From Candidatus Saccharimonadota bacterium (GTDB lineage: Bacteria; Patescibacteriota; Saccharimonadia; CAILAD01; BJGX01): a stretch of 64,000 nt of DNA. The stretch spans positions 32,670 through 96,669 of the forward strand of contig JACPPH010000006.1 of the NCBI GenBank assembly GCA_016191105.1, written 5' to 3'. The notes beneath the pieces are model-generated. The model worked only from the letters and a program-made list of their open reading frames with translations. It was not told the origin of the DNA and searched no databases. Positions 1-64,000 of this stretch are shown piece after piece. Numbering within the stretch: position 1 is the first letter of the stretch; the number at the start of each line of letters is the position of its first letter. The position numbers were made by a program, and so were the translations under genes.

Positions 1-21
1 ACCCTAAGCGCCGCCAACTTC

Positions 22-879
22 TTGGAGCAGGTAGAGTTAGAGGTCGAGTCGGGCATAGATAAGCAACAAAACAGCGAGCCCAAAAGCATTTTAGGTGAGG
101 CTGCTACGGCGGTGATAAGTAAGCTTTGGTCAAAAAACCTAATCCAACTCACCAGCCTGTATCCGACGATTCAAAAATTGGCTAGTCAGAAGTCGATTGT
201 TTTGTGGTCGCGCGATCAGAATTTACAGCAACAAGTTCTGCAGAGTCAAGTTGGCGGCGAAGTCAAACCGGCTGACTATGATTATCTGTTTATTGCCGAA
301 CAAAATAGTGTGGCCAATAAAAGCACGCCATATATACAGCAAAAAGTGGTTAAAAAGATAAAGATAGGCGAAGACGGCAAGGCTGTTGTAGATGTCACAA
401 TAACCCGACAGCATACATCGGACTATGCTGGTAATTTTTACAATCCCTGGGGTAAGTTCAATATGTTTTTGATTGGCGAAAATAAGTCTGTCATAAAAAT
501 GGTCTTGCCTCAACAGGTAAAGCTTTTTGGCTTGTCCAATAATTTACGTATTCAATCTGATAGTGAAGCGGACCTTCAGTTTTATCAGTTCGTATCTGAT
601 CTACTACCTCTTACTCGTGAAACCTACACCTTTAGTTATCAACTGCCGTTCAAATATCAGATGGGCGACAACCTAGATGTGGTGAGCCAGGTTCAAAAAC
701 AAATTGGTCGGGCAGCCTACGATTTTGAACTTCAGATTATAGCGCCACCACCATACCGCCTGGCGGCTGCCAGTGTTAACAAGCTAAGCTATAAAAGCGA
801 TGGCAACAACCTGGTTGTTGACTATGCTACTGCCATCGATACTGATAAAATAATCTCACTTAAATATGCCAAAAACTAA
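22..879 (+). CDS. Hypothetical protein (TTG start in the ORF track; frame is open back to position 1, so it may be 5'-truncated by the window edge)
   Basis: 285-aa ORF with protein-like composition. Its stop overlaps the start of the next ABC ATPase gene by 14 bp, suggesting an operon. No recognisable motifs. Confidence 0.45.
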   Translation: MEQVELEVESGIDKQQNSEPKSILGEAATAVISKLWSKNLIQLTSLYPTIQKLASQKSIVLWSRDQNLQQQVLQSQVGGEVKPADYDYLFIAEQNSVANKSTPYIQQKVVKKIKIGEDGKAVVDVTITRQHTSDYAGNFYNPWGKFNMFLIGENKSVIKMVLPQQVKLFGLSNNLRIQSDSEADLQFYQFVSDLLPLTRETYTFSYQLPFKYQMGDNLDVVSQVQKQIGRAAYDFELQIIAPPPYRLAAASVNKLSYKSDGNNLVVDYATAIDTDKIISLKYAKN

Positions 880-1564
880 TCAGCAAGTTGTTTATATAAA
901 AGGGCTAGGCAAGCGCTACGATGATGACGCCGGAGTATTAGATGCTCTAAAAGGTGTTGACCTACAGATTAATAGTGGCGATTTTTTGGCTATTATGGGG
1001 CCCTCGGGTTCAGGCAAATCCACGCTCATGAATATTCTCGGCCTTCTAGATCGGCCAACTTCGGGGGTATTTTTGCTAGACGATGTTGATACGGCCACCT
1101 TAAGTGATAAAAACTTGGCAATGCTCAGACGAGACCGAGTGGGTTTTATATTCCAGAACTTTAACTTGCTACCAAGGCTGAATGTAGCTCAAAACGTTGA
1201 GCTACCCATGATCTACCAAAAAATAAGGACAAGAGAGCGCAGTAAGCGGGTAATTGAGGCGCTGAACAAGGTTGGGCTGGGCGATAAGGCCAAGAACAAG
1301 TCTAATCGCTTAAGCGGCGGTCAGGTGCAACGTGTGGCTATAGCCAGGGCTCTAGTAAATAAACCAAGTCTAATTTTGGCCGACGAGCCAACCGGCAATC
1401 TGGATACTAAAACCGGCGAAGAAATCCTGAAATTACTTGTTAAGCTCAATCAGCAAGGGGTAACAATTGTTATTGTGACCCACAACCCTGAGGTAAGCCA
1501 GTTTGCTAGCCGAACGGTACTCGTGCGCGACGGTCAGGTCGCCGAAAAAAGGAAGTCACTATGA
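866..1564 (+). CDS. ABC transporter ATP-binding protein, MacB/LolD-like
   Basis: Walker [13 protein letters not shown] signature [15 protein letters not shown], Walker [13 protein letters not shown]-loop VTHN. Confidence 0.9.
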
Positions 1565-2805
1565 TTTGGCAGAACATCAAGATGGCCTTGGTAAGTATTA
1601 AATCGGCCAAGCTCCGATCATTTCTAACCATGCTTGGAGTGATTATTGGTGTCTTTGCAGTTCTTACCATGATCGGAATTGGCGATGGCGTTAAAGCTCA
1701 GGTGACCGGCCAGGTTACAAGTTTGGGTACCAACCTACTTACTGTTACTTCAGGCCAGATTGGCCAAAACGCCTCAACGGCCAAGAATGGCCAGCAGCAA
1801 AAAGGCGGTGGCCTTGGTTTCTCGAGCAGCCTAGGTAGCTCAACCTTGACTGAAAAAGACGTTCGGACCATCCAAAATACTACAAATGTTGTAAATGTTG
1901 CACCAGTCTCTATCGTGTCTTCGATAGTTACCCAGGGGGAGCTATCAAGCTCAACGCCAATTATTAGCGGGACAAGTGCAAACTATGGCTCTATTCGTAG
2001 TCTTAAGTATTCTGCCGGCGGATTTTTTAGTGATCAAGATAATAGTTCAGCTGCCAAAGTCGCTGTTATTGGTGCCGACACCAAGCAAAATCTGTTTGGT
2101 GAGGCCGATGCTATGGGCAAAACAATTGGTGTTCGAGGCCAGCAATTTATAGTAACTGGGGTGCTGCAAAAGAGCGATGCTGGTAGTTCGCTTGGCCCAA
2201 ATCTAGATGATGTGGTTGATATTCCGATCAATACAGCCAATCAAATTACCGATTCTAACCAAATAAGTAGAATCTTGGTTGAGGTAAACGACCCTAAGAA
2301 TATTGATTCTACTCAGGCTGCAATTACTCAGGAGCTTAAGAGCAACCACGGTGGCCAACAAGACTTTAGCGTGCTTACCCAGAAGGATCTGCTTTCGACA
2401 TTCAACTCCATATTAGATATACTAACCACCTTTGTGGTGGCTATAGCTTCGATCAGCTTGCTAGTCGGTGGTATCGGAATTATGAATATTATGCTAGTGT
2501 CTGTGACCGAGCGAACCCGTGAGATTGGCATTCGCAAAGCCATTGGTGCCACCAGCGGTAATATACTAAGTCAATTCTTAATAGAGGCAGTAATAATCTC
2601 GATATTGGGCGGTCTGTTGGGCCTAGGCCTGAGTTACTTAGCCGGCAGAGTTGTGCAAAAGGTGGCCAACATTACACCAGTCTTTAGCTTTAAAGCGCTG
2701 CTGCTGGCACTCGGTGTGAGTTTGGCGGTCGGCGTGGTGTTCGGAGTAGCTCCGGCCGTCAAAGCCGCCCGCAAGCGGCCCATACAGGCCCTAAAGGCAC
2801 TGTAG
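1561..2805 (+). CDS. ABC transporter permease, MacB/FtsX family
   Basis: N-terminal transmembrane helix, a large periplasmic domain, then a C-terminal FtsX-like domain with 3 transmembrane helices. 4-bp overlap with the upstream ATPase gene. Confidence 0.85.
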   Translation: MIWQNIKMALVSIKSAKLRSFLTMLGVIIGVFAVLTMIGIGDGVKAQVTGQVTSLGTNLLTVTSGQIGQNASTAKNGQQQKGGGLGFSSSLGSSTLTEKDVRTIQNTTNVVNVAPVSIVSSIVTQGELSSSTPIISGTSANYGSIRSLKYSAGGFFSDQDNSSAAKVAVIGADTKQNLFGEADAMGKTIGVRGQQFIVTGVLQKSDAGSSLGPNLDDVVDIPINTANQITDSNQISRILVEVNDPKNIDSTQAAITQELKSNHGGQQDFSVLTQKDLLSTFNSILDILTTFVVAIASISLLVGGIGIMNIMLVSVTERTREIGIRKAIGATSGNILSQFLIEAVIISILGGLLGLGLSYLAGRVVQKVANITPVFSFKALLLALGVSLAVGVVFGVAPAVKAARKRPIQALKAL

Positions 2806-2807
2806 CT

Positions 2808-3491
2808 ATGAGCGATGTGAGAATTGGCAAAGGAAAACTGGCGGGCAAGGGGGTGTATGCAGCACGCGACTTTAAGAAAGGCGAGCTCATCAAATACTGG
2901 AACCTAAAAGCTTTAACACAAGCCGAATTTGATGCACTACAAAAGAGTGAACATATGTTTGTGCATTCCTTTTGGGGAAAGATGTATCTATTCCCAGTAC
3001 CATCACGCTACACCAACCATTCTGCTAATCCTACCGCAGTGTCAGACTTTGAAAAACAGTGCGATTACGCCGTTCGGGATATAAAAAAGGGCGAGATGAT
3101 AACTATCAATGCCACCGAAGAGGTTAAATACGAATTAGAAACTTTTATGCAGGCTTATGAAAAAGCAGCAAACAGCCGTAATTTTAGTAAAGTTTCTCCA
3201 ATGATCGCAGACAATGCGGTCTTCATTTTCACTAATGGTACTTTTGAAGGAAAACCCGCAATCCAAAAAGCTTTTGAGGACACCTGGGATAAGATAAAGA
3301 ACGAAAAGTATTCGGTATCTAGCGTTATTTGGCTAAAGAATGGGTATAGAAATGCAATTTGCGAGTATCTGTTCGTTTCTGACGGTATAGTGAACGGCAA
3401 ACACCGTGCTTACAAAGGTCGTGGTAGAAGTGAACTCAAACGAATTAATGGCAACTGGCGGATTACCAAGGAACACTTAATAAAAAGCTAA
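2808..3491 (+). CDS. SET-domain protein fused to a C-terminal NTF2/SnoaL-like (DUF4440-like) domain
   Basis: GKGVYAARDFKKGELI (GxG motif), YTNHSANPTA (NHSCxPN-like motif), IKKGEMITINATEE (ELxFDY-like motif). The C-terminal ~110 aa has an NTF2-like pattern. Confidence 0.55.
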   Translation: MSDVRIGKGKLAGKGVYAARDFKKGELIKYWNLKALTQAEFDALQKSEHMFVHSFWGKMYLFPVPSRYTNHSANPTAVSDFEKQCDYAVRDIKKGEMITINATEEVKYELETFMQAYEKAANSRNFSKVSPMIADNAVFIFTNGTFEGKPAIQKAFEDTWDKIKNEKYSVSSVIWLKNGYRNAICEYLFVSDGIVNGKHRAYKGRGRSELKRINGNWRITKEHLIKS

Positions 3492-3492
3492 C

Positions 3493-3530
3493 CAAAAAAG
3501 ACTCCAAATTAGGGTCTTTTTTGGTTTGAA
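3493..3530. terminator. Bidirectional hairpin terminator between two convergent genes
   Basis: aaaagactccaaattagggtcttttttgg: a stem of agactc/gggtct with T/A runs on both sides. Confidence 0.5.
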
Positions 3531-3535
3531 ATAGG

Positions 3536-3877
3536 TTATTTTGTAGCTTTTACAACAGCTTCGAAAGCTTTGGGTTGAGTGGCCGCTAGTTCTGCTAACA
3601 TTTTGCGGTTAAGGGCAATGTTAGCTTTCTTGAGGCCATTCATTAGGGCAGAGTAGTTGGTGTTGTTGGCCACAGCGCCGGCTGAAATGCGAGTTATCCA
3701 AAGTGAACGCATATCGCGCTTAATGTTGCGGCGGTCGCGATACTGATAGCTCAAGGCCTTTAGTACAGCCTCGTTGGCCTTGCGATAGCTGGTGCGACGA
3801 TTCTTAGAATAGCCCTTAGTTAGTTTTAGGACCTTCTTGTGTCGCGCTCGGGCAGTAACGCCTCTTTTAACACGCAT
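3536..3877 (-). CDS. rplT: 50S ribosomal protein L20
   Basis: MRVKRGVTARARHKKVLKLTKGY... is a typical L20 N-terminus, and the protein is 113 aa. Confidence 0.95.
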   Translation of the reverse strand: MRVKRGVTARARHKKVLKLTKGYSKNRRTSYRKANEAVLKALSYQYRDRRNIKRDMRSLWITRISAGAVANNTNYSALMNGLKKANIALNRKMLAELAATQPKAFEAVVKATK

Positions 3878-3879
3878 AG

Positions 3880-4074
3880 CTAAACTCCCAACATAGTTTT
3901 AATGTTGCGCACATCGGCATCGGCAGCAGCATGCTCACGGGTATAGGCTCGCTTACGAGCGGCCGACTTAATGGTGAGTTTGTGAGCGCGAGTGGCTTTG
4001 CGGCGTAGGACTTTGCCGGTGCCGGTAACCTTTACGCGCTTACTCATCGTCTTGTTGGTCTTGAGTTTGGGCAT
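3880..4074 (-). CDS. rpmI: 50S ribosomal protein L35
   Basis: MPKLKTNKTMSKRVKVTGTGKVLRRKATRAHKLT. I chose the internal ATG at 4074, giving 65 aa, the typical L35 size. Confidence 0.9.
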   Translation of the reverse strand: MPKLKTNKTMSKRVKVTGTGKVLRRKATRAHKLTIKSAARKRAYTREHAAADADVRNIKTMLGV

Positions 4075-4615
4075 TACTTTTCTCGTTAATTTTCTTTGAC
4101 TTGTAGGCTTTGCTTTGACCGACCACGATTGACATATCACGGCCAGTCATGCTGGCTTCTTGCTCAATGCTGGCGATATCGCTTAAACCTTCAAAAAACT
4201 TTATTAATACCTGTTTGCCAAGGTCTTGGTGGGTCATCTCCCGACCCTTAAAGCGGGCGGTGATCTTGACCTTGTTGCCGGCCTCTAAAAACTTGCGAGC
4301 GGCGCGCCGCTTAACCTCAATGTCGTGATCGCCAATCTTGAGCCCCATACGAACTTGCTTAACCTCGATGGTCTTTTGCTTCTTGCGGCTTTTGGCCTCG
4401 TGCTTAGCTTGTTCGTATTGATATTTGCCCCAGTCAATTAGCTTGGCTACGGGCGGCTCGGCGGCGGGCGAGACTTCGGCCAGGTCGTAGCCTTGGCTTT
4501 CAGCCTGCTCTAGTGCTTGTTTGAGGCTCATAACACCGATCTGCTTAGAATCGACCCCTAGTAATCTTACGGTGGGGGCTTTGATCTCGTGATTTAAGCG
4601 AATACGGTTTTTTAT
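4040..4615 (-). CDS. infC: Translation initiation factor IF-3. The start codon is probably non-AUG (AUU/AUA near 4615). The ORF stays open to 4711.
   Basis: Strong similarity to IF-3 over the N- and C-domains (…EVSPAAEPPVAKLIDWGKYQYE…KVKITARFKGREMTHQ…). Standard infC-rpmI-rplT gene order. The acidic C-terminal tail overlaps the rpmI start. Confidence 0.85.
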   Translation of the reverse strand: MKNRIRLNHEIKAPTVRLLGVDSKQIGVMSLKQALEQAESQGYDLAEVSPAAEPPVAKLIDWGKYQYEQAKHEAKSRKKQKTIEVKQVRMGLKIGDHDIEVKRRAARKFLEAGNKVKITARFKGREMTHQDLGKQVLIKFFEGLSDIASIEQEASMTGRDMSIVVGQSKAYKSKKINEKSNAQTQDQQDDE

Positions 4616-4691
4616 GAGTGGTTTCTCCTTAAGCTCAGACCCAATGATAGCATGCCAAGTCTTATAAATCAAGGCCTTTATAAGGAGTGGG

Positions 4692-5495
4692 CTAGAATTG
4701 ATTACGTTCACGCAAACTAAGCTTTTTGACTATCAAACGGATTGGTTTTTTGGCTGGCTCTACATGCAGGGGCGAAGTAAATTCCATACCGTCTTGATCT
4801 GTTATCTTTGCGCCAGGCGAACTGAGCTCGAGCTTGGCGGCATGTATTCTAAATAGTAAGTTTTGGGTTGGCTCCTCGCTGTTATTTTTGAATTTGTGTC
4901 CAAACAAAAGGGCATCGCTGGGTTCTTTGGAGTGCCCGGATGGCCCAAACGCCGTAATCCCGATAGGTGTGGATTGTTGAAATTCATCGCCCGACAAGTT
5001 GCGCAACCTTAATCTCTGAACTGGACCATTAAGCTCGAGCTTATCTAATTGGCAGCTTACGTCGGCTCGATTACTACTTTTTATGGTGAATATCTTTTCA
5101 AACAATACTACGCCACCGTTGAATTTTAATAGCTGGCGAGGCTCAATCCGCCTTGATCTAGTCGATGTTACAGCCTCTTGCCAAGTTTTGATTTTCAGCG
5201 CCACCGCTAAACGACTATTGGCCGGCTCGATTGGTATATAGCCGTAAGCTGTCTCCGGCGGCAGAAAGCCACTAATGCTTAATAAACTTTCGAATGTTGT
5301 ATCGTCACCGATGGCTATTAGAGTTTTACATTCAGCCGTTATATTGCCACGGAATTTAGGATTAGTTATTTGCTTGGTCGACGAAACAGACAGCTGTTTG
5401 CCCTCAATGCCACCAGAGCTAAGCTTGGCTATGATTTGAGCGAGTAATTCGTGTTGGGCGTCGCCCTTGGGTTCCTGGGCAATATAGCAGTACAC
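4692..5495 (-). CDS. NAD kinase / DAGK-catalytic-like protein, divergent (GGDG motif reads GDDT)
   Basis: Colinear similarity to NadK: LIAIGDDTTFESLL aligns with VVVGGDGSMLGA, and TPIGITAFGPSGHSKEPSDALLF with [20 protein letters not shown]. 267 aa. Confidence 0.4.
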   Translation of the reverse strand: MYCYIAQEPKGDAQHELLAQIIAKLSSGGIEGKQLSVSSTKQITNPKFRGNITAECKTLIAIGDDTTFESLLSISGFLPPETAYGYIPIEPANSRLAVALKIKTWQEAVTSTRSRRIEPRQLLKFNGGVVLFEKIFTIKSSNRADVSCQLDKLELNGPVQRLRLRNLSGDEFQQSTPIGITAFGPSGHSKEPSDALLFGHKFKNNSEEPTQNLLFRIHAAKLELSSPGAKITDQDGMEFTSPLHVEPAKKPIRLIVKKLSLRERNQF

Positions 5496-5851
5496 TAACG
5501 CACCACCCGAACCATGCCGCTAACTAGGGCGTTTTTGTCGACCACCAGGGTAGAGCTTTGTAGTTCAGCCTGCACCTCGGCACTATTATGTACGGCAATC
5601 TCTTCTTTGGCGTAAGCCTTGCCCTGTAAGAACCCATCGATAATGATGGCTCTAGCGTTAATTTCGGCTTTGGCCCGACCGTTCTTGCCAATTTCTAACA
5701 GGCCAGATGAATTTATACTGCCACTAAAACTGCCGTCAATATGTACATCGGAGTTGGTATCAATGGCACCATGGCTCCTAACTCCAGCTGCAATCAGCAC
5801 GTCGTTTTCGGACTGAAGGGGGGTGAGGGAGCGCTTTTTGCGGAACAACAT
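5495..5851 (-). CDS. Bactofilin-family protein
   Basis: 118 aa with a repetitive beta-helical G/V/I pattern (VHIDGSFSGSINSSGLLEIGKNGRAKAEINARAIIIDG). Confidence 0.6.
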   Translation of the reverse strand: MLFRKKRSLTPLQSENDVLIAAGVRSHGAIDTNSDVHIDGSFSGSINSSGLLEIGKNGRAKAEINARAIIIDGFLQGKAYAKEEIAVHNSAEVQAELQSSTLVVDKNALVSGMVRVVR

Positions 5852-5862
5852 TTTTATAACCG

Positions 5863-6318
5863 CTATTTTTGTAGCGCCGTAGTTAGAGCTTGCTTTTCTT
5901 CGCCTGACAGGTTACTTTTGCTGGTACCCTGGTGGATTTGCTTAGCATATACACGAGTTGTGTTGCGAGAGTGTACACCGGTTAGAACCACACCGTCATG
6001 ATTACGATCTAGCAATGCTAAGGCAAAACTTTGATCGCCACCAGTATCGCCAAAAGGGTTGAATCGAATTAAGCCAAAGTTAGAAATGGCAAACTTTTGG
6101 TTTTTGTGCAACTTGGCGCAAAAAACCGCGAGCTCTTCGAGCTTTTGGTGGGCGTCTGTCACGGCTTTTGAGTAATTTTTTACCATTTCTTCAATCTGCT
6201 TTGCCTCGGCTCCCTTTAAAAACTGCCCGTATTTTTGTTGCAACTGCCACAATTGCCAGTAAGTAAAGCCCAATCCGCCTATCAACAAGATAATCAATAT
6301 CGTTACGAACCACTCCAT
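5863..6318 (-). CDS. Membrane-anchored hypothetical protein (DUF4446-like)
   Basis: N-terminal transmembrane helix (FVTILIILLIGGLGF) followed by a coiled region. 151 aa. Confidence 0.4.
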   Translation of the reverse strand: MEWFVTILIILLIGGLGFTYWQLWQLQQKYGQFLKGAEAKQIEEMVKNYSKAVTDAHQKLEELAVFCAKLHKNQKFAISNFGLIRFNPFGDTGGDQSFALALLDRNHDGVVLTGVHSRNTTRVYAKQIHQGTSKSNLSGEEKQALTTALQK

Positions 6319-6411
6319 GGCACCCCCTAATTTATATCCGTATTATACTTACTACTAAGCTTGCTTGGCAACAAGATCCAACAATAGTATGATAGCCCCA
6401 AAGGAGAAACT

Positions 6412-6756
6412 ATGGCTAAGAAAAAGAAGCATCGTAAAAAGTCAAAAGGCAAAGCGGCCAAACTGCAGCAAAAAAATACCGCCCAATTAGTAGATGGGGC
6501 AAAATCAAAGCAATCTGCCAAGAAAAGCGGCGCATCTGAGCTTAGCAACAGCTCAAGGCCAAGTAGCAGATCCAAATCATCTGTAGCCCAGACTAAACCA
6601 ACAGTAGAAACCATCGGGCTAAACCAAGATGTTAAAGCCGACGTTAGGCTCAGCCTATCTCTTATAGGGGTTATAGTAGCAGCCTATACAGTATTGTGGT
6701 TAATCTTACAATATTCTAGCTTTGGTAAATTCATATATCAAATTATAAAGCTGTAA
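6412..6756 (+). CDS. Small lysine-rich protein with a C-terminal transmembrane helix
   Basis: Strong ribosome-binding site (aaaggagaaactATG), a basic N-terminus and a hydrophobic C-terminus (LIGVIVAAYTVLWLIL). Confidence 0.45.
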   Translation: MAKKKKHRKKSKGKAAKLQQKNTAQLVDGAKSKQSAKKSGASELSNSSRPSSRSKSSVAQTKPTVETIGLNQDVKADVRLSLSLIGVIVAAYTVLWLILQYSSFGKFIYQIIKL

Positions 6757-8253
6757 TTACACCCTGTACTGTAGGGCCTCGCTAAAGTGCTCGGACTTGA
6801 TTTGCTCCGAATCATTCATATCGGCAATCGTGCGACTAACTTTTAGAACACGTATATAGGCCCGGGCGGTTAAGTTCATGTTATTTAAGGCTTGGCGGGC
6901 GAGCAACTCTACATCTGAGTCTAGGCTACAATATTGCTTAATGTGCTTGTTGGTCATCTCGTTGTTGCTACTAAAAGGCTCATCTTGGAAGCGACTAATC
7001 TGTATCTGTCGAGCTTTCTCGACTCGACCTCTAACCGATCTGGATGGTTCTCCAGCCACTCCTGCCAGAAGTTCATCGTTTTTGAGTTTTTGAACCGGCA
7101 CTACCAGATCGATTCTATCGAGCAATGGGCCCGAGACCTTAGTCTGGTAGCGATTGATTTGGGCTAGGCTACAGGTGCAGGCAGTTGAGCTGTCACCGCT
7201 AAAACCACAAGGGCAAGGGTTTTGAGCCGCTACCATTAGAAAGCGAGCCGGAAACTTATAGCTAGCACTGGCTCTGGCAACTGTTACCTGGCCTTCTTCG
7301 AGCGGTTGACGCAGCACCTCAAGCACATGACGTGGAAATTCTGGCAGCTCGTCTAGAAACAGCAGGCCACGGTGGGCCAAGCTGATTTCGCCAGGTTTGG
7401 GTGACTGACCGCCACCTATTAGAGCAATGTTGCTGGCGGTGTGGTGCGGGCTACGAAATGGGCGAGCGGTAATAATGTTGTCGGTTTGAACCCCAGCTAA
7501 GCTGTGAATGCTGGTGATCTCGAGCATTTCCTCGTAGCTAGGTGCTGGCAATATGCCAGCCAGGGCCTTGGCTAGTAAGGTCTTGCCGCTCCCAGGTGGG
7601 CCACTAAGCAAAATGTTGTGATTACCGCTGGCGGCTATTTCGACCGCTCGTTTAGCCTGAGCCTGGCCATAGATATTGCTCATATCGACTTCGCTTTCGT
7701 GGATTTTGCCAGATATGCCTTTGTGTCGTAAGGGGATAATTGCTTTCTCACCAATCAGGTGTTGGTAGAGTTGGCCAATGTCTTTTACAGGGTAGATGGT
7801 GATATCTTTAACCAGTGCAGCTTGCTCGGCAATCTCGGCTGCTATGTATAGCTCGCTAAGGCCACTCATTTTGGCGGCTTGGGCGGTGGCTAGGGCCCCG
7901 TTTACAGTTCTGGTAGAACCATCGAGAGCCAGTTCGCCATAAAAAGCCGAGGCTGGGCTAATGTGCTTAATTTGACCACTACTAGCTAGCAGGCTAACGG
8001 CAATAGCCAAGTCAAAACCGCTTCCGTTCTTGGGTAGATCGGCTGGCGCTAGATTAACTGTGATTCGCCGAGGAGGCAGGTGGAGATTGGCGTTCTTGAG
8101 TGCGCTCCTGACTCTTTCTTTGGCCTCGTCGACGGCTTTGTTGGCTAGACCCACGACTATGAAGGCTGGCAAGCCGTTATAAATGTCGGTTTCGACCTCA
8201 ATGTGGTAGCTTGTAAGCCCAAAGTGGGCGATTGTATTAACTTTTGTTAGCAT
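6757..8253 (-). CDS. comM: YifB/ComM-family Mg-chelatase-like AAA+ ATPase
   Basis: Walker A GPPGSGKTLLAKALAGILP, ChlI-like arginine finger region and a C-terminal domain. 498 aa. Confidence 0.9.
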   Translation of the reverse strand: MLTKVNTIAHFGLTSYHIEVETDIYNGLPAFIVVGLANKAVDEAKERVRSALKNANLHLPPRRITVNLAPADLPKNGSGFDLAIAVSLLASSGQIKHISPASAFYGELALDGSTRTVNGALATAQAAKMSGLSELYIAAEIAEQAALVKDITIYPVKDIGQLYQHLIGEKAIIPLRHKGISGKIHESEVDMSNIYGQAQAKRAVEIAASGNHNILLSGPPGSGKTLLAKALAGILPAPSYEEMLEITSIHSLAGVQTDNIITARPFRSPHHTASNIALIGGGQSPKPGEISLAHRGLLFLDELPEFPRHVLEVLRQPLEEGQVTVARASASYKFPARFLMVAAQNPCPCGFSGDSSTACTCSLAQINRYQTKVSGPLLDRIDLVVPVQKLKNDELLAGVAGEPSRSVRGRVEKARQIQISRFQDEPFSSNNEMTNKHIKQYCSLDSDVELLARQALNNMNLTARAYIRVLKVSRTIADMNDSEQIKSEHFSEALQYRV

Positions 8254-8467
8254 TTGAACCCCTTATAGGACGTTAACCTTGGACGAACTGCTGTGTTGCC
8301 TAGCTGTGCTACGGCTTCGCTGTAGGTTTACTACAACTCAGTCCGTTGCTCGCTAGCGCTTTGCACTTCATTCCAATTTTAACGTCCAAGTTTTGTTAGT
8401 CTTAAACCGAGGATATACAAACAAAATACGAACGTCAAGCATGGGCGACTTACTTTTTTGGTTATGA

Positions 8468-8500
8468 ACGAAAAAACCCCACCAGGGGTTTTTTCGACCC
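8468..8500. terminator. Rho-independent terminator downstream of the DAHP synthase gene (also reads as a terminator on the other strand)
   Basis: gaaaaaaccccaccaggggttttttcg. Confidence 0.6.
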
Positions 8501-8529
8501 AGTAGGGTTGCTAGGCAGCCACCCTTGCT

Positions 8530-9576
8530 TTAGCTGCTGAGTTGCTCGTAAGTGTATTCGATCATTTGCTCGGTTGTGCTCCAGTCCATGCAGGCGTCGG
8601 TAACCGAGAGTCCGTACTTGAGCTTAGTTCGGTCAACGGGTAGCTGGATAGGCTGTTTTCCAGCCTCAATGAAGCTTTCGACCATCAGACCCATCACATA
8701 CTCACGAGTCCCCGGTAGAGAGTCCACGACTTCCCGCCAAACAGCCTCTTGCCTCACAGGATCACCGCCGCTTTGGGCGTGGCTGCAGTCGATCATTACC
8801 AGATCGATCAAATTTTCCTTGCGAAGGAGTGACGAGGCGCTGCGAACACTCTTGGGGCTGTAGTTCGGGCCGTTTTTGCCACCTCTGAGGATCATGAAGG
8901 TGTCGGGATTGCCGGAGGTGTGATGAACCGCGCTACGACCATCGCGATCCGGGCCGAAGAGGCTGTTGGAATCTTGAGTGGCGATCATGGCATCGACGGC
9001 CATCTCGATGTTGCCCGAGGTGCCGTTCTTGAAGCCCGGTGGCATTGATAGTCCGCTGGCCAGTGCTCTAGCTAGAGGACTCTCGGTGCTTCTAGCGCCA
9101 ATGGCCGCTACTGACAGCAGATCACCAATGTATTGCGGGGTAACGGGATCAATCAGCTCAGAGCAGGTGGGCACACCCAGCGAGTTGATTTCCAGCAACA
9201 GACTGCGTGCTTGTCGCAAGCCCTCTTGGCCATCGTTCGAGCCGTCCATGTGCGGATCAACGATCAGCCCACGCCAACCCTTGCGAGTTCGGGGCTTCTC
9301 GAAGTAGACCCGCATGATGATCACCAGCCGGTCACCGAAACGTTTTATTAATGGCGCCAGACGTTTGGCGTAGTCCATGGCCGCCTCGATGTCGTGGATG
9401 GAGCACGGACCTACTATAAGCACTAGCCGATGATCCTGACGGTACATGATCCGCCGGAATGCCTGGCGAGCTGCTTCGACGGTTTCGGCCGCTGCGTCGG
9501 TCATCGGAAGTTCGATTGCCATCTGATTGGCGCTAATGAGTGGGGTGGTTTCTTTGATACGTAGATCGTAAAGCAT
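8530..9576 (-). CDS. aroG: 3-deoxy-7-phosphoheptulonate (DAHP) synthase, class I (AroG/F/H type)
   Basis: LVLIVGPCSIHD is the AroG signature. There is end-to-end similarity to class I-alpha DAHP synthases. I chose the internal ATG at 9576. Confidence 0.85.
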   Translation of the reverse strand: MLYDLRIKETTPLISANQMAIELPMTDAAAETVEAARQAFRRIMYRQDHRLVLIVGPCSIHDIEAAMDYAKRLAPLIKRFGDRLVIIMRVYFEKPRTRKGWRGLIVDPHMDGSNDGQEGLRQARSLLLEINSLGVPTCSELIDPVTPQYIGDLLSVAAIGARSTESPLARALASGLSMPPGFKNGTSGNIEMAVDAMIATQDSNSLFGPDRDGRSAVHHTSGNPDTFMILRGGKNGPNYSPKSVRSASSLLRKENLIDLVMIDCSHAQSGGDPVRQEAVWREVVDSLPGTREYVMGLMVESFIEAGKQPIQLPVDRTKLKYGLSVTDACMDWSTTEQMIEYTYEQLSS

Positions 9577-9681
9577 ATTGCTCTCCCTGTCGATTTGTGG
9601 GTGCGGTGGAAAGATCTTGGCAATTATGCTACTTTTGGCTAAAAAATGCAAGCATATGGAGGGGTTAAAATGACAATTGGA

Positions 9682-10743
9682 CTAGGCTTTATACCACTTG
9701 GCAGCGCTCTCGGGCGGCACCGTATTGATTATCATCCCCGTGGCTACTTCAAAGCCGCCCCAAATAATGCTACGGCCGGTTACTTTGAGCACAAACCGGT
9801 GATGCTCACTAATGCCCTCTTCCAGATAGAAGTTAAAGCTAATTAGGTGTGGGCAGAGTCGGCCCATGAGTTTTTTGAGAATCTCAGCAGTGGTGCGCAG
9901 GTCGTCTTGGCTAAACTGAGTAAAGCTGGTAACGGGCGTTTTTGGCATAATCCAGGCCTCGAACGGCCACTGACTGGCGTAAGGGCAGAAGGCTATAAAT
10001 TTGTCGTTCTCCCAGATTATGCGCTCGGCAGCATTTTGCTCGTAAGCGATTATGTCATTGAAAGGGTCGGAGTTCTTTTGGGTAAAATACTGTTCGATGG
10101 TTTGACTTTCAATCGTGAGCTTGGGTGGCATAACCGGAATAGCAAAAATCTGGCTGTGGGCGTGGGCCAGCGAGGCGCCGGCGCTATACCCGTCGTTATG
10201 AAAAACACTCACATACTCAATGGCTTTTTGGTTCTTGAGCACCCCAATCCGCTCCTGGAACACCTGCATAACCTTGGTAATCTGATTAACGCTTAAACTC
10301 GATAGCGGCCTATTACCCAATGGTGTGTCGATTACTATCTCTTGCATGCCGTAGGCTTGGGGGTTCATGGGGGTTAGAGCCGGAAACTTATTTTCGACTA
10401 CCCGCACTTGCCAGCTCCCGTGCTCGTCGTTGAGATCGAACACCTTCTTTTCTAGGTGGAGCTTAGGACTATTAGCGGTCTCGATTAGCTTATGTTCTTC
10501 TATCCTAGTGTCGAAGGGCCGTTTGCCACGATTGGGGGCAATAATAACATAGTATTCGTGCAAGTAGTCGCGACGAATCTCGGTAGCTATGCCGGCAGTA
10601 TCGAGCTTAATGCCGCTGTGCTGCGGATTGAGTTTTTGAGGGTTGGAATTCCCGTCATTCGGCCTATCAGAATTAACAGAAACAGCGCTCCGGTGGTGCA
10701 CTTGTCGAGCATGCTTGGCCCCAACAGCTGACTTATTATTCAT
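9682..10743 (-). CDS. GalT-family nucleotidyltransferase (galactose-1-phosphate uridylyltransferase-like, HIT superfamily)
   Basis: HxHxQ-type motif SLAHAHSQIF, with GalT-like N- and C-half architecture. The N-terminal extension is rich in basic and polar residues. Confidence 0.5.
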   Translation of the reverse strand: MNNKSAVGAKHARQVHHRSAVSVNSDRPNDGNSNPQKLNPQHSGIKLDTAGIATEIRRDYLHEYYVIIAPNRGKRPFDTRIEEHKLIETANSPKLHLEKKVFDLNDEHGSWQVRVVENKFPALTPMNPQAYGMQEIVIDTPLGNRPLSSLSVNQITKVMQVFQERIGVLKNQKAIEYVSVFHNDGYSAGASLAHAHSQIFAIPVMPPKLTIESQTIEQYFTQKNSDPFNDIIAYEQNAAERIIWENDKFIAFCPYASQWPFEAWIMPKTPVTSFTQFSQDDLRTTAEILKKLMGRLCPHLISFNFYLEEGISEHHRFVLKVTGRSIIWGGFEVATGMIINTVPPESAAKWYKA

Positions 10744-10794
10744 AGTTCTTATGGTAACAATTTTCTAGTCACTTTGAAAGCTAGCTAGCTCTGC

Positions 10795-12030
10795 TTAGAT
10801 CAGCTGAGCATAGATATGTTCGAGCTTCTTGGCTTGTTGGCTCATGGTGATCTTTTTGGCTTCGGTGTGGGCCTGTTCACCAAACTTAATAGCCAGCTCG
10901 GGGTTGTGTATGAGCTTGCCGATTTTATTTGCCAAATCATGCACCGTAGCTTTGGCCAGCAAACCAGTTTTGCCATCGATAGTTAATGGTGATATTTCTG
11001 GATCACAAAATACTATCGGTTTTTTGCTGTAGGCCGCTTCGTTTATAACCAGTCCCTGAGTGTCGGTAAGAGAAGGAAAGGCGAATACATTGGCAGCTCT
11101 AAAGCAGGCAAAGGTCTCGGCTCGACCGAGTGAGCCGGTGAAAGTGGTTAGCTGGTCGATGCCCAAGTCTTCGCTTAAGCTTTCGAGCTGGCCGTAGTAG
11201 GGGCCATCGCCCACAATCAACAATCTGGATTGCGGCATGGCCTTTACATTGTGGGCAAAAGCTCGCAACAGCAGCTGAATGTTCTTTTCTTCACCCAAGC
11301 GGCCAACAAACAATACCACCGGCGCATCTGTATCTATGCCATATTGCTGGCGCGGCTCGAAGCTGGTATGCAGGCGCGCCTCTTCGGGATCAATACCCGT
11401 AGGCAAGATGTCTATGGGCGAATTCACATGATAGCTCTTGAGCTGTTCGGCCATCTTGACCGACGGTGCAATTATCTGATCGCACATATCATAAAAACTG
11501 GTCAACCCTTCGCGCACCACTTTGCGATTCCAGTGGCGGATTGGGCGACCAGGCTTAAGCGCACTCAGGGTATCCGAGTAGAGGCCACGGCTTTTTATAA
11601 ACACCGGTGCCCAGAGTGCGGCAATGATTATTCCAGCCAACGCCCGTTTGTAAATTTTGATGTAACTTTCGATGTCGGTATGGTGGGTGATAACCGTTGG
11701 CAAATGATCCTCTCGAGCTATACGCAGTCCCAGGATGCCCATTTGGGCCGGGGTGTGAATGTGAACCAGGTCTAGGTTGTAAGACCGCACGCGTCGCACA
11801 ATTGCCGGGGTAAACGGCATGGTGTCACGATAGTCCTCGTACCAAATGCTCGGGAACGAGCGAAAGCGCACAATATTCCTGGTTTCACGCCGGTTTTTAC
11901 CGGGCGCACCAGGGCAAAATATAAACACCTCATGACCAAGTCGCCTTAGCTCCCGGGCAAACAGCTCAACCGACACGGCCACGCCATCGACTTGCGGGTA
12001 GTAGCGATCAGTAAAAAAGCCGATTCTCAC
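10795..12030 (-). CDS. Glycosyltransferase family 4 (GT-B fold)
   Basis: MRIGFFTDRYYPQVDGVAV is a typical GT4 N-terminus. The C-terminus carries an EX7E-like region. Confidence 0.85.
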   Translation of the reverse strand: MRIGFFTDRYYPQVDGVAVSVELFARELRRLGHEVFIFCPGAPGKNRRETRNIVRFRSFPSIWYEDYRDTMPFTPAIVRRVRSYNLDLVHIHTPAQMGILGLRIAREDHLPTVITHHTDIESYIKIYKRALAGIIIAALWAPVFIKSRGLYSDTLSALKPGRPIRHWNRKVVREGLTSFYDMCDQIIAPSVKMAEQLKSYHVNSPIDILPTGIDPEEARLHTSFEPRQQYGIDTDAPVVLFVGRLGEEKNIQLLLRAFAHNVKAMPQSRLLIVGDGPYYGQLESLSEDLGIDQLTTFTGSLGRAETFACFRAANVFAFPSLTDTQGLVINEAAYSKKPIVFCDPEISPLTIDGKTGLLAKATVHDLANKIGKLIHNPELAIKFGEQAHTEAKKITMSQQAKKLEHIYAQLI

Positions 12031-13193
12031 TTGGCTACTACTTTCTGAAAGATGTTTTCGTATTTGTTGAGCATGGCGGTGTTGGAATGGTTTTTAACCA
12101 CAATTTCGCGACTGGCTTTGCCAAACTTGTCGGCCCTGTCGGGGCTTTTTAAGATCTCGGTGATTTTTTCGGCCATCATGCCCGAGTTGTTCTCGGTAAA
12201 TAGGTAGCCGTTGGCATTATTATGGACAAGTTCGTGCAGAGCGGCAACATCGACCGACACCACTGGTAGCCCACTAGCCATAGCCTCGAGCGTAACTATG
12301 CTTTGTAGCTCGGCTGGCGAGCTAATGGCAAACAGATTGGCACTGTTATAGATAAGCGGCTTGTCGGCCTCGTCTATGTAACCTGTAAATGTAACCGAGC
12401 TCTGGATGTTCAGCTTTTGAGCTAAATTTTTGAGCCGGTCCATAGCTATGCCAGAACCACATATAACCAAGTGGGCTGTTGTGTTTTTTAACACATGCGG
12501 CATAGATTTTAGCAAAATGTCGAGTCGTTTTTCGCCGTCCACCCGGCCGACGTATAGCACAATCGGTTTGTCGCTAGGAATTTTGTACTTTTGCAGGGTT
12601 TTTACAGATTTGGTTCGGGGTTTAAAGATGTCGGTGTCAACACCATTGGTCACGGCTTCGGCTGGCGTTTTGAGACCATATTTTTTTAGAAAACTTAAAG
12701 CCGTTGGGGTTGGAGTAGTTACAAATGTGGCCTTATTGTGAAATCGCACCAGCCAATGCCAATAAAAGGTGTGGAGCCGGCCGTATAAAAACTTTATGCC
12801 TTTTAGGTTTAGCAAAAAGTTCTCAGGCATTAGGTGATTGGTGGCTACTACGGGAACATCATGACGCCGAGCATAGCGCATGCTAGTACGCCCCAGCATA
12901 AAGGGGTTGTGAATGTGCACGATATCGGCTTTAGCACTGTTAAATACCTGGCGAGTATGGGTGGCGGGCACAAAACTAGCCTTGTACTTGGGGTTAAAAA
13001 AGAAGGTTACAGCTCGCTCTCGGTGGATTAGCGACTTGCCATCGTGCTGCTCGTAGCTGCGAAACTTTCTACCAGGAGCCCACACCTGAACCTGGTGGCC
13101 TCGACCGATTAGGCCCTGAACCAATCGGCGCTCAAACAAGGCCCCGCCATCGGCATTGGGCCAATAACTTTCACTTACCAGTAAAATCTTCAT
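12027..13193 (-). CDS. Glycosyltransferase family 4
   Basis: MKILLVSESYWPNADGG N-terminus, taken from the internal ATG at 13193. 4-bp overlap with the downstream GT4 gene. Confidence 0.8.
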   Translation of the reverse strand: MKILLVSESYWPNADGGALFERRLVQGLIGRGHQVQVWAPGRKFRSYEQHDGKSLIHRERAVTFFFNPKYKASFVPATHTRQVFNSAKADIVHIHNPFMLGRTSMRYARRHDVPVVATNHLMPENFLLNLKGIKFLYGRLHTFYWHWLVRFHNKATFVTTPTPTALSFLKKYGLKTPAEAVTNGVDTDIFKPRTKSVKTLQKYKIPSDKPIVLYVGRVDGEKRLDILLKSMPHVLKNTTAHLVICGSGIAMDRLKNLAQKLNIQSSVTFTGYIDEADKPLIYNSANLFAISSPAELQSIVTLEAMASGLPVVSVDVAALHELVHNNANGYLFTENNSGMMAEKITEILKSPDRADKFGKASREIVVKNHSNTAMLNKYENIFQKVVAK

Positions 13194-13303
13194 GCTTTGG
13201 CTTCTATTATCCCGATTTTTGGCCGGTTTGGCCAGCCCCAATCTGTAAATACACCACAAAAAGCTTGTGTTTTCGAGGGTTTTGTAGTATAGTCTTACAT
13301 CTA

Positions 13304-13696
13304 GGGGCTGACTAGCTTCGACATTGAATCTTGAAATATACCTGCAGGCCGGGTTGGAATGCACGTTAGCCGTTCCGCCAAACCTTAAGTGGCAAAACAC
13401 TTATGAGCAAACTGGTAAACGCTTTGCGCGTTGACAGCTTTGCACCAGCTTACGCTTAACCCGTGTAAGCCGCTGATTGTTCGACATCAGATAGAACCTG
13501 ACGCGTCAACCATCTGATTGCTTTCCGGATAGCCCCTTCATATCTGGAATCAAGCCAAAGATAGGGGAAGCATGTGCTTGTTTTGTTGGTTTTCTTAGAT
13601 AGCACAGCCTTCTAAAACACATCAAAGCTAACTACGCTTGTAGACGGTATATTGAAAGCTCGATGGACGAGGGTGCGATTCCCTCCAGCTCCACCA
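13304..13696 (+). ncRNA. ssrA: Transfer-messenger RNA (tmRNA, ssrA)
   Basis: 5' GGGGCTG pairs with 3' CAGCTCC, including the G3-U wobble expected of an alanine acceptor stem. The 3' end GGACGAGGGTGCGATTCCCTCCAGCTCCACCA matches the T-arm plus CCA of tmRNA. The ~390-nt length fits. An internal reading frame ends ...GCT TAC GCT TAA. Confidence 0.8.
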
Positions 13697-15226
13697 ACAG
13701 GAACTTTCAGAATTTTTTGAGCCAGACGAAAGGACTGCCTCGCGGCTTCGCCGCTCGGCTAAGCCGCTTTGCGCAAGGCGCAAAGCGGCAGAATCCCACG
13801 GCTCGCCAAACGAAACGGAAACGGATTTGTCCAAAAGCATGGGGTTCGTTCCGATCTTTTGGACAAATACCTTGATTTCCCCGAAACTCTCGCTCTGCGA
13901 GAGTTTTTCGGCTTTATTCGCGTCTAAAATCCACGCTCGCAAGGGTTGGAGCCAATTCTTTCCCGTTCGTCCAAAATCCTCCAAATCGTTCGCAAGAGAA
14001 ACTTTTTGCTTCAAAAGTTCTTCTTTTTTGGCGAGATAGTTTTCTTTGGGAATGTCGCCGTCAATGTAGGCGGAAACGAGCTTGTCTAGTTTCTCTTGCG
14101 TATCAGAAAGTTTGGATTTGAGATTTTGGACGAAAGATTGCGATGAGTGGATATCTTCTCTTTGCCATTCGTCTACTTGCTTTAGCATTTTCTCTGTCCA
14201 CTCATCGCAAATAGCAACGCTTTTGAGCTGTGCCTTCAGTTGCGCGGCAAGATTGCTTTCTTGCACATATTTTTGTGAACACACGCCTTTCTTTTTAGTG
14301 CAACGATAGTAGCGATATATTCCGCCGCACTTGCCGCGCGAAAATTGCGCCGTGATCGCCGAGCCGCACTCTCCGCAAGTAAGCAGTCCGGTAAATGGAA
14401 AATCGTGGCGTTGTTTTGATTTGCGGGGTTTGGCACGGCGCAATAAGACATTCTGCACGGCTTCAAAAAGCGTTGCGGAAAGAATTGGCTCAAAGCGTCC
14501 CTCGTGATATTCGCCCTTATGCTTCACCAAACCTAAATATGCTTGATTGGTGAGCATTCGCGATATGGACGCTTTGGCAAGTGGCGTTCGGTGCCGAGTT
14601 TCCAAACCAAGTTCAGCCAAAAACTCCGCCATAGTTTCCAATGTATGCGTTCCTTTGGCGTATTCCTCAAACGCACGGACAATTACTTTGGATAATGTCG
14701 GGTGCGGTTCAATGGTGCGCGTTTTCGGATTATTCACATAACCAAAGGGCGCTTTGGTCAGCCACTCTCCGCGGCGGAGTTTTTGGCGGATACCGCGATT
14801 GATATTCTCCACGAGATTATCGCTGTAATATTTGGATTGACCGAACGCCACTTGCAACATGAACAATCCTTGCGGCGTGGGCTCAAACCAAAATGTCGGA
14901 AAGCGCAAAGAAACGATTTTTTGCGTGTCCACGAGATAAATCACTTTGCCGCCGTCCACAGAATTACGCGCCAACCTGTCGGGGTGCCATGCGAGTATTC
15001 CCACGCCGTCCATTTTTTCAATCTCGCTTATCATGGCGGCAAACATTTCTCGCCCCGGTTTCTTTGCGCTTTTCGCCTCTGTAAATTCTTGGAGAATTTC
15101 CACATTTTCTCTGCGCGCATATTCTCGTAGCTCAAAGAGTTGAGCTTCAATACTCATAATTTGGTGGTCGTCATCCTCCGTTGATTTCCGAGCGTAGAGA
15201 AAATATTTTGGTTTGAGCATATTCAT
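13628..15226 (-). CDS. Large serine recombinase (resolvase/invertase catalytic domain, recombinase domain, zinc ribbon and coiled coil)
   Basis: N-terminal YARKSTEDD...SIEAQ catalytic serine motif, a central recombinase domain and a zinc ribbon CGECG...C..C. 532 aa. The 3' end of the ORF runs through IR-A and overlaps the tmRNA 3' end. Confidence 0.9.
   Translation of the reverse strand: MNMLKPKYFLYARKSTEDDDHQIMSIEAQLFELREYARRENVEILQEFTEAKSAKKPGREMFAAMISEIEKMDGVGILAWHPDRLARNSVDGGKVIYLVDTQKIVSLRFPTFWFEPTPQGLFMLQVAFGQSKYYSDNLVENINRGIRQKLRRGEWLTKAPFGYVNNPKTRTIEPHPTLSKVIVRAFEEYAKGTHTLETMAEFLAELGLETRHRTPLAKASISRMLTNQAYLGLVKHKGEYHEGRFEPILSATLFEAVQNVLLRRAKPRKSKQRHDFPFTGLLTCGECGSAITAQFSRGKCGGIYRYYRCTKKKGVCSQKYVQESNLAAQLKAQLKSVAICDEWTEKMLKQVDEWQREDIHSSQSFVQNLKSKLSDTQEKLDKLVSAYIDGDIPKENYLAKKEELLKQKVSLANDLEDFGRTGKNWLQPLRAWILDANKAEKLSQSESFGEIKVFVQKIGTNPMLLDKSVSVSFGEPWDSAALRLAQSGLAERRSREAVLSSGSKNSESSCWWSWRESHPRPSSFQYTVYKRS
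13691..13822. repeat. IR-A left copy (132 bp, GC-rich). It begins with the terminal CCACCA of the tmRNA.
   Basis: It is the reverse complement of 15254-15385 with 1 mismatch in 132 bp. It contains an internal perfect palindrome gccgctttgcgc..gcgcaaagcggc. Confidence 0.9.
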
Positions 15227-15253
15227 ATTTGAATTATTTTAGACGCGAATAAA

Positions 15254-15385
15254 GGTTTCCGTTTCGTTTGGCGAGCCGTGGGATTTTGCCGCTTTGCGCC
15301 TTGCGCAAAGCGGCTTAGCCGAGCGGCGAAGCCGCGAGGCAGTCCTTTCGTCTGGCTCAAAAAATTCTGAAAGTTCCTGTTGGTG
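15254..15385. repeat. IR-A right copy (inverted relative to 13691-13822)
   Basis: 131 of 132 bp identical to the reverse complement. Confidence 0.9.
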
Positions 15386-15386
15386 G

Positions 15387-15520
15387 GATATTCTAAACTT
15401 TGCGCGAAACTATTTTGAAGGGAACTAGCCCGCCTCCGCTTCGCTCCGGCGGAACGCTCGGGCGCGGCGGAATTCCCCCCACACCCCCCTTCCGCCGCGC
15501 CCTCGCTTTGAAAGCCGCCG
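15387..15520. repeat. IR-B left copy (~134 bp, GC-rich). It starts 1 nt after IR-A right.
   Basis: It is the reverse complement of ~18625-18760. Confidence 0.85.
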
Positions 15521-15681
15521 CGCAGAAAATTCAGAAAAGAAAAGTGGTGTCGTGTTTGCCCCGCCCACCCATGCGCACACGACATCAATTTTGCTCCCCG
15601 AAACTACTGTAGCATAATTGGTCGCCATAGACTAATTGTATAACATCTGCTAAAATTCTTGCAAGAGCGATAATTTCCTTT

Positions 15682-15885
15682 ATGGCGAACGAAATTACAA
15701 AATTCGGTAAAAAGGTCAAAGAAATACGCTTGAAAAAGCGAATGTCGCAAGGCGACATCGCAAGAATTTTGGGCGTTCATAGGAGCTATATCAGTGGCCT
15801 AGAGCGCGGTATTCGCAACCCATCTCTTTTAACGGTTCAAAAAGTGGCTAAAGCGCTAAAAGTGAACGCAAAAGATTTAATATAA
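15682..15885 (+). CDS. XRE-family helix-turn-helix transcriptional regulator
   Basis: MSQGDIARILGVHRSYISGLERGIRNPSLLTVQKVAKAL is a classic HTH_XRE sequence. Confidence 0.85.
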   Translation: MANEITKFGKKVKEIRLKKRMSQGDIARILGVHRSYISGLERGIRNPSLLTVQKVAKALKVNAKDLI

Positions 15886-15902
15886 AGCTTTACCCTCGGC
15901 AT

Positions 15903-16679
15903 ATGAAAACGAAACTGAAGAAACTGAAGATCGGAATATGGACGTTTATTGTTGTGGCGCTTTTAGTTGCGGCAAAATTTCTGATTCACGCCTGGGGGCT
16001 CGAATACTTCTCGCTTAACGCCCTCTTTACGAGCGCGATCGCGGGAGCGATCTTCATCATGGGTTTCCTGCTTGCTGGAATTATGGCCGATTATAAGGAG
16101 GCGGAAAAAATTCCGGTGGAGCTTCGTTCGTCTCTTGAGAATATTTGGGAGGAGGGAAAGTTCTTCAGCCGTGATAAAAGAGAGTTCAATCTCTCAAAAC
16201 TTAATGACACCTTACTCTCAATAGTCCGGAATTTCTTTAAAGGCCTCGGGCACGAGGGCGACCACTACCGGCTCGATCCGTGCGTTGCGTCAGTCAACGA
16301 GCTTTCGGAGTCGTTTGGACAAATGGAAAAGCTTGGCATGCCACCCAACTATATCGTCCGGCTCGAGGGCGAGCAGGCCTCGGTACGCCGCCAGGTGCTG
16401 CGTGTCTATCATATCCAACGCACGCAATTCCTGCCTTCGGCACACATACTTGCAGAATCCCTCGCGCTCGGAATGGTGTTCCTGCTCCTCTTTGTCAAAA
16501 CGGAAGGATCGCCGGAGTCTATCGTGCTATTCGGATTCATATCGTATCTGTTCCTCTACGTCCGGCAACTCATTCGCGTTCTTGAGAAGCCGTTCAGGCA
16601 GGGCGATAATACGCTCGACGACGTGAGCCTATTTCTCTTGAAAAAGTTTGAGAAGGAATTGTCAGGACATACGGCATGA
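15903..16679 (+). CDS. Integral membrane protein, hypothetical
   Basis: Two N-terminal and two C-terminal hydrophobic helices. 258 aa. Confidence 0.45.
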   Translation: MKTKLKKLKIGIWTFIVVALLVAAKFLIHAWGLEYFSLNALFTSAIAGAIFIMGFLLAGIMADYKEAEKIPVELRSSLENIWEEGKFFSRDKREFNLSKLNDTLLSIVRNFFKGLGHEGDHYRLDPCVASVNELSESFGQMEKLGMPPNYIVRLEGEQASVRRQVLRVYHIQRTQFLPSAHILAESLALGMVFLLLFVKTEGSPESIVLFGFISYLFLYVRQLIRVLEKPFRQGDNTLDDVSLFLLKKFEKELSGHTA

Positions 16680-16698
16680 TTTGCGAGTTGTGCGTTTT

Positions 16699-18579
16699 AT
16701 GAAAATTGCAAACGACCAAAAGAAAAGTAATCACCTGGAATGGATACTGACGGCGATTGCCGCCGGCACCTTCGTCGCGGGAATTTTTTTCAGTGTAATC
16801 AAATTGCCTCTGGCAGACTGGTTTTATTATATATCCTTGCTAGCTGGTGGGTTGCCAGTGGCAAGAGCGGCGACACGAACTCTCCTCCGGCGGAAAATAT
16901 CAATTAATGTACTGGTAACCATCGCAGCTATCGGAGCGCTGTATCTTGGACAAATCGCCGAGGCGGCGGCAGTGATGTTTTTCTTTGCTTTGGCGGAATC
17001 ATTTGAAAAATTTGGCAAAGCGCGTTCGCAAAAAGCTATAGCCGCACTGCTGGAGAGATCGCCGAAACTCGCCCGCCTGCAGGATGGCCGAGAAGTCGCG
17101 GTCGAAAAGGTTGGCGTCGGCGAAACCATAAAAATTCTGCCCGGCGACCTTATCCCTCTGGACGGGATAGTCAGCGGAGGCGACTCCGCAGTCGATGAAG
17201 CGGCTATTACCGGTGAAAGCGTCCCGAAGGAAAAGTATGCGGGACAAACGGTATTTGCCGGCACTATGAACGAAAACGGCTATCTGGAAGTCAGAGTTAC
17301 GAAAACCGCTTCCAATACCACACTTTCTAAAATAATTGTGCTTATCCAGCAGGCGCAAAAGTCCAAGCCTGAAATGCAGGAATTTCTGGACAGGTTTGCC
17401 AGCTTCTATATTCCAGCCGCTCTAGCTCTCGCGGCGCTTGTGGTTATTGTGCCGACCGTGTTTTTCGGACAGCCGTTTAGTCCCTGGCTTACCACGGCCC
17501 TGATTTTACTGGTTTTAGCCTGCCCGGATGCGCTGGTGGTGTCGGCTCCTGTGGCAGTGGCTGCCGCCATGGGCGGAGCTTCGCGCAGAGGAGTATTAAT
17601 AAAGGGCGGCAAATTTCTAGAGTCTTTAAGCAAGGTTAAAGCGTTTGCATTTGATAAGACCAAGACGCTTACTGAAGGGAGTTTGAAAGTGGCCGAAGTC
17701 ATAACTATGCATGGAGCAAGTGAGGAAGAAGTTTTGTCTGATGCCGCAGGACTAGAAAAATTCTCATCTCATCCATTGGCGGCTACCATTCAAAAATATG
17801 CTGCCGACAAGGGCGTCTCCGTTCATGATATGGAAGATTTCAAAAACATTCCCGGACGTGGAGGCTTGGCTAATTGCATGGTTTGTCCAACAAAAGATCA
17901 TGCCATTGGTAATTTGCAACATATCGGCGCAAGTATCAAGGTATGCAAGGATGTTTTGAAGGAAGTTGAGAGAATGGAATCGCTTGGCATGACAACGGTC
18001 ATTGTCAGCGAAGGCCCCAAAGTGATAGGGATCATAGGCATCACTGACCGCCTGCGCCAAGAATCTAAAAACGTTATCACCTCGCTTAATTCGCTTGGAG
18101 TCACACCGGTTATGCTTACGGGCGATAATGAACGGGCCGCCCGTCATATAGCGGAGCAAATAGGAATTAACGAAGTTCATGCGGCCTTGCTTCCTGATCA
18201 AAAAGCCGAACTGGTGAGAGTATTGCAGCAAAGGTATGGAAAAGTCGCCATGGTGGGAGACGGCGTAAATGATGCGCCATCTTTGGCGCGGGCTGATGTA
18301 GGCATAGCGATGGGCGGAGGCGGGTCGGATGTTGCAATCGAGACAGCTGATGTCACTTTGATGAACGATGCCCTAGGCACTATTCCTTACCTGCTTAGAT
18401 TAGGACGCCAAACCTTCAGCGCAGTGAAGCAGAATGTATATGGCTCGCTTGCAGTAAAGGGTGTGATCCTTCTGCTCGGCTTATTTGGTCTGGTGCGGCT
18501 TGATGTGGCTGTGGCAGTTGATGCGGGCGCAGCCATAGTGGTTATATTGAATGGCCTACGATTGTTTAATGCGAAGTAA
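16699..18579 (+). CDS. P1B-type (heavy-metal) P-type ATPase without an N-terminal HMA domain, with variant motifs
   Basis: TGES, CPD (where CPC is usual), DKTKTLTEG (where DKTGT is usual), GDGVNDAPSL, and a transmembrane core like CadA/ZntA. I chose the internal ATG at 16699. Confidence 0.8.
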   Translation: MKIANDQKKSNHLEWILTAIAAGTFVAGIFFSVIKLPLADWFYYISLLAGGLPVARAATRTLLRRKISINVLVTIAAIGALYLGQIAEAAAVMFFFALAESFEKFGKARSQKAIAALLERSPKLARLQDGREVAVEKVGVGETIKILPGDLIPLDGIVSGGDSAVDEAAITGESVPKEKYAGQTVFAGTMNENGYLEVRVTKTASNTTLSKIIVLIQQAQKSKPEMQEFLDRFASFYIPAALALAALVVIVPTVFFGQPFSPWLTTALILLVLACPDALVVSAPVAVAAAMGGASRRGVLIKGGKFLESLSKVKAFAFDKTKTLTEGSLKVAEVITMHGASEEEVLSDAAGLEKFSSHPLAATIQKYAADKGVSVHDMEDFKNIPGRGGLANCMVCPTKDHAIGNLQHIGASIKVCKDVLKEVERMESLGMTTVIVSEGPKVIGIIGITDRLRQESKNVITSLNSLGVTPVMLTGDNERAARHIAEQIGINEVHAALLPDQKAELVRVLQQRYGKVAMVGDGVNDAPSLARADVGIAMGGGGSDVAIETADVTLMNDALGTIPYLLRLGRQTFSAVKQNVYGSLAVKGVILLLGLFGLVRLDVAVAVDAGAAIVVILNGLRLFNAK

Positions 18580-18624
18580 ATACCAAAATGAATTTGCGGC
18601 GTGCCAGCTTCGCTGGCCTGAATG

Positions 18625-18760
18625 GCGGCGGCTTTCAAAGCGAGGGCGCGGCGGAAGGGGGGTGTGGGGGGAATTCCGCCGCGCCCGAGCGTTCCGCCGG
18701 AGCGAAGCGGAGGCGGGCTAGTTCCCTTCAAAATAGTTTCGCGCAAAGTTTAGAATATAC
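18625..18760. repeat. IR-B right copy (inverted)
   Basis: Reverse complement of 15387-15520. Confidence 0.85.
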
Positions 18761-18812
18761 CCCTCCGGAGCTTCGCAGATATTGCTTGCAAAGCCCAAAA
18801 GGGGGGCGGTGG

Positions 18813-19712
18813 TCACGATTGGAGGGCCGTGGCCAGGTTGGAGGCGAGGTTGCGGATGGCCTGCTTGCCGTCGTCGGTGATGATCGGGATCGACCGCGAG
18901 TAGCTGCTCTCGGTTGCCAGACCGATGTTGAAGTTGATCTTCGGTACCTCGTACTCGACTGGCTTTTCAGGTTCGTGACGGTTCTTGTTCTCCCGGAGTC
19001 CGGTCATCATCGAGGCGTGGGTCTGCCAGGCCGGCATCTCGTCCTCGAGCTGCCATGGCTGGACGATGCCGCCGAGGCTCAACGCCACTTCGTAGTCGCC
19101 GACCTGGAATCGGGGGCGACCGAAGTGACGCAGGGGGCCTCCGCGCTCTTCCGTCATGATCTGCTCGACGATCTGCTCACTCGTGCACTCGGCTCCGATC
19201 GTCGTCAGGTTGATGCTGATGACCTCGAAGTCGAAGGTGACAAGCTCGCTGTCGGGCTCGACCTGTGCGGTGACGTCGATGTGCTGAACTGCGCGGTCGA
19301 TCTGGAGGGACTCGGCGAGCCCCACCTCGACCTGGTCACCGACGTAGGCGGCACTGAGATGCAGCAAGAACCAGGTGTCGTCCAGCTTCTGGACCTCGAC
19401 GGTGGTCTTGAAGAACCGACCAACGCCGTCGTAGTCGTAGTGGTAGCTGTACGAGCCCACCGCTTCGATGCCGGCGTCGATCTTGGTGAAGAGGTCGGTC
19501 AGGAACCGATCGTCTCCACCATACATCTCCTCGACGAGCGGCTTCAACAACGCGATCCCGACGCCACCATCCTGGATCAGCTTCTTCTCGGTGGCATTCG
19601 ACCCGGCCGTCTGGCCAGAGGCGAAGAGTCGGAGTGCGTTGCGAACGGCCTCGATCCCTTCGAGTGGGATGCCGCTCAGGTATTCCGTGGTATTGACGGT
19701 GAGGAAGCTCAT
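18813..19712 (-). CDS. Hypothetical protein, GC-rich (~60%), foreign-looking
   Basis: Ribosome-binding site ggaaggag 8 nt upstream of the ATG. Varied amino-acid composition. The antisense 391-aa ORF is an artefact. Confidence 0.55.
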   Translation of the reverse strand: MSFLTVNTTEYLSGIPLEGIEAVRNALRLFASGQTAGSNATEKKLIQDGGVGIALLKPLVEEMYGGDDRFLTDLFTKIDAGIEAVGSYSYHYDYDGVGRFFKTTVEVQKLDDTWFLLHLSAAYVGDQVEVGLAESLQIDRAVQHIDVTAQVEPDSELVTFDFEVISINLTTIGAECTSEQIVEQIMTEERGGPLRHFGRPRFQVGDYEVALSLGGIVQPWQLEDEMPAWQTHASMMTGLRENKNRHEPEKPVEYEVPKINFNIGLATESSYSRSIPIITDDGKQAIRNLASNLATALQS

Positions 19713-19830
19713 GGCTTCACTCCTTCCTGTAGGTGTGGGGTGCGACCGCTTTCACGGCCCTAGACTTACTAGAGATGCTGACAATGTTACCATAAGTAAT
19801 TTAGTTTGTCAATACCCTGGTGTTAATCCC

Positions 19831-20286
19831 TTATCGGAGTACTGGTGATCCGTTGAGCTTCCATCTGTTGTATTCGGGAGTTAGTATTTCTCTCCAGTAG
19901 GCAGCGTTTTCGAGTATTAGGTGTAAATTATTGCGTATTCGCTCCACCATGGGAGACTCAGAGTCATTTTCTGGGTCTTTTTTGGTACTTGCTAACCTGA
20001 TAAGTGGACTAATTTGCTGGGTGTAAACTTTTCCATCTTTTTTAACTACAAAATCCTGTGGAAATACCAATTGTTTACACCTCAAGCCTATCATCGTGTG
20101 GTTCAACTGCCAGTACTTTTTAGTCATGTTGTTGATAAAGCCGATGGAGAAGTGTACAAACTCCGATAGATCCTTTTCTACGTTCTTGACCCCATTAATC
20201 TCTTTTTTGTTTTCAACAAGGCTCTGTTTTACCTTTTCGATTGCTTGTTTAGTATAGTCAGCGAGTTCGGGACTATTTGCCAACAA
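19831..20286 (-). CDS. Hypothetical protein (AT-rich module)
   Basis: 151-aa ORF, ~38% GC, downstream of the Fic gene and on the same strand. Confidence 0.4.
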   Translation of the reverse strand: MLANSPELADYTKQAIEKVKQSLVENKKEINGVKNVEKDLSEFVHFSIGFINNMTKKYWQLNHTMIGLRCKQLVFPQDFVVKKDGKVYTQQISPLIRLASTKKDPENDSESPMVERIRNNLHLILENAAYWREILTPEYNRWKLNGSPVLR

Positions 20287-20291
20287 GGTTA

Positions 20292-20477
20292 TTAGCCTAC
20301 TTTCTGTTCCTGAAGCTCAATAGACCGCGTCTCGAGCCGTTTAAGATACTCAAGCTTAGTTTGTTGTCTCTGACGCCAAACTGTATCAAGGGTGGTCTCT
20401 AGATCCGTACAGCCCAAGGAGAAGGCTTCATCCAGCTTATCTAAGACCGATTTAGTCATAACACTGGGGCTAGTCAT
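20292..20477 (-). CDS. Small hypothetical protein (61 aa) between the Fic gene and the 151-aa ORF
   Basis: ORF only. It might be a Fic-associated partner. Confidence 0.3.
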   Translation of the reverse strand: MTSPSVMTKSVLDKLDEAFSLGCTDLETTLDTVWRQRQQTKLEYLKRLETRSIELQEQKVG

Positions 20478-20587
20478 AGTACCTACGGTATACTCCTGTA
20501 TAGCGTACTACGGGCAAATTTGAAGACATCCAAAGAGACTCCTTTATCTTGTAAGTAGGGGCGGTAGGTGATAACTAACCCAACCTT

Positions 20588-21709
20588 CTAGCTTATTAGA
20601 GTTAGTAGTTTTGGAAAATAGTAGACAGTGGCACCCTTTGTGCCTCTAACAGATCTTATGGAATCGATCACCCTATCTTCTAATAATCTGTTAACCAAGG
20701 AACTGGCAGTAATTCTAGAGATTTTCAGTGTCTTTATTACATGGGAGATTTGGAATACTGGTGTTTCAAATATCATGTTAACCATTCTGTTCATATTGGG
20801 GGATTGTGAACCTTCGTACCTATCAAGCAATATCTCATTTAGCTTGGTTATCTTTTCTACAAGACTGATCGATATGCCACACTGTTCCTTTAAGGATTCC
20901 AGGAAGAATATTATCCAAGGGGTGATGTCGCCAGTTGTGTCAACATAGTGAAGCATCTGACGGTATTCCTTTGCTTTTTTCTCGAAGTATTCACTGGTGT
21001 AAAGGACGGGGGCAGAAAGTGCACCCTGGTATTGAAGAAGGGCAGGGATTAACATTCTACCAATTCTTCCATTCCCATCCTCAAATGGGTGGATAGCCTC
21101 AAACTGATAGTGGAAGATTGCAGTTTTTATCAAGGGCGTCTCATCTGTGGAGTTAAAATAGTCAACCAGATTATCCATATATCCTTCCACAGCGGTGTAG
21201 AAAGGTGGAACATAGGTAGCTTTTTGTATGGAAGTGCTCTTGTTTTTACCTATCCAAACATCTTTTGACCTAAATTTACCAAGAGCTCCGTTATGAGGGG
21301 TTCTATGTAAGAGAACATAGTGAAGTTGACGTATCTGGTATTTTGAAATGCCGCCCTTTTGATCTTTTATCTTCATAGCAAGACGCATCGCATCACGATA
21401 ATTTGCAACTACGATGGTATCTTGTTGGGGCGCTTTGCCTGTTGCGTCAAGAATGAAAACATCCTTAGAATCGGTGATTGTACCTTCTATCTTGGAGCTT
21501 AGAGAAGCCTCTCTTGTTAGTAGGGGCTTTATCAAGTGTTCTGCATTAGATATTTTACTGTGTGCAGTTTGGAGCATACCTAATGCATACGAAGCTTCCG
21601 CTAACTGCCGGTAGTACTTGCTGGGATCAAGATTTTTTAAGGGTAAGTATGATGGTTGACCGTATTTTACATTCATGATATATAACTTTCTATGAATATT
21701 ATACATCAT
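20588..21709 (-). CDS. Fic/Doc-family protein (AMPylase-type toxin-like), with a putative N-terminal auto-inhibitory motif
   Basis: HPFEDGNGRIGRMLIPALL matches HPFx[DE]GNGRxxR. SSKIEG matches [ST]xxxE[GN] near residue 70. AT-rich promoter upstream at 21710-21760. Confidence 0.85.
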   Translation of the reverse strand: MMYNIHRKLYIMNVKYGQPSYLPLKNLDPSKYYRQLAEASYALGMLQTAHSKISNAEHLIKPLLTREASLSSKIEGTITDSKDVFILDATGKAPQQDTIVVANYRDAMRLAMKIKDQKGGISKYQIRQLHYVLLHRTPHNGALGKFRSKDVWIGKNKSTSIQKATYVPPFYTAVEGYMDNLVDYFNSTDETPLIKTAIFHYQFEAIHPFEDGNGRIGRMLIPALLQYQGALSAPVLYTSEYFEKKAKEYRQMLHYVDTTGDITPWIIFFLESLKEQCGISISLVEKITKLNEILLDRYEGSQSPNMNRMVNMIFETPVFQISHVIKTLKISRITASSLVNRLLEDRVIDSIRSVRGTKGATVYYFPKLLTLIS

Positions 21710-22024
21710 ACATTATGTTTGTATATACACTATATATCTTTTCTTGGAGAAGGTACTATGTGGGTGTCATTCCCTCAACGGAGTAGAGCAGATCTGTCGA
21801 GCTTATACCTCTCATAATCCGAGTACAGCAGTTCTCTCCAGTAGGTTATGTTTTCAGATAAAGCTTGCCAACTTTTTGCTATCCTCTCCACCAAAGAAAG
21901 ATCAGATTAAACCTGGTCTCTTTTTTGATTGACAAATATACTTTAATCTTATAAAATAGTGGCGTTCTTGAATCTGTCGTCTGGTGAACCATTCACCACA
22001 GATTCAGAAGAAAGCAGGTCTACA

Positions 22025-22261
22025 ATGGGTGCACGAAATGCAGCCGACGACCCAACCAAGAAACCCCTCCACGCCTACCTGAGCAAAAAAGCTCACGATG
22101 CTTGGCAGGAGGCGAGCGATGAAGCTGGTGTGAGCATGTCCGCTCTTCTAGAGGCCATTGGCCTTAGTTGGGCGGAAAAGCCACCGACAGAAGACGCTGA
22201 GTGGTTCGACGCCATCGCAGGCCGGGCGCGCAAAATCGATACCTTTCGTCGCCGGCGCTAG
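22025..22261 (+). CDS. Hypothetical small protein, GC-rich
   Basis: MGARNAADDPTKKPLHAYLSKKAHDAWQEASDEAGVSMSALLEAIGL… may be a ribbon-helix-helix-type or DNA-binding small protein. Confidence 0.35.
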   Translation: MGARNAADDPTKKPLHAYLSKKAHDAWQEASDEAGVSMSALLEAIGLSWAEKPPTEDAEWFDAIAGRARKIDTFRRRR

Positions 22262-22273
22262 AGGAGGAGCTCA

Positions 22274-22599
22274 TGGCAACCACGCTATTGTTCAAGGCCG
22301 GCCAGCAAGTAATCTGGAACCCGACACTCGATGGCAACAAACAGCTTGCAGAGCTCCAGCGCGCATACAGCGCAGGGCCGTTCAGGGTGGTTGAGGTGCG
22401 TTCTTGCGGTCAGTCACCTTGCAACTGTGGCAGCCCACCTGGCTACCCGCATAGTTCGAGCTGCCCCAAGGGACTCGGTCGGTTGCTCGGTCACCCCCAG
22501 TGGCTAATCTTGACCGATCTGCAAGGCCGACCCATCAACAGCTGCTTCCACGACATGGGTCCGGTGCAACTTTCGGGCCGCTGGTTCGCAGCAACCTGA
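22274..22599 (+). CDS. Hypothetical protein, GC-rich, cysteine-containing
   Basis: ATG at 22274 preceded by GGAGGAG. 108 aa. Confidence 0.4.
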
Positions 22600-22633
22600 G
22601 CCAAACACAACTACAAGGAGGGAATACCCACGG

Positions 22634-22680
22634 AAAAGACCACGCGGTCCACCAGTCCGTGGGTCTTTTCGTTTATAGAA
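22634..22680 (+). terminator. Rho-independent terminator
   Basis: aagaccacgcggtccaccagtccgtgggtcttttcgttta. Confidence 0.5.
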
Positions 22681-22870
22681 CAAGCCGTTGTGGTACTGAC
22701 CTCTCTATATCTGCACAGCCTTGCTTTTAAAAGAATAGACCGACTAAGGCCTTGCTATAAGCTAGTAGTCATTTTTTTTGTACAGATTGACTTTTTAACT
22801 ACAAAGGACAACAATAATAGCAACTTGTCCGAAAGGCGGACTTGTAGCTCCAGGAAGGTGGTTAGCGACC

Positions 22871-23251
22871 ATGTCCAAGATAGCAACCGAAAGTCGGGTG
22901 CAGAAGGCAAAGCCTTCGCGCCACGGCGTGCCAACCAGGGAGAGCATGATCGGCGACATCGTCGACGAACTGGGATGCAGCCTCGACGACGCGAACCTCA
23001 CCGTCACGATCATCGACCGGATCGGCGCGAAGCTGCGAGCCGGCCAGAGCCGGGTGCAGATCGACACCTGGGCCGAGTTCAACGCTGTGCATCCTTTGCT
23101 CAACCAGATCATGCCGCCCGGGCAACGAGCGCCCCAGGCCGGCACTCTGCACGCCAAGGCCAACGCCTACGCCAGCCGTGACAAGCAAGTCGCACTGGTG
23201 CACGTCGGCAGCAAGAACTGCATCATCATCGCCGACGACGTCGTCGTCTGA
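22871..23251 (+). CDS. Hypothetical protein, GC-rich
   Basis: Ribosome-binding site aggaaggtgg before the ATG. 126 aa. Confidence 0.45.
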   Translation: MSKIATESRVQKAKPSRHGVPTRESMIGDIVDELGCSLDDANLTVTIIDRIGAKLRAGQSRVQIDTWAEFNAVHPLLNQIMPPGQRAPQAGTLHAKANAYASRDKQVALVHVGSKNCIIIADDVVV

Positions 23252-23426
23252 TCGGCAACATCTCGATCATCTAGCGCTTCGCCGCGCGAATGGGGCATCC
23301 CTCTACGCCCCCGACAGAGCCCTCGCTCCCGCCGGGGGCTTTGTCGTTACATTTGTTATAATAATGGCTGAGATCTATAGGGCGGCCAACAGGCCGCTTA
23401 TCCGTTCCAAGACAAGGGAGAGGGAC

Positions 23427-23996
23427 ATGACCCGACCATATCGAATCCAGGTCGTATCTGTAGGTGTGGGCAAATCGCAGGTGATTGGCGCCAAGCCAAG
23501 CGGAGAGGAATGGTCTTCGGCCATTCACAAGGAGCCTGTCAGCTCTCGTAGCCTATGGGTTGATCGCAACGGCCTCGAAGGGGATACCCAGGTAGACAGG
23601 AGGGTGCACGGTGGTGACGACAAGGCAGTGTATGCATATCCTAGCGAGCACCTAAAGGCGTGGGCTGAGGAAGTCGGTCGTGAGATCACCGCGGCTGAGC
23701 TAGGAGTGAACCTGCTAGTAGAGGGTGTGACAGAAGAGACTGCGAGGATCGACGACAAGTGGTGGTGGAACGGTGTAAGGCTGATCATCACCAAGCCCCG
23801 TCAGCCCTGCAACACTCTGAGACATCACACCGGGATTCAAGACATCCGGCTGAGGATGAAAAACAACGGTTTCTGTGGCTGGTATCTGAGGGTGCTGCAG
23901 CCGGGCAGGGGTCTCACCAGCGGTGACATCTCAGTTACCCCTGGTTATGGGCCGACAGTTGCCGAGGTCTTTGCTGGAAAGACCTTCGAAACCTAA
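23427..23996 (+). CDS. MOSC-domain protein (YiiM-like)
   Basis: Ribosome-binding site aagggagaggga, then ATG at 23427. The central region has …VHGGDDKAVYAY… and a conserved Cys (QPCNTL) typical of MOSC. Confidence 0.75.
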   Translation: MTRPYRIQVVSVGVGKSQVIGAKPSGEEWSSAIHKEPVSSRSLWVDRNGLEGDTQVDRRVHGGDDKAVYAYPSEHLKAWAEEVGREITAAELGVNLLVEGVTEETARIDDKWWWNGVRLIITKPRQPCNTLRHHTGIQDIRLRMKNNGFCGWYLRVLQPGRGLTSGDISVTPGYGPTVAEVFAGKTFET

Positions 23997-24178
23997 GGAC
24001 ACCACGCAGGCGCGTAGAGGTCTTCACAAGCCGTCAGAAGGGTGACAACAGTCGCTTTTCGGGCGGCTGTTGTTATTTATAGAGGCTTTGCATATAATAT
24101 ACGAGACAACGGGCGGGCAAATCAGCCCGCTTTTTGCGAATTGACCCCACAAGTGAATCGAAAGAAGGAGGGCCTGTC

Positions 24179-24637
24179 ATGGCCAAACCAAAAGTAGCAG
24201 TCCTGATGGGCTCGCCCAACGACATGGACAAGATGAAGCCGGCGGCCGACACACTGGAGCGCTTCGGACTTGAGGCCGATGTGCGGGTGCTGTCCGCTCA
24301 CCGTAACCCCGATCAGGTGGTGGAGCTGGTGAGCACCGCACGTGAGAACGGCTACGCGGCACTCATCTGCGGTGCTGGCATGGCGGCTCATCTGGCCGGC
24401 GTATGCGCCGCCCACACCACCTTGCCGGTGGTGGGGGTCCCCTTGAGCGGTGGTGCTCTGAACGGCGTCGATGCGCTCTACAGCACTGTACAGATGCCCA
24501 AGGGGATCCCGGTGGCCACCGTGGCCATCGATGGTGCCATGAACGCCGCCCTACTGGTGGCGGAAATGCTGGCCATCACCGACGAGACCCTGCAGGACAC
24601 TCTCTACTTGTATCGCCAAGAGCTCGCCAACAAGTAG
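24179..24637 (+). CDS. purE: N5-carboxyaminoimidazole ribonucleotide mutase (class I PurE)
   Basis: VAVLMGSPNDMDKM…AHRNPD…GAGMAAHLAG. 152 aa. Ribosome-binding site gaaggag. ~65% GC. Confidence 0.9.
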   Translation: MAKPKVAVLMGSPNDMDKMKPAADTLERFGLEADVRVLSAHRNPDQVVELVSTARENGYAALICGAGMAAHLAGVCAAHTTLPVVGVPLSGGALNGVDALYSTVQMPKGIPVATVAIDGAMNAALLVAEMLAITDETLQDTLYLYRQELANK

Positions 24638-24667
24638 TCCGACCCCAACCCAACGGAAGGAAATTCC

Positions 24668-25561
24668 ATGAACACTATCGATTTGCCGCTGCTGTCCTCG
24701 AACAAGGTGCGGGATGTCTACGACGCCGGCGACGGGAGGCTTCTGCTGGTCACCAGCGATCGCCTCAGTGCCTTCGACGTTGTGATGAATCAGCAGGTGA
24801 AGTACAAGGGCATAGTGCTCAACCTGATGTCGGAGTGGTGGTTCAACTTCTTCGGTGATACGCCCAACCACATGATCACCACCGATCTGGCCAAGATGCC
24901 ACCAGGAGTGCCACGCGTTCCTGAGCTCAAGGGTCGAGTGATGCTTTGCCGCAAGGCCGAGATGCTGCCCATCGAATGCATCGTGCGTGGCTACATCACT
25001 GGTTCGGGCTGGAAGGACTACAAGCGCGACGGTGCAGTCTGTGGTCACCAACTGCCCGAGGGGCTGCTGGAGTCGCAGAAGCTGCCCGAGACGCTGTTCA
25101 CGCCCTCTACCAAGTTCGAAGCCAAGGATCGCAACATCGAACTCGACGAGGCAATGTCGCTCACAGAGGAGCGATTCTCGGGGAGAGGGGAGAGCTTGGT
25201 GTTGTCGGCACGCACCATGACCACCAACCTCTACGAGGAGGGTGCGGAGTGGGCGGCCGAACGCGGCATCATCATCGCCGACACCAAGTTCGAGGTCGGG
25301 GTGGTAGACGGTGAGCTGACCGTCTGCGACGAGATCCTGACTCCTGATAGCAGCCGGTTCTGGCCGGCTGATCAATGGGTGCCAGGCACAACGCCACCTA
25401 GCTTCGACAAGCAGCCTGTGCGTGACCACCTGGATGCCTCAGACTGGGACAAGGAACCTCCACCACCCGATCTTCCAGATGAGGTGGTGGAGGCAACCAG
25501 CGGCCGATACGTCGAGGCATACAAGCGGATCACCGGCAGCACGCTCCCACTGGCCGCCTGA
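24668..25561 (+). CDS. purC: Phosphoribosylaminoimidazole-succinocarboxamide (SAICAR) synthase
   Basis: KVRDVYD…LLVTSDRLSAFDVVM… is typical of PurC. 297 aa. Confidence 0.9.
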   Translation: MNTIDLPLLSSNKVRDVYDAGDGRLLLVTSDRLSAFDVVMNQQVKYKGIVLNLMSEWWFNFFGDTPNHMITTDLAKMPPGVPRVPELKGRVMLCRKAEMLPIECIVRGYITGSGWKDYKRDGAVCGHQLPEGLLESQKLPETLFTPSTKFEAKDRNIELDEAMSLTEERFSGRGESLVLSARTMTTNLYEEGAEWAAERGIIIADTKFEVGVVDGELTVCDEILTPDSSRFWPADQWVPGTTPPSFDKQPVRDHLDASDWDKEPPPPDLPDEVVEATSGRYVEAYKRITGSTLPLAA

Positions 25562-25595
25562 GCCAACAACAGCAATATCGCAAGCAATGGGTCGC

Positions 25596-25645
25596 AAGAC
25601 CCCGAAAAGGACTTCGGAATTTTCCGTCACCCATTTCGGGGTTCT
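25596..25645 (+). terminator. Rho-independent terminator after purC
   Basis: aagaccccgaaaaggacttcggaattttccgtcacccatttcggggttcttttcgttta. Confidence 0.55.
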
Positions 25646-25979
25646 TTTCGTTTAAGCAAAATTTGCTATTGGCATGTCGGCATTTGGCGTTGTGCAAAAA
25701 GTTGGCCAAGGCCAAATAAAATTCGTAGCGTCTAAAAAATTAAATGTAAAAATTGTTAAAAATGTTTTGGGCAAATTTAGTACAGTATAAAAAAAGCAGG
25801 TTAGCGTTTGCCCGGGGGCGTTGCTAACCTGTTGGAAGAGCTTTGTTTTTGTTTTTGAGTAATTTATGTGTGCAGCACTAATACAATAATAGCGCTTATG
25901 CTGAGTACCTGTCAACAACTTTTTTGAACTTTTTTATAAGTTTTTTAATACAAAATTTTATTCGTGCACCCCCCAACAA

Positions 25980-26984
25980 TTATAATTGGCCGTCGCGGGC
26001 GAGTGAGTTGAGCGCCAAGCGCTCAATAAATGCAATTTGAGCCGGCGCAATATTACGCTTTTTGCCACGCCACGTACTCAGCGCTGGTTCTTGCACGGCC
26101 CGTGAATACGAAAAGCTAATTGGCCAAGGCTCTTTGCCGGCCCGGGCAATGGCGTTGAGATCCTCGGTAGCTTGCCGAGGAGTCTGCCCACCAGATAGAA
26201 AGACGATTCCGGCTACCTCCTTGGGCACCCGCTGGCGTAACACCCTTACAGTAGCTTTGGCCACATCTGATGGGCTAGACGGCCTAGAGCTGTCGTGGCC
26301 AGCCAAAACCATACTGGTTTTTAAAATAACACCCTTAAGATCGACCCGATAAGCAATTAACAGATCGAACAGCACTCGCAACACCTGGGAAACCACTTGC
26401 TCGCAGGTTTCTAGGCTGTGATTGCCCTCATATAGCACCTCAGGTTCGACGATTGGCACCATACCGGCCGACTGAACCAAGCAGGCATAGCGAGCCATCT
26501 GGTTGAGATTGGCGTGAATAGCCGCGGCAGTTGGCAGGCGTAATTTAGAGTCTATCTGAAAAGCTGCCCGCCACTTGGTAAAGCGAGCGCCCATTTTGTA
26601 GTATTCGTCGAGGCGTTCGGCCAGGCCATCTAGGCCTTCGGTAATGGTCTCGGGCTCGAAGTTGGTGAAGGGGACTAAGCCTTTGTCGACCTTAATGCCC
26701 ACAGCTATACCTTGCCTTCGCAAATATTTGGTAAACTTAATACCAGAGTTGGTTTTTTGGCGAATGGTCTCGTCGTATAGAATAACTCCACTAATATATT
26801 GTGCGAAGTTAGGTGCAGTAAATAGCAAATGGCGATATCGGCGCCGCATTTCGGGCGAACTGGGTATGCGCAAGGCTGCAAACCGCTTCTCGGCCGACTT
26901 ATTGCTTTCATCGGCTGCCAGCAGGCCCCTAGGGTCGGCCATAAGATCCTTGGCTATCTTGGCTAAATCACTATTAGCGCTCAT
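25980..26984 (-). CDS. fba: Fructose-bisphosphate aldolase, class I
   Basis: GLLAADES…, LKGVILKTSMV (active-site Lys region) and IVFLSGGQ. Confidence 0.85.
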   Translation of the reverse strand: MSANSDLAKIAKDLMADPRGLLAADESNKSAEKRFAALRIPSSPEMRRRYRHLLFTAPNFAQYISGVILYDETIRQKTNSGIKFTKYLRRQGIAVGIKVDKGLVPFTNFEPETITEGLDGLAERLDEYYKMGARFTKWRAAFQIDSKLRLPTAAAIHANLNQMARYACLVQSAGMVPIVEPEVLYEGNHSLETCEQVVSQVLRVLFDLLIAYRVDLKGVILKTSMVLAGHDSSRPSSPSDVAKATVRVLRQRVPKEVAGIVFLSGGQTPRQATEDLNAIARAGKEPWPISFSYSRAVQEPALSTWRGKKRNIAPAQIAFIERLALNSLARDGQL

Positions 26985-27083
26985 GCTTACAATATTAGCA
27001 CGTACACCAGGAAATATTAAGTATTTTGATAGAGCAATCTTGTAATCTCTACAGAATGTTTATGCTATAGCACAAAGTATAAG

Positions 27084-27533
27084 TTACTTTGACTGCCCAA
27101 CTTCACGGTCAGCATCGCGCAGCATATCGTGTTTTTTAATCTGTTGGCGTTTGTCAAACTGCTTCTTGCCACGGCCGGCCCCAAGCTCAACTTTTACCAA
27201 ACCGCGCTCAACACCAACGCTTAGTGGCACCACGGCCATGCCACCAGACTGCACTAAGCCTTGCAGCTCATTGAGCTCACGCCTATGCAGCAGAATTTTG
27301 CGACTTTGGGTGGGCTCGTAGTCTTTGAGCCCAGTAGCGTGTTTATAGGGGGTGATGTGGGCATTGGTAAGCCAAGCTTCGCCGCCGCGAAAGCTTACAA
27401 AGCTACCTTTGAGGCTGATAGCCCCAGATTTTACACTTTTAACTTCGTGACCAGCCAATACTAAGCCAGCCAAGACCGTTTTAGCGATGTCGTAGTCATA
27501 GCGGGCCCGTTTGTTGCTGGCTACAATCTTCAT
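27084..27533 (-). CDS. smpB: SsrA-binding protein SmpB
   Basis: NKRARYDYDI…LAGHEVKSVK…GEAWLTNAHITPY…SRKILLHRRELNEL…GKKQFDKRQ. I chose the ATG at 27533. Confidence 0.9.
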   Translation of the reverse strand: MKIVASNKRARYDYDIAKTVLAGLVLAGHEVKSVKSGAISLKGSFVSFRGGEAWLTNAHITPYKHATGLKDYEPTQSRKILLHRRELNELQGLVQSGGMAVVPLSVGVERGLVKVELGAGRGKKQFDKRQQIKKHDMLRDADREVGQSK

Positions 27534-27700
27534 AAGCTCAATTATAGCGTATAAACCCTGCAATCAGATACAACAACTTCTGCATTTGGCGCATTACTGT
27601 GTTGCTCACTACGCTACTCCTTTGGCGTACGATTTTGTACGCTGCCGTCCGTTGCTTACTCGCACCTTGTACTGCACTCAAATCAGAAGTCTTGTATAAT

Positions 27701-29296
27701 ATGGACATTATGACTACCGAAGAGATCAAAAAAATCATTGCAAGAACGGCTGCCAAAACATTCGAAGTGGAAGTGCCCGATTTCGAGGTCAGCTACCCAG
27801 AAGAGAAATTTGGTGATTTTAGCTCCAATATTGCCTTTAAGCTAGCCAAGCCACTATCAAGAGCACCCCAAGAGATTGCTAGTGAGCTGGCCAATCAAAT
27901 TAAGCATGCTGACATCAAGAAAGTAGAGATGGCCGGGCCAGGTTTTATTAACTTAACCATGGTAGATAACTACTGGCTCAAAAAACTAGCTAATCTAGAG
28001 TCAAATCTAAGCCGCAAACTTGTAAATAAGCCTCAAAGAGTGCAGGTGGAATTCATTTCAGCTAATCCAACGGGACCCCTAACTCTTGCAAATGCCAGAG
28101 GCGGCTACCTGGGCGATGTACTCGCTAGCGTGCTTTCACAGGTGGGGCACGATACAACCAGCGAATACTACATCAATGATGCTGGTGGCCAGGTAGAGCA
28201 CCTGGCAAATGCTATCAAGGCCGAATCTGGCCAAGCCATAGAAGGTGAACGTCAGTACACGGGTGAGTATGTTGCTGAGTTGGCTGCTAAGCTCAAGTCT
28301 GAGCTGGGCAAAGATGATCTTGGCTGGAGAGCAGTAGCAGAAATTATTGAACTTATTAAAGCTACGGCTGATCGAATGGGGATAAGTTTTGACGTTTGGT
28401 TTAGCGAGCAAAGCCTGATAGATAGAGAGCTGACCAAAAAAGTTATTGATGTATTCGATCAAAAAGGGCTGATCTACAAGAAAGACGGCGCAACCTGGCT
28501 AAAAACCACTGAGTTTGGTGATAACCGCGATAGAGTATTAGTAAAGTCATCTGGCGAATATGTTTATCTAGTTAATGACTACGCGTATCATTACGAGATA
28601 TTTACAGATCGTAAGTTTGACAGGGCAATTAAAATTTGGGGCGCAGATCACGCCGGCCAGGTTGAATCTCTCAAGCTTGGGGTAAAGCAGTTGATCCCCA
28701 GCTCCCAGCTTGATTTTATCTTGCTACAGATGGTAAGGATTATTAAGGACGGTAAAGAATTCAAGAGTAGCAAACGGGCCGGTAACTTTATAACGGTCGA
28801 TGAGCTGCTAGATGAAGTGGGCAACAGCGATGTGGTACGATTCTTCTTTTTGCTGCACTCCTCAGATAGTCAGATGGACTTCGATATAGATCTAGCCCGC
28901 GAGCATTCTCAGCAGAATCCACTGTACTATGTCATGTATTCATACGCGCGCGCCAACTCAATTCTAGAAAAGGCTTCTCAGAATAATCTTAAGCCGGTTG
29001 GCAGACTTGATAAGCCCAATAACCACGAGCGCAACTTAATTAAGCAGCTGGATAAGTTTCAGGAATTATTACTGCAAGTTGCAAATAGCTATGAAGTGCA
29101 CAAGCTAAGCTTTTATGGACACGAAACTGCTAGATTATTCCATGCCTACTATGAGTCAGAAAAGATAATAGAATTAGATAATCCTATTGCGGCCGGCAAG
29201 CTAGGCCTAATTAACTCCTATAAGCTTTTTATGGAGCAATACTTTAAGCTAATTGGTATAACTGCGCAAGCCAAAATGGACAGTAGGTCAGATTAG
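27701..29296 (+). CDS. argS: Arginine--tRNA ligase
   Basis: Class I tRNA synthetase with ArgRS-specific N-terminal and anticodon-binding domains (…SANPTGPLTLANARGG…, C-terminal DALR-like region). Confidence 0.9.
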   Translation: MDIMTTEEIKKIIARTAAKTFEVEVPDFEVSYPEEKFGDFSSNIAFKLAKPLSRAPQEIASELANQIKHADIKKVEMAGPGFINLTMVDNYWLKKLANLESNLSRKLVNKPQRVQVEFISANPTGPLTLANARGGYLGDVLASVLSQVGHDTTSEYYINDAGGQVEHLANAIKAESGQAIEGERQYTGEYVAELAAKLKSELGKDDLGWRAVAEIIELIKATADRMGISFDVWFSEQSLIDRELTKKVIDVFDQKGLIYKKDGATWLKTTEFGDNRDRVLVKSSGEYVYLVNDYAYHYEIFTDRKFDRAIKIWGADHAGQVESLKLGVKQLIPSSQLDFILLQMVRIIKDGKEFKSSKRAGNFITVDELLDEVGNSDVVRFFFLLHSSDSQMDFDIDLAREHSQQNPLYYVMYSYARANSILEKASQNNLKPVGRLDKPNNHERNLIKQLDKFQELLLQVANSYEVHKLSFYGHETARLFHAYYESEKIIELDNPIAAGKLGLINSYKLFMEQYFKLIGITAQAKMDSRSD

Positions 29297-31363
29297 CTAC
29301 TTTTGGAGCGGGAAGCTTAAAATCGTATTGCTATTAGCTACAAATATTTGTTTATTACTGTCGTCTATGGCAAAAGAATTGATGTTTGTTGCGTCGGTTA
29401 CAACATACTGGCGTATATATTGAGCCGAATTACTACCAAGTTGGATTTGTAGTATCCGACCATCATTTAGCAGTAAAAATAGGCTAGTTAAGTTTTCTGA
29501 ATACAATATTTTAACTATATTCTGGCTGTTTTTGGGATAGTTTTGTATCTGGAGATCTCGTTTTTGGCCAAGCTGAAAGTTTAATGCAGAGCCGTCGTTA
29601 TTACCGACGTAAACATTGCCATTTATAGCCATCGAAGTGGCGTTTTGTAGCAGATTTTCAGCCGGATTTTTTAAGTAAGGCGTTTTGGTGCTATAGCCGC
29701 CCAGGTTTTTGGTATAACGATAGATTTGATTATCGACAGGCGAGAGGATATATATGTTGCCCAGGTAACTAGCTATATCCACACCACGACTCCATTCGTT
29801 TGAGGTGTTCTTGGCTTCTGTTAAGCTGCCATCGGGGCTGAGCAGAAACAGGTTTGGGTTTTTGGTCATAATGTAGCCGGTTGAGCCATCGTTTGCGACC
29901 GAACTAGCCTGAACATTAGCCAAAACCTGGTTGCTGGTAGCCACCGAGCCAGACTTAGAATCTAGATTGATTCGCAGCAGGTTCTTGGCCTTGGTGTCGA
30001 TGGTGTATATGGTTTTGCCAAATAATAATAGTTGTGAAAAGCTAGCTGTGTTTTTGTCTTTGGCGCCGTAAACGGCCTGGGCGTTGACTCGAACGACCGA
30101 CCTAATGGTGTCCAAAAGTGAGGTGATTTGGGTGTTGAGGCTAGCTATAGTATTGAGCTGAGGGCTAAACTGGGCCTGCTTAGAGGCCAATTTGTTAACT
30201 CTTTCGACAGAGCTGGCCGGAATAGAGTTGAGTTTGGTTTGAGCATCTTGTAGACTAGCTTCGGCTTGTTCTTTGTTGCCCTGCGACAGGTCAGTAGCTG
30301 CTTGCTGTTCAATTTGATAAGCCTGACTAAATACAGCCAGGTTTTTATCGTTCTTTTGTGATTGCAGTGACAACAAGTAGAATCCAACGAAAATCAGGAT
30401 AACGCCAACCACAACTATTCCCAAAGCCAGCCGCGGGTTGCGGTTAATGTATTTAGACCAAAGCTTGTTCCAGCCCTCACGGATACCATTACCGGCCGAT
30501 CTGAGCGCACGGTCTTTGGTTTCGCCACCAAGCCTTTTGGCACCAGACACACTTTTTTGAATGGCTTTTTGGGCATGGGGCTGAATTTTTTTGGCAATCG
30601 CACCAGCGGCCGACGTAGTGGCGCCAATAAATGTTTGATTTGGCTCATCGGATAGGGGCTTTTCGGAAAGATCCTTGATCGTAGTTATATTTACAGCAAT
30701 GGCGCTACACCGACTGGCGCCTTCACCCTGAGGCATGTGCTGAGCGAGCTTGTGTATGCAGGTACTGGGGCTGTTTTCGGTCAGCAGACTGCTTAGGTCA
30801 GTTTTTTTGAGCTGGCTAAAGACAGCTTGAGTATAAAACAACAAGCTATCTCTTTTTTGCAAACTACCCTCGATAATCTCCGAAAAAATTAGATCTTTTT
30901 GACTATCAGCCTGGTTTAGCTGTCTGAGCTCTTCACCGGGCCGAGCCAGTACGGCGCCAACCCGGCCAAAGAGTGATAGTAATAGCTGAGCCTCGTCGAT
31001 TACCGCTATTAGAATGCTAATGTGGCCTGGAAGAGTTTTGTTGTGTCTAAACAGCTCCTCTAGATTTTCGTTGATCTGTGACAGAGTTTTTTCGAAACGT
31101 TCCTGGGGCTCATCTCGAAACTGGTTGTGGTAGTACAGCTCGCCAAAATCTTGAATGATTGTGTTGGTGATATCTTCGGCCAGGCGCTTATGGCCCTCGA
31201 TATCGATAACTACATAAAAGCTGCCCACCAAGTTGTTTTCATCTACTGGTGGATCGAACCAATAACTAAAAGCCGCTGCTCGATTTTCGCCTGGCCGGGG
31301 AGTGAGTTTGGCTGCCGTCTGCACATAAGTCTTAGACAAAAATTTAAACCCTCCTACCAACAA
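29297..31363 (-). CDS. Transmembrane hypothetical protein with a C-terminal beta-propeller-like repeat domain. The N-terminal cytoplasmic domain may be PPM/SpoIIE-like.
   Basis: Central transmembrane helix LALGIVVVGVILIFVGFYLL. The C-terminal half has repeated Y/G-rich blades. Confidence 0.35.
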   Translation of the reverse strand: MLVGGFKFLSKTYVQTAAKLTPRPGENRAAAFSYWFDPPVDENNLVGSFYVVIDIEGHKRLAEDITNTIIQDFGELYYHNQFRDEPQERFEKTLSQINENLEELFRHNKTLPGHISILIAVIDEAQLLLSLFGRVGAVLARPGEELRQLNQADSQKDLIFSEIIEGSLQKRDSLLFYTQAVFSQLKKTDLSSLLTENSPSTCIHKLAQHMPQGEGASRCSAIAVNITTIKDLSEKPLSDEPNQTFIGATTSAAGAIAKKIQPHAQKAIQKSVSGAKRLGGETKDRALRSAGNGIREGWNKLWSKYINRNPRLALGIVVVGVILIFVGFYLLSLQSQKNDKNLAVFSQAYQIEQQAATDLSQGNKEQAEASLQDAQTKLNSIPASSVERVNKLASKQAQFSPQLNTIASLNTQITSLLDTIRSVVRVNAQAVYGAKDKNTASFSQLLLFGKTIYTIDTKAKNLLRINLDSKSGSVATSNQVLANVQASSVANDGSTGYIMTKNPNLFLLSPDGSLTEAKNTSNEWSRGVDIASYLGNIYILSPVDNQIYRYTKNLGGYSTKTPYLKNPAENLLQNATSMAINGNVYVGNNDGSALNFQLGQKRDLQIQNYPKNSQNIVKILYSENLTSLFLLLNDGRILQIQLGSNSAQYIRQYVVTDATNINSFAIDDSNKQIFVANSNTILSFPLQK

Positions 31364-31412
31364 GCATAACAGATCTGAGACAGGCTATCTAGCGCCATTT
31401 ATGTAGGCTATA

Positions 31413-34259
31413 ATGGAGTTTATGAGGAATTTAGGGGGGCTCAATGAGGCGCAAAAAGCCGCGGTCGAGCATGGCACGGGTCCAGCGCTGGTGGCGGCTG
31501 GTGCCGGCACCGGCAAAACGGCGGTCTTAACATTTCGGATTGCTAACCTGATACTCAAGCAAAAAATACCACAATCGCAGATCTTGGCTCTGACTTTTAC
31601 AGACAAGGCAGCAACTGAAATGCAGGAGCGAGTAGACAGGCTTTTGCCGCACGGCTATGTGGAGTCCGACATATCGACTTTTCACGCTCTGGGCGACAAG
31701 ATACTACGGGCGCACAGCTTAGAACTCGGCATAACTAGTGATTTTGTGGTTATGTCGAACTTTTCCCAGGGGATCTTCTTAAGTGAGGTGATTGAGAACT
31801 TAGCTGGCAAGCTAAAGAATTATCGCCCGCTAGGTAATCCCAAGCGCTTTGTCAGTGCAGCTGCCAGATTTATATCGAGGCTCAAAGACGAAGCGATTAC
31901 GGCTGAGCAATTTGCTGAGTTTGTATCGGATCAGATTAAGACAGAAGACGATCTGGCGGAGCGGCGACGGTTGAAAGAGCTTAGCCTAATCTATAAGACC
32001 TACCAGGCAGAATCTAGGCGAAGAGGTTTAATTGACTATGGCGACCAGGTGTTGCTAGTTTTGGAGCTTTTTAAATCTAGAGCCAGCGTTTTAAAGACTT
32101 ATCAACAAAAGTTTCGGTTTATTTTAGTCGATGAGTTTCAAGACACTAATTTTGCCCAATTTGAGTTGGTTAAATTATTATCAGCAGCGCATAGAAACCT
32201 GATGGTGGTGGGAGACGACGATCAGTCGATCTATAGGTTTCGTGGGGCTGCTATCACCAACATCTTGTCTTTTGTTGAGCACTACCCCGATGCTAAGCGG
32301 ATTGTATTAACCAACAATTACCGCTCGGGCCAAAAAATTCTAGACGCAGCTTATAGGCTAATTCAGCACAACAATCCATACCGGCTAGAAAAGCAGCAAA
32401 AAGTTAGTAAAAAGCTACTAGGCAGTCGCCAAGGTCAACTGCCTAGGGCTAAGATATTCGATACTCAGGTAGAAGAAGCCGAATATGTTGCCGCTGAATT
32501 AAAAAAACTCCATAAAAACGGCTACCGCTACAAAGATATGGCGATCTTAATACGTAAAAATAGCCAGTCGTGCAACTTAGCACACTGTTTAAATCGTCAC
32601 TTAATTCCTTATGTCTTATCTGAAAGCACAAATCTATTGGAGCAGCCAGAGGTAAAGGTGCTATTACATTTTATAAATAGCCTCAATGACCCCGGCAATT
32701 CGCAGGCACTATATGGACTACTGACTAGTGAAGTCTATAACATAGCTTTGAGCCAGCTGGTTGCTGCTAGCGCTCAAGCCGCCAGGACGAGGCTGCCATT
32801 AGAACAGTACCTTACTGAGAACAAGCCAGCCGCCAAGCAGATTAACTCAATAATAGAAACCATAAATTACTATCGAGGCTTAGCACACCAGATGAGCGGC
32901 GGTGAACTCTTGTATGATTTTTTACAACACTCTGGCTATTTGGTGAGACTAACTAAGCAAGCTCTAACCGATAACTCAGCTGTTAGGCAAATTCAAAACA
33001 TAACCCAACTGTTTGAGCTAATAAGAGATTTTGAAACAGTTAGTTATGACCCAAACATTGTTTCTTTGTGGAGCCATCTGGCTGAGCTGCAACAAAGCAC
33101 CGATGACATTGTGGTGCAAGCCTCGCCACTCGATCTAGATGCCGTTCGTATACTTACGGTTCACCGGGCCAAAGGCTTAGAATTTAGAGTCGTATTAATA
33201 GTTGATGCGGTAGAGGCGACTTTTCCGGCTGTTAATCGAGCTGAGTTGATACGCATGCCAAAAGGGTTATTCGATTCGCAAGACGGCGCAATTGATTGGC
33301 ACATTATGGACGAGCGGCGCCTATTTTATGTGGCTATGACCCGCGCCAAAGAGTATTTAAGACTGTCGGCGGCTTATAATCATGGCGGAAAAAGGCTAAA
33401 GCGCCCCTCGCGATTCATCACGGAGGCTCTAGGCGAGGTTGTGGTCACCAAAAAGCGCCCCGTGATATTAAAATCAACAGCCGATAGCCTGATAAATTAC
33501 TCCAGATTGCCAGAGTCTAAATTTGATCCCTTAGCTAGGTTTTACTCTGACGGATGGCTGCAGCTTAGTACCAACCAGGTTGCCGATTATCTACGTTCGC
33601 CCAAGGAATTCTGGTATTTTCATGTTTTAAGCTTACCCAAGGGGCCATTTCATGCCCTGGTTTATGGGACAGCAATTCATGCTGCTATAGAGCGCTATTT
33701 TAGAGCCAAACTTGCTCACCAAAACATCGGCTTAAAAGACCTTTATGAAACTTTTGAGGCTAGTTGGTTGCAGGAGGGGTTTGTATCGCTCCAACACCAA
33801 ATAGATCGTTTTAACCAGGGTAAAAATACCTTAAAACACTTTTACGCCAATCAGCAGCGACAAAAGAGCTGCCCAGCAATGGTAGAGCAGCCATTTTTAC
33901 TTAGACTGCCTGAAATAAAGGTGGCAGTCTCTGGCCGTTATGACGCTGTCTATAAAAACAATGATAAAATAGATATATATGACTTTAAAACCAGCGATGT
34001 AGGATCCAAAAAGGATGCTGAAAAACGCTTAAGAGAAAGTATTCAAATGGCTATTTATGCCTTAGCCTGGGAAAAAAACCATCGGCAAGTAGTGAACACA
34101 ATAGGTCTCCAATTTGTAGAGCGACAAATTATAGCTAAGCTACCACCACCTGCGGCAGAAACAACAATCAGCAAGCTAACAATGGTTTGTAATGGTATAA
34201 AAAATCGAGAATTTAGCAAAGTTGGACAGAGTCAAATTAACTTTGAAAAGTTAGTATGA
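31413..34259 (+). CDS. UvrD/PcrA-family helicase fused to a C-terminal RecB-like (PD-(D/E)xK) nuclease domain, AddA-like
   Basis: GAGTGKT Walker A, the UvrD motifs, and a C-terminal …DIYDFKTSD…MAIYALAW nuclease motif. 948 aa. Confidence 0.8.
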   Translation: MEFMRNLGGLNEAQKAAVEHGTGPALVAAGAGTGKTAVLTFRIANLILKQKIPQSQILALTFTDKAATEMQERVDRLLPHGYVESDISTFHALGDKILRAHSLELGITSDFVVMSNFSQGIFLSEVIENLAGKLKNYRPLGNPKRFVSAAARFISRLKDEAITAEQFAEFVSDQIKTEDDLAERRRLKELSLIYKTYQAESRRRGLIDYGDQVLLVLELFKSRASVLKTYQQKFRFILVDEFQDTNFAQFELVKLLSAAHRNLMVVGDDDQSIYRFRGAAITNILSFVEHYPDAKRIVLTNNYRSGQKILDAAYRLIQHNNPYRLEKQQKVSKKLLGSRQGQLPRAKIFDTQVEEAEYVAAELKKLHKNGYRYKDMAILIRKNSQSCNLAHCLNRHLIPYVLSESTNLLEQPEVKVLLHFINSLNDPGNSQALYGLLTSEVYNIALSQLVAASAQAARTRLPLEQYLTENKPAAKQINSIIETINYYRGLAHQMSGGELLYDFLQHSGYLVRLTKQALTDNSAVRQIQNITQLFELIRDFETVSYDPNIVSLWSHLAELQQSTDDIVVQASPLDLDAVRILTVHRAKGLEFRVVLIVDAVEATFPAVNRAELIRMPKGLFDSQDGAIDWHIMDERRLFYVAMTRAKEYLRLSAAYNHGGKRLKRPSRFITEALGEVVVTKKRPVILKSTADSLINYSRLPESKFDPLARFYSDGWLQLSTNQVADYLRSPKEFWYFHVLSLPKGPFHALVYGTAIHAAIERYFRAKLAHQNIGLKDLYETFEASWLQEGFVSLQHQIDRFNQGKNTLKHFYANQQRQKSCPAMVEQPFLLRLPEIKVAVSGRYDAVYKNNDKIDIYDFKTSDVGSKKDAEKRLRESIQMAIYALAWEKNHRQVVNTIGLQFVERQIIAKLPPPAAETTISKLTMVCNGIKNREFSKVGQSQINFEKLV

Positions 34260-34759
34260 ACAAAAAAAGCATAGACTCGACCTACAGAGATCAAGAGTGG
34301 TTGGAAAACTTGCTTGCCGATATATGGTATAGATATTTTTCGGACGTGGATCAATCTAACAAAGTTGTAATAAGGTATGGGCGCAAGGCCAAGCGCCGCC
34401 TCGGTTCAATATCATTAGACCCAAACGACCAGCTCACCAGCATAATAACTATCAACCCGATATATCAAGACCTTAGTGTACCTGAGTACGTTGTGGTTGC
34501 CACAATAGTACATGAGATGACCCACTATGCTCATGGCTTTAATTCTCCGCTAGATCAAAGGCACCAGCATCCACACAGTGGCGGAATTATTAAGGCCGAA
34601 TTTGCTGAACGGGGGTTAGAAGATATGTTTGTTAAGCAGCGTAAATGGTTAAAAACTAATTGGCCCACCATGGTTGAACGATATTTTGGTCCTCAAATGC
34701 CTAAGTTTAGATATACAAGCCCCAAAAAAGTACCAATCCCAAAGTGGTTTAGAATTTAG
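34256..34759 (+). CDS. SprT-like zinc metalloprotease-domain protein
   Basis: HEMTHYAHG is an HExxH motif in an SprT-like context. 4-bp overlap with the helicase gene. Confidence 0.55.
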   Translation: MNKKSIDSTYRDQEWLENLLADIWYRYFSDVDQSNKVVIRYGRKAKRRLGSISLDPNDQLTSIITINPIYQDLSVPEYVVVATIVHEMTHYAHGFNSPLDQRHQHPHSGGIIKAEFAERGLEDMFVKQRKWLKTNWPTMVERYFGPQMPKFRYTSPKKVPIPKWFRI

Positions 34760-34902
34760 TGCTTACCTTATATTTTATACCGCTACATAAGCTTTATATA
34801 CAGATATCGAGATTAGTAATATTGAGTAAATATATAGTTTATTATATTCAAATCCCAGACTATTATTGCAAAGTAGCCGTCCAAGTTGTATAATATTGCC
34901 AA

Positions 34903-35235
34903 ATGAAGAAAACCAAACGTCAAGTTAAGAATATTTCAGCCCGATCGCTAAAAAACATGCCCCAATCGGTTAAATATCAACGAACCACGCAGTCTTTTGG
35001 TGCTACTGGTCATTTTAAAGCCCGCCATTTCTTAATGATGGCTCTGCTCTGCTTCTTACTTACTCAGGTTATAAAGTTTGTGCTGTACTCGATCATATTT
35101 AGAGGCGAGGCCACGCCGGCCGGGGCTGTCTTTAGTTTTGTGGTCTACGTGCAGATTGTATTACTACTCTCAGCTTTCGGCTTCTTGATAATAGCCTGCA
35201 TAAAAGCCCTTAGGGGCTTAATACGGGCTATATAG
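34903..35235 (+). CDS. Small membrane protein, hypothetical
   Basis: Two hydrophobic helices. 110 aa. Confidence 0.35.
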   Translation: MKKTKRQVKNISARSLKNMPQSVKYQRTTQSFGATGHFKARHFLMMALLCFLLTQVIKFVLYSIIFRGEATPAGAVFSFVVYVQIVLLLSAFGFLIIACIKALRGLIRAI

Positions 35236-35256
35236 CCAATTGCTAAGCTAAAAGGC

Positions 35257-36105
35257 ATGACCACAAAGCGGCACATTGTTTCTATTCAGGGCGAGACCGG
35301 CTCGTTTCACCACATAGCGGCTAGGCACTTCTTTGGTGGGCAACTAGAAATATTGGCACGGGACAGCTTTGCTGGGGTATTTTCGGATTTGCAGCAAGCA
35401 AAAGCAGATTTTGCCGTGGTAGCGGTTGAAAATTCGCTAGCTGGCAGCATTAACGAAGTTTATGACTTGTTGCGCGAGGACGGCCAGAAGATTATTGGTG
35501 AGGTCTATATGCGCATCTCACTTAATCTCATCGGCCAGCCCGATGCAAAGATTAGTGATGTTAGGCAGATTTACTCCCACCCTGTGGCTCTAATGGAGGC
35601 CGAACAATATCTAGCTAATTTAAGCGGTGTAGATGTGCACGAGCGCCACGATACGGCCGGCAGCGTGGCCTACATAGCCAAGTCCAAAGACAAGAGTCTG
35701 GCCGCAATTAGCAGTAAAGAGTCGGCTAAGCTGTACGGCATGAAGGTTTTGGCGGCCGATATTGAAACCGACAAGCAGAATCACACGCGCTTTGTGCTGC
35801 TTGTTCCCCGAGGCTGCAAGAACCCCGACGGAGCCAACAAAAGCTCGATTATTATTACCACCAATCATCAGCCAGGCGCGCTATACAATGCGCTTGGGGT
35901 GTTTGCCAAGCGCAACATTAACCTAAGCAAGCTAGAATCCAGGCCAATTATTGGTAAGGGTTGGCACTACTACTTTTATCTGGACTTCGATGCTGGCCTA
36001 GATGAGCACAGAAGCAAACAGGCTCTGAGCGAGCTCAAAGACTATACTGGCGAGATTAATATTCTTGGTACCTACATTAAGGGTAAAGTTATCGACCAAG
36101 CGTAA
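35257..36105 (+). CDS. pheA: Prephenate dehydratase (PDT domain plus ACT domain)
   Basis: …SIQGETGSFHHIAARHFFG…VAVENSLAGSINEVYDLL… and a C-terminal ACT domain (ESRPI…). Confidence 0.85.
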   Translation: MTTKRHIVSIQGETGSFHHIAARHFFGGQLEILARDSFAGVFSDLQQAKADFAVVAVENSLAGSINEVYDLLREDGQKIIGEVYMRISLNLIGQPDAKISDVRQIYSHPVALMEAEQYLANLSGVDVHERHDTAGSVAYIAKSKDKSLAAISSKESAKLYGMKVLAADIETDKQNHTRFVLLVPRGCKNPDGANKSSIIITTNHQPGALYNALGVFAKRNINLSKLESRPIIGKGWHYYFYLDFDAGLDEHRSKQALSELKDYTGEINILGTYIKGKVIDQA

Positions 36106-36157
36106 AAGTTTTGTTTTTTCGTATTGTGTTCGTAGACCCAAGATGTATAATAGGCAT

Positions 36158-37228
36158 ATGAATACATCGGTGGTGATACTTTTGGTGGTTATGGTGCTGG
36201 GCTTCGTGGCAGTAATAGTTTATTTGCAGCGAAAACTGTCTAATACCACCGACGACCCGACTGCTAATTTGTTAAAAACCGATCTTCAGGGGTTGCAGCA
36301 ACTACTTAGTCAAACTCAGTCCCAGATGGGCGAGCGCATTGATCGTAATAACGCCGCCATGCAAGCCAGCCTGCATAAGCAAATGAGCGAGTCGGCTAAG
36401 CTTATCACCGATGTTACCGAGCGCCTAACCAAGCTCGACGACACTAACCGCCAGGTGGTAGATGTCGCGACCGAGCTCAAAACTCTGCAAAATGTGCTCC
36501 AAAATCCCAAGCAGCGCGGAGTTTTGGGCGAATACTATCTAGACACCGTTCTCAAAAACGTATTGCCGCCAGATCAGTACAAGCTGCAGTACAAGTTTAA
36601 AGACGGCGAAATTGTTGATGCGGTAATTTTGCTAGATAAAAAGGTACTGCCAATCGATTCTAAGTTCAGCTTGGAAAACTATAACCGCCTGATAGACGAG
36701 AAAGATAAAGTTAGTCGCGAGCGACTGATTAAACAGTTTAAAACTGACCTTAAGGGCCGCATAGACGAAACTAGCAAATATGTTCGTCCCAACGAGGGCA
36801 CCATGGACTTTGCCTTTATGTTTATTCCTTCGGAGGCTATCTACAACGATCTACTGATTAACAAAATTGGCTTAGCCGATACCAGCTCACGCGACCTAAT
36901 CGAGTACGCCTTTCGTGATAAACAGGTGATTATTGTAAGCCCTACAACATTCATGGCCTACCTGCAGACTGTAATGCAGGGCTTACGCTCACTACAGATA
37001 GAAGAACAGGCCAAAGAAATCCAAAAAAGAGTAGGTCAGCTGGGTGTACACATTAAAAATTACGATCAGTTTATGCAAAAACTGGGTAATTCTCTGGGCG
37101 TGACTGTGAATCACTACAACAACGCCCACAAAGAGCTCAAAAAGATCGATAAAGATGTGGTTAAGATTGCTGGTGCCGATGCTGGTATTGAGCCGCTACT
37201 GGTTGATAAGCCCTCAATAGATGAGTAA
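36158..37228 (+). CDS. rmuC: DNA recombination protein RmuC
   Basis: N-terminal transmembrane helix, a long coiled coil and the conserved C-terminal region (FMFIPSEAIYNDLL). Confidence 0.7.
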   Translation: MNTSVVILLVVMVLGFVAVIVYLQRKLSNTTDDPTANLLKTDLQGLQQLLSQTQSQMGERIDRNNAAMQASLHKQMSESAKLITDVTERLTKLDDTNRQVVDVATELKTLQNVLQNPKQRGVLGEYYLDTVLKNVLPPDQYKLQYKFKDGEIVDAVILLDKKVLPIDSKFSLENYNRLIDEKDKVSRERLIKQFKTDLKGRIDETSKYVRPNEGTMDFAFMFIPSEAIYNDLLINKIGLADTSSRDLIEYAFRDKQVIIVSPTTFMAYLQTVMQGLRSLQIEEQAKEIQKRVGQLGVHIKNYDQFMQKLGNSLGVTVNHYNNAHKELKKIDKDVVKIAGADAGIEPLLVDKPSIDE

Positions 37229-37237
37229 ACTGTTAAT

Positions 37238-38236
37238 ATGAAGGTTCGAAACATAAATAAGCGTGTGGTATCAGGCATTACGTCTAGTAACATTCCGACA
37301 ATCGGCAACTATCTGGGTGCTATGGTGCGTTGGGCTCAAGAACAAGATGAGGATAAGCTTTACTTTATTGCGAATTCTCACGCTATAACAGTGCGCCAAA
37401 AGGCAGATCACTTACGAAATTGCAGCTTAGACAGCTATGTCTGGTTGATTGCTGGCGGACTTGACCCAGATAAATGCATCATTTTTATACAGTCGATGGT
37501 GCCAGCCCATACAGAATTGGCCTGGATATTAAATAACTACACGACTATGGGCGAGCTTAACCGCATGACTCAGTATAAGGATAAAACTGCTCGCTTTGGA
37601 GAGGCTGGGCAACTAGCCGGGCTTTTTGACTACCCGGTGCTAATGGCTGCCGATATATTGCTTTATGATGCCGATGAGGTCCCTACTGGCGAAGATCAAA
37701 AACAACACATTGAACTAACTAGAAATATTGCTGAGCGCTTTAATAATCTGCACGGTGAAGTTTTTAAGTTGCCCAAACCAGGTATCGATGAAGTTGGAGC
37801 GAGGATCATGAACATAGCCGACCCTTCTAAGAAAATGAGCAAGAGCGATCCGGGGCCGGGTACGGTCTACCTTAAAGATACTAGTGAAGAGGTGATCACT
37901 AAGTTTAAGAAGGCGGTGACTGATTCAGGTAGTGAAGTTAAGTACGACAAAGCAAAAAAGCCAGCCGTTTCCAATCTGCTGGAGATTTACCACGGCTTTT
38001 CTGGCAAACCGATCGAAGAAATTGAGAATAAGTATAGGGGTAAGGGCTACGGCGACTTCAAGAAAGACCTGGGGGAGTTAGTGGCCGGCAAATTAGAAGA
38101 GTTGCAGGCTAAATTTAACAAGATCCGCTCTAACGAAAGTGAATTAATGCGAATCATTGAGTCTGGTAATGTCAAAGCCTCTAAAATTGCCAACAAAAAA
38201 CTCGAGCAAATAAAGCAAACTATTGGCTTGCTGTAA
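37238..38236 (+). CDS. trpS: Tryptophan--tRNA ligase
   Basis: TIGNYLGA (HIGH-type motif) and KMSKS. 332 aa. Confidence 0.9.
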   Translation: MKVRNINKRVVSGITSSNIPTIGNYLGAMVRWAQEQDEDKLYFIANSHAITVRQKADHLRNCSLDSYVWLIAGGLDPDKCIIFIQSMVPAHTELAWILNNYTTMGELNRMTQYKDKTARFGEAGQLAGLFDYPVLMAADILLYDADEVPTGEDQKQHIELTRNIAERFNNLHGEVFKLPKPGIDEVGARIMNIADPSKKMSKSDPGPGTVYLKDTSEEVITKFKKAVTDSGSEVKYDKAKKPAVSNLLEIYHGFSGKPIEEIENKYRGKGYGDFKKDLGELVAGKLEELQAKFNKIRSNESELMRIIESGNVKASKIANKKLEQIKQTIGLL

Positions 38237-38379
38237 TAAAAACAACATGGGTTTTCAGGTTACATAGTAAAAAATACCATTAAACTTATTGACATAAGCA
38301 TAAGCACTGTGCTATACTAGTATCAATCTCAAGCGCATCTTAAAAAAACAAAAACAAAACTTGCCACAACTCATAAAAG

Positions 38380-38857
38380 AGCTTAAGGATTTGAACTCTA
38401 AAAATCCTGCTTTAACCACTTGTAACAGTGGGGCGACTTGGTACTAAAAAACAGCCCCCTTGTTTTTTAGTACCAGATCTCCCTACTGTTCGAGGGTAGT
38501 TGCCTGCTTGGCCCTCAAAAGCTAAGAAGGCGTATCACACATCCCGCTGGGACTTGCTCGGCCTAAGGGCTTTTTATGCTTAACAAGCCAAAGAACCTTT
38601 GAGCCGAGTAGGTTACCGCAAGGATGGTTGGGAATATGTCGGCAACATTCTCCCGTTTCTTGCGACTGTTTTATACGAGAGAACCACCGACAAGCACACA
38701 CCCGGTAATCCTAGGGCCCCCATTCTAGGAGTACTAACCCGGGCCGGTGCCCGCTAATATTGTTTCATAACATTTAAGAGTGGATGCATCGGCCCGTAAC
38801 CAAAGCATTTATTTAAGATCTGATAGTACCAATGCCGCCCAGCCAGGGCGGTTTTTG
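38380..38857 (+). ncRNA. Candidate structured non-coding RNA, family unassigned
   Basis: A 630-bp non-coding gap. It contains a 14-bp perfect hairpin, ggtactaaaaaaca / tgttttttagtacc, extended by cagtggg / ccctactg. Several GC-rich helices follow. An intrinsic terminator, gccgcccagccagggcggttttt, sits at 38834-38857. Confidence 0.25.
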
Positions 38858-38871
38858 GTTATAATAGTTAT

Positions 38872-39633
38872 ATGAGCAAATACAATCAGTACGACCATTT
38901 TGCAGCAGACAAGCAACAAAGGCTAATTAAAGGCCAGAGCCTGCCTCATTCCTATGTAGAGAAGCCGGCTATGCGCAAAATGCTTCCTGACTTACTAGGG
39001 CAAAAAGTGCTGATGCTGGGTTGTGGCACAGGGGAAGAGTCGAGGCTTCTTGAAGAGAAAGGTGCAGCTGAATTAGTTGGCATAGATAAATCAACAGTGT
39101 CGATAGAACTGGCCAAAAAGACTTATCCCGGCCACACCTTTAGGTCAGGAGATATAAATGACCTTGTTTTTGATAATGAATCCTTCGACTTTGTTTATAG
39201 CAGTTTAGCAATTAATTACACGGGTAAACCAAAGAATGTTTATAAAGAAGCCTACAGAGTTCTCAAGAAAGGCGGTAAATTCCAATTCTCAGTACCACAT
39301 CCTGTTAGGTGGGCTTCAGAACGCATAATAATTGAAGGAAAGCCAGCTCGGATACTCGGTTTCGAAGAAGTAAAGGGTGAGAGTAGAGTCTTTGGCAATT
39401 ATAACGACTATCTAGAGTATTCACACGAGCTCACAATATCAGATGAAGACCCGATTCGTTTCTGGGTGGGTTCACCGAGCATGCATTTTCGGCTATTAAA
39501 AGAAACCGGGTTTAAGATAGAGGACTTTGTAGAAACAAAAGCTATAGAAGAGACAAAAACGGTAGACCCAAATTACTACGCAAGATTTAGTAAGTTACCA
39601 CAGTTCACTTTGTTTCTAGCGACTAAGCCTTAG
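38872..39633 (+). CDS. Class I SAM-dependent methyltransferase
   Basis: VLMLGCGTGEES (motif I) and Rossmann-fold motifs. Confidence 0.75.
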   Translation: MSKYNQYDHFAADKQQRLIKGQSLPHSYVEKPAMRKMLPDLLGQKVLMLGCGTGEESRLLEEKGAAELVGIDKSTVSIELAKKTYPGHTFRSGDINDLVFDNESFDFVYSSLAINYTGKPKNVYKEAYRVLKKGGKFQFSVPHPVRWASERIIIEGKPARILGFEEVKGESRVFGNYNDYLEYSHELTISDEDPIRFWVGSPSMHFRLLKETGFKIEDFVETKAIEETKTVDPNYYARFSKLPQFTLFLATKP

Positions 39634-39935
39634 TTACCAACATTACCCTACATACTCTGTTGGCATTTTCTGACACAGTTTTATTTATCCACAGCTAATC
39701 CAAGCAAAAGTTTACCCACCAAAAAACCGAACAAACTCAACTATGACGTCGTCAATCTAGTCTATGTAGCGATTGTTTGGCTAGACTAATTGATATTTGG
39801 CTACGTCGCACAAATTGCTAGCCACAACCCGTACAACAATCTTGATCATAGAATTTATTCAATACACAAAGCTCAAAAAACAAGTCAATAAATGTATTCA
39901 GAATAGAGTAGTAAAGTTGTTCAACAAGAACAATT

Positions 39936-40406
39936 TTGGTTCGCTTGCACACTCAGCGACTGTTGTGGGATAATGTAACAGATAAGAACGGCGTATTTAC
40001 AGATATGGCACTAGCACAAAGACAAAAAATCGTATTTATTGTATCTGGCTTGTTTCTAACACTCCTGGTTACAGGTATTTTGTGTACGGCCATGGTATTT
40101 GCCACAAACCCGCAAAAACTTGGTCCGGCAGGGGTAACCTTCTGGTTCATAGGGGTGTTTTTGTTTGCCGGTAGTGTATTGAGCTTACTTGGCTTTGCTT
40201 GGAAGATGCGAAAGGTGAAAAACCGTGAAAAACCGATGTGGTCGATCAATGAGGCACTGAGAACAGGCTTTTTACTAAGCTTTGCCGGGGTGGTTTTATT
40301 AGCTCTCGCTAGCCTCAAGAGCCTAAGCTGGCGCGATGTAATACTGTTTGTGCTAACAATCATTATTGTGGAGTTTTACTTTCGAACCAGAAGGGCAAAG
40401 GGGTGA
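39936..40406 (+). CDS. Membrane protein, hypothetical
   Basis: Four predicted transmembrane helices. 156 aa. Confidence 0.4.
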   Translation: MVRLHTQRLLWDNVTDKNGVFTDMALAQRQKIVFIVSGLFLTLLVTGILCTAMVFATNPQKLGPAGVTFWFIGVFLFAGSVLSLLGFAWKMRKVKNREKPMWSINEALRTGFLLSFAGVVLLALASLKSLSWRDVILFVLTIIIVEFYFRTRRAKG

Positions 40407-41395
40407 AAGGTAACCTGTTAGGACAATTAGAAAGTGCCAAATTGGAGCTTACGAGGGTTAAAGACAGGCACGGGCTTTTGCAACTCAAATCTCGCTATTT
40501 GGGCGCCAAGAGCCAGGTGGCGATGGGGTTGTCGCAGCTTAAAGGTTTGGAAGCAGGCGAGCGGGCCAAGGCTGGCCAAGCTCTAAACCAGGTAAAAAAG
40601 CAACTCGAGAAGTTGTTCGCCGCTGCCGAGCAAGAGCTTGTTACAGCTCAAGACTTTGAGCCCGTAGATATAACCGAGCCAGGTAAGAGGGAATACCCTG
40701 GTTATGGCCACGCTCACCCCACAACCTCGGTAATTGCCGAGAGCTTTCGTATATTTACAGAGCTGGGCTTTGCAATCGTTGATAGCCCAGAGGTTGATAC
40801 CGATTGGTACAACTTTGAGGCTTTAAACATGCCACCCGAGCACCCGGCGCGCGAAATGCAAGACACTTTTTATAGCACTTATCAGGATAAAAACGGTGCT
40901 AAGTGGCTGCCGCGCACCCATACCAGCAATATGCAGGTGAGGTTTATGGAGCATAATAAACCACCGTTTAAGATTATTGTTCCTGGTAAGGTGTTCCGAA
41001 ACGAAAACGAAGATGCTACTCACTCCTGGGCTTTTATTCAGATCGAGGGAGTGGTGGTGGGCGAGGGCGTGTCGATGGCCGATCTGAAAGGCACATTACT
41101 TAGAATAGTGAGGGGTATATTGGGTTCAGAGGCCGAAATTCGGTTTCGACCAAGCTTTTTTCCGTATACCGAGCCCTCGGTCGAGCTGGATTGCAAATAT
41201 CAGGGTAAATGGCTAGAGCTAGGCGGGGCCGGCATGATCCACCCCCAGGTGTTACGCAACGGCGGGATAGACCCCGAAAAGTACACTGGCTTTGCCTTCG
41301 GTTGGGGCTATGAGCGCCTGGCAGTAATTAAGTATGGCTTAAATGATCTGCGAAGTTTGTGGCGGCCAAACTTTCGTTATTTGGAGCAGTTTTAG
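40403..41395 (+). CDS. pheS: Phenylalanine--tRNA ligase alpha subunit
   Basis: Class II motifs (…FRPSFFPYTEPS…GWGYERLA…). Confidence 0.95.
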   Translation: MKGNLLGQLESAKLELTRVKDRHGLLQLKSRYLGAKSQVAMGLSQLKGLEAGERAKAGQALNQVKKQLEKLFAAAEQELVTAQDFEPVDITEPGKREYPGYGHAHPTTSVIAESFRIFTELGFAIVDSPEVDTDWYNFEALNMPPEHPAREMQDTFYSTYQDKNGAKWLPRTHTSNMQVRFMEHNKPPFKIIVPGKVFRNENEDATHSWAFIQIEGVVVGEGVSMADLKGTLLRIVRGILGSEAEIRFRPSFFPYTEPSVELDCKYQGKWLELGGAGMIHPQVLRNGGIDPEKYTGFAFGWGYERLAVIKYGLNDLRSLWRPNFRYLEQF

Positions 41396-41396
41396 G

Positions 41397-44021
41397 ATGA
41401 AAGTAAGCGTAAAATCAATCAATTCATATTTGGAAAGGCCGCTTTCGACCGAAGATATGGTGGCGGCTCTGGAGCGCAGCGAGGTTGAGGTTGAGGAAAT
41501 TTTGTATGCGAATAAGATCGATTCTAAGGTAATTATTGCAAAGATCACCAAGGTTGAGCCGCACCCCAATGCCGATCGTCTAAGATTGGTAACCATAGAT
41601 ACTGGTGTCGGTACTAAAAAGCTTGTTTGTGGTGCACCCAATGTCAAGAACAGCCTGGTCGTGGCATTTGCCCAAGTTGGCACAATTTTACCCGGCGGAA
41701 TTGAAATTAAAGCAGCAGAGATCCGTGGTGAAAAGTCGGATGGCATGTTGTGTTCTGAGCGCGAGCTAGGGTTATCGCAAGACCATAGCGGTATTGTTGA
41801 GCTAGACCCTGCTCTACCCTTGGGAAAGTCATTGTGCGACATAGCCGAATTAGGAGATTGCCTAGACCTTACCACCCCCTCAAATAGGTGGGATTATCTG
41901 TCGATAATAGGGTTGGCGAGGGAAATTGCCGCATTTTCGCTCAACAATAGCCTAGTTGAACCTGATATTGCCAAAAATGAATACCAGAACAGGGAAGTAA
42001 CAAAAGTCAAGGAAAAGGGCGGCTGCAGGCGGTTTATATCTGTGAAATATGTTGTGAAAAATGATATGGCCAGCCCAAGTTGGCTTGTGGATAACTTAGA
42101 GGCCAATGGTATGAATAGCATTAACCCGGTGGTCGATATTACCAACTGGGTTATGTTGGAATACGGCCAACCATCGCACGCTTTTGCGGCTGATAAAATA
42201 TCTGGCAACTTGCAGGTGCGCTATGGATCCCCCGCCGAAAAGTTGAAGTTATTAAATGGTAAAGAAATTACCTTCGTATCTGAAGATTTGGTAATTGCCG
42301 ATGATGACGGCCCGCTGGATCTGGCTGGCGTTATGGGTGGCCAAAAAGCCGAAGTTGAACCGAACACTACCGAAATTGTGCTCACGATCGCAAATTTCGA
42401 CAAAACCACGGTCCGGCGCCAAGCCTTGAGACATGGTGTGCGCACCGAGGCTAGTGCTCGCTTTGAGCGCGGACTCCCCCTCCCCTTGCCGGTTCTGGCG
42501 GCCGATCGTTTGGCTGGCCTATTAAAAGAAATCTGTGCAGCAAAGATCGTTGACTCCCCTGCCGATCAGCTGTTTGCCGAAATTCATGGCGTTCAAATTG
42601 GTTTGCGACTGCGCAGAGCCGAGGCGGTCTTGGGCATGAAGCTCGGTGAAAGGCAGTTGGCCAATGGGCTAAAAGCCCGCGGCTTCGAGATTAACCATTT
42701 TTCACTTGCTCATTCTATTAAAGAAGTGTTTAGTCGTAATATCAAGACTGATTCAGAACTTTTAACTACTGTTTTTGGCCCTTTGGGTCTTGAGTTAGAT
42801 TCCAAGACCGGTTGGAGTGAAACCGGTGAAATAATTGACGCAAATTTATATCGGGCCGGCGACATATTGTGGTTGGGCAATAATATGGCTATTTGTCAAG
42901 ATAAGAATTCGGCTGTGGTGGTGGAAAAGGGCAGGCCGGTGGTGGTAAAGCCCGACAAGATTAAGCAGGTTCGCAGAGTTGTGCCATCGCTTAATCATAT
43001 ACTAGCGGTGGCTGTGCCTTGGTGGCGCACAGATGTGAGTATGGCCGAGGATCTATACGAAGAAGCCGCCAAGATATTTGGCTACGATACTATGCCCCCT
43101 ACCCTGCCTGAGTCGCCGCCCATGGATACACATGAATTCCAAGCTTTACCAAAACTCACAGATCTCAAGCAGGCCATGGTAACTATCGGTTGTACCGAGA
43201 TCATGACCTACTCTTTGGTGAGTGCAGAAATGGTAGATATGGTTGGTGGTGATCTGAGCCGGCAGATAGAAATAGTTAACCCAATGGTTAAGGAGCAAGC
43301 TTATTTGCGGAGCGGCCTTTTAGCTAGCCACCTAAAGGCGATTGCGGCAAACCGAAATACTGACGAAGTAGATGTGTTTGAATTATCAAAAGTGTCTTGG
43401 CTCGAGAATGGCTCTAAGTCGGTTGCCCCCAACGAGGAATGGCGACTGGCCATAAGCAGTGTTGGCGAGTCTTCGCTAAAGAGACTCAAAGCCTTGCTAG
43501 ATGCGGTATTGGCTCGCAGTCGTATTGAAGTTAGTATTGAAGCGGCTCAAAAACCAGCATTCGTGTTGGGGCGTTATGGCCAAATGTTTTTGGGTGGAAA
43601 ATTTGTGGCTGAGTATGGCCAGATAAATCCAGCCACCCTAAAAAACCACAATATTCCCCCAGAAGTTAGCTACGCCGAAATAAAAATTGAACTAGTTTTG
43701 AGTAGTGTTGGTACACCACAGCCAAAAGCCATACCGCCCTACCGCTATGTCGGTCGCAACCTGGCCTTAGAGCTGCCGGTGGCCGTCAGCTGGCAGCACC
43801 TGCATGAACAAATAAGCTCTCGCAAGCATGTTGTAAAAGCAGATTTTGTTGATAGCTACCAGAACAGCGAGTTAAAGGCGGCCAAGCGAAAAAGTGTGAC
43901 CGTAGAAATTGAATTTGACCTTGGTCCACAACCCAAAACCGCCACAATTGACCAACAGCTAACAGATTTGGTAGAAGCCTTAAAATCTGACCCCCAACTT
44001 AGTAGCTTGACTCTGCGCTAA
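41397..44021 (+). CDS. pheT: Phenylalanine--tRNA ligase beta subunit
   Basis: N-terminal tRNA-binding domain, then B3/B4, B5 and the C-terminal domain. ATG at 41397, immediately after the pheS stop. Confidence 0.9.
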   Translation: MKVSVKSINSYLERPLSTEDMVAALERSEVEVEEILYANKIDSKVIIAKITKVEPHPNADRLRLVTIDTGVGTKKLVCGAPNVKNSLVVAFAQVGTILPGGIEIKAAEIRGEKSDGMLCSERELGLSQDHSGIVELDPALPLGKSLCDIAELGDCLDLTTPSNRWDYLSIIGLAREIAAFSLNNSLVEPDIAKNEYQNREVTKVKEKGGCRRFISVKYVVKNDMASPSWLVDNLEANGMNSINPVVDITNWVMLEYGQPSHAFAADKISGNLQVRYGSPAEKLKLLNGKEITFVSEDLVIADDDGPLDLAGVMGGQKAEVEPNTTEIVLTIANFDKTTVRRQALRHGVRTEASARFERGLPLPLPVLAADRLAGLLKEICAAKIVDSPADQLFAEIHGVQIGLRLRRAEAVLGMKLGERQLANGLKARGFEINHFSLAHSIKEVFSRNIKTDSELLTTVFGPLGLELDSKTGWSETGEIIDANLYRAGDILWLGNNMAICQDKNSAVVVEKGRPVVVKPDKIKQVRRVVPSLNHILAVAVPWWRTDVSMAEDLYEEAAKIFGYDTMPPTLPESPPMDTHEFQALPKLTDLKQAMVTIGCTEIMTYSLVSAEMVDMVGGDLSRQIEIVNPMVKEQAYLRSGLLASHLKAIAANRNTDEVDVFELSKVSWLENGSKSVAPNEEWRLAISSVGESSLKRLKALLDAVLARSRIEVSIEAAQKPAFVLGRYGQMFLGGKFVAEYGQINPATLKNHNIPPEVSYAEIKIELVLSSVGTPQPKAIPPYRYVGRNLALELPVAVSWQHLHEQISSRKHVVKADFVDSYQNSELKAAKRKSVTVEIEFDLGPQPKTATIDQQLTDLVEALKSDPQLSSLTLR

Positions 44022-44078
44022 CATTCTCCCTAGAGTACTGGCTTCATTGGAGCGTAAGCGATATAATTAGGCTTAAGA

Positions 44079-45551
44079 ATGCAAAACAAAAACCACAGCC
44101 ATTTTTTGAGTTTGCCTCCCAAAATTTCTAAATCTGGGCAAAGGCCGAGTATGAAAGCCAGATTGTGGTTTGTAGCGATTGGAGTTCTGGCAGCTGTTGT
44201 AGTACTCAATGCTCTGGTAGCTGCCCTGTTCGAGGGCGTAATTTACCCGGGCGTTTCAGTCGCAGGGCACGACTTGAGTTTCAAAAATCGAGCCCAGGCA
44301 TTACAAGTTTTGCGCTCACAGAATCTTGACCGCCGCTTTGATTTGCGAGTTGGCGATAAAACATTCATCGCTACCAATAGTGATTTGGGGGCTGAGTATG
44401 AGCTAGGAGCTACGATTGAGGCTGCTTATAATGTCGGTCGCAACTGGCCTTTGCCGTTGGCTGGGCTAATAGAAGCCAGCAATAAAGGCACGGTTGGTTA
44501 TGCTTATAACATTAATAACACCCAGCTCAGTAAATTCACAGACAGCGTAGTTAGCTCGGTCGGGCGTGATCCGGTTAACGCAACATTGCAAATAACTGAC
44601 GGCAATATAAATGTAGTGCCAGATCGGGACGGATTACGGGTAGACCGGCGTTACCTTAACGATCTAATTGCCAATGCTCTGGCCGACGGAAAAGACCAAA
44701 CAATTAGTTTGCAGCCTGTGCCCAAAAAAGCCGACATTTTGGCAAAAGATACCGCTGCCGCCCAAAAACGAGCCGAAGATTATTTGAGTCGTCAAATATC
44801 ATTAAGCTATAACGGCAAGACATTTGTGCTAGATAGAACCGCTTTGGGGTATATGATAGTTTTCAATATTGTATCTGGATCCGATGGCAGGCCAGAGTTA
44901 AAAGCCGACATTTCTAAAGAGCAAATTTTGGGCTATCTACAATCTGTGGCTAACCAAGTGGATGTGGCTGCCCAAAATAAAATTGTAGTTGTTAGAAACG
45001 GTGCCAACTCGGTAGAGCAGGAAGGCAAAAATGGCACGACCATAAACCAACAACCGGCCGCCGATGCGATATTTACGGCACTCCAAAATGGTCAGAATAC
45101 AACGATAGCGCTAACTGATTCGCCGGTGCCGTTTCAAACTCAAACTAGCAACAGCAATGGTCCAGATGCCCGCATGTACATCGAGATTAATTTATCGAGC
45201 CAACGCCTATGGGCCTACCAAGATGGGCAGGTCGTTTATAGCTCACCAATAACAAGCGGCGCTACCGGCAAAGGGTTTCCGACTGTAACGGGCACATTTG
45301 CTATTTACGCCAAAGAAAGAAACCGCTACCTTAATGGCGCCGTCTATGGCTACGACTATAATGTCTTTGTTCAATACTGGATGCCTTTTTATCAGGGCTA
45401 TGGCCTACACGATGCTAGTTGGCGCAATAGCTTTGGTGGACAAGACTATTGGTTGAACGGCAGCCACGGTTGTGTAAATATGCCATTGGCAGCAGCAGTC
45501 TTCTTGTATGATTGGGCGCCAATTGGTACACCCGTTTGGGTACATAGCTAA
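44079..45551 (+). CDS. L,D-transpeptidase (YkuD) catalytic-domain protein with an N-terminal membrane anchor. An alternative start is at 44151.
   Basis: C-terminal …HGCVNMPLAAAVFLYDW… matches the YkuD catalytic motif (His…Cys). Confidence 0.75.
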   Translation: MQNKNHSHFLSLPPKISKSGQRPSMKARLWFVAIGVLAAVVVLNALVAALFEGVIYPGVSVAGHDLSFKNRAQALQVLRSQNLDRRFDLRVGDKTFIATNSDLGAEYELGATIEAAYNVGRNWPLPLAGLIEASNKGTVGYAYNINNTQLSKFTDSVVSSVGRDPVNATLQITDGNINVVPDRDGLRVDRRYLNDLIANALADGKDQTISLQPVPKKADILAKDTAAAQKRAEDYLSRQISLSYNGKTFVLDRTALGYMIVFNIVSGSDGRPELKADISKEQILGYLQSVANQVDVAAQNKIVVVRNGANSVEQEGKNGTTINQQPAADAIFTALQNGQNTTIALTDSPVPFQTQTSNSNGPDARMYIEINLSSQRLWAYQDGQVVYSSPITSGATGKGFPTVTGTFAIYAKERNRYLNGAVYGYDYNVFVQYWMPFYQGYGLHDASWRNSFGGQDYWLNGSHGCVNMPLAAAVFLYDWAPIGTPVWVHS

Positions 45552-45590
45552 AATTAGCCAAAGCTGAACCATAACTGGTATAATTTTAGT

Positions 45591-46031
45591 ATGGATAACC
45601 GTACGCAAAATCTGCCAATACCAGAGCAGCCTAGGCGACCCCAGGGCAACGAACGAAAGCCGGTATTAAAGCCTGAGGTGGCACCAAAAGCTCCAGAAGT
45701 TCAGATGCAGCAGCCAGAGGTTCGTCCGTCTGGTGTGGAGCAACAACCACAAGCTAACCCAGCGCCACAAGCTGCCACACCGCCACCAGCACCAGCTTCT
45801 CCACTTACACAGCAGCCAGCTGCCCAGCCCGACCCGCTCGCGCAGGCCGGTGTAAAGACCCGCCCCGAAACTCTAGATGCTGACGATATTGATCTTATAG
45901 AAAAGGAATGGGTCGACACAGTCGATGATGTGATTGAGCATACTAAGGATGATCCGTACACTGAAGAGGAAGCTCAACAGAGCTTAAGCAAAACCTATCT
46001 AAAAAAGCGTTTTGGGATTGATGTTGATTAA
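45591..46031 (+). CDS. Pro/Ala/Gln-rich hypothetical protein
   Basis: Low-complexity PAPQA repeats followed by a conserved-looking acidic C-terminus. Confidence 0.4.
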   Translation: MDNRTQNLPIPEQPRRPQGNERKPVLKPEVAPKAPEVQMQQPEVRPSGVEQQPQANPAPQAATPPPAPASPLTQQPAAQPDPLAQAGVKTRPETLDADDIDLIEKEWVDTVDDVIEHTKDDPYTEEEAQQSLSKTYLKKRFGIDVD

Positions 46032-46046
46032 TAAGTCGAACCAGCC

Positions 46047-48491
46047 ATGAATCAGTTTATACTACTAACTAGCACGCTGTTTGCACTGTTTCTGTTTATA
46101 CTCTTAGCAGTTGGTTTTTTGGTTTATCGACGCATAATTCATCATGCCAAAAATGTCGAGCGAAGTTTGAAGTTTGTGCCGTTACTGATTAGGCTACCGC
46201 CCCAAGAGGCCAACGAGGCCACCAATCGCGATGTGCGCGAAATGATCAAAGAAAACATTACTAAGGCCGAAGGTGTATTCAATTTACTATCTGGCATAAC
46301 AACTTCTAAGGCTCAAATTTATGGCCGCCGACACATTAGTTTGGAGATTATCGCTGAAGGGCCCATGATTTACTTTTATATGGCCGTGCCGGCTAGCCTT
46401 TTGAGCTCGGTTCAAAAAGCCCTGGCTTCCGGGTATCCAGGAATCCAGATCGAGAAAGCCGAGGATATAAACTTTTTTTCTAAAGTTAGCAAGGCCTCAG
46501 GCGTTCAGGGCGGTGAATTAGATCTCAAACGCGATAGCATACTGCCTATAAACACATTTCGCAATTCTGATAGCGATGCGCTGGGCGGTATTCTCTCCAG
46601 CTTATCTAATCTAGGAGACGATGAGGGAGCGGCTATACAGATTTTAATTCGTCCGGTATCTCAGCGCTGGGTAAAACGAGCCCACCGCAAAGCCCGAGCC
46701 TATTTGACAGGCAAAAAAACCGGTGGCGCCAAAGCTTTTTCGGCTGTTAGTGAATCAGTTCGAGCTGCTGGTGGTGGGTCGGGTGGTGAAAAGTCCCCCG
46801 CCGAAAACCATCAAGTTACCGACATGGAAAAAAAACGATCTGAAATTATTGAAGAAAAAGTTAGAACGCCGGCTTTTGAAACTAATATTCGGCTCGTAGC
46901 TAGCAGTGGCGATCCGGCCAAAGCCAAAGTGTTGTTGCAGGATATGTTGCTTGGCTTTGCGCAAATGACCCAGCAAGATGCTAATAGGTTTGAGTTCCAT
47001 CCAGCTGATACACCACAAAAGATCGCCACCGACTTTATATTCCGATTTTTTAATGAGCGCTTTTTACACCTTCATAAGATGGTCTTAAATTCGACTGAGT
47101 TGGCCACCATATTTCACCTACCAAGTGAAATTATTGAGATTGCTACCCCGCTGCAGCGCAAGGGCGTAAAGGAAGTTGCGGCTCCGACAGGCTTGCCGGA
47201 GCTGGGATTGGTATTGGGTACCAATATATTTCGTGGTGTTGAAGCAACCATTCATTTAAGCGATAACGATAGACGACGGCACTTATACATATTGGGTCAA
47301 ACTGGTACCGGTAAATCTACCTTGTTAGAGAACTTAATGTTGCAAGATGCCGCAGCTGGTAAGGGCTTTGCGTTTATTGACCCCCATGGCGATGCCGCCG
47401 AGAAGCTCTTGGCGATGTTGCCGCCCGGACGAGCCGAAGACGTAATCTACTTTAGCCCGGGCGATACAGAGGTGCCAATGGGCTTTAACATCATGGAATA
47501 CGACCCTAACAAGCCCGAGCAAAAAGACTTTCTGATCCAAGAAGCCATTCAGATGCTTTACAAGCTCTACGACCCACAGCATCAAGGGATAATTGGACCA
47601 CGCTATGAACACTGGTTTAGAAACGCTGCCCTGACAGTCATGGCTGACCCCGAGGGCGGTACCTTTGTGGAGATACCCAAGGTCTTTACTGATGATGAAT
47701 ATCTGAAAAAGAAATTCAAGTATTTAACAGACCCCACTGTCCAAGACTTCTGGACCGGTGAAATGGCTCAAACCGATGCCCACTCTAAATCTGAAATGCT
47801 GGGTTGGTTTGTGTCTAAATTTGGAGCCTTTGCCAACAATGAGATCATGCGAAACATTATTGGCCAAAAACATTCAGCTTTTAACTTTCGCGAAGTTATG
47901 GATGGCAACAAGATTTTGCTGGTGAATTTGAGCAAAGGCCTACTTGGCGACCTCAACTCCAAGTTGCTAGGTATGATTATGGTTATTAAGTTTCAGATGG
48001 CGGCTATGAGTCGAAGCGATACACCCGAAGATCAGCGCCCCGATTTTTCTGTGTACGTAGATGAGTTTCAGAACTTTAGTACTGATAGTTTTGCAACCAT
48101 TCTCTCGGAAGCTCGAAAATACCGGCTAAACCTAATTGTGGCCAATCAATTTATATCGCAATTGGACGAGCAGGTGCGTGACGCCGTATTTGGAAATGTC
48201 GGCTCAATTTTAAGCTTTCGGGTAGGAACCGACGATGCTGAATACATGGAAAAACAATTCCAGCCACAATTTAATCAGGCCGACCTTATAAATATACCCA
48301 ATGGCCAAGGTGTTGGCAGGGTTATGGCCAATGGTGTGCCAACCACACCGTTTAGTATTCATTTCCCACCACCAATAGGCGTGCCTAATCAAGAAATTTT
48401 AAAAGCCATGCGCGATCTAAGCCGTAGTAAGTATGGTCGGCCCAAGAACGAAGTCGAAGCCGAAATTACCAGTAGCCTGGCCGACAAATAA
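46047..48491 (+). CDS. Membrane-anchored P-loop ATPase of the type IV secretion VirD4/TraG-VirB4 (DUF87-like) superfamily
   Basis: N-terminal transmembrane helix, Walker A GQTGTGKST, Walker B VYVDEFQNF. 814 aa. Confidence 0.55.
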   Translation: MNQFILLTSTLFALFLFILLAVGFLVYRRIIHHAKNVERSLKFVPLLIRLPPQEANEATNRDVREMIKENITKAEGVFNLLSGITTSKAQIYGRRHISLEIIAEGPMIYFYMAVPASLLSSVQKALASGYPGIQIEKAEDINFFSKVSKASGVQGGELDLKRDSILPINTFRNSDSDALGGILSSLSNLGDDEGAAIQILIRPVSQRWVKRAHRKARAYLTGKKTGGAKAFSAVSESVRAAGGGSGGEKSPAENHQVTDMEKKRSEIIEEKVRTPAFETNIRLVASSGDPAKAKVLLQDMLLGFAQMTQQDANRFEFHPADTPQKIATDFIFRFFNERFLHLHKMVLNSTELATIFHLPSEIIEIATPLQRKGVKEVAAPTGLPELGLVLGTNIFRGVEATIHLSDNDRRRHLYILGQTGTGKSTLLENLMLQDAAAGKGFAFIDPHGDAAEKLLAMLPPGRAEDVIYFSPGDTEVPMGFNIMEYDPNKPEQKDFLIQEAIQMLYKLYDPQHQGIIGPRYEHWFRNAALTVMADPEGGTFVEIPKVFTDDEYLKKKFKYLTDPTVQDFWTGEMAQTDAHSKSEMLGWFVSKFGAFANNEIMRNIIGQKHSAFNFREVMDGNKILLVNLSKGLLGDLNSKLLGMIMVIKFQMAAMSRSDTPEDQRPDFSVYVDEFQNFSTDSFATILSEARKYRLNLIVANQFISQLDEQVRDAVFGNVGSILSFRVGTDDAEYMEKQFQPQFNQADLINIPNGQGVGRVMANGVPTTPFSIHFPPPIGVPNQEILKAMRDLSRSKYGRPKNEVEAEITSSLADK

Positions 48492-48567
48492 CAAAAAACT
48501 TGCAAACCATCGTCAACCAGTCTAAAATCAAAGCTAAAGTAATAAAGCTGTATATGAGGGTAAACAC

Positions 48568-50850
48568 GTGAATACATTTCGAAAATTAGTAACCGGCGTT
48601 AGTTCGGGTACTACCCCCGTTAGCAGACTGAAGTTTTATGGCAGCCGCCTAGCCCAAGAGGCGGCAACTCGAAAGATTGCAACAGTCTTAATGATTGGCT
48701 TGCTTATATTTCAGGTGGCGGTTTTTCTTTTCCCGCCAACCTCGGCCAGGGCTAACCAGTGCTCAGAAAATAATATCATTCGACCCTGTGGCATAACAGA
48801 CACTAGTAATCAGGGAGTGCTAAATGCTCTTAAGGGACCCGACAATGCAATTCAGCTTATGAATCAGCTAGGGGTGACAGACAGCGATGTTTTAAATGGC
48901 ACCCCTAATCAAACCGTTTGTAAAGGTCAAAATCCGCTTTCTATGGGTCGGGAGGCCGGTAGCGGTGGTTCCTGGTTATTCCCGGGGCATACAGACATTT
49001 ATGTAGGGCCTGCCAGCAGCAGATGGCAGCAAGAATGTTTCTCGGCAGAATTACTCGGCAACAAGGTGCGAGGCAGCGATATTGGTACTGGCGATCCCAA
49101 CCAGTGGTACCAGGTCGGCATTCTATATGCTTGTGGCAACTTGGTGTTTATACCAACCAGCCCGCCTTCAAAATCAATAGCTTGTACCTCCCTAGAAGCG
49201 GCACCATTGGCAGTCGACGTAAACCAGCCTATAAAACTAACTGGCCGGGCAAGTGGCCAAAATATTCCCAACGGCGAACTGGTCGATATGTCGTACCTTG
49301 TATACAGAGGCACCAATCCATCTGTAAATACAACGCCACTAGTTACAAAACTTGAGTCCAAAGGAATACCGTGGAACGGCACAGAGTTTATCGATGACAA
49401 TCCGCCTAAGCAGTTCCAGACAGATCAGCCTGATACCTATACTATTTTATTGGCCGTTGGCTATAACAATAATGGAGCACCTGCGCTAGCTCCAGGCTCA
49501 GGTGTAAATGAATGCCAAAAAGTTGTTACCGTAAAGCAACCGGCACAGCCCACAATTGTTTGCCAGAACCTGAGCATTGCCCCTACTACGCTTGCAGGTG
49601 GACAGCCGCTGTCCAATCTAACCGGTACAGCACAGCTAAAAAATTCCAACGACCCTAATGAGCTAGCTGACATGTCGTTTATATTCCGTGAAAAACAAGC
49701 CGATGGCAGCTTTACTGAGGTGCCTGATGCTAAAGGTAAGAGTAGGCTTGAGGCAGCTGGATTACAGCCTAGCGGCACCGGTATTTACACCGCTGTCAAG
49801 CCAAGTTCAGGCGATTCAAATGATACATTCTTTATGCCCACGAGCACACAGCAAAAAACGTACCAGGTATTCTTAAGAATATACTGGCGTGGCCATCAGA
49901 CTGTTTCCGATGCCTTTAGTGTGCCAGCCTGCCAAAAAGAAATTACAGTGCCACCAGTACAGAACTTTGCTTGCTCTAGCCTAAAGGCGAATCCAACCAG
50001 TGGTAGTGCTCCGCTCGACGTTAACTTCGATGCTGCAGGCATAGCTACCAACACCACTGTTTCAGCTTTTAAGTTCGATTACGGTGATGGCCAAAATCAA
50101 ACCGTAAATACCAACCAGCCAACCGCCAGGGCAGTTCACAAATATACCAAAGGAGGAAGATACACGGCCTCAGTAATTATGCAAACTGCTGCGGGGACGA
50201 CGTCTGTAGTTCCGGTCTGCCAGGCGGTCGTAACAGTTAACGAAAGTGATTTTGCCAAGATTGCTGCCAATATAACCCTGCTTACGTCTGACAGGCAGCC
50301 GACCGATGCCAATGGTGCTGTAGCAAGGGCAGGCGACCAATTGCGCTACACGATCGGTGTTCAAAACAAGGGCGGCGATGTTATAAGGGGCTTTGTGTTT
50401 GATGATGATATAACCGACATATTGGTCTACGCGGATGTAGTTGATCCAGGTGGTGCCCAGGCAGTTAAGCAAGGCGCAACCACTAAATTGGTTTGGGCTC
50501 CGATTGACATACCGGTGGGCACGAGTAGTAGCCCAGGAACAGTCACCAAGCAGTTTACAGTTAAACTTAAAGACCCTATCCCGTTTGTTGCCCAGAAGAC
50601 TACCGATCTACCGGGTACAAACGACTGCCAATTAACCAATACATTTCGTAGCAAAGTGGTTGTAACTCCGCTAGGCGTTGATATCAACAAGCAAATTGAG
50701 TGCGTAACCAAGCAGCTTCCGCAAACTGGTGCGGGCTGGAGTATAGTAATTATGGCTATGCTAGCGGCTGCTTCATTCTTCTTGTTATTGCGCAACCGAT
50801 TGCTCAAGCGTGAGCTACAATTAGTTGAAACACTAACGGAGGGAGCATAA
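48568..50850 (+). CDS. LPXTG-anchored surface protein with a PKD-like domain
   Basis: Signal/transmembrane N-terminus. LPQTG followed by a hydrophobic stretch and RNRLLKR. FDYGDGQ…YTKGGRYTASV is a PKD motif. Confidence 0.7.
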   Translation: MNTFRKLVTGVSSGTTPVSRLKFYGSRLAQEAATRKIATVLMIGLLIFQVAVFLFPPTSARANQCSENNIIRPCGITDTSNQGVLNALKGPDNAIQLMNQLGVTDSDVLNGTPNQTVCKGQNPLSMGREAGSGGSWLFPGHTDIYVGPASSRWQQECFSAELLGNKVRGSDIGTGDPNQWYQVGILYACGNLVFIPTSPPSKSIACTSLEAAPLAVDVNQPIKLTGRASGQNIPNGELVDMSYLVYRGTNPSVNTTPLVTKLESKGIPWNGTEFIDDNPPKQFQTDQPDTYTILLAVGYNNNGAPALAPGSGVNECQKVVTVKQPAQPTIVCQNLSIAPTTLAGGQPLSNLTGTAQLKNSNDPNELADMSFIFREKQADGSFTEVPDAKGKSRLEAAGLQPSGTGIYTAVKPSSGDSNDTFFMPTSTQQKTYQVFLRIYWRGHQTVSDAFSVPACQKEITVPPVQNFACSSLKANPTSGSAPLDVNFDAAGIATNTTVSAFKFDYGDGQNQTVNTNQPTARAVHKYTKGGRYTASVIMQTAAGTTSVVPVCQAVVTVNESDFAKIAANITLLTSDRQPTDANGAVARAGDQLRYTIGVQNKGGDVIRGFVFDDDITDILVYADVVDPGGAQAVKQGATTKLVWAPIDIPVGTSSSPGTVTKQFTVKLKDPIPFVAQKTTDLPGTNDCQLTNTFRSKVVVTPLGVDINKQIECVTKQLPQTGAGWSIVIMAMLAAASFFLLLRNRLLKRELQLVETLTEGA

Positions 50851-50851
50851 G

Positions 50852-51469
50852 ATGGCTGAAAAAGGTGGCGAAGAACTCCAGGGAGTAGGTAGCGAGCAGC
50901 AGGGCGAGAAGCTTCAGGCCGAATTAAGTGCCGAAAGGAAAAGTGCCAAGGCCACAGAGCGCGAGATTAAATCTTCTAAAGCAGAGCTTGAAAAAAGCGG
51001 TGAAAAAGCCGAGAAAAAATTAGCTCGTGAGGCCGAGAAAGAAGCCACCGAAGCTAATTTAGCCAAAAAATCTGAAGCTTCTGAAGCCAAAAAGGCTAAG
51101 CAGGCCGAAAAATCAGAAAAAAAAGAACCAATAGTAGCCGCCACACCCAAAGAGCGTAATCGAGCCTACAAAAAAGAAATGCGCAAGGTTCAGGCGCAAC
51201 TCTCACCAGGCTCTAGAATGTTTTCTAAGGTTGTACATAACCGAGCCGTAGAGGTCACCAGCAATGTGGCCGAAAAAACAGTTGTTCGTTCGTCGGTGTT
51301 GATTGGTGGTACGGTTGTGGGCATTATACTTGGCGGCCTAGTGTACTTTTCTGCTAATCGGTATGGTTACGGATTGCCCAATTGGTCGTTGGTATTCTTT
51401 TTAATAATGGGTGGTGTATTGGGTGTAGTAATTGAATTTTTACTCAAAGCCACACGCTCTACTAAGTAA
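50852..51469 (+). CDS. Lys/Glu/Ala-rich protein with C-terminal transmembrane helices
   Basis: A long charged, helical, low-complexity segment, then two hydrophobic helices at the C-terminus. Confidence 0.45.
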   Translation: MAEKGGEELQGVGSEQQGEKLQAELSAERKSAKATEREIKSSKAELEKSGEKAEKKLAREAEKEATEANLAKKSEASEAKKAKQAEKSEKKEPIVAATPKERNRAYKKEMRKVQAQLSPGSRMFSKVVHNRAVEVTSNVAEKTVVRSSVLIGGTVVGIILGGLVYFSANRYGYGLPNWSLVFFLIMGGVLGVVIEFLLKATRSTK

Positions 51470-51565
51470 TATATTACATCTAGCAACATAGTGGTTTGAC
51501 CTGGCCTGCTGGTGCTTATAATGGTAATATTGTAAGCATAAGAATATTCAATTATAGGTTGGGCT

Positions 51566-52405
51566 TTGAATCTTAGTGTTTTCAAGAGTGGCTTGAGGTT
51601 TTTGGGGTGCTTTTTTGGCACTGTTTTAGTTTTAATACTTGTGGCTCAAGCCTCTACTGCCGCAACGGTCTCTCAGGGCTATCAAAGCAACGACATATTG
51701 GTTACTGGCAACATTGTGAGCACAAATAGCAATGCCAACAATTACCAGGTTCAGCTTGCTACTACTGATAATTTTAACAATCTTTTGGGTATAGTGGTGA
51801 CGCCGAATTCTACTCTGCTCAGCATAGACAATACCTCGAGCTCAGCTCAGGTGGCAAGCAGCGGTGTTGCAAATGGCTTTGTCAGCGACATTAATGGCAA
51901 TATCAGCAAAGGTGACGCAGTTGCCATTTCTCCTATAGCAGGTGTAGGGATGAAGGCTACGCAACCAACGCGAATAGTTGGTGTTGCTCAAGCCGATTTT
52001 AAGTCGGCTACAAATGTACAGTCAAAAAATCTAGTAGATAAGCAGGGTCAATCTAAGCAAGTCCGAGTTGGGTTAATCCCGGTCTTGGTGAACGTTGGCG
52101 ATTATCAGCCCAGCAATTATTCTGGCAATTCTGCGGTTGTACGCGGCGTACAGTCGGCCGTTTCTAATCTCGCTGGCCGGTCAGTATCGGCAACCAGAGC
52201 TATGGCGGCTTTTGGGGTCATAACGCTCGCTATTATATTGGCCATTATTGTTTTGTATGCCTCGGTGACCGGGAGTATACGTTCAATTGGCCGAAATCCA
52301 TTGGCCAAGAAATCAGTTTTGCGAAGTTTGGCCCAGGTAATAGTGGCAGTAGGATTAATAATAGTCGCGGCAATCGCAGCCGTATATGTAATAGTAATCG
52401 CTTAA
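51566..52405 (+). CDS. Secreted Asn/Ser/Thr-rich protein with a C-terminal helix-loop-helix membrane hairpin
   Basis: Signal peptide. C-terminal …AIILAIIVLYASVTGSIRSIGRNPLAKKSVLRSLAQVIVAVGLIIVAAIAAVYVIVIA. Confidence 0.4.
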   Translation: MNLSVFKSGLRFLGCFFGTVLVLILVAQASTAATVSQGYQSNDILVTGNIVSTNSNANNYQVQLATTDNFNNLLGIVVTPNSTLLSIDNTSSSAQVASSGVANGFVSDINGNISKGDAVAISPIAGVGMKATQPTRIVGVAQADFKSATNVQSKNLVDKQGQSKQVRVGLIPVLVNVGDYQPSNYSGNSAVVRGVQSAVSNLAGRSVSATRAMAAFGVITLAIILAIIVLYASVTGSIRSIGRNPLAKKSVLRSLAQVIVAVGLIIVAAIAAVYVIVIA

Positions 52406-52411
52406 AACATT

Positions 52412-53812
52412 ATGACAACCACTACAAAAACCCAGTCTGTTTCAAAAGTGCTTTCACGCCAAGGCTTTGTGGTAGAAGCGAACCCGATTGAGGGGATTCA
52501 CTTGCGAGCAACTGTAGAATTCGAGGATGGCACAATCGGCCTGGTTTGGGCTATAGAAGACACCATGAGGGTGTTGCTGCTAAATGATAGCGAAAAGGCC
52601 ACTGTTGGCTCCAAGCTCAAGCCACTACACCGGCAGGTTGCAATCGATTGTGGCGAGCACCTTTTGGGTCAAACAGTCGATTCTTTGGCCAGGCCGCTCG
52701 ATGCTAAAACCAAAGCGACTGCAGGCCAAGCTTTGCCAGTTTTTAATCTGGCGCCAAGCTTTTATGAGCGAGCCGTTGTGGACGCACAACTTGAAACCAG
52801 CGTAAGCTTGGTGGATACGCTCTTCCCCATAGTCAAAGGCCAACGCATAGCGGTCTTGGGCGATGCCAAGTCGGGTAAAACAACTTTTTTAAGCCAAGCT
52901 GCTATTCACCAGGCCCAGAACGATTGCATAATAATCTACGTTGTGATAGCCAAGGCCAAGCACAGTGTCGAAAAACTTAAATATAGACTATATCAGTCGG
53001 GGGCACTTAAGAACACAGTGATTGTGGTGGCCGACAGCTTCGATGCTTTGCCGCTATCGTTTTTGGCCCCCTACACCGGCTGTACTATTGGCGAATGGTT
53101 CTGGCACACCGGTCGCGATGTGGTAGTTATTTATGATGATTTGAGTAATCACGCCAAAATATACCGTGAACTTAGTTTGCTGCTTCGGACGAATCCGGGC
53201 AGAGAGGGTTATCCGGGCAATATGTTCTATACCCACTCCTCGTTATTAGAGCGAGCCGGTAAATTTAAAAAAAGCGGTTTTAGCCAGACAGTTTTAGCCG
53301 CTGGTACAACACCCAACGGCGATATAACTGGTTATTTTCCAACCAATCTAATATCTATGACCGACGGTCAGATCGTATTCGACCTCGAGACTATGCGCAA
53401 GGGAATTAAGCCGGCGGTTAATATTGGCTTGTCGGTTAGTCGTGTAGGTGGTCGCAGCCAAGAGCCCGAAATTCAAGAGCTTTCGGCTCGTGTTATGGAG
53501 GTTTTGGCAGGTTATCGACAGGCTAGCAGTTTTGCAAGGTTTGGTTCACAGCTTTCGGAGGTAGCCGCCAAGCAGCTTAAGCTTGGAGCCAAACTTTATG
53601 AACTGTTTGCTCAAGCGCCAGACCAAGCTTTTAGCCTAGCTGAGCAACGAGTAATGTTAGAAACGATATTTTTAACCAATGACATCGATTCTTTAAATGT
53701 TGGCTGGCTTAAGAGTGTGATCCACGACGTTGTTAAGTATGACCTCAAAACTACCAGTGATTATAAAGCCTTGGCCAAAGAGCTGATTAAAAGTAACCCG
53801 GTGGTTAAATAA
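52412..53812 (+). CDS. F1-ATPase alpha-subunit homologue (divergent, 466 aa)
   Basis: GDAKSGKT P-loop where GDRQTGKT is usual. Colinear similarity to AtpA (…LAPYTGCTIGEWF…IYDDLSNHAKIYRELSLLLRTNPGREGYPG…). Confidence 0.8.
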   Translation: MTTTTKTQSVSKVLSRQGFVVEANPIEGIHLRATVEFEDGTIGLVWAIEDTMRVLLLNDSEKATVGSKLKPLHRQVAIDCGEHLLGQTVDSLARPLDAKTKATAGQALPVFNLAPSFYERAVVDAQLETSVSLVDTLFPIVKGQRIAVLGDAKSGKTTFLSQAAIHQAQNDCIIIYVVIAKAKHSVEKLKYRLYQSGALKNTVIVVADSFDALPLSFLAPYTGCTIGEWFWHTGRDVVVIYDDLSNHAKIYRELSLLLRTNPGREGYPGNMFYTHSSLLERAGKFKKSGFSQTVLAAGTTPNGDITGYFPTNLISMTDGQIVFDLETMRKGIKPAVNIGLSVSRVGGRSQEPEIQELSARVMEVLAGYRQASSFARFGSQLSEVAAKQLKLGAKLYELFAQAPDQAFSLAEQRVMLETIFLTNDIDSLNVGWLKSVIHDVVKYDLKTTSDYKALAKELIKSNPVVK

Positions 53813-54654
53813 TGGCTAAACCAACAGAAATTTTACGTGCTTACCAAGACACTATCGTGGTTGAAGAGGTCGCCCAGGTGTTTGAAAATGTTGCTTCTGT
53901 CCAGATTAGACGAATTAAAAGCAGGGTTATTGCAAGCCGGGAGTTTTTTCATGAACTGTGGGGAATGTACTCGCAGCTACGGTTAGATAGTAAGCTGAAA
54001 GATGATTTTGGGCCAGCCAAAACCAAAAACCAAGCCGTGCTATTAATCAGCTCAGACAGCGGCCTTTCGGGTTCGATCGATGAACGTCTAGTTGAGACCA
54101 TGATGCAAGAGGTCAACATTCGCTTAGTAGATGTGGTGGTTATCGGTCGGCGTGCGGAACAATTATTGACCCAAAAGCACATGAAAGCCGTTAGCGTTTT
54201 CCCGTTGCCCGACATTACCAAATCAATTCGGATATTGCCGCTGGTGAACTATCTGGCGCCATATAAAAAAGTAACTATATTTTATGAACGATTCGTGTCT
54301 TTGTCGCACCAAGAGATAGTTGCCTTTGAGCTTCAGGAGAGCGTAAAGCGCTTAAGCGAAGCCGAGTCGATTCGCGTAGACACAAACTTAATGTATGCCA
54401 GTGATTATATTTTCGAGCCTAGCCTGGCTGAGGTAGTTCTTTATCTGGAATCCATGATGCAGGCCACTGCCCTTACCGAGATGATTCTGGAGTCAAGATT
54501 GGCTCAGCTAGCCAGTCGCTATACAGCCATGAGCTCGGCTCACGACAATGCCGAGCAGAGAAAAAACCAGCTCAAGCGAGCCTACTCAATTGCTCAACGC
54601 CGAGGCAAAGACCAATTTAACCAAATATTTATTAGTCGGGAGCAGGCTAAATGA
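53812..54654 (+). CDS. F1-ATPase gamma-subunit-like protein
   Basis: Its position between the alpha and beta genes, 280 aa, and an N-terminal helix (…VQIRRIKSRV…) all fit a gamma subunit. Confidence 0.5.
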   Translation: MAKPTEILRAYQDTIVVEEVAQVFENVASVQIRRIKSRVIASREFFHELWGMYSQLRLDSKLKDDFGPAKTKNQAVLLISSDSGLSGSIDERLVETMMQEVNIRLVDVVVIGRRAEQLLTQKHMKAVSVFPLPDITKSIRILPLVNYLAPYKKVTIFYERFVSLSHQEIVAFELQESVKRLSEAESIRVDTNLMYASDYIFEPSLAEVVLYLESMMQATALTEMILESRLAQLASRYTAMSSAHDNAEQRKNQLKRAYSIAQRRGKDQFNQIFISREQAK

Positions 54655-55958
54655 AAACCTTTGTTGGCAAAGTGGTAAAAATGCGGTGGCTGCTAGTTAC
54701 AGTAGAGTACACAGGCGATAAGCCTCAGATATTTGAGTTGTTAAGCACCGGCAGTAAAAGTTTGCTGCTGGTTTACTGCATAGAGTCAGAGACTAGGCTT
54801 TTGGCTCTTAGTTTAGACCCCAATCTTACCGTAGCCTTGGGCGAAAAAATATCCAGCTTGAATAAGCACATTACACTACCGGTTGGTAGCGACGCTCTAG
54901 GCAGGGTTTTTAATGCCACTGGCACAGCTGTAGATGGCCTGCCGACGCCTAAGTCAACTACTACCATTGAGCTTAAGCCTTACCACGGCAGCGGCAAAAG
55001 TGGCTATGGTACATCTACAGATCTAATAGAAACAGGCATAAAAGTAATTGATTTCTTTGCCCCGTTTGTGCGAGGCCGCAAGATCGGCATAGTTGGTGGC
55101 GCAGGAGTGGGCAAGACTGTGCTTACAACCGAGCTAATGCACAACGTAGCCAGCGCCGATCGGGGCTTATCGTTTTTTGTTGGGATTGGTGAGCGCATAC
55201 GTGAAGCCCATGAGCTGTATAATAATCTGCGCGACAGCGGCCTACTAAAAAACACTGTTATGTATCTTGGCCAAATGAATGAAACGGCGGCTATGCGATC
55301 ATTGGTGGGTTTGAGTGCAGCCGCCAGTGCTCGTTACTTTCGCGACCAAGCCAAACGCGATGTGATATTTTTTGTAGACAATATTTACCGTTACCTGCAA
55401 GCTGGCAATGAGCTTGCTACCACCCTGGGTGAGTTGCCAAGCGAAGGGGGTTACCAGCCGACTCTGTTTTCTGATTTGCTTCAGTTTGAAGAGGGTCTAG
55501 ATACCAATGAATTTGGAGCCATAACTTCGGTCCAGTCGATCTTCATTCCGGCCGACGATCTTTCTGACCCAGCAGTTGTTGAGGTTTATCAGCAGCTCGA
55601 TAGTGTAATTGTACTGAGCCGCGAGGTTATGGAGTCTGGCATATTGCCAGCTGTAGATTTGGTCAACACCAGCTCGTCGTTGCTCTCGCCCGAAATTGTT
55701 GGTGAACGCCACTACTTTTTGGCTTCGCAAGTGGCCCAAATAATGCAAAAATACCAAGCCTTACAAGGAATTATTACGATTATTGGTGAGAGCGAACTAT
55801 CTATAACCGACCGCGTTGACTATAACAAGGCCAAAAGATTAATCGACTACTTTTCACAGTCCCTGTTTGTGACCGAACAGCTAACCGGCAAGAAGGGCCA
55901 GTATGTTGACCGCGAGGCCATGTTGTCGGGAGTTGAGGAGATATTAACCTCGGGATAG
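54651..55958 (+). CDS. F1-ATPase beta-subunit homologue
   Basis: GGAGVGKTV P-loop, …FVDNIYRY…, and a DELSD-like SELSITD. Confidence 0.85.
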   Translation: MKTFVGKVVKMRWLLVTVEYTGDKPQIFELLSTGSKSLLLVYCIESETRLLALSLDPNLTVALGEKISSLNKHITLPVGSDALGRVFNATGTAVDGLPTPKSTTTIELKPYHGSGKSGYGTSTDLIETGIKVIDFFAPFVRGRKIGIVGGAGVGKTVLTTELMHNVASADRGLSFFVGIGERIREAHELYNNLRDSGLLKNTVMYLGQMNETAAMRSLVGLSAAASARYFRDQAKRDVIFFVDNIYRYLQAGNELATTLGELPSEGGYQPTLFSDLLQFEEGLDTNEFGAITSVQSIFIPADDLSDPAVVEVYQQLDSVIVLSREVMESGILPAVDLVNTSSSLLSPEIVGERHYFLASQVAQIMQKYQALQGIITIIGESELSITDRVDYNKAKRLIDYFSQSLFVTEQLTGKKGQYVDREAMLSGVEEILTSG

Positions 55959-55960
55959 TT

Positions 55961-56209
55961 ATGCGGCCAACCTTTGAAGTCAAGATATTCTCACCATTTG
56001 AGACATACTATCAAGGCCAAGCTTACAGCTTATCGGCCAATAATGCCAGCGGACCATTTGATGTGCTGGCCGGCCACGCTAACTTTATCTGCCTGCTTTT
56101 ACCAGGCCCAGTGCGCATTGATACGCCCTATGGCCAGCGTGAGTACAATCTGACGCGTGGAATTGTTAGGGTTAATCAGAGTAAAGTTACACTGTTCGCC
56201 AATGTTTAA
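55961..56209 (+). CDS. F1-ATPase epsilon-subunit-like protein (N-terminal beta-sandwich only, 82 aa)
   Basis: Its position after the beta gene. …FDVLAGHANFI…G.VRV… resembles the AtpC N-domain. Confidence 0.5.
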   Translation: MRPTFEVKIFSPFETYYQGQAYSLSANNASGPFDVLAGHANFICLLLPGPVRIDTPYGQREYNLTRGIVRVNQSKVTLFANV

Positions 56210-56687
56210 AGCCATGAAGTGGAAGAAGCCACCTTTAAACAAAGTCTACGAGGCATTGGCTGTAATTGCTGATGGCAGAATTAAAATAACTGGCAATACA
56301 GCTCAAATCGTCTCAAGCAGCGGTAATAAAACCTATCAAGTAATTTATAGCCCCAAAAAAAATGCAATCACCGCCAACGACAACGGTAGCTTTTGGCAGG
56401 GCTACTTGGGCTATACCTGCATAGCCTTTTTACTCAAGAAGGGATTGGTTGAATTTGATCATGGCCTAGCTAAATATTTAAAGGGATTTATGTGGAAAGA
56501 CATGGCTGGTCGTTTTAAGCACGATTATAATCAGATAGATGCCTTTGTTGAGCAAGAAATAGCCAAAAAGCACCCAAACTTTAACTTGGCCGAGTTTCAT
56601 AAGCAACTAGAGAAAATATTGGCCGATGCTATGAAGCTAGACCTAAATAGGCTCCGATCGCCCAAAAAACCACCAGCCGGCTATTAA
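56202..56687 (+). CDS. Hypothetical protein (161 aa)
   Basis: ORF that overlaps the stop of the epsilon-like gene. Confidence 0.35.
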   Translation: MFKAMKWKKPPLNKVYEALAVIADGRIKITGNTAQIVSSSGNKTYQVIYSPKKNAITANDNGSFWQGYLGYTCIAFLLKKGLVEFDHGLAKYLKGFMWKDMAGRFKHDYNQIDAFVEQEIAKKHPNFNLAEFHKQLEKILADAMKLDLNRLRSPKKPPAGY

Positions 56688-56774
56688 AATTGAGCTATTT
56701 TTATCTGGAAATCAGCTTGCTAAAGCTAACCATAAGCGATACAATTGTTGTAGCCTTAACTACATGGAGTCAAG

Positions 56775-59700
56775 GTGGAGCCGACAGCACAAACAAATAA
56801 TCAAACACTCGATTCAACATTTTCATCTCAAGTGAATCCCGAAGGTTTGCTGCCTTCGGATGTTGCTAGTGCCAACAATCAAGTTCAGGCATTACATCAG
56901 CGCAATCGCTACTTTCAGCTATTGTGGGCGGTTTTAATTGCCATTGCTCTACTTTTAGTTGGTTTGGCGGTTTGGCTTTTTTTGCGCAATAATACCAAGG
57001 TAATTAGTACTACCGGTGTTGCCGAACAGTACAGCCCGACCAGAGTTAATTTGACTAATACCGGCAATCCGACCGCGGTTAATTTGGGGCAGGTAAACAT
57101 TAATGGTGACCTCCAGGTTTTAGGTGATATTGCAGTCGGTGGCAGTATAAACGGCAACGGCAGCGGCATTACCAACATAAACCCAAACAATATTTCTGGA
57201 GTTATACCCGTTGGTCAGCTCGACCCAAATGTGGCGCTTCTCAACCGGAACTTTCAAACCTTTGTGGGCACCAATCAATTCTTTCGTAATAGTAGTAACT
57301 CAGTAGCGGCTTTTGAGATTCAAAATGCCTCCTCAGCACCGATTTTTAGCGTTGACACTAGCCAGGGTGCAGTGGCGATTAATTCGACGGTAACCTCACA
57401 GAATGGACTACAATTTGAAACTAACGGCAATGGCCGCTTTGCGGGCACACTCCAGGTGGGCGCCCAGTCAAATCCCAGTGTTTCGATTTTGAATACCGGC
57501 ACCCTGTTTAGCAACGACATTCAGCGCGTATTGACGGTCCAAGACATTACTCAGCCAAGCACAAATGTGCCTGGCCGAATTTACGTTGGAACCAGTGCCG
57601 AGCTATTGGCCGATCCACAAATTGATCCGGTTGCTATCACCTACTATCCGCTTCCTCCTGGTTTTCCGACCAACGTCCCGCTAACTGTTTCTGGTAATAA
57701 AAATATCTTTGCTGGCGGCTATTCGGCCGTACAAACAGCCAGCACTAACAGTAAGGACTATTTTATTGTTGGTGGCAACCTTAGTGGTGCCACACATGCT
57801 GGGTCGGGCAACGTTTTGGTAGATATTGGTCAGTTTAGTACGGTGAGTAATGTAGGTGCTGGATCAATTACGGCGGCGCTGGCAAATGTGGTGGCGCCAA
57901 CTATGACCCAGGGCGGCATTACCAACTACACCGGCTATACCGCACTTGACCCCCAGAGTTCAGCCCTAACTGGCTATGGTTTGCAGCCTTTGATAACTGG
58001 CGGGAGTTTGTTTACCCAAACTGGCATAGATATACAGTGGCAACACTCGGCTACTGGCGCAATTGGTACGTTTGCCAACTTAAATCTATATTCAGAAGGC
58101 CAGTCTTCAAATAACCTTATGGAGGGCTCGCTCATAATAGGTCAGTGCAACACATATAGTGCGGTTAACCTGTATGAGCTACTTAATATTGCTAATCCTA
58201 CCAACCGAACCAATTGTTTAAGCTCTACAGCAAATCAAGTTAGGTTGACCGTTGCAGGGACTGCTAGTCAGACCAGCGACCTAAGCCGATGGACAAATAG
58301 TAGTGGCACGGTGCTGGATAGCATTAGTTCGAGCGGCAAGTTGAATGTTCAAGGTTCGGGTTCGGAATTTGCGCTCAACGTAGGCAATACTAGCCTCAAC
58401 GGTGGCTTAATGATAAAAGGCACATTTGGCTCTGGCGACACCCTAACTACTACTGGCATCGGCACTAGAGCTTTTGTGTATCCAAAAAAAGCAGCCTTTC
58501 GGGCGGGTATTATTACAGGCAGTGGTCCGTATGCTGGTGCCGAATGGAACGATGCCAATATTGGCGACCGGACGGTTGTGTTTGGCAAAGACAGCGCCGC
58601 AGTTGGCAGCGATAACTTTGTGGCTGGCAATAACCTCAACGTTACTGGTTCTGCAAATGCAGTTTTTGGTGATGCGACTGGTTTTGGTGCTTCAATTGCC
58701 GGAATTGGAAATTTTAGTGTTGGCCCAAATACGATTAGTGCTACGACCGGCGTTGGCAATGCCGTGTTTAATGTGTTTAGTGGTGTTAGCTCTGTAATAA
58801 ACACGATTGGTACCGGCGGCAATGTAGTATTTGGTAACGGCAACTCAATCAGCACCGGCAGCTCTAACAGGTTATTTGGCAATAGCATTACTGCCACGGG
58901 TAGCAATGCCTATATAATTAACCTAAGCTCTACGGCAGTAAGTTCTTCGGCAAGCAATGTATTTTCGGTAATGAATGGCAAGGTAGGCATAGGCAGCACA
59001 AACCCCACTGCTCGCCTAGATGTTAGTGGTAGCTCGGGTACTGAAATAACGGCCATCTTCGACAACGGAACTTCTACTGGCGATATTATGCGCGCAAGAG
59101 ACGGCGGCACCCAAGTGTTCGCACTGGCAAATGAAGGTGCGGCCACATTCCAAAACAAAACTAACTCTACAGCGGCATTCCAGATTCAAAATGCTGCGGG
59201 AACTTCTAACTTGCTAATTGCTGATACCACCAATACCCGAATTGGCATTGGTGCTAGTGGACCAACCAACACTCTAACTGTTACCAACACAGGCACCACT
59301 AGTGTGGCCAAGTTTAATGGCTCAAGCAGCACCCAATGCACGGTGGTTACTGGCACCGGTTGGAGCTGTAGCTCCGACGAACGGTTAAAAACCAATATAC
59401 TATCGATTGATGATGGTTTGGATAAGATTATGCAACTGCGCGGCGTAACGTTTAATTGGGTGAGCGATCCGAACGGAGAACAGCAAGATGGATTTATAGC
59501 CCAGGAGGTTCAAAAAGTTTTGCCAGAGCTGGTAAGCACTGATACAAATGGTTACCAGAGCCTTAATAAAGACGGTATTTTAGCTTATCTTGTTAAAGCC
59601 GTTCAGCAACAACAGAGTCAAATTGACCAGCTAAAAAATATTGCTTCTAGCAGCGCTACGTCGATAGACGTAATTAAGATCCTTGCCGATGCCCAGGCCG

Positions 59701-59981
59701 TAACCCTAAGTGGCGACCTAACTGTAAATGGCCAAGTCGTGGTAGCTGGCAACTTGCAGCTCAAAGGCGACAACACGGGCGTAATTAGGGTACCGGCTGG
59801 CCAAACCCGTGTGCGCATGAGCTTTAATAGGCCATTCCAGGTGGCACCAAATGTTACGCTGACAGCCAAAGCCTTAACAAAAGTGAGCTACGCTGTTGAT
59901 AACGAATCAACTACCGGGTTCGATGTAATCTTGGAGTCGCCACAAGATCAGGATACGGTTTTGAATTACCACGCTCTCTAG
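56775..59981 (+). CDS. Large membrane-anchored surface protein resembling a tail fibre or beta-helix, with a C-terminal peptidase-S74 intramolecular-chaperone domain
   Basis: N-terminal signal anchor. Gly/Thr/Asn-rich repeats. C-terminal CSSDERLKTNI…GVTFNW…GFIAQEV is the motif of endosialidase/tail-fibre chaperone (S74) domains. Confidence 0.65.
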   Translation: MEPTAQTNNQTLDSTFSSQVNPEGLLPSDVASANNQVQALHQRNRYFQLLWAVLIAIALLLVGLAVWLFLRNNTKVISTTGVAEQYSPTRVNLTNTGNPTAVNLGQVNINGDLQVLGDIAVGGSINGNGSGITNINPNNISGVIPVGQLDPNVALLNRNFQTFVGTNQFFRNSSNSVAAFEIQNASSAPIFSVDTSQGAVAINSTVTSQNGLQFETNGNGRFAGTLQVGAQSNPSVSILNTGTLFSNDIQRVLTVQDITQPSTNVPGRIYVGTSAELLADPQIDPVAITYYPLPPGFPTNVPLTVSGNKNIFAGGYSAVQTASTNSKDYFIVGGNLSGATHAGSGNVLVDIGQFSTVSNVGAGSITAALANVVAPTMTQGGITNYTGYTALDPQSSALTGYGLQPLITGGSLFTQTGIDIQWQHSATGAIGTFANLNLYSEGQSSNNLMEGSLIIGQCNTYSAVNLYELLNIANPTNRTNCLSSTANQVRLTVAGTASQTSDLSRWTNSSGTVLDSISSSGKLNVQGSGSEFALNVGNTSLNGGLMIKGTFGSGDTLTTTGIGTRAFVYPKKAAFRAGIITGSGPYAGAEWNDANIGDRTVVFGKDSAAVGSDNFVAGNNLNVTGSANAVFGDATGFGASIAGIGNFSVGPNTISATTGVGNAVFNVFSGVSSVINTIGTGGNVVFGNGNSISTGSSNRLFGNSITATGSNAYIINLSSTAVSSSASNVFSVMNGKVGIGSTNPTARLDVSGSSGTEITAIFDNGTSTGDIMRARDGGTQVFALANEGAATFQNKTNSTAAFQIQNAAGTSNLLIADTTNTRIGIGASGPTNTLTVTNTGTTSVAKFNGSSSTQCTVVTGTGWSCSSDERLKTNILSIDDGLDKIMQLRGVTFNWVSDPNGEQQDGFIAQEVQKVLPELVSTDTNGYQSLNKDGILAYLVKAVQQQQSQIDQLKNIASSSATSIDVIKILADAQAVTLSGDLTVNGQVVVAGNLQLKGDNTGVIRVPAGQTRVRMSFNRPFQVAPNVTLTAKALTKVSYAVDNESTTGFDVILESPQDQDTVLNYHAL

Positions 59982-60023
59982 TCTAAATTAACTTGCAACT
60001 AACCTGGTATTCACCTATAATGA

Positions 60024-62165
<2,142 letters not shown>

Positions 62166-62303
62166 TTATGGCTTATTTCTTTGGAGCATTTCATTGGCAA
62201 AACCTACGCGATTCATTCGCCGTGCCTTTAAGTCCGTCTCATTGCATTGCTCGGTCTTTCCGCGAACTGCTTACAAATAAATCAGCCATAGAAAGAGTAG
62301 AAT

Positions 62304-64000
62304 ATGGAAGATAAAGAAAACATACCTGGGCCAATCGAAGAGAATCCGGAAAATAAATTTGGAGCAAATATTGCCGACGGCTTGAGTGATCCGGTTAAGA
62401 CTGAATTCGGGCTAATTTCAGACAAAACAGTTGAGTCCGAGATGGAACAGAGCTATTTAGATTACGCTATGAGTGTAATTGTCGCTCGAGCTTTGCCCGA
62501 TGTGCGCGACGGCTTAAAGCCGGTGCACCGCCGCATACTATATGCCATGAACAACATTGGCCTGCGGCACAATGTAAAGTACCGTAAGTCGGCTACGATT
62601 GTTGGTGAGGTGATTGGTAAGTTTCACCCGCACGGCGATGCGGCAATTTATGAATCAATGGTTCGAATGGCACAACCCTGGGCGATGCGCTACACACTAG
62701 TAGACGGCCAAGGTAACTTTGGTAGTATGGACGGCGATGGGGCAGCCGCCCACCGCTATACCGAAGCCAGGATGACCCGGCTTGCCGAAGAGCTATTAGC
62801 CGATATCGACAAAGATACCGTTGACTTTATGCCTAACTTCGACGGCAGCCAGAAAGAGCCCAAGGTGCTGCCAGCCAAGCTACCAAACCTGCTTATCAAC
62901 GGCGTGCAGGGTATTGCTGTTGGTATGGCCACAAACATACCGACCCATAACCTCTCAGAGGTCATTGATGGCGTAATTTGTTTAATTGATACTCCAAATG
63001 CCGGACCAGTTGAACTGGCCAAAATTGTAAAAGGCCCCGACTTCCCGACTGGTGGTGTAATTTTCGATGATGGCTCAATCGCTCACGCTTACGGAACTGG
63101 TCGTGGTAGCATTACCATGCGGGCGGTGGCCGAGATAGAAGAAGATAGCAAAGGTCGCGAAAAGATAATCATTAGTGAAGTGCCTTACCAGGTGAATCCA
63201 TCGGTTTTGATTGCCAAGATTGCCGAACTGCACCAAGCCAAAAAAATAGTCGGCATTTCAGATCTACGCGATGAGTCAGCCAAAGAAGAAGTTCGAATTG
63301 TTATTGAACTCAAAAAAGATGCCTATGCCAACAAAATACTCAATCAGCTCTATAAGCTCACGCCTATGCAAACGGCCTTCCATGTAAATATGCTTGCCCT
63401 AGTCGACGGCATACAGCCACGCGTTCTTAACTTAGAAACAGTCCTGCGCGAATATCTCAAACACCGCCAGATTGTAGTACGCAGGCGCACCGAGTTTGAG
63501 CTCAAAAAAGCCGAAGACCAGGCTCATATACTCGAGGGCTTAAAAATTGCTCTGGATCAAATTGACGCTGTTATTTCAACCATTCGCAAGTCGCAAACCC
63601 AAGAAGAAGCCAGAGCGAATTTAGTAGAGCGGTTTAAACTATCAGAAATCCAAGCCAACGCCATCTTGGCCATGCAGCTGCGCCGTTTGGCTGCGCTCGA
63701 ACGCCAAAAAATCGAAGACGAACTTAAAGAGCTAAAGAATTTTATCAAAGAGCTGAAGGAAATCTTATCGTCCGAAGCAAACATCTTAAAGATCATTCGC
63801 GAGGAACTAGTTGAAATAAAAGAACGCTATGGCGACAGGCGTCGCACCAAGATAGTTAAAAAAGCCATTGGCAACTTCTCTGAAGAAGACTTAATCCCCG
63901 ACGAAGATGTGATTATCACGCTCACCAAAGGTAATTATATTAAACGCATACCGGCCAATACTTATATACAGCAAAACCGAGGCGGTAAAGGCAAAATTGG
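62304..64000 (+). CDS. gyrA: DNA gyrase subunit A (3'-truncated by the window end)
   Basis: …[32 protein letters not shown]… and the downstream GyrA motifs. There is no stop codon within the window. Confidence 0.9.

What the first reader, a model, noticed from the sequence alone, without database searches (positions are those of the whole stretch)
13304..27563. Mosaic ~12 kb island inserted at the CCA 3' end of the tmRNA gene, separating ssrA from smpB
The tmRNA gene (acceptor stem with G3-U and a CCA end) stops at 13696. The recombinase-bearing element starts at 13691 with CCACCA. Its partner gene smpB lies 13.4 kb away at 27084-27533, on the far side of a patchwork of 48%, 38% and 60-65% GC blocks. 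tRNA and tmRNA 3' ends are classic integration sites. The GC patchwork suggests successive insertions at the same site. The right-hand boundary and its att site are not obvious. The AT-rich spacer at 25650-25980 may be the original ssrA-smpB intergenic region.
Basis: partly seen in the sequence, partly recalled or inferred. Interest (0 to 1): 0.7.

Follow-up and report, generated by a model that had tools for sequence, protein, structure and literature searches.

The report
Stacked foreign DNA behind tmRNA gene
Downstream of the tmRNA gene of an uncultured Saccharibacteria genome lie at least three separate foreign DNA segments, the first of which is a 5-kb mobile element of a widespread and, as far as I could find, undescribed family that uses a serine integrase to insert at the 3' ends of tRNA and tmRNA genes.

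Summary
A tmRNA gene lies at 13304-13696, a recombinase element starts at 13691 (CCACCA), smpB lies 13.4 kb away, and the GC patchwork is real.

In five related Saccharibacteria, ssrA and smpB are already 5-8 kb apart, with aldolase, a conserved small-RNA-like element and variable genes between them. Nothing split an adjacent pair. The 12.3-kb gap is a stack of three segments:
1. A 5.07-kb large-serine-recombinase (LSR) element, 13691-18761, carrying a heavy-metal ATPase.
2. A 3.1-kb integrase-less segment (orphan high-GC gene, Fic) bracketed by two copies of "tmRNA end + terminator".
3. A 3.7-kb high-GC block (MOSC, purE, purC). Its purC is closest to Actinomycetota.

The LSR element is the interesting part. 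In about 60 related loci the integrase gene converges on the 3' end of a tRNA or tmRNA gene. The crossover core covaries with the target's discriminator/CCA end. The integrase reading frame spans attP, so integration replaces a conserved C-terminal helix. A complete inverted copy of the integrase 3' end plus attP sits upstream of the gene, which creates two abutting inverted-repeat pairs around integrase and cargo. I found no description of this architecture.

The parts
13304..13696 (+). tmRNA gene (ssrA). This is the integration target. Its 3' end CCACCA is kept intact by the element.
   Evidence: ARAGORN. Rfam RF00023, 106.7 bits.
13691..13697 (+). Left junction (attL type). The core CCACCAA is shared by the tmRNA end, the element's internal attP copy and the native downstream sequence.
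   Evidence: Junction alignments. Native attB in L010.
13691..13822 (+). Arm a, 132 nt (continues at 13912-13930 after an 89-nt stretch). On the minus strand it encodes residues about 469-511 of the integrase. It is the attP right half.
   Evidence: the repeat finder I2 and I5..
13628..15226 (-). Large serine recombinase gene, 532 aa as integrated. The last 21 codons are antisense tmRNA sequence and replace the conserved native tail.
   Evidence: Pfam. PDB and NCBIfam. More than 6000 homologs. Tail analysis.
15236..15386 (+). Arm a', the inverted copy of arm a, lying immediately upstream of the integrase start codon.
   Evidence: the repeat finder I2 and I5, 99-100% identity.
15380..15428 (+). 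Internal intact attP copy in inverted orientation: core TTGGTGG plus the spare integrase tail codons WDILNFARNYFEGN and stop. On the minus strand it holds a sigma70-like promoter (15419->15390) aimed at the integrase gene.
15385..15521 (+). Arm b, 137 nt. It contains the tail codons and promoter motif and a GC-rich hairpin (15453-15509).
   Evidence: the repeat finder I1 and I12.
15682..15885 (+). Cargo gene: Xre-type HTH protein, 67 aa.
   Evidence: Pfam HTH_3, E 3e-17. A 43% identical homolog lies next to a second recombinase in L083.
15903..16679 (+). Cargo gene: 258-aa protein of unknown family.
   Evidence: No Pfam or NCBIfam hit.
16648..18579 (+). Cargo gene: P1B-type heavy-metal (Zn/Cd/Pb-like) translocating ATPase, 643 aa.
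   Evidence: TIGR01525, 559 bits. Pfam.
18625..18761 (+). Arm b', the inverted copy of b and the right end of the element (attR type). In this assembly the identity stops at 18758. The core and 49 nt of native terminator (53 nt in all) are missing compared with a unitig contig from the same sample.
   Evidence: L085 comparison.
18813..19712 (-). High-GC orphan gene, 299 aa, GC 0.62, GC3 0.85, preceded by AGGAAGGAG. The 391-aa ORF on the + strand is spurious.
   Evidence: An 80% identical homolog is a lone high-GC insert between ftsZ and ftsA in L166.
19831..21709 (-). AT-rich block: a 151-aa ORF, a 61-aa ORF and a Fic/DOC adenylyltransferase gene (20588-21709).
   Evidence: Pfam Fic and Fic_N. 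NCBIfam. GC 0.40.
21886..21935 (+). Second, diverged copy of CTCCACCA plus the tmRNA terminator hairpin (D2). It marks the right end of the integrase-less second segment.
22026..25561 (+). High-GC block 2: three small ORFs, MOSC (about 23364-23996), purE (about 24179-24637) and purC (24668-25561).
   Evidence: Pfam and NCBIfam. GC3 0.62-0.77. The nearest named purC homologs are Acidimicrobiales and Iamia at 62-65% identity.
25789..25915 (-). Native backbone resumes here. A conserved promoter (TTGACA, 17 nt, TATTAT) is followed by an invariant 37-nt sequence and a terminator hairpin. This is a candidate small RNA of about 90 nt downstream of FBA.
   Evidence: blastn against 14 relatives. Alignment A2. 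Coordinates. No Rfam family.
25980..27563 (-). Native class-I fructose-bisphosphate aldolase (25980-26984) and smpB (27084-27563).
   Evidence: Pfam. Synteny in relatives.

Best explanation
The stretch between ssrA and the native FBA-smpB genes is an insertion hot spot holding at least three independently acquired segments.

**Segment 1 (13691-18761).** This is an integrative element driven by a large serine recombinase (LSR). It entered by attP x attB recombination at a 7-bp core (CCACCAA) covering the discriminator and CCA end of the tmRNA gene. Its arm 'a' regenerates the tmRNA 3' end. The native terminator was pushed to the far end. The cargo is an HTH protein, a 258-aa unknown protein and a heavy-metal P-type ATPase.

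The element belongs to a very large family found across CPR/Patescibacteria lineages. The family has these features:
- The left attB half-site is the T-arm and acceptor end of any tRNA or tmRNA gene.
- The same GGTTCG motif lies 5-6 bp further out in the attP left half. This is the shift expected for LSR sites.
- The core covaries with the target.
- The integrase reading frame runs across attP. The free-form protein ends in a conserved helix of about 14 residues (xILNFARTxFExN). The integrated form loses it and reads into antisense tRNA.
- An inverted copy of the whole 3' end of the integrase gene plus attP (about 270 bp) sits just upstream of the gene. It supplies a promoter-like motif, an intact attP and a spare 3' end. 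It also produces the two abutting inverted-repeat pairs, a/a' around the integrase and b/b' around the cargo.

Inferred, not shown: swapping the tail changes integrase activity or directionality. Inversion of the integrase segment between a and a' restores the full-length gene downstream of the t(m)RNA promoter. One locus, L167, is found in that state.

**Segment 2 (18762-21885).** This segment has no integrase and is bracketed by two copies of 'tmRNA end + terminator'.

**Segment 3 (about 21960-25600).** This is horizontally acquired high-GC DNA. Its purC is closest to Actinomycetota.
For: **Backbone synteny and empty site.** Five relatives keep the order smpB, FBA, variable genes, tmRNA, GT4, GT4 with no recombinase. 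In L010 the tmRNA is followed directly by AAAAAAGATCAGATATAAACTGGTCTTTTTTTGAT.

**Element ends.**
- Inverted repeats lie at 13691-13822/15255-15386 and at 15385-15521/18625-18761. Both pairs are 99% identical, and the inner arms overlap by 2 nt.
- A unitig contig from the same sample (L085) shows the canonical right junction: GAATATC-CCAC-CAAAAAGAGATCAG... This is b', then the core, then a terminator with 2 mismatches to that of L010.

**Family.**
- More than 6000 homologs at 60-94% identity occur in Parcubacteria, Berkelbacteria, Yanofskybacteria and other CPR groups.
- In 83 loci, 56 (plus 3 missed by the distance filter) have a convergent tRNA or tmRNA at the 3' end of the recombinase gene. 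The targets cover 11 tRNA amino-acid types plus tmRNA. None has a co-directional tRNA upstream.
- A second repeat pair abuts the first and encloses 1.1-7 kb of diverse cargo in about 20 loci.
- The core (CCAC, CGAC, TCAC, GCA, CCGC) is shared by all three junctions and tracks the target.
- GGTTCG lies 17 nt from the core in the target and 22-23 nt from it in attP. The 5-bp rule for LSR sites is stated in PMC11722253.

**Integrase tail.**
- The attP-form ORF is 517-538 aa across the 25 loci aligned (529-536 in the first 15) and ends in a conserved peptide. Integrated forms are 525-599 aa with unrelated tails.
- Third codon positions vary most: 0.50 against 0.32 and 0.28.
- AlphaFold2 predicts a helix at residues 505-520 with pLDDT 73-88.
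- L167 shows tRNA-Ala followed by a co-directional integrase gene with a full-length tail.
- L168 shows re-integration into an occupied site.

**Segments 2 and 3.**. The GC junctions inside the island (about 18.8, 19.77 and 21.95 kb) are spanned by unitig contig L085 and the right-hand junction (about 25.6 kb) by L001. Both contigs are 100% identical to the window.
Against: - There is no direct evidence of excision, a free circle or an empty site in this population.
- In the window assembly the right-junction core is deleted, so this copy may be immobile. The deletion could also be an assembly error.
- No directionality factor is identifiable.
- The right attB half-sites show no conservation. 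This is unusual for LSRs.
- If a circle with two equivalent attP copies were the intermediate, both orientations should be common. About 60 loci are convergent and one is flipped. The arms of that flipped locus are only 80% identical.
- Arm identities of the a and b pairs are not correlated within elements, so the history of the repeats is not simple.
- The role of the tail rests on sequence conservation and a structure prediction only.
- The repeats bracketing segment 2 are only 84% identical, and the segment has no recombinase.
- Segment 3 has no flanking repeats. Its nearest named donors are only about 65% identical. A MOSC gene (42% identical) sits at the same place in L010, so part of it could be older.
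- The sequence comes from a metagenome-assembled genome.
Confidence: 0.8

Rival explanations
1. One mosaic island of about 12 kb, built by repeated insertions, split an originally adjacent ssrA-smpB pair. The AT-rich spacer is the old intergenic region.
For: Insertion at the tmRNA CCA end is real, and there is more than one insertion. ssrA and smpB lie within 1 kb of each other in some distant relatives, for example L023, L038 and L080.
Against: In the closest clade, ssrA and smpB are always 5-8 kb apart, with FBA and other genes between them. FBA and a conserved small-RNA-like element lie between the spacer and smpB. The LSR element ends at 18761, not near smpB.
Confidence: 0.08
2. The high-GC blocks are a chimeric assembly or binning artefact of the metagenome-assembled genome. 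Under this view, actinobacterial fragments were joined to a Saccharibacteria contig.
For: The source is a MAG (locus tags HYX70_). GC3 reaches 0.85. purC is closest to Actinomycetota. The window differs from a unitig contig by a 53-nt deletion at 18758/18759.
Against: Two Logan contigs from run SRR12113392, built by a different assembler, cover 18759-36984 at 100% identity. They span every GC transition and the native genes. The 299-aa gene has an 80% identical homolog that is likewise a lone high-GC gene inside another roughly 50%-GC genome with CPR-like gene order. The nearest actinobacterial purC is only about 65% identical, so no co-assembled donor is evident.
Confidence: 0.05
3. The recombinase module is a resident DNA invertase system of the shufflon or Hin type. 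It would flip the integrase and cargo segments for phase variation and would not be a mobile element.
For: There are two adjacent segments, each flanked by long inverted repeats that share a central site. One locus is in the flipped state (L167). Cargo occurs in both orientations among loci. JGI labels some members 'DNA invertase Pin-like'.
Against: Presence or absence varies at the same tmRNA among relatives. The same integrase lineage (86-95% identical) sits at tmRNA, three tRNA-Ala isoacceptors, tRNA-Tyr and tRNA-Ser in different organisms. The outer junctions are hybrid sites sharing only the core with the target. Cargo is unrelated between copies. The domain set is that of integrases (Recombinase plus Zn ribbon plus coiled coil). 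Inversion may still be part of the life cycle.
Confidence: 0.1
4. The inverted attP copy has no function. It would be a by-product of how these elements arise or stack, for example repeated integration into occupied sites followed by deletions. The conserved 'tail' would then reflect only integrase binding to DNA.
For: Tandem and re-integrated arrangements exist (L168, L109, L124). The CGA codon and the TAnnAT motif in the tail region are invariant at the DNA level. Arm identities decay to 72-90% in some loci.
Against: The copy is present next to the integrase start in every locus examined, including the minimal ones. The reading frame, stop position and ORF length of the attP form are conserved, with excess variation at third codon positions. 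The tail is predicted as a confident helix.
Confidence: 0.12

Closest known systems
Genomic islands integrated in tRNA and tmRNA genes by tyrosine integrases (Islander/TIGER class; PMC4383910)
   Same: The target is the 3' part of a t(m)RNA gene. The gene is regenerated by element sequence. The integrase gene lies next to the target. Several islands stack at one site. Empty sites occur in relatives.
   Different: The recombinase is a large serine recombinase. The identity block is only 3-7 bp at the discriminator/CCA position, not a 15-50-bp tRNA fragment. No displaced tRNA fragment is produced by the LSR element. Long inverted repeats are present.
Phage and ICE large serine integrases (phiC31, Bxb1, A118/LI, SPbeta SprA; SCCmec Ccr; XisF)
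   Same: The domain architecture matches. The Y-x-R-x-S catalytic motif is present. The crossover core is short. The shared outer motif lies 5-6 bp further from the centre in attP than in attB (PMC11722253).
   Different: Identity to any phage or plasmid homolog is at most 27%. The targets are t(m)RNA T-arm and acceptor ends rather than protein genes. The right attB half is not conserved. The integrase gene spans attP. A second inverted attP is present. No directionality factor is seen. The elements are tiny, with an integrase gene and as little as one cargo gene.
SSV1-type archaeal integrases and mycobacteriophage integration-dependent immunity (from my own knowledge, not checked here)
   Same: attP lies inside a gene of the element, so integration into a tRNA gene changes or splits the gene product.
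   Different: Those systems use tyrosine recombinases. SSV1 splits the integrase gene in two, and the mycobacteriophages truncate the repressor. Here only the last 14 or so codons of a serine integrase are exchanged, and a spare inverted copy is kept.
Tycheposons of Prochlorococcus (bioRxiv 10.1101/2020.12.28.424599)
   Same: They are cargo shuttles in streamlined genomes that target a set of tRNA genes and the tmRNA gene and build islands by accretion. A minority of those elements carry an LSR.
   Different: 910 of the 937 elements described there carry tyrosine recombinases. Many tycheposons carry replication genes, and integrated elements are flanked by partial-tRNA direct repeats. None of this is seen here. 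No inverted attP architecture is described.
Hin/Gin invertible segments, shufflons, and the yeast 2-micron FLP/FRT circle (from my own knowledge)
   Same: The recombinase gene lies inside a segment bounded by inverted sites. Adjacent invertible segments share sites. A circle carries two inverted recombination regions.
   Different: Those are small serine invertases or tyrosine recombinases with 26-34-bp sites and no chromosomal integration. Here the outer sites are hybrid att sites in a t(m)RNA gene.

Membership tests
tmRNA (Rfam RF00023) | Full-length covariance-model match above the gathering score | tested here: met
   106.7 bits against 47, model positions 1-374.
tmRNA (Rfam RF00023) | tRNA-Ala-like acceptor stem with G3-U70 and a CCA end, and a tag reading frame ending in ...A(Y/L)A(A) | tested here: met
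   GGGGCUG/CAGCUCC-A-CCA. Tag ...SFAPAYA*, like that of relatives.
Large serine recombinase (integrase) | N-terminal resolvase catalytic domain with the Y-x-R-x-S serine motif | tested here: met
   PF00239, E 9e-22. YARKST aligns with YLRRSR of SprA.
Large serine recombinase (integrase) | Recombinase domain (DBD1), zinc-ribbon domain (DBD2) and an embedded coiled coil | tested here: met
   PF07508 and PF13408. The AlphaFold2 model of homolog P0009 (88% identical to the window integrase) has long helices at 339-386 and 392-419.
Large serine recombinase (integrase) | attP and attB share only a short core, and the outer (DBD2) motif lies about 5 bp closer to the centre in attB than in attP | tested here: met
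   Cores of 3-7 bp. GGTTCG at 17 nt in attB against 22-23 nt in attP. Rule cited from PMC11722253. Shown for the left half-sites only.
Large serine recombinase (integrase) | Catalysis of attP x attB recombination, and directionality controlled by a directionality factor | not testable with these tools
   No candidate factor is encoded in minimal elements. Biochemistry is needed.
Site-specific integrative element at a t(m)RNA gene | Hybrid junctions at both ends, an uninterrupted site in relatives, and restoration of the target gene | tested here: met
   T|a and b'|D junctions. Empty attB in L010 and L014. tmRNA intact. The right core is missing in the window assembly but present in L085.
Classical tyrosine-integrase tmRNA island | Tyrosine recombinase (phage integrase family) and a direct repeat of a tRNA-gene fragment | tested here: not met
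   There is no tyrosine recombinase among the main ORFs scanned against Pfam between 13.6 and 26 kb. The LSR element duplicates only the core. Segment 2 does have a 50-nt imperfect direct repeat but no integrase.
Tycheposon | Hallmark replication genes, a tyrosine recombinase in most of the elements described, and partial-tRNA direct repeats | tested here: not met
   The cargo holds only HTH, an unknown protein and an ATPase. Other family members carry single unrelated genes.
DNA invertase or shufflon system | Inverted crossover sites bounding segments that exist in both orientations in one population | tested here: inconclusive
   Inverted sites are present. One flipped locus exists in another organism. 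About 60 of 61 loci share one orientation. No population-level read data are available.

The most novel reading that the evidence does not exclude
A family of minimal integrative elements found across CPR lineages may work without a separate directionality factor. Its serine integrase reads the universally conserved T-arm of tRNA-like genes, with a core that co-evolves with the target. This lets one lineage colonise any tRNA or tmRNA gene. Integration itself rewrites the integrase by removing a C-terminal helix encoded across attP. The inverted spare copy of the integrase 3' end plus attP lets a simple segment inversion rebuild the full-length gene behind the t(m)RNA promoter. Together these would give a self-contained on/off or integrate/excise switch.
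Probability: 0.3. Interest if true: 0.85.

Novelty: new variant of a known kind. Interest (0 to 1): 0.72.

Why it matters
CPR/Patescibacteria have tiny genomes, and few mobile elements have been described in them. How they exchange genes is poorly understood.

This locus exposes an abundant element family. It has thousands of integrase homologs at 60-94% identity across CPR lineages. It shuttles transporters, restriction and defence genes and metabolic genes into tRNA and tmRNA genes.

The architecture has three unusual features: an integrase gene that spans attP, a complete inverted spare attP, and T-arm recognition with a target-matched core. It suggests a new way to control serine-integrase activity without an accessory factor. 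It also points to integrases whose target could be changed by editing a few core bases, which matters for genome engineering.

The high-GC block, whose purC is closest to Actinomycetota, adds purE and purC to a lineage generally thought to lack purine biosynthesis (my own background knowledge, not checked here).

Tried and rejected
**Searches that found nothing**
- E. coli genomes: no match.
- Exact-protein look-ups of the recombinase, purC, Fic and P0121: nothing on record.
- IMG/VR viral contigs: no relative of the integrase.
- Annotated phages and plasmids: only homologs at 27% identity or less.
- Six literature searches and three papers read gave no description of this architecture. Subscription journals are not covered.

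**Readings rejected**
- The ARAGORN tRNA-SeC call at 20690-20783 lies inside the Fic ORF and has no Rfam support, so I treat it as a false positive.
- The 391-aa + strand ORF at 18588-19763 and the 121-aa ORF across 15223-15588 are artefacts of high GC and of the repeat.
- The weak inverted match of the tmRNA end inside purE (I3) and the similar terminators at 22647-22675 and 25626-25654 are probably chance or generic terminators.
- A possible decayed b' arm upstream of D2 scored only marginally above the D2 match alone (76 against 71). I do not claim it.

**Mechanistic models rejected on paper**
- Integration of a folded single-stranded 'dumbbell' would leave hairpin-capped chromosome ends.
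- Double crossover of a linear fragment needs attL x attR and predicts alternating integrase orientation.
- Contigs L102 and L127 cannot be taken as evidence for a free circular form, because short-read assemblers can walk through the inverted repeats.

Full report
**1. Observation**

ARAGORN and Rfam both call a full-length tmRNA at 13304-13696 (+). The Rfam score is 106.7 bits against a gathering score of 47. The acceptor stem is GGGGCUG/CAGCUCC with G3-U, and the 3' end is ACCA.

A 532-aa ORF on the minus strand (13628-15226) carries the Resolvase, Recombinase and Zn_ribbon_recom domains of a large serine recombinase (LSR). Its nearest solved relatives are SPbeta SprA and the A118 integrase.

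smpB is at 27084-27563 (-).

The composition steps are real. The backbone GC is 0.474. The stretches at 18.5-19.7 kb and 22.0-25.5 kb have GC 0.55-0.63. The 19.8-21.9 kb stretch has GC 0.38-0.42.

**2. Organism and backbone**

smpB relatives place the window in Saccharibacteria (TM7, Patescibacteria), with the best identity at 71-72%. Exact protein matches identify an NCBI metagenome-assembled genome named 'Candidatus Saccharibacteria bacterium'. Its locus tags begin HYX70_ and the contig is 125.6 kb long.

Two contigs that a different assembler built from run SRR12113392 are 100% identical to window 25265-36984 (L001) and 18759-25291 (L085).

In five relatives (L007, L008, L009, L010, L014) the gene order is AddA, a 688-aa ORF, ArgRS, smpB, FBA, 3.8-6.4 kb of ordinary genes, tmRNA (convergent), GT4, GT4, GalT. 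The ordinary genes include NUDIX, a histidine kinase, an acyltransferase, DUF218, MOSC and a vault-like protein. ssrA and smpB are therefore not adjacent in this clade. The region downstream of ssrA is variable in all of these genomes. None of the relatives carries the recombinase there.

**3. The LSR element (13691-18761)**

The repeat finder revealed two inverted-repeat pairs, both 99% identical:
- a/a' at 13691-13822 and 15255-15386, with a further 19 nt at 13912-13930 and 15236-15254.
- b/b' at 15385-15521 and 18625-18761.

The inner arms overlap by 2 nt. Read as sites, the structure is tmRNA|a, integrase (minus strand), a'|b, cargo, b'|downstream. The middle site is an intact, inverted copy of the sequence b'|a.

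The window's right junction looked degenerate (GAATAT-A-CC-CCTCC). The unitig contig L085 from the same sample explains why. It reads ...GAATATC-CCAC-CAAAAAGAGATCAGATAGAAACTGGTCTTTTTTTGATACAAATGCGAA-ACCCCTCC.... The window therefore lacks 53 nt between 18758 and 18759.

The extra sequence is the core plus a terminator hairpin. It differs at only 2 positions from the sequence that directly follows the tmRNA in relative L010, which is CTCCACCA|AAAAAAGATCAGATATAAACTGGTCTTTTTTTGAT.

The empty site, both hybrid junctions and a 7-bp core (CCACCAA) are thus defined. The element regenerates the tmRNA 3' end and displaces its terminator by 5 kb.

The cargo is an Xre-type HTH protein, a 258-aa unknown protein and a P1B heavy-metal ATPase (TIGR01525, 559 bits).

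**4. The element belongs to a large family with a fixed architecture**

The integrase has more than 6000 homologs. The top 120 are 60-94% identical and are named from several CPR groups.

Contexts of three homologs and of 80 metagenome loci were analysed by script:
- In 56 of 83 loci a convergent tRNA or tmRNA gene lies at the 3' end of the integrase gene. Three more were missed by the distance filter.
- The targets are tRNA-Ala, Ser, Glu, Pro, Arg, Ile, Tyr, Met, Lys, Leu and Val, plus tmRNA.
- In 13 loci the contig ends there.
- No locus has a co-directional tRNA upstream.
- The integrase gene is flanked by inverted arms of 95-160 nt. The 3' arm ends 3-8 nt inside the target gene.
- In about 20 loci a second repeat pair (99-272 nt) abuts the first and encloses 1.1-7 kb of cargo.

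The cargo is unrelated between loci. It includes a sodium-solute symporter, a CPBP protease, a radical-SAM protein, GTP cyclohydrolase II fused to a methyltransferase, type III restriction genes and an AAA_21/PHP protein.

The junction table shows an intact b'|a site next to the integrase start in every locus. It also shows a conserved b motif (TTCAAAATrGGTTCGCGCAAAGnTTAGnAT). The 3-7-bp core (CCAC, CGAC, TCAC, GCA, CCGC) is shared by all three junctions and follows the last acceptor bases, the discriminator and the first C of CCA of the target.

The sequences to the right of the core in the target are not conserved.

The T-loop motif GGTTCG lies 17 nt from the core in the target and 22-23 nt from it in the attP left half. 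This is the 5-bp outward shift of the DBD2 motif that distinguishes attP from attB half-sites in LSRs (PMC11722253).

Annotated phages and plasmids contain only homologs at 27% identity or less, and IMG/VR contains none.

**5. The integrase gene spans attP**

Translating the integrase through arm a into b, as it would be read on an unintegrated element, gives an ORF of 517-538 aa across the 25 loci aligned (529-536 in the first 15). It ends in a conserved peptide xILNFARTxFExN followed by a stop.

The integrated genes read into antisense tRNA instead. They end after 525-599 aa with unrelated tails of the ...ESNP... or ...GNRT... type.

In the tail, third codon positions vary more (0.50) than first (0.32) or second (0.28) positions. 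The peptide is therefore selected, although the CGA codon and a TAnnAT motif are also fixed at the DNA level.

AlphaFold2 was run on a full-length family member (P0009, 62-sequence alignment, mean pLDDT 75.5). It predicts the tail as a helix (505-520, pLDDT 73-88) after a disordered linker.

The b motif also matches a sigma70-type promoter (TTCAAA, 18 nt, TAGAAT). The promoter points across the core. At the internal site it faces the integrase gene (15419->15390). At the right end it faces outward (18727-18756).

The simplest description follows. This is a standard LSR element whose attP overlaps the 3' end of its integrase gene. It also carries an inverted duplicate of that whole region of about 270 bp immediately upstream of the gene. 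That one duplicate produces both repeat pairs.

**6. How it most likely works**

Shown:
- Site-specific insertion at the t(m)RNA discriminator/CCA position.
- Restoration of the target gene.
- Exchange of the integrase C-terminus on integration.
- Retention of an intact inverted attP with a spare 3' end.

Inferred:
- The tail helix modulates activity or directionality. Short helices packing on DBD2 and the coiled-coil hinge do so in SPbeta, and integrase fusions with directionality factors work (PMC11722253, PMC5737554).
- Inversion between a and a' would rebuild the full-length gene immediately downstream of the t(m)RNA promoter.

Locus L167 is in exactly that state. tRNA-Ala (+) is followed by arm a, a co-directional integrase gene ending ...WWDILNVARTHFERDS*, and then a'|b. 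Its arms are only 80% identical.

Locus L168 shows an element whose target side is the b' end of another element. An occupied site can therefore be re-used, which explains arrays such as L109.

Unexplained:
- The near-absolute orientation bias.
- The lack of any directionality factor.
- The tolerance for arbitrary right half-sites.
- The uncorrelated decay of the a and b arm pairs.

**7. The rest of the gap**

*Segment 2 (18762-21885).*
- It holds a 299-aa orphan gene on the minus strand with GC3 0.85 and its own ribosome-binding site.
- Only 24 homologs of that gene exist. One of them, 80% identical, is also a lone 60%-GC gene, inserted between ftsZ and ftsA in another genome.
- It also holds two small ORFs and a Fic gene, all AT-rich.
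- The segment is bracketed by D1 (in L085) and D2 (21886-21935). D2 is CTCCACCA plus the terminator and is 84% identical to D1.
- This supports an earlier insertion at the same site.
- No integrase remains in the segment.

*Segment 3 (about 21960-25600).*
- It holds three small ORFs, MOSC, purE and purC, with GC 0.56-0.62.
- The closest named purC relatives are Acidimicrobiales and Iamia at 62-65% identity.
- It has no flanking repeats.
- Its position beyond D2 means it need not have entered through the tmRNA site.

*Right boundary.* Native DNA resumes by about 25790. A promoter, an invariant 37-nt sequence and a terminator are conserved downstream of FBA in 14 relatives at 78-87% nucleotide identity. 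The neighbouring proteins are less conserved than this. The element has no Rfam match.

**8. Known or new**

Islands at tmRNA genes are classic. On that reading alone the finding would be ordinary. The recombinase class, the attP-spanning integrase gene, the inverted spare attP and the T-arm-based target range are not features of any family I could find.

I therefore rate it a new variant of a known kind, namely LSR integrative elements and t(m)RNA-targeting islands. Two caveats apply. The literature search covers open-access papers only, and all mechanistic steps beyond the anatomy are inferences.

Noticed in passing
window 25789-25915 (minus strand): A conserved noncoding element lies downstream of FBA in 14 Saccharibacteria relatives at 78-87% nucleotide identity. 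It has a TTGACA-17-TATTAT promoter, the invariant sequence UGCUGCACACAUAAAUUACUCAAAAACAAAAACAAAG, and a hairpin terminator whose stem sequence differs between relatives while a hairpin is kept in each. It is a candidate small RNA of about 90 nt with no Rfam family.
   Followed up: partly
window 18758/18759 compared with L085 6534-6586: The window assembly lacks 53 nt that are present in a unitig contig from the same sequencing run. The missing stretch holds the right-junction core and the displaced tmRNA terminator. It is either a real deletion variant that immobilises the element or an assembly error.
   Followed up: partly
window 18813-19712 (-); L166 3062-3961: An orphan 299-aa gene with GC3 0.85 has only 24 homologs. 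An 80% identical copy is a lone 60%-GC gene inserted between ftsZ and ftsA in another genome of about 50% GC. It behaves like a single-gene mobile cassette of unknown function.
   Followed up: partly
window 20690-20783: ARAGORN calls a tRNA-SeC (tca) on the + strand inside the Fic ORF. No Rfam tRNA or tRNA-Sec match reaches the gathering score. It is probably a false positive.
   Followed up: partly
window 8500-9650: The DAHP-synthase gene region has GC 0.57-0.58. It is the only other stretch of the 64-kb window above 0.55 and may be another acquired gene.
   Followed up: no
window 13391-13459: According to ARAGORN the tmRNA tag starts with GGC (Gly, GKTLMSKLV...). Relatives start with Ala or Val (ANTLMRNLV...). 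The resume codon may be unusual or mis-set.
   Followed up: no
L109 4722-9515; L124 7543-12960; L083 6402-11536: Arrays occur in related loci. L109 has two repeat-flanked cargo cassettes in series next to one integrase. L124 has a second, inverted integrase copy with further repeat pairs. L083 has two different elements at neighbouring tRNA-Ser and tRNA-Ala genes.
   Followed up: partly
window 21965-22000: A near-perfect palindrome GAATCTGTCGTCTGGTGAACCATTCACCACAGATTC lies just upstream of the first ORF of the high-GC block. It looks like an operator.
   Followed up: no
window 22630-22675 and 25596-25654: Two terminator hairpins end in similar tails (GGGTCTTTTCGTTTA and GGGTTCTTTTCGTTTA). They bracket the stretch from the 163-aa ORF through MOSC and purE to purC. 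This could be chance or a trace of another unit.
   Followed up: no

Follow-up and report, generated by a model that had tools for sequence, protein, structure and literature searches.

A probable large serine recombinase element with a second, inverted attachment site at a tmRNA gene of a Saccharimonadota bacterium

The 64-kb stretch of DNA analysed here, referred to as the window, contains a tmRNA gene whose 3′ end overlaps the gene for a large serine recombinase (LSR), followed by three putative cargo genes. The genes of the locus are as follows.

13304-13696, plus strand: tmRNA gene (ARAGORN; Rfam RF00023, 106.7 bits, full length), the probable integration target and left half of attB ('T').
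13628-15226, minus strand: LSR gene, 532 aa, with Pfam domains PF00239, PF07508 and PF13408 (Resolvase, Recombinase and Zn_ribbon_recom).
15682-15885, plus strand: cargo, XRE-family HTH protein, 67 aa (Pfam HTH_3, E = 3e-17).
15903-16679, plus strand: cargo, membrane protein, 258 aa, with an identical protein in eight other assemblies.
16648-18579, plus strand: cargo, heavy-metal P1B-type ATPase (TIGR01525, 559.5 bits against a cut-off of 346; TIGR01512, 491 bits).

Profile searches gave no family match for the membrane protein, and the ATPase gene is called at 626 aa in other assemblies, which implies a start near 16699. The LSR has homologues in Patescibacteria at 60-94% identity; its identity to any phage LSR is below 27%, and it scores under every NCBIfam equivalog cut-off. 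No recombination directionality factor is evident in the element.

These genes are bracketed by two adjoining pairs of inverted repeats. IR-A (13691-13822 / 15255-15386) encloses the LSR gene; its arms are 132 nt long, 99% complementary with one mismatch, and 1432 nt apart. IR-B encloses the XRE, membrane-protein and ATPase genes, and was returned by the repeat search as 15385-15521 / 18625-18761 (137 nt, 99%, inter-arm distance 3103 nt). Comparison with an independent assembly identifies the terminal 3 nt of this match as a chance match over a deletion junction, and the corrected repeat, 15388-15521 / 18625-18758, is 134 nt long and perfect. The dimensions given in a preliminary description of this DNA, 132 bp with one mismatch around the recombinase gene and about 134 bp next to it, are thus confirmed. 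The four arms are:

13691-13822, plus strand: distal arm of IR-A (A), the proposed right arm of a split attP, with GC-rich hairpins and, on the minus strand, the C-terminal ~44 aa of the recombinase.
15255-15386, plus strand: proximal arm of IR-A (A′), the inverted copy, which serves as the recombinase gene's 5′ leader, with the ATG 28 nt beyond.
15388-15521, plus strand: proximal arm of IR-B (B), the left arm of an attP-like site, with a GTTTCG(C)GCAAAG motif and a promoter-like site.
18625-18758, plus strand: distal arm of IR-B (B′), situated at attR as the split attP's proposed left arm.

IR-A begins at the CCACCA end of the tmRNA, and the arms A′ and B adjoin, with the core TTGGTGG (15380-15386) common to both repeats. 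At its outer ends the element has A (left) and B′ (right), neither of which is an inverted copy of the other. IR-A and IR-B are the sole long inverted repeats in the window, the next being 30-34 nt long at 70-87%, and the lack of any other comparable repeat over 64 kb excludes their occurrence by chance.

Internal palindromes are present in the repeats, as originally described. Long open frames in both orientations also exist, but evidence that a frame is maintained was obtained only for that of the recombinase through IR-A: none of 64 distinct related A arms has a stop codon in this frame, the figures for the other two frames being 28 and 49. The recombinase stop codon lies 63 nt past the core, within antisense tmRNA, and a stop past the core is found at all placeable related loci but one. 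The C-terminal ~65 aa that had been assigned to IR-A and the tmRNA end correspond to residues 469-532, with 44 aa encoded in IR-A and ~21 aa in antisense tmRNA.

The family to which this LSR belongs has at least 584 matches in species-representative genomes, and the best 80 of these loci are all in Patescibacteria-type genome bins. IR-A is found in about 70 of the 80; the others are truncated by contig ends, except one (L024) in which an insertion widens the spacing. Among the same 80, IR-B adjoins IR-A at every locus with sufficient upstream sequence. The repeats range from 130 to 430 nt across the family, and the layout occurs at nine kinds of target gene: tRNA-Ala, Glu, Ser, Arg, Lys, Leu, Gly and Pro, and tmRNA. 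The layout further surrounds second LSRs whose identity is just ~40% (L010, L055, L062). The presence of one element lineage at differing host tRNA sequences indicates recent horizontal spread. A tandem array and recombinase-less derivatives were also found (L103, L095, L097, L101, L102), and derivatives without recombinase or without cargo are plain palindromes.

This distribution bears on whether the repeats could have been created by an assembler that mis-traversed a repeat graph. Many short-read contigs do break within the repeats, and relative to other assemblies the window has two small deletions beside the IR-B arms. The same layout nevertheless appears in dozens of independent and in part long-read assemblies, including the closed chromosome CP060229 and single contigs of 515-831 kb; every arm is flanked by unique sequence, and divergence of the arms to 82-95% in several loci excludes an artefact of this kind, to which we give practically no weight.

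Contig L108, from an independent assembly, is 100% identical to window positions 18759-25291 over 6533 nt, then continues into CCACCA and a terminator, and then into a B arm. At the inner edge of the B arm (15521/15522), the window lacks 28 nt that are found in six other assemblies. The junctions of the element are listed as follows, the attachment-site names expressing our interpretation.

13691-13697, plus strand: attL (T joined to A), core CCACCA(A), from three-junction alignments; the core recurs in S2 and in the intact attR of L108.
15255-15521: internal site S2 (A′ joined to B), an intact, inverted attP-like block of ~270 bp that separates the 5′ ends of the recombinase and cargo genes.
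15380-15386, minus strand: core of S2, TTGGTGG, the reverse complement of CCACCAA.
18758-18759: boundary of attR (B′ joined to F), the core of which is gone in the window copy.
18758-18759: attR deletion junction, with ~53 nt missing, namely the core CCACCA and the native tmRNA terminator AAAAGAGATCAGATAGAAACTGGTCTTTTTTT..., both present in L108.

The native terminator in L108 consists of a 14-bp stem and a T-run (-15.8 kcal/mol). Since the window copy is without the attR core, its precise excision is no longer possible.

With T for the end of the tmRNA and F for the flank that originally lay downstream of it, the locus has the order T|A - recombinase - A′|B - cargo - B′|F. The core CCACCA is common to attL, S2 and attR (the last taken from L108), and junction alignments show a shared core of 3-9 nt at the three junctions in 24 loci. 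The element itself regenerates the CCACCA with which the tmRNA gene ends. The attP arms carry dyad elements, with AACTTT equidistant from the core on either side, and the joining of B′ to A would recreate the attP used for integration. On this reading, the two pairs of inverted repeats reduce to a single structure seen twice, a split attP together with an intact, inverted attP. We conclude, with a probability of roughly 0.7, that 13691-18758 is a single integrated mobile element of ~5.07 kb, driven by its LSR, inserted at the 3′ end of tmRNA and carrying a second, intact, inverted attP block. The terminal-inverted-repeat transposon that had been considered initially is not borne out, as the ends follow the logic of attL, attP and attR with a short core at a tRNA or tmRNA 3′ end, and A and B′ are not inverted copies.

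The miniature recombinase-less derivatives beside tRNA genes (L097, L101, L102) could also be taken to mean that two independent terminal-inverted-repeat elements, or members of a dispersed miniature inverted-repeat family, have become neighbours by chance and are unrelated to how the recombinase works. We regard this as highly improbable. Each repeat is present in only two copies in the 64-kb window, which does not fit the common dispersed repeat proposed as a refutation of the initial observation, and target-site duplications flank neither segment. The cores flanking each segment are inverted and mostly non-palindromic, so that neither segment can excise alone, and the repeats always accompany the LSR family, ending exactly at the tRNA core.

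A T-loop-like GTTCG motif is placed 6 bp farther from the core in B arms than in tRNA arms: it begins at -24/-23 in 39 of 52 B arms, compared with -18 in 45 of 52 tRNA arms. The LSR literature gives a half-site shift of 5 bp as the rule, and 4 bp for SPbeta (PMC11722253). Two promoter-like sites are also present:

15390-15419, minus strand: consensus match, TTCAAA, 18 nt, TAGAAT, directed over the core and by way of A′ into the recombinase gene.
18727-18756, plus strand: mirror copy, directed outward from the element into the flank.

Of 52 related S2 sites, 38 have an equivalent promoter-like pattern, versus none of the 52 tRNA arms.

Recombinase genes between inverted recombination sites are known from hin, and it had been suggested that the two segments here, of 1.4 kb and 3.1 kb, are paired and invertible in a shufflon-like way; the recombinase would then flip them as a phase-variation or shufflon-like switch. 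In two of ~62 related loci (L067, L053) the recombinase segment is indeed reversed, and the junction alignments imply that IR-A would let inversion between attL and S2 regenerate both sites. The tRNA, however, lies at the 3′ end of the recombinase gene in the other ~60 loci, and in all 17 loci with uniformly oriented cargo, the cargo and recombinase genes diverge. Inversion would leave the coding sequences unaltered, the protein is a 532-aa LSR rather than an invertase of ~190 aa, and the repeat ends follow an integration logic at the tRNA or tmRNA end, with the native terminator past attR. We therefore consider regular inversion unlikely.

A different proposal starts from single-stranded DNA, as might arise after natural transformation, in which pairing of A with A′ and of B with B′ would rebuild a double-stranded attP and promoter, and the recombinase could be made and act ahead of second-strand synthesis. 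The arms are long, perfect, GC-rich and adjoining, derivatives that lack recombinase or cargo are plain palindromes, a -10/-35 pair lies within the would-be stem, directed into the template strand of the recombinase mRNA, and mismatch correction could keep paired arms identical. On topological grounds, however, a serine recombinase, which cuts both strands, would on recombining a folded single strand with the chromosome leave hairpin-capped chromosome ends that need an extra excision-type step, and folding by itself would not fix the orientation of the segments. The element also has no gene for generating single strands, and we hold this proposal to be quite improbable.

Returning to the proposed integrated LSR element, its layout is unusual among LSR elements, as the preliminary description stated, and its repeats, which are genuine, go with the recombinase. 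A literature search found no description of a serine-recombinase element with a doubled, inverted attachment site. LSR elements and prophages (A118/LI, Bxb1, phiC31, SPbeta SprA, CcrAB, XisF, TnpX) share with it the Resolvase, Recombinase and zinc-ribbon architecture, a short junction core, dyad elements in the attP arms, and a DNA motif about half a helical turn farther out in the attP-type than in the attB-type arm. Unlike them, it targets the very 3′ end of tRNA and tmRNA genes instead of a protein-coding gene; its family carries another complete attP block, intact but inverted, so that inverted repeats bracket both recombinase and cargo, and its recombinase frame crosses the crossover site, with no directionality factor evident. 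tRNA and tmRNA islands (Islander/TIGER type, tycheposons) likewise insert at 3′ ends, regenerate the gene end, carry variable accessory cargo and form tandem arrays at one tRNA gene. According to one account, nearly all of these are driven by tyrosine integrases, and their direct repeats are tens of bases long (PMC4383910), whereas the present family uses a serine recombinase and a 3-9-nt core, and its conspicuous repeats are inverted.

Among inversion systems, Hin/Gin/Cin/Pin also have a serine recombinase gene (hin) within a segment between inverted sites, but with small invertases, 26-bp sites, an enhancer and regular switching, as opposed to a 532-aa LSR, repeats of 132-134 nt and an orientation fixed across the family. 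If excised, the element would resemble the yeast 2-micron (FLP) and plastid-type inverted-repeat genomes, as a circle in which two long, identical inverted repeats, each with an internal recombinase site and evolving in concert, separate two unique regions; it differs in having a serine rather than a tyrosine recombinase and neither replication genes nor evidence of flipping, and the circle is hypothetical. As in the res site of Tn3/gamma-delta, a putative recombinase-binding site lies between divergent genes and over the recombinase promoter, which suggests autoregulation; res, however, is a three-subsite resolution site of a replicative transposon with a small resolvase, and S2 is an attP-like integration site.

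We propose that the LSR recognises the T-arm of tRNA or tmRNA as a B-type half-site, with strand exchange at the last acceptor-stem bases, and that the A arm restores ACCA. S2 would serve as the recombinase promoter, probably also as its operator, and would remain intact after integration, for which the attP copy at the 3′ ends, and not S2, would be used. Translation that ends only past the core may deliver new recombinase onto this 3′-end copy. attL would retain attB competence, which may account for the tandem arrays and for the occasional flip of the recombinase segment; owing to IR-A, such a flip would regenerate both sites. The repeats are identical within an element and different between lineages, which requires a homogenising step that our model lacks; arm matching is not absolutely required for persistence, as the A arms of one chimeric locus (L100) do not match.

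From a circle with two identical inverted attP blocks, integration would be expected through either copy, whereas a bias of ~60 to 2 is observed. Loading of the recombinase in cis, or selection on promoter context, might underlie this bias, and both are put forward here as ideas only.

The element of about 5.07 kb at the 3′ end of the tmRNA gene (13691-18758) is best supported as an integrated serine-recombinase island in which the attachment block is carried twice. Two inverted repeat pairs define its layout: IR-A brackets the recombinase gene between a distal arm A and a proximal arm A′, and IR-B brackets the cargo between a proximal arm B and a distal arm B′, so that with T for the tmRNA end and F for the original downstream flank the order is T-A, recombinase, A′-B, cargo, B′-F. 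The preliminary description had reported two repeat pairs, a recombinase, cargo genes and a recombinase C-terminus encoded in repeat and tmRNA, and everything it described is present:

Features of the element and its insertion site
13304-13696: complete tmRNA gene (ARAGORN; Rfam, 106.7 bits)
13691-13822 and 15255-15386: IR-A, arms of 132 nt, 99% complementary
13628..15226, minus strand: recombinase ORF, the sole ORF inside IR-A (Pfam Resolvase, Recombinase and Zn_ribbon_recom)
15388-15521 and 18625-18758: IR-B, arms of 134 nt, no mismatches
inside IR-B: HTH_3/XRE gene, 67 aa (Pfam)
inside IR-B: membrane protein of 258 aa, no family
inside IR-B: P-type ATPase, above the NCBIfam cut-offs for heavy-metal P1B ATPases (TIGR01525, 559 bits against 346; TIGR01512, 491 against 313)

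IR-A came from a repeat search of 12000-20500, which initially returned the second pair as 15385-15521 and 18625-18761 (137 nt, 99% complementary); the limits of IR-B listed here follow from comparison with a related contig, L108. IR-A and IR-B are the sole long inverted repeats in the whole 64-kb window, where each repeat has two copies. As the next longest pairs measure merely 30-34 nt at 70-87%, the two are far beyond chance and represent no dispersed family inside the window. IR-A starts at the terminal CCACCA of the tmRNA, and the coding sequence for recombinase residues 469-532 runs through IR-A and on into antisense tmRNA.

The internal A′-B block (15255-15521, here called S2) is the reverse complement of the product of joining B′ to A. 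The element therefore holds an intact inverted copy of the attP-like site that circularising 13691..18758 would create, and the sequence of the circle junction is indistinguishable from the reverse complement of S2, so that no circular form could be recognised as such in the collections. In an alignment of the three junctions, attL (T-A) reads ...CAGCT CCACCA ACAGGAAC... and S2 reads ...TAGAATATC CCACCA ACAGGAAC..., and attR (B′-F) is expected to read ...TAGAATATC CCACCA followed by flank. The window instead has ...TAGAATAT A CCCC TCCGG at this position. An intact attR is found in L108 (sequencing run SRR12113392), which matches window 18759-25291 at 100% identity across 6533 nt and past this shared stretch continues, on its own strand, with AAAGCGTAAACATAGTTTTTTTCTGGTCAAAGATAGACTAGAGAAAAA and then a B arm. 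In window orientation it reads ...TTTAGAATATC CCACCA AAAAGAGATCAGATAGAAACTGGTCTTTTTTTGATACAAATGCGAA ACCCCTCC..., so that a strong terminator, made of a hairpin and a T-run (-15.8 kcal/mol), comes directly after the core CCACCA. Together, T, core and F make a normal tmRNA gene with its own terminator, and in the integrative model the empty site would be the tmRNA directly joined to AAAAGAGATCAG....

Compared with L108 (6534-6578), about 53 nt, including the crossover core and the native tmRNA terminator, are missing from the window at 18758/18759. The odd window attR, with A for C before the core and CCCC for CCAC (implying a tmRNA with discriminator C), had been considered as a different crossover position, as a pseudo-site, or as the arm of an older element serving as flank; all three readings were dropped because L108 reveals a simple deletion in the window. 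Six other assemblies of the cargo segment (L001-L006) carry 28 extra nt, CATTCAGATTTCGCTTCGCGAAATACGC, at 15521/15522, the inner edge of the proximal B arm, and with these IR-B extends imperfectly, its arms holding different small hairpins between the conserved flanks CATTCAG and ACGCCGCA. Having lost the attR core and lacking the 28 nt, the window copy is slightly eroded and can no longer excise precisely; the 53-nt gap is either a real deletion that immobilised this copy or a local assembly error. On the left flank, exact-protein look-ups of the recombinase and of the upstream glycosyltransferase (two start choices) gave no match, and so no contig with an empty site or an alternative context. 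Sequencing runs from samples with this element are SRR12113392, SRR34691368, SRR33230374, SRR27730036, SRR5011273 and SRR28285590.

Base composition changes in patches along the DNA beyond the element (18760-25000): GC is 55-57% between 18 and 20 kb, 40% between 20 and 22 kb and 55-59% between 22 and 25 kb. With its orphan ORF of 299 aa, Fic gene and small ORFs, this stretch looks like older foreign DNA beside the tmRNA gene. A second copy of the tmRNA end was not found within the window. An inverted 24-nt likeness to the tmRNA 3′ end at 24318-24341 lies within a minus-strand coding region and was treated as chance; an AIRC/PurE-domain gene is called in L108, which is identical here. The tRNA-SeC called by ARAGORN at 20690-20783 (plus strand), inside and antisense to a Fic-family ORF (20588..21709, minus strand), is probably false, since an Rfam gathering search of 12000-22000 gave the tmRNA only.

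By every criterion that can be applied, the 532-aa recombinase is a large serine recombinase (LSR). PF00239 matches residues 9-155 (E = 9e-22), PF07508 residues 178-263 and PF13408 residues 277-334, and the motif Y-A-R-K-S15 with the nucleophilic serine is nearly invariant (at least 90% of sequences in a 34-sequence alignment). The CCACCA shared by attL, S2 and the intact attR fits the LSR reaction, in which attP and attB recombine into hybrid attL and attR sites that have a short core in common around a 2-bp crossover. The protein is distant from characterised LSRs: identity to phage integrases is below 27%, sequence matches to the SPbeta and A118 integrase structures are weak, and scores against CcrA/B/C and XisF fall under the cut-offs. 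The element behaves like a tRNA/tmRNA genomic island in inserting at a 3′ end and regenerating the gene end: the tmRNA is complete at the left, and CCACCA with the native terminator lies beyond B′ in L108. Such islands typically rely on tyrosine integrases and have direct repeats (PMC4383910). The preliminary description was right that the layout is unusual for LSR elements.

This layout extends far beyond the window. Recombinase homologues number in the thousands, the nearest (60-94% identity) coming, where named, from Parcubacteria, Yanofskybacteria, Berkelbacteria and Paceibacterota. In a scan of species representatives, with a single genome for each species, at least 584 matches were confirmed, and among the best 80 of these loci, almost all in Patescibacteria genome bins, about 70 have the IR-A pair. 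Complete arms measure 83-159 nt, lie 1394-1476 nt apart and are mostly 98-100% identical. Where the pair is missing the contig starts or ends within a few hundred bases of the gene, with the exception of L024, a locus with two extra genes inside its IR-A pair. A second pair abuts IR-A, or overlaps it by 0-13 nt, in all 23 loci with enough upstream sequence (window counted); its arms of 41-426 nt enclose 0.13-8.3 kb. Second recombinases of only ~40% identity in three loci (L010, L055 and L062) have the identical layout, so the design is older than this subfamily. Cargo includes a sodium:solute symporter, an Rce1-like protease, an aromatic amino-acid lyase, a HAD hydrolase, Fic and RhuM genes, AAA_15 ATPases (AAA ATPase cargo genes have AAA_15 or AbiEii-like AAA_21 domains) and a restriction-modification cluster. 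Many short-read contigs terminate within the repeats, as expected of such repeats in assembly. An origin of the repeats as an assembly artefact is excluded by their presence in the closed chromosome CP060229 and in single contigs of 515-831 kb, and by arms that have diverged to 82-95% in several loci.

Three loci depart from the simplest form. The L010 contig bears two different elements of the same design, as its second recombinase (6402-8126, 41% identical) comes with a separate 122-nt inverted pair and borders directly on tRNA-Ser. The distance to the first element is 1.8 kb, and a restriction-modification cluster and an HTH gene lie beside the second recombinase. In L024 (537-2570), two extra minus-strand ORFs of 160 and 377 aa between the proximal arm and the recombinase gene look, by eye, PIN-like and HTH/ImmA-IrrE-like; the recombinase module can thus take up cargo too. 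The 426-nt B arm of L088 (2339-9872) has a third partial copy (6528-6654, 93%) within the 6.7-kb cargo, suggesting that this element combines two cargo modules.

In the surveyed loci, the distal arm and the 3′ end of a tRNA or tmRNA gene have 4-6 nt in common. Across the junction sets of 24 aligned loci, the shared core of 3-9 nt (shortest in L066, with 3 nt) corresponds to the last acceptor-stem bases and the discriminator, and it differs with the target:

Target genes of the distal arm, with number of loci and shared core
Ala: 16 loci, CCAC(CA)
Glu: 13 loci, TCAC
Ser: 11 loci, CCGC
tmRNA: 7 loci, CCAC(CA)
Arg: 5 loci, GCAC
Leu: 3 loci, CCAC(CA)
Lys: 3 loci, GGAC
Pro: 2 loci
Gly: 2 loci, GCAC

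The B arms share the consensus TTCGAAAAAAGTTCGNGCAAAGGTTANNATTACA, directly followed by the core. Their GTTCG starts at -24/-23 in 39 of 52 loci, against -18 for the T-loop GTTCG in the tRNA arms of 45 of 52. In serine integrases, the distance from the centre to the motif bound by the second DNA-binding domain is 5 bp shorter in attB than in attP, and 4 bp shorter in the case of SPbeta (PMC11722253). The offset of 5-6 bp seen here, from -18 to -24/-23, is the kind of motif shift that separates LSR attB from attP, and fits a tRNA T-arm acting as B-type half-site and a B arm acting as P-type half-site. Both arms of S2 carry AACTTT at equal distance from the core. As flank F has no conservation between loci, target recognition would have to rest mainly on the tRNA arm.

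Two other readings of the repeats had been put forward in the preliminary description. One is a shufflon-like arrangement of paired invertible segments. The element has a superficial likeness to the Hin segment, in which the recombinase gene also lies within inverted sites; the 2-micron circle likewise has two inverted repeats, each with a recombinase site. The defining features of these systems are not found here. Hin and Gin are invertases of ~190 aa with a C-terminal HTH, and the shufflon uses the tyrosine recombinase Rci, acting at sites of 19-26 bp, whereas here a 532-aa LSR is combined with repeats of 132-134 nt. A 2-micron-like circle is an autonomous replicon whose recombinase flips unique regions; no replication gene is present in the element. 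In invertase switches and shufflons the segment occurs in both orientations, and its inversion alters expression or coding. Orientation in related loci, taken as a proxy, also speaks against this reading: the recombinase gene converges on the tRNA or tmRNA in ~60 loci and is flipped in two (L067 and L053), and the cargo is divergent from it in 17 of 17 uniformly oriented loci, with none inverted (five further loci have mixed cargo). In L067 the order T-A, recombinase, A′-B can be read directly, and its arms are just 92% identical. This fixed orientation of both segments argues strongly against regular inversion. The other reading, a terminal-inverted-repeat transposon, implies outer ends that are inverted copies of each other, a target-site duplication and many copies. 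Here the outer ends A and B′ are unrelated, each repeat has only its two copies in 64 kb, and the element contains no transposase.

Derivatives are informative on how islands accumulate at one target. A metagenome scan with the S2 core as query returned several informative contigs, among them L095, L097, L098, L100-L103 and L105; a search of a viral collection with the same core gave no match. In L103 (1-7309) the recombinase segment has different B-type modules on both sides, which we read as a tandem array with the newer element at the tRNA side, so that attL could still serve as a target. Around the S2 core of L095, L098 and L105 a recombinase-less A-loop-A′ lies between two B arms. Together the arrangement of these four contigs implies tandem arrays in which new elements would insert on the tRNA side of residents. 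Miniature derivatives without a recombinase gene consist of a B arm, core, short A-loop-A′ palindrome and tRNA-Ala (L097 ~3622-3812; L101 ~2191-2306; L102 ~813-1033), and cargo-less B palindromes occur in L030 and L042. L100 (5403-7156) has a chimeric recombinase gene, 49.6% identical overall: its first ~100 residues and upstream A arm match the window lineage, the remainder and the distal arm come from another, and its two A arms consequently mismatch. Identical A-arm sequences beside clearly different host tRNA-Ser or tRNA-Ala sequences point to recent transfer between species.

S2 may also serve in expression. The B arm has a promoter-like consensus match, TTCAAA, 18 nt, TAGAAT (15419 to 15390, minus strand), which stops a few bases short of the core and is directed across it into A′ and the recombinase gene; its mirror at 18727-18756 is directed out of the element. 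A relaxed form of the pattern occurs in 38 of 52 S2 sites and in none of 52 tRNA arms. With the recombinase ATG only 28 nt past the end of A′, S2 is the obvious place for the predicted recombinase promoter. Recombinase bound at S2 would cover the -10 region, which suggests autoregulation; a site doubling as operator is a likeness to Tn3 res, the defining features of which are not found here. Upstream of the XRE gene, unique DNA holds divergent promoter-like sites (15635-15664, minus strand; 15628-15656, plus strand). Transcription from the minus-strand site would also pass S2 in the direction of the recombinase gene, and in the window element the recombinase might therefore be under the control of the XRE protein.

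The recombinase frame is open throughout the A arm: of 64 distinct arms, none has a stop codon in this frame, and 28 and 49 have one in the two alternative frames. The stop lies 6-358 nt beyond the core in all loci but one, a pseudogene, so translation crosses the crossover site into antisense tRNA. A state-dependent, conserved C-terminal peptide from antisense tRNA is unlikely, because lineages use one or the other of two frames through the T-loop, with an ESNP-type or a GNRT-type tail as the outcome. We read the open frame as a probable need for translation up to and across the site and not for a particular tail; speculatively, translation across the core could deliver the finished enzyme beside the crossover site.

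The two attachment-block copies are nearly always identical within an element and differ between lineages of shared architecture; therefore, the copies must be homogenised. Arm mismatches, examined for the gradient away from the core predicted by break-initiated conversion tracts, gave no clear gradient: A-arm mismatches rise modestly at the inner end only, and a B-arm excess near the core was an alignment-offset artefact. With two identical inverted sites, a free circle would be expected to integrate via either copy, and the copy at the 3′ ends of the element's genes is almost always the one used. Candidate models for this preference include cis-loading by the site-crossing frame and selection on promoter context. 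Topological models for the origin or action of the doubled site (single-strand folding, a hairpin-ended linear form, one circle for each segment, antiparallel dimerisation, and S2 recombining with an attB of a sister chromosome) were rejected, as none accounts for the orientation bias and several would break the chromosome.

LSRs integrate unidirectionally, with excision controlled by a directionality factor. None is apparent here, and the recombinase segment has no other candidate gene, the gap between the arms being about the length of the gene. Tentatively, and with a probability of roughly 0.3, these elements may form a distinct 'double-attP' class of serine-recombinase elements, whose internal inverted S2 acts in recombination as well as being a promoter and whose life cycle includes an arm-copying step. 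If so, S2 and an attB-competent attL would permit a site-regenerating inversion of the recombinase segment, so that the gene would be expressed by turns from an autoregulated promoter of its own and by read-through transcription begun at the tRNA or tmRNA promoter. Mobilisation could proceed without a directionality factor, by integration first to form a cointegrate or by excision from tandem arrays. With a frame that crosses the core, both the C-terminus of the enzyme and its delivery point would differ between the integrated and the free state, and copying one attP block from the other would keep the arms identical.

A literature search found no account of serine-recombinase elements with an internal inverted attP, nor of this Patescibacteria family, an absence that is not proof that such work is unpublished. 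The family is very large and apparently undescribed, with several conserved and mechanistically suggestive features. Serine integrases are prized in genome engineering for their short sites and one-way reactions, and the tRNA T-arm is universally conserved. A large natural family that takes the T-arm as target half-site, and switches between tRNA species by changing a core of 4-6 nt, is thus an example of retargeting supplied by nature. Current models of directionality control do not extend to an integrated element that retains a live attP copy and has the reading frame of its enzyme crossing the site; such an element raises testable questions about autoregulation, cis action and excision that needs no directionality factor. 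In Patescibacteria, whose gene exchange is poorly understood, the repeats fragment short-read assemblies at tRNA genes, and the small islands carry transporters, metal pumps, Fic proteins, AAA ATPase genes and RhuM-family genes. The occurrence of the same element lineage beside clearly different host tRNAs suggests that these islands are a major vehicle of horizontal transfer in Patescibacteria.

Follow-up and report, generated by a model that had tools for sequence, protein, structure and literature searches.

A P1B-2-like P-type ATPase family of Saccharibacteria that conserves DKTKT and CPD in place of DKTGT and CPC

The phosphorylation motif DKTGT is taken as an invariant hallmark of P-type ATPases, and pattern-based annotation depends on it; it is near-invariant among them (PMC10654040). 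In the window, a stretch of 64,000 nucleotides from a Candidatus Saccharimonadota contig (JACPPH010000006.1), one ATPase gene reads DKTKT at this site and CPD in the fourth transmembrane helix (TM4). This raises the question of whether the gene is misread or decaying, encodes a pump for an unusual substrate, has left transport altogether, or belongs to a working family with motifs of its own. The features of the gene, whose DKTKT- and CPD-bearing relatives we call the K-clade, are the following.

16699..18579, + strand: P1B-2-like P-type ATPase gene (K-clade: DKTKT with CPD), from the open reading frame and profile matches
16726..16887, + strand: N-terminal helices MA and MB, straight after a tail of about 9 residues and without HMA, from the lack of a PF00403 match and AF2 secondary structure
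17209..17220, + strand: TGES dephosphorylation motif of the A-domain, residues 171-174, canonical
17521..17529, + strand: CPD of TM4 in place of CPC, Cys275-Pro-Asp277, residues 275-277, TGC CCG GAT, within CPDx6P
17653..17667, + strand: phosphorylation motif DKTKT, residues 319-323, with Asp319 and with Lys322 for Gly, GAT AAG ACC AAG ACG
17767..17775, + strand: S-H-P of the N-domain, a SEHPL-type adenine-binding motif with Glu replaced by Ser, HP at residues 358-359
17854..17946, + strand: GRG (GxG) of the N-domain with the inserted Cys/His cluster C393-x2-C396-x4-H401-x6-H408-x7-C416
18118..18126, + strand: TGD motif of the P-domain, residues 474-476
18256..18279, + strand: GDGVNDAP hinge motif, residues 520-527
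18412..18459, + strand: TM5 T572-x5-Q578-N579-x7-K587, the P1B-2 signature with the built-in counter-ion Lys, aligned to ZntA K693
18520..18552, + strand: TM6 D608-A-G610-x7-N618, the P1B-2 DxG(x)7N, with D608 aligned to ZntA D714

The reading frame opens with ATG at 16699, closes with a stop codon ending at 18579 and encodes 626 residues on the + strand; a recorded protein (P0001) in the protein database is identical to it. An alternative TTG start at 16648 was rejected, as it overlaps the preceding gene and is backed neither by the NCBI call (P0001, 626 aa) nor by the N-terminus of the orthologue.

Profile searches bear out the assignment to P1B made in the sequence-only reading. The ATPase scores 559.6 bits against TIGR01525 (E 9e-168, cut-off 346.25) and passes TIGR01512, the IB2 Cd family, with 491.4 against a cut-off of 313.5. 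Its Pfam domains are E1-E2_ATPase and Hydrolase only, and this P-type architecture is accompanied by TGES, TGD and GDGxNDxP, of which the first and last are canonical, as had been claimed. The nucleotide-binding motifs are of the P1B kind, with SSHPL (the residue at the S of S-H-P is Thr in ZntA) and GRG in place of the P2-type KGAPE. The strict P-type signature DKTGT[LIVM][TIS] is not matched: DKTKTLT keeps the Asp, the Lys and both Thr, and exchanges Gly for Lys. In TM5 and TM6 the window ATPase agrees exactly with the P1B-2 signatures defined in PMC4932525, T(x)5QN(x)7K and DxG(x)7N respectively; across the main K-clade D608 and N618 of TM6 are invariant and the Gly is variable (DA[I/A/G]). 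In TM4 the general P1B motif (C/S/T)P(C/H/P) is retained in its Cys-Pro and in its x6-P spacing, with an Asp at the third position that the catalogued residues do not include (PMC9387928); the P1B-2 form is CPC, and 137 of 140 relatives with DKTGT have Cys there. The comparison with P1B subfamilies that had been proposed as a check thus finds the protein inside the known classes, P1B-2-like in TM5 and TM6, with TM4 alone deviating.

The nearest solved structure is ZntA (4umv, E 4.9e-107), and its alignment opens at query residue 37, equivalent to ZntA residue 150. With the Zn(II)/Cd(II)/Pb(II) enzymes of P1B-2, ZntA (E. coli/Shigella sonnei, PDB 4UMV/4UMW) and CadA, the window ATPase shares the eight-helix core, CPx-x6-P, both TM5 and TM6 signatures, TGES, TGD and GDGxNDxP. 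It differs from them in CPD, in DKTKT, in a three-residue N-domain insertion that bears an invariant Cys/His cluster, and in lacking the N-terminal HMA/CxxC domain. The Pfam search found no match to the HMA domain PF00403 in the ATPase, and the cytosolic N-terminal tail runs to only about 9-12 residues ahead of the first hydrophobic helix; helices at residues 10-33 and 39-63 were read from the secondary structure of an AF2 model of low confidence, built from a 42-sequence alignment (mean pLDDT 63, pTM 0.42) and used for helix counting only. Its pLDDT drops under 50 over residues 278-323 and over residues 380-412, so that the model is weakest just where the phosphorylation motif and the Cys/His cluster lie. 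An N-terminal HMA/CxxC domain is common in P1B-2 without being universal, and many relatives of 620-650 residues also lack it. The earlier statement that there is no metal-binding N-terminal domain is therefore right as regards HMA; as a statement on metal-binding domains at large, it overlooked the N-domain cluster, a candidate site.

Could the two variant residues be accidents in a dying ZntA-like gene, produced by sequencing or assembly error or by decay into a pseudogene? DKTGT is near-invariant elsewhere in P-type ATPases, and the locus belongs to a mobile, repeat-rich part of a genome assembled from a metagenome, both of which would suit such an account. Among the 120 closest homologues, however (68-100% identity, mostly from Saccharibacteria), DKTKT is kept in 119 and CPD in 118, and the identical protein occurs in independent assemblies from at least eight samples. 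Homologue genes encode Lys322 by both AAA and AAG and Asp277 by both GAC and GAT, dN/dS against an 83%-identical orthologue (L011) is 0.059, and among 119 cluster representatives 296 of the 626 positions show conservation of 99% or more. The frame is full length and its remaining motifs are intact. Because of this homologue conservation, the synonymous codons, the low dN/dS and the intact catalytic motifs, the variants are selected, not accidental: DKTKT and CPD are conserved hallmarks of a family, reflecting neither error nor decay. Homologue conservation, independent assemblies and the codon and dN/dS data refute the accidental account, to which we give virtually no credence. Both variants described from the letters alone, the DKTKT read directly from its codons and the CPD in place of CPC, CPH or SPC, are real; the search for DKTKT in close homologues returned Lys, where reversion to Gly would have pointed to an error, and the idea of a degenerate transporter is not sustained by a large family with its catalytic motifs intact, a dN/dS of about 0.06 and synonymous exchange at both sites.

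The explanation that we favor, and consider likely, is a functional metal-exporting ATPase derived from P1B-2, belonging to the K-clade and carried as cargo of a mobile element. The gene would probably specify a heavy-metal export pump of the Zn/Cd type, that is, a working divalent-metal efflux pump, judging from its motifs and neighborhood. Such a pump would run through the Post-Albers cycle, with Asp319 phosphorylated, TGES serving in dephosphorylation and Lys587 of TM5 acting as the built-in counter-ion.

The phylogeny (neighbor joining, 100 bootstraps) places Lys322 in a wider setting. The K-clade has bootstrap support of 100 and is a distinct, well-conserved subfamily found chiefly in Saccharibacteria. 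It pairs, again with support of 100, with a sister clade from Saccharibacteria and other Patescibacteria (for example L014:5773-7722, L017 and L036) at 51% identity to the window ATPase. The sister has the CxxC-x4-H insertion of the N-domain, SSHPL, TGES-x-P-K, APSLA and the bestrophin-like upstream partner in common with it, and differs in having DKTGT, CPC and an N-terminal CDHC motif; its fourth putative ligand is a Cys immediately after the His (HC), as opposed to H408/C416 here. Outside this pair, with joint support of only 71, stands a clade with DKTRT and CPC from Microgenomates and Patescibacteria (P0122 and relatives; bootstrap 100). It resembles the window ATPase, at 45-46% identity, in placing a basic residue at the DKTGT Gly, in a CxxC...HHC insertion, in lacking HMA and in length, and differs in having Arg rather than Lys and a canonical CPC. 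Of the 120 P0122 relatives compared, 119 read DKTRT (118 of these also with CPC and CxxC) and the remaining one (P0475) reads DKTKT. In the alignment, position 322 is Gly in all 140 relatives with DKTGT and Arg in 10 full-length relatives with DKTRT (8 representatives and 2 cluster members). The tree shows Gly replaced by Arg independently again in P0129 and P0151, giving at least two further origins. Our literature search found neither DKTKT nor DKTRT in any P-type ATPase, and a search of the plasmid database returned no K-clade member, its best match being ZntA/CadA-like at no more than about 49% identity. In the genome scan, 50 loci of the PVC group matched through a common P-domain peptide and were excluded; one (L049) was read and proved to be a P1B ATPase of no close relation, carrying DKTGTFT, while the remaining 49, which the same motif filter had likewise missed, were dropped uninspected.

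Replacement of the Gly by Lys, or by Arg in the sister family, spans thousands of sequences, strong purifying selection and several independent origins, and amounts to a natural experiment on the role of that position in the phosphorylation loop. In the structure of the CopB ATP-binding domain, the phosphate is touched by Asp and Thr, by the main-chain amide of the motif Lys, by Thr of TGD and by Lys of motif III, and the DKTGT Gly position has no phosphate contact (PMC3475447). Lys322 would on this evidence be a tolerated and selected change rather than a loss of function, normal catalysis with Lys being an assumption on our part, and probably serves to tune the kinetics of the phosphoenzyme or the contacts between domains. 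Counting against the efflux-pump explanation, no acidic residue co-varies consistently with the change from Gly to Lys or Arg in the four independent lineages compared. One could instead picture a P-type ATPase that does not pump and is kept for a non-transport role, as a metal sensor, as a regulator or through an abnormal aspartyl-phosphate formed by way of Lys322. The signature Gly has after all given way to another residue in three lineages that are large or independent, and an extra Cys/His cluster lies next to the ATP pocket. Yet Asp319, Lys320, Thr321, Thr323, TGES, TGD, GDGxNDxP, HP and GxG are conserved, and TM4-6 keep their full set of ligands together with the counter-ion Lys; this would be unexpected were transport lost. 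The residue three positions after the nucleophilic Asp varies among HAD enzymes in general. With the horizontal spread of the module alongside an ArsR regulator and its adjacency to a CDF exporter, both typical of resistance determinants, a non-pumping role appears improbable.

ZntA holds its metal by Cys392, Cys394 and Asp714, and Lys693 is the counter-ion there (PMC10246665); in the window ATPase, the transmembrane site would consist of Cys275, Asp277 and Asp608, against the usual Cys/Cys/Asp. A set of one thiolate and two carboxylates would disfavor the very soft Pb(II) and Hg(II), and would favor borderline or harder divalent ions such as Zn(II), Co(II), Cd(II) and possibly Fe(II) or Mn(II). 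According to the summary in PMC9387928 of Dutta 2007, exchange of one CPC Cys for His or Ser abolishes Pb binding and keeps that of Zn and Cd. From hard/soft ligand reasoning and gene neighborhood only, substrates should therefore be Zn/Co/Cd-like, with Pb disfavored. The CPD site adds to the known range of P1B selectivity motifs on a scaffold of the ZntA kind, and the same Cys-to-Asp change creates the two-carboxylate site that could instead make this a pump outside Zn/Cd/Co, for Mn(II), Fe(II), Ca(II), Mg(II) or copper, and so a new P1B substrate class. Changes specific to the K-clade around the site (Thr283 to Ala; Tyr581 and Gly582 in TM5) are in line with this idea, and some family members lie within islands of Dsb, cupredoxin or copper-resistance genes. 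The CPD motif is shared with CopB-like ATPases; our literature search for the motif returned only three rhizobial enzymes, which are P1B-3-like (PMC5552934), and a second ATPase of L011 is a further case. These CopB-like (P1B-3a) ATPases of Rhizobiales and L011 resemble the K-clade in having CPD in the TM4/TM6-equivalent helix and differ in their Cu-type YN(x)4P and MSxSS, His-rich/HMBD N-terminus and DKTGT, and their CPD is of independent origin. Against a shift of substrate, the window ATPase has the P1B-2 signature in TM5 and TM6, lacks the YN(x)4P of TM5 and M(x)2SS (MxxSS) of TM6 that mark the Cu subgroup (P1B-1/P1B-3), and scores 380.6 with TIGR01511 (Cu), under its cut-off of 397. P1B-4 (Co/Fe/Zn) enzymes carry SPC and HEGxT, where the window ATPase has CPD in TM4 and VDAGAA in TM6. 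The retained thiolate argues against Ca or Mg, and the partner regulator of the ArsR/SmtB type and the CDF exporter adjacent in one genome also point away from a different substrate class, which we regard as rather unlikely.

The Cys/His cluster of the N-domain is a further mark of the family. Among 119 family members C393, C396, H401 and H408 never vary (100%) and C416 is 99% conserved, and the Cys residues of the cluster are the only ones outside TM4. The three-residue insertion is missing from about 135 of 140 DKTGT relatives in the alignment. An insertion of the form CxxC-x4-H with further Cys/His is common to the K-clade, its sister and the DKTRT clade, and is invariant in the K-clade. 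The cluster is most likely a candidate cytosolic metal site beside the ATP pocket: next to the GxG adenine-binding loop it would bind a metal ion, possibly in a structural role, or alternatively it may be a cytosolic sensor standing in for the missing N-terminal HMA domain. It suggests a previously unremarked coupling of metal sensing and ATP binding in pumps without HMA.

The surroundings of the gene in the window are these.

13304..13696, + strand: tmRNA gene (ARAGORN), the integration landmark of the element
13628..15226, - strand: large serine recombinase with Resolvase, Recombinase and Zn_ribbon_recom domains
13691-13822 / 15255-15386: inverted repeat A, around the serine recombinase
15385..15521, no strand: inverted repeat B, left arm, 137 nt, 99% complementary to 18625-18761
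15682..15885, + strand: XRE-type HTH regulator of 67 aa, first gene of the operon (PF01381, E 3.4e-17)
15903..16679, + strand: membrane protein of 258 aa, distantly bestrophin-like, directly upstream of the ATPase, from a homologue profile match
18625..18761, no strand: inverted repeat B, right arm, a G+C-rich hairpin just past the ATPase stop codon

A promoter-like site with an extended -10 lies at 15628-15656 in front of the XRE gene, and the intergenic gaps of the operon are 17 and 19 nt; the ATPase would be co-transcribed with the XRE regulator and the bestrophin-like membrane partner. Inverted repeat B (137 nt, 99%) encloses all three genes, in agreement with the inverted-repeat cassette described earlier. 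That the repeat is an assembly artefact was considered and rejected, since contigs assembled independently from other samples also end within inverted repeat B. We propose that the ATPase gene is cargo of a small serine-recombinase integrative element inserted beside the tmRNA. At the right end of the element, a search for the 3' end of the tmRNA repeated in direct orientation gave no more than a 10-nt match, which is unconvincing. The 258-aa membrane protein itself has no Pfam match, and a 51%-identical homologue matches PF14023 at 31.6 bits, just below the 32-bit cut-off. Its homologues abut sister-clade ATPases (L014-16) and a K-clade ATPase (L101, 35% identity, E 3e-50), so that the bestrophin-like protein is a recurrent, conserved immediate upstream partner of the ATPase lineage.

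The XRE neighbor, rather than ArsR or MerR, was correctly seen in the window copy and is peculiar to it, since most family members stand behind an ArsR-family regulator. The window copy thus has no metalloregulator of any kind, which counts against the efflux-pump explanation and would suit a non-pumping role. A 69%-identical relative (P0061), found as an identical protein in 326 assembly blocks, always lies in a module of ArsR, a 94-aa protein, the ATPase and a Zn-ribbon protein, by a serine recombinase at tRNA-Asn; this main ArsR cassette is without long inverted repeats. Its ArsR partner is free of Cys and keeps two of the four CzrA alpha5 ligands, with Glu/Asp adjacent to the other two positions. 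Among solved structures that partner comes closest to NolR, a protein that is no metal sensor, and together with the half-conserved alpha5 site this again weighs against the pump. One K-clade member adjoins a CDF exporter, a cupredoxin and DsbA. Taken together, the gene contexts point to divalent-metal resistance as the probable setting.

A bolder account would join these elements in an undescribed P1B subclass centered on the CPR, made up of the K-clade, the DKTRT clade and the DKTGT/CxxC sisters. In it, a Cys2-His-Cys/His allosteric metal sensor of the N-domain, next to the adenine pocket, would replace HMA, the basic residue would alter phosphoenzyme chemistry, Cys/Asp/Asp would give a substrate preference that no characterised P1B class shares, and the bestrophin-like protein would be an accessory subunit or a channel that balances the charge moved by an electrogenic pump. 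We put this forward tentatively and consider it rather unlikely.

The ATPase family is large and is spreading horizontally in Saccharibacteria, where the gene is a very mobile cargo with identical copies in hundreds of assemblies. Family copies are also found on high-GC actinobacterial contigs, and these bear on gene flow between the epibiotic Saccharibacteria and their hosts.

The ATPase of the window is read on the plus strand from an ATG at 16699 to a stop codon ending at 18579 (626 amino acids). Translation from an in-frame TTG at 16648 would make the gene overlap its predecessor, whose end is at 16679. The ATG is shared by the public annotation of P0001, an identical 626-aa database protein annotated 'cation-translocating P-type ATPase [Candidatus Saccharibacteria bacterium]', and by the orthologue at locus L011 of another genome. 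The motifs described in the sequence-only reading (TGES, CPD, DKTKT and GDGxNDxP) match the sequence exactly, at the following positions with two further motifs:

17209-17220, plus strand, TGES (residues 171-174)
17521-17529, plus strand, CPD (residues 275-277; TGC CCG GAT)
17653-17667, plus strand, DKTKT (residues 319-323; GAT AAG ACC AAG ACG)
17767-17775, plus strand, SHP (residues 357-359)
18118-18126, plus strand, TGD (residues 474-476)
18256-18279, plus strand, GDGVNDAP (residues 520-527)

The Lys322 and Asp277 variants are real and under selection. Of the 120 nearest proteins in the database, which are 68-100% identical and almost all carry a Saccharibacteria label if named, 119 share DKTKT and 118 share CPD, and the reversion to Gly in close relatives that a sequencing error would leave behind was not borne out. 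In a set of 119 full-length cluster representatives, conservation reaches at least 99% at 296 of the 626 positions, every catalytic motif included. Both Lys codons (AAA and AAG) and both Asp codons (GAC and GAT) are used in 17 species-representative genomes, and comparison with the L011 orthologue (83% nucleotide identity) gives dN = 0.055, dS = 0.93 and dN/dS = 0.059. At least eight other sequencing runs also yielded independent assemblies of the cassette at 100% identity. Together these observations exclude both artefact and decay: sequencing error is ruled out by homologue conservation, independent assemblies and synonymous codon variation, while pseudogene decay, and with it the earlier suggestion of a degenerate transporter, is ruled out by the intact, conserved catalytic motifs and the low dN/dS.

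The NCBIfam subfamily models point to a zinc/cadmium-type P1B pump. The protein scores 559.6 bits against TIGR01525 (P1B heavy-metal, cut-off 346.25) and 491.4 bits against TIGR01512 (IB2, Cd, cut-off 313.5), with TIGR01511 (IB1, Cu) at 380.6 bits, below its cut-off of 397. Among solved structures, the closest match is to the zinc pump ZntA (4UMV, E 4.9e-107), with P1B-4 and copper pumps behind. The P1B-2 signature comprises CPC, T(x)5QN(x)7K and DxG(x)7N (PMC4932525), and the window protein carries T572-x5-Q578-N579-x7-K587 in TM5 and D608-A-G610-x7-N618 in TM6. K587 and D608 align with K693 and D714 of ZntA, which serve as built-in counter-ion and as carboxylate ligand of the transmembrane site, respectively (PMC10246665). 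Both helices therefore conform to P1B-2, and the single departure is in TM4, with Asp in place of the second Cys; the Cu-type motifs YN(x)4P and MxxSS and the P1B-4 motifs SPC and HEGxT are absent from the protein. The TIGR01525 score, the ZntA match and the P1B-2 residues of TM5 and TM6 thus uphold the original P1B assignment. Compared with P1B-2 pumps, the protein fails the strict DKTGT and CPC signatures and gains an insertion in the N-domain; it is predicted to descend from these pumps and to work like them.

Among HAD-superfamily enzymes in general, the third residue past the nucleophile is variable. In the structure of the CopB ATP-binding domain, five groups hold the phosphate: Asp, Thr and the Lys backbone amide of the DKTGT motif, Thr of TGD and Lys of motif III. 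The Gly position of DKTGT plays no part (PMC3475447). No acidic residue co-varying with the change from Gly to Lys or Arg was found across independent lineages. The simplest interpretation is that this position accommodates a long basic side chain; Lys322 may tune the kinetics of phosphoryl transfer or of the E1P/E2P states, or else interactions with the A- or N-domain. No mention of DKTKT or DKTRT in P-type ATPases was found in the searchable literature.

At 50% clustering, the DKTKT/CPD family of the window protein (the K-clade) falls into essentially one cluster, with next relatives at most 46% identical. Of the 150 best representatives, 140 carry DKTGT, the vast majority with CPC, and eight carry DKTRT with CPC. 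Gene-neighbourhood look-ups yielded a DKTGT/CPC group (L014, L017 and L036; 50-51% identity to the window protein) in Saccharibacteria and other CPR bacteria. In a neighbour-joining tree with 100 bootstraps, support is 100 for the K-clade, 100 for the K-clade with this sister group, 100 for a DKTRT clade and 71 for all three together. The DKTRT clade is large and CPR-centred (Microgenomates, Shapirobacteria, Beckwithbacteria); among 120 relatives of its member P0122, 119 have DKTRT, and 118 of those also have CPC and a CxxC insertion. The single exception, P0475, combines DKTKT with CPC, and Arg and Lys can therefore interchange at the Gly position without the CPD change. Two other DKTRT proteins (P0129 and P0151) fall in different parts of the tree, each beside a DKTGT sequence; among ZntA-like pumps, a basic residue has therefore taken the place of this Gly at least three to four times. 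The sister-clade codon is GGA or GGG, which could become AAA or AAG via AGA or AGG, a path that we infer. In the searchable literature, CPD itself is on record for three CopB-like enzymes of rhizobia and no others; unlike the K-clade, these carry copper-type TM5/TM6 motifs (PMC5552934). L011 also encodes a second, CopB-like ATPase (8072-10243) with an HMBD N-terminus, canonical DKTGT and CPD in TM4. Its gene lies 6 kb away from that of the K-clade orthologue, within a copper island of the CsoR/YHS/DsbD type, and the CPD of this enzyme arose independently of that of the K-clade.

The sequence-only reading had described a pump with no metal-binding N-terminal domain. Indeed, the Pfam scan finds E1-E2_ATPase and Hydrolase only and no HMA domain, and about nine residues precede the first of two additional N-terminal helices, but the absence of any metal-binding domain needs correction because of an invariant Cys/His cluster in the N-domain. 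Directly past the GxG adenine-binding loop (G386-R-G388), the K-clade has a three-residue insertion relative to 140 DKTGT relatives, yielding C393-x2-C396-x4-H401. Conservation is 100% at C393, C396, H401 and H408 and 99% at C416, and the only K-clade cysteines are those of the cluster and Cys275 of CPD. The sister clade reads C-x2-C-x4-H-C here and most of the DKTRT clade C-x2-C-x3-H-H-C; the first three residues are thus shared and the fourth putative ligand is shifted. About 135 of the 140 other (DKTGT) relatives have a gap at this site. The signature residues of the P1B N-domain have been described (PMC3475447), and the cluster is a previously unreported feature. Its pattern and invariance are as expected for a tetrahedral metal site, and, as it adjoins the nucleotide pocket, this candidate site may have a regulatory role. 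Confidence in the AF2 model is low, with a mean pLDDT of 63 and the lowest values at 278-323 and 380-412. For specialists in P-type ATPases, the points of interest should be the Gly replacement and the cluster, both open to direct testing; the predicted function as a whole, metal efflux on a mobile element, is ordinary.

The XRE neighbour noted earlier is real (15682-15885) and opens an operon in which a 258-aa membrane protein (15903-16679) and the ATPase follow after gaps of 17 and 19 nt; a promoter-like site lies upstream (15628-15656). The regulator is an HTH domain alone, without a sensor part, and there is therefore no evident metal-responsive control in the window copy. The 258-aa protein has no Pfam match, and 51%-identical members of its widespread family fall just below the PF14023 (Bestrophin-like) cut-off. 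Homologues lie directly upstream of the sister-clade ATPase in L014-L016 (L014:5001-5768) and upstream of a K-clade ATPase in L101 (4177-5004; 35% identity, E 3e-50). The two proteins form a conserved gene pair and are not chance neighbours. The bestrophin-like protein often occurs within islands of DsbA, DsbB, DUF305, SHOCT and PAP2 genes.

The commonest family member, P0061 (635 aa, 69% identical to the window protein), has identical copies in 326 assembly blocks, always in a module whose gene order is ArsR-family regulator (108 aa), 94-aa membrane protein, ATPase and 95-aa TFIIB-type zinc-ribbon protein. The module adjoins a large serine recombinase and is located at about 5000-9600 in each of L005-L010, with tRNA-Asn directly upstream in L005-L009 and none detected in L010; L021, L022 and L025 share the tRNA-Asn setting (tRNA-Asn only). 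Its flanking genes differ from genome to genome, and it is therefore a very mobile unit, with the pattern of a mobile resistance cassette. Long inverted repeats like those of the window are absent from these ArsR cassettes. The ArsR partner has no cysteine. Of the four CzrA alpha5 ligands it retains two, with Glu/Asp beside the other two positions, and its top solved match is NolR, a non-metal regulator. In L101, the K-clade ATPase lies directly downstream of genes for a CDF cation-efflux protein, a cupredoxin and DsbA. As relayed in PMC9387928, substituting His or Ser for one Cys of the CPC motif costs ZntA its Pb binding but leaves Zn/Cd binding (Dutta 2007). Gene context and these mutants together suggest that the K-clade is a divalent-metal exporter with a Cys/Asp/Asp site, which we infer would favour borderline or harder ions (Zn, Co, Cd and perhaps Fe/Mn) over very soft ones; the unusual substrate class considered in the sequence-only reading is a further possibility. 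In PLSDB, no plasmid protein exceeds about 49% identity to the window protein. Two K-clade ATPases with DKTKT, CPD and CxxC (L033:3965-5905 and L035:975-2810; 68% identical to the window protein, genes 62-63% GC) lie on contigs of 63-64% GC binned as Actinomycetes and Mycolicibacterium; in L033 the surrounding genes (TetR, TPP enzyme, beta-lactamase-like) look actinobacterial. These copies point to transfer of the gene between Saccharibacteria and their actinobacterial hosts, with mis-binning as another possibility.

The inverted-repeat cassette of the earlier reading is likewise genuine, with the operon between the arms of repeat B, and belongs to a larger element:

13304-18761, element overall, in the order tmRNA, recombinase, ATPase operon
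13304-13696, tmRNA gene
13628-15226, minus strand, large serine recombinase
13691-13822 and 15255-15386, inverted repeats A and A' (about 135 nt, 99%)
15385-15521 and 18625-18761, inverted repeats B and B' (137 nt, 99%)

Repeat A starts at the CCACCA 3' end of the tmRNA, and the recombinase reading frame runs through it into the tmRNA 3' end. A' and B adjoin in a single 267-nt block, and reverse-complementing this block gives B' joined to A, the junction that a circularised element would be expected to have. Independent short-read contigs end within repeat B, which is therefore real. At the element's right end, the match to the tmRNA end is only 10 nt. Each arm of B has an outward-facing promoter-like site by consensus match, TTCAAA-18-TAGAAT (15390-15419, minus strand, facing the recombinase gene; 18727-18756, plus strand). 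Farther right, a tRNA-SeC called by ARAGORN (20690-20783) is probably a false positive inside a minus-strand Fic/DOC-family gene (20588-21709), on the opposite strand. Directly past the cassette, 18588-19763 has 55-57% G+C against 47% for the whole window and holds overlapping reading frames of 299 aa (minus strand, no Pfam match) and 391 aa (plus strand). Further high-GC DNA, including a MOSC-domain gene, lies at 22-25 kb, and the island may reach past the inverted-repeat cassette.
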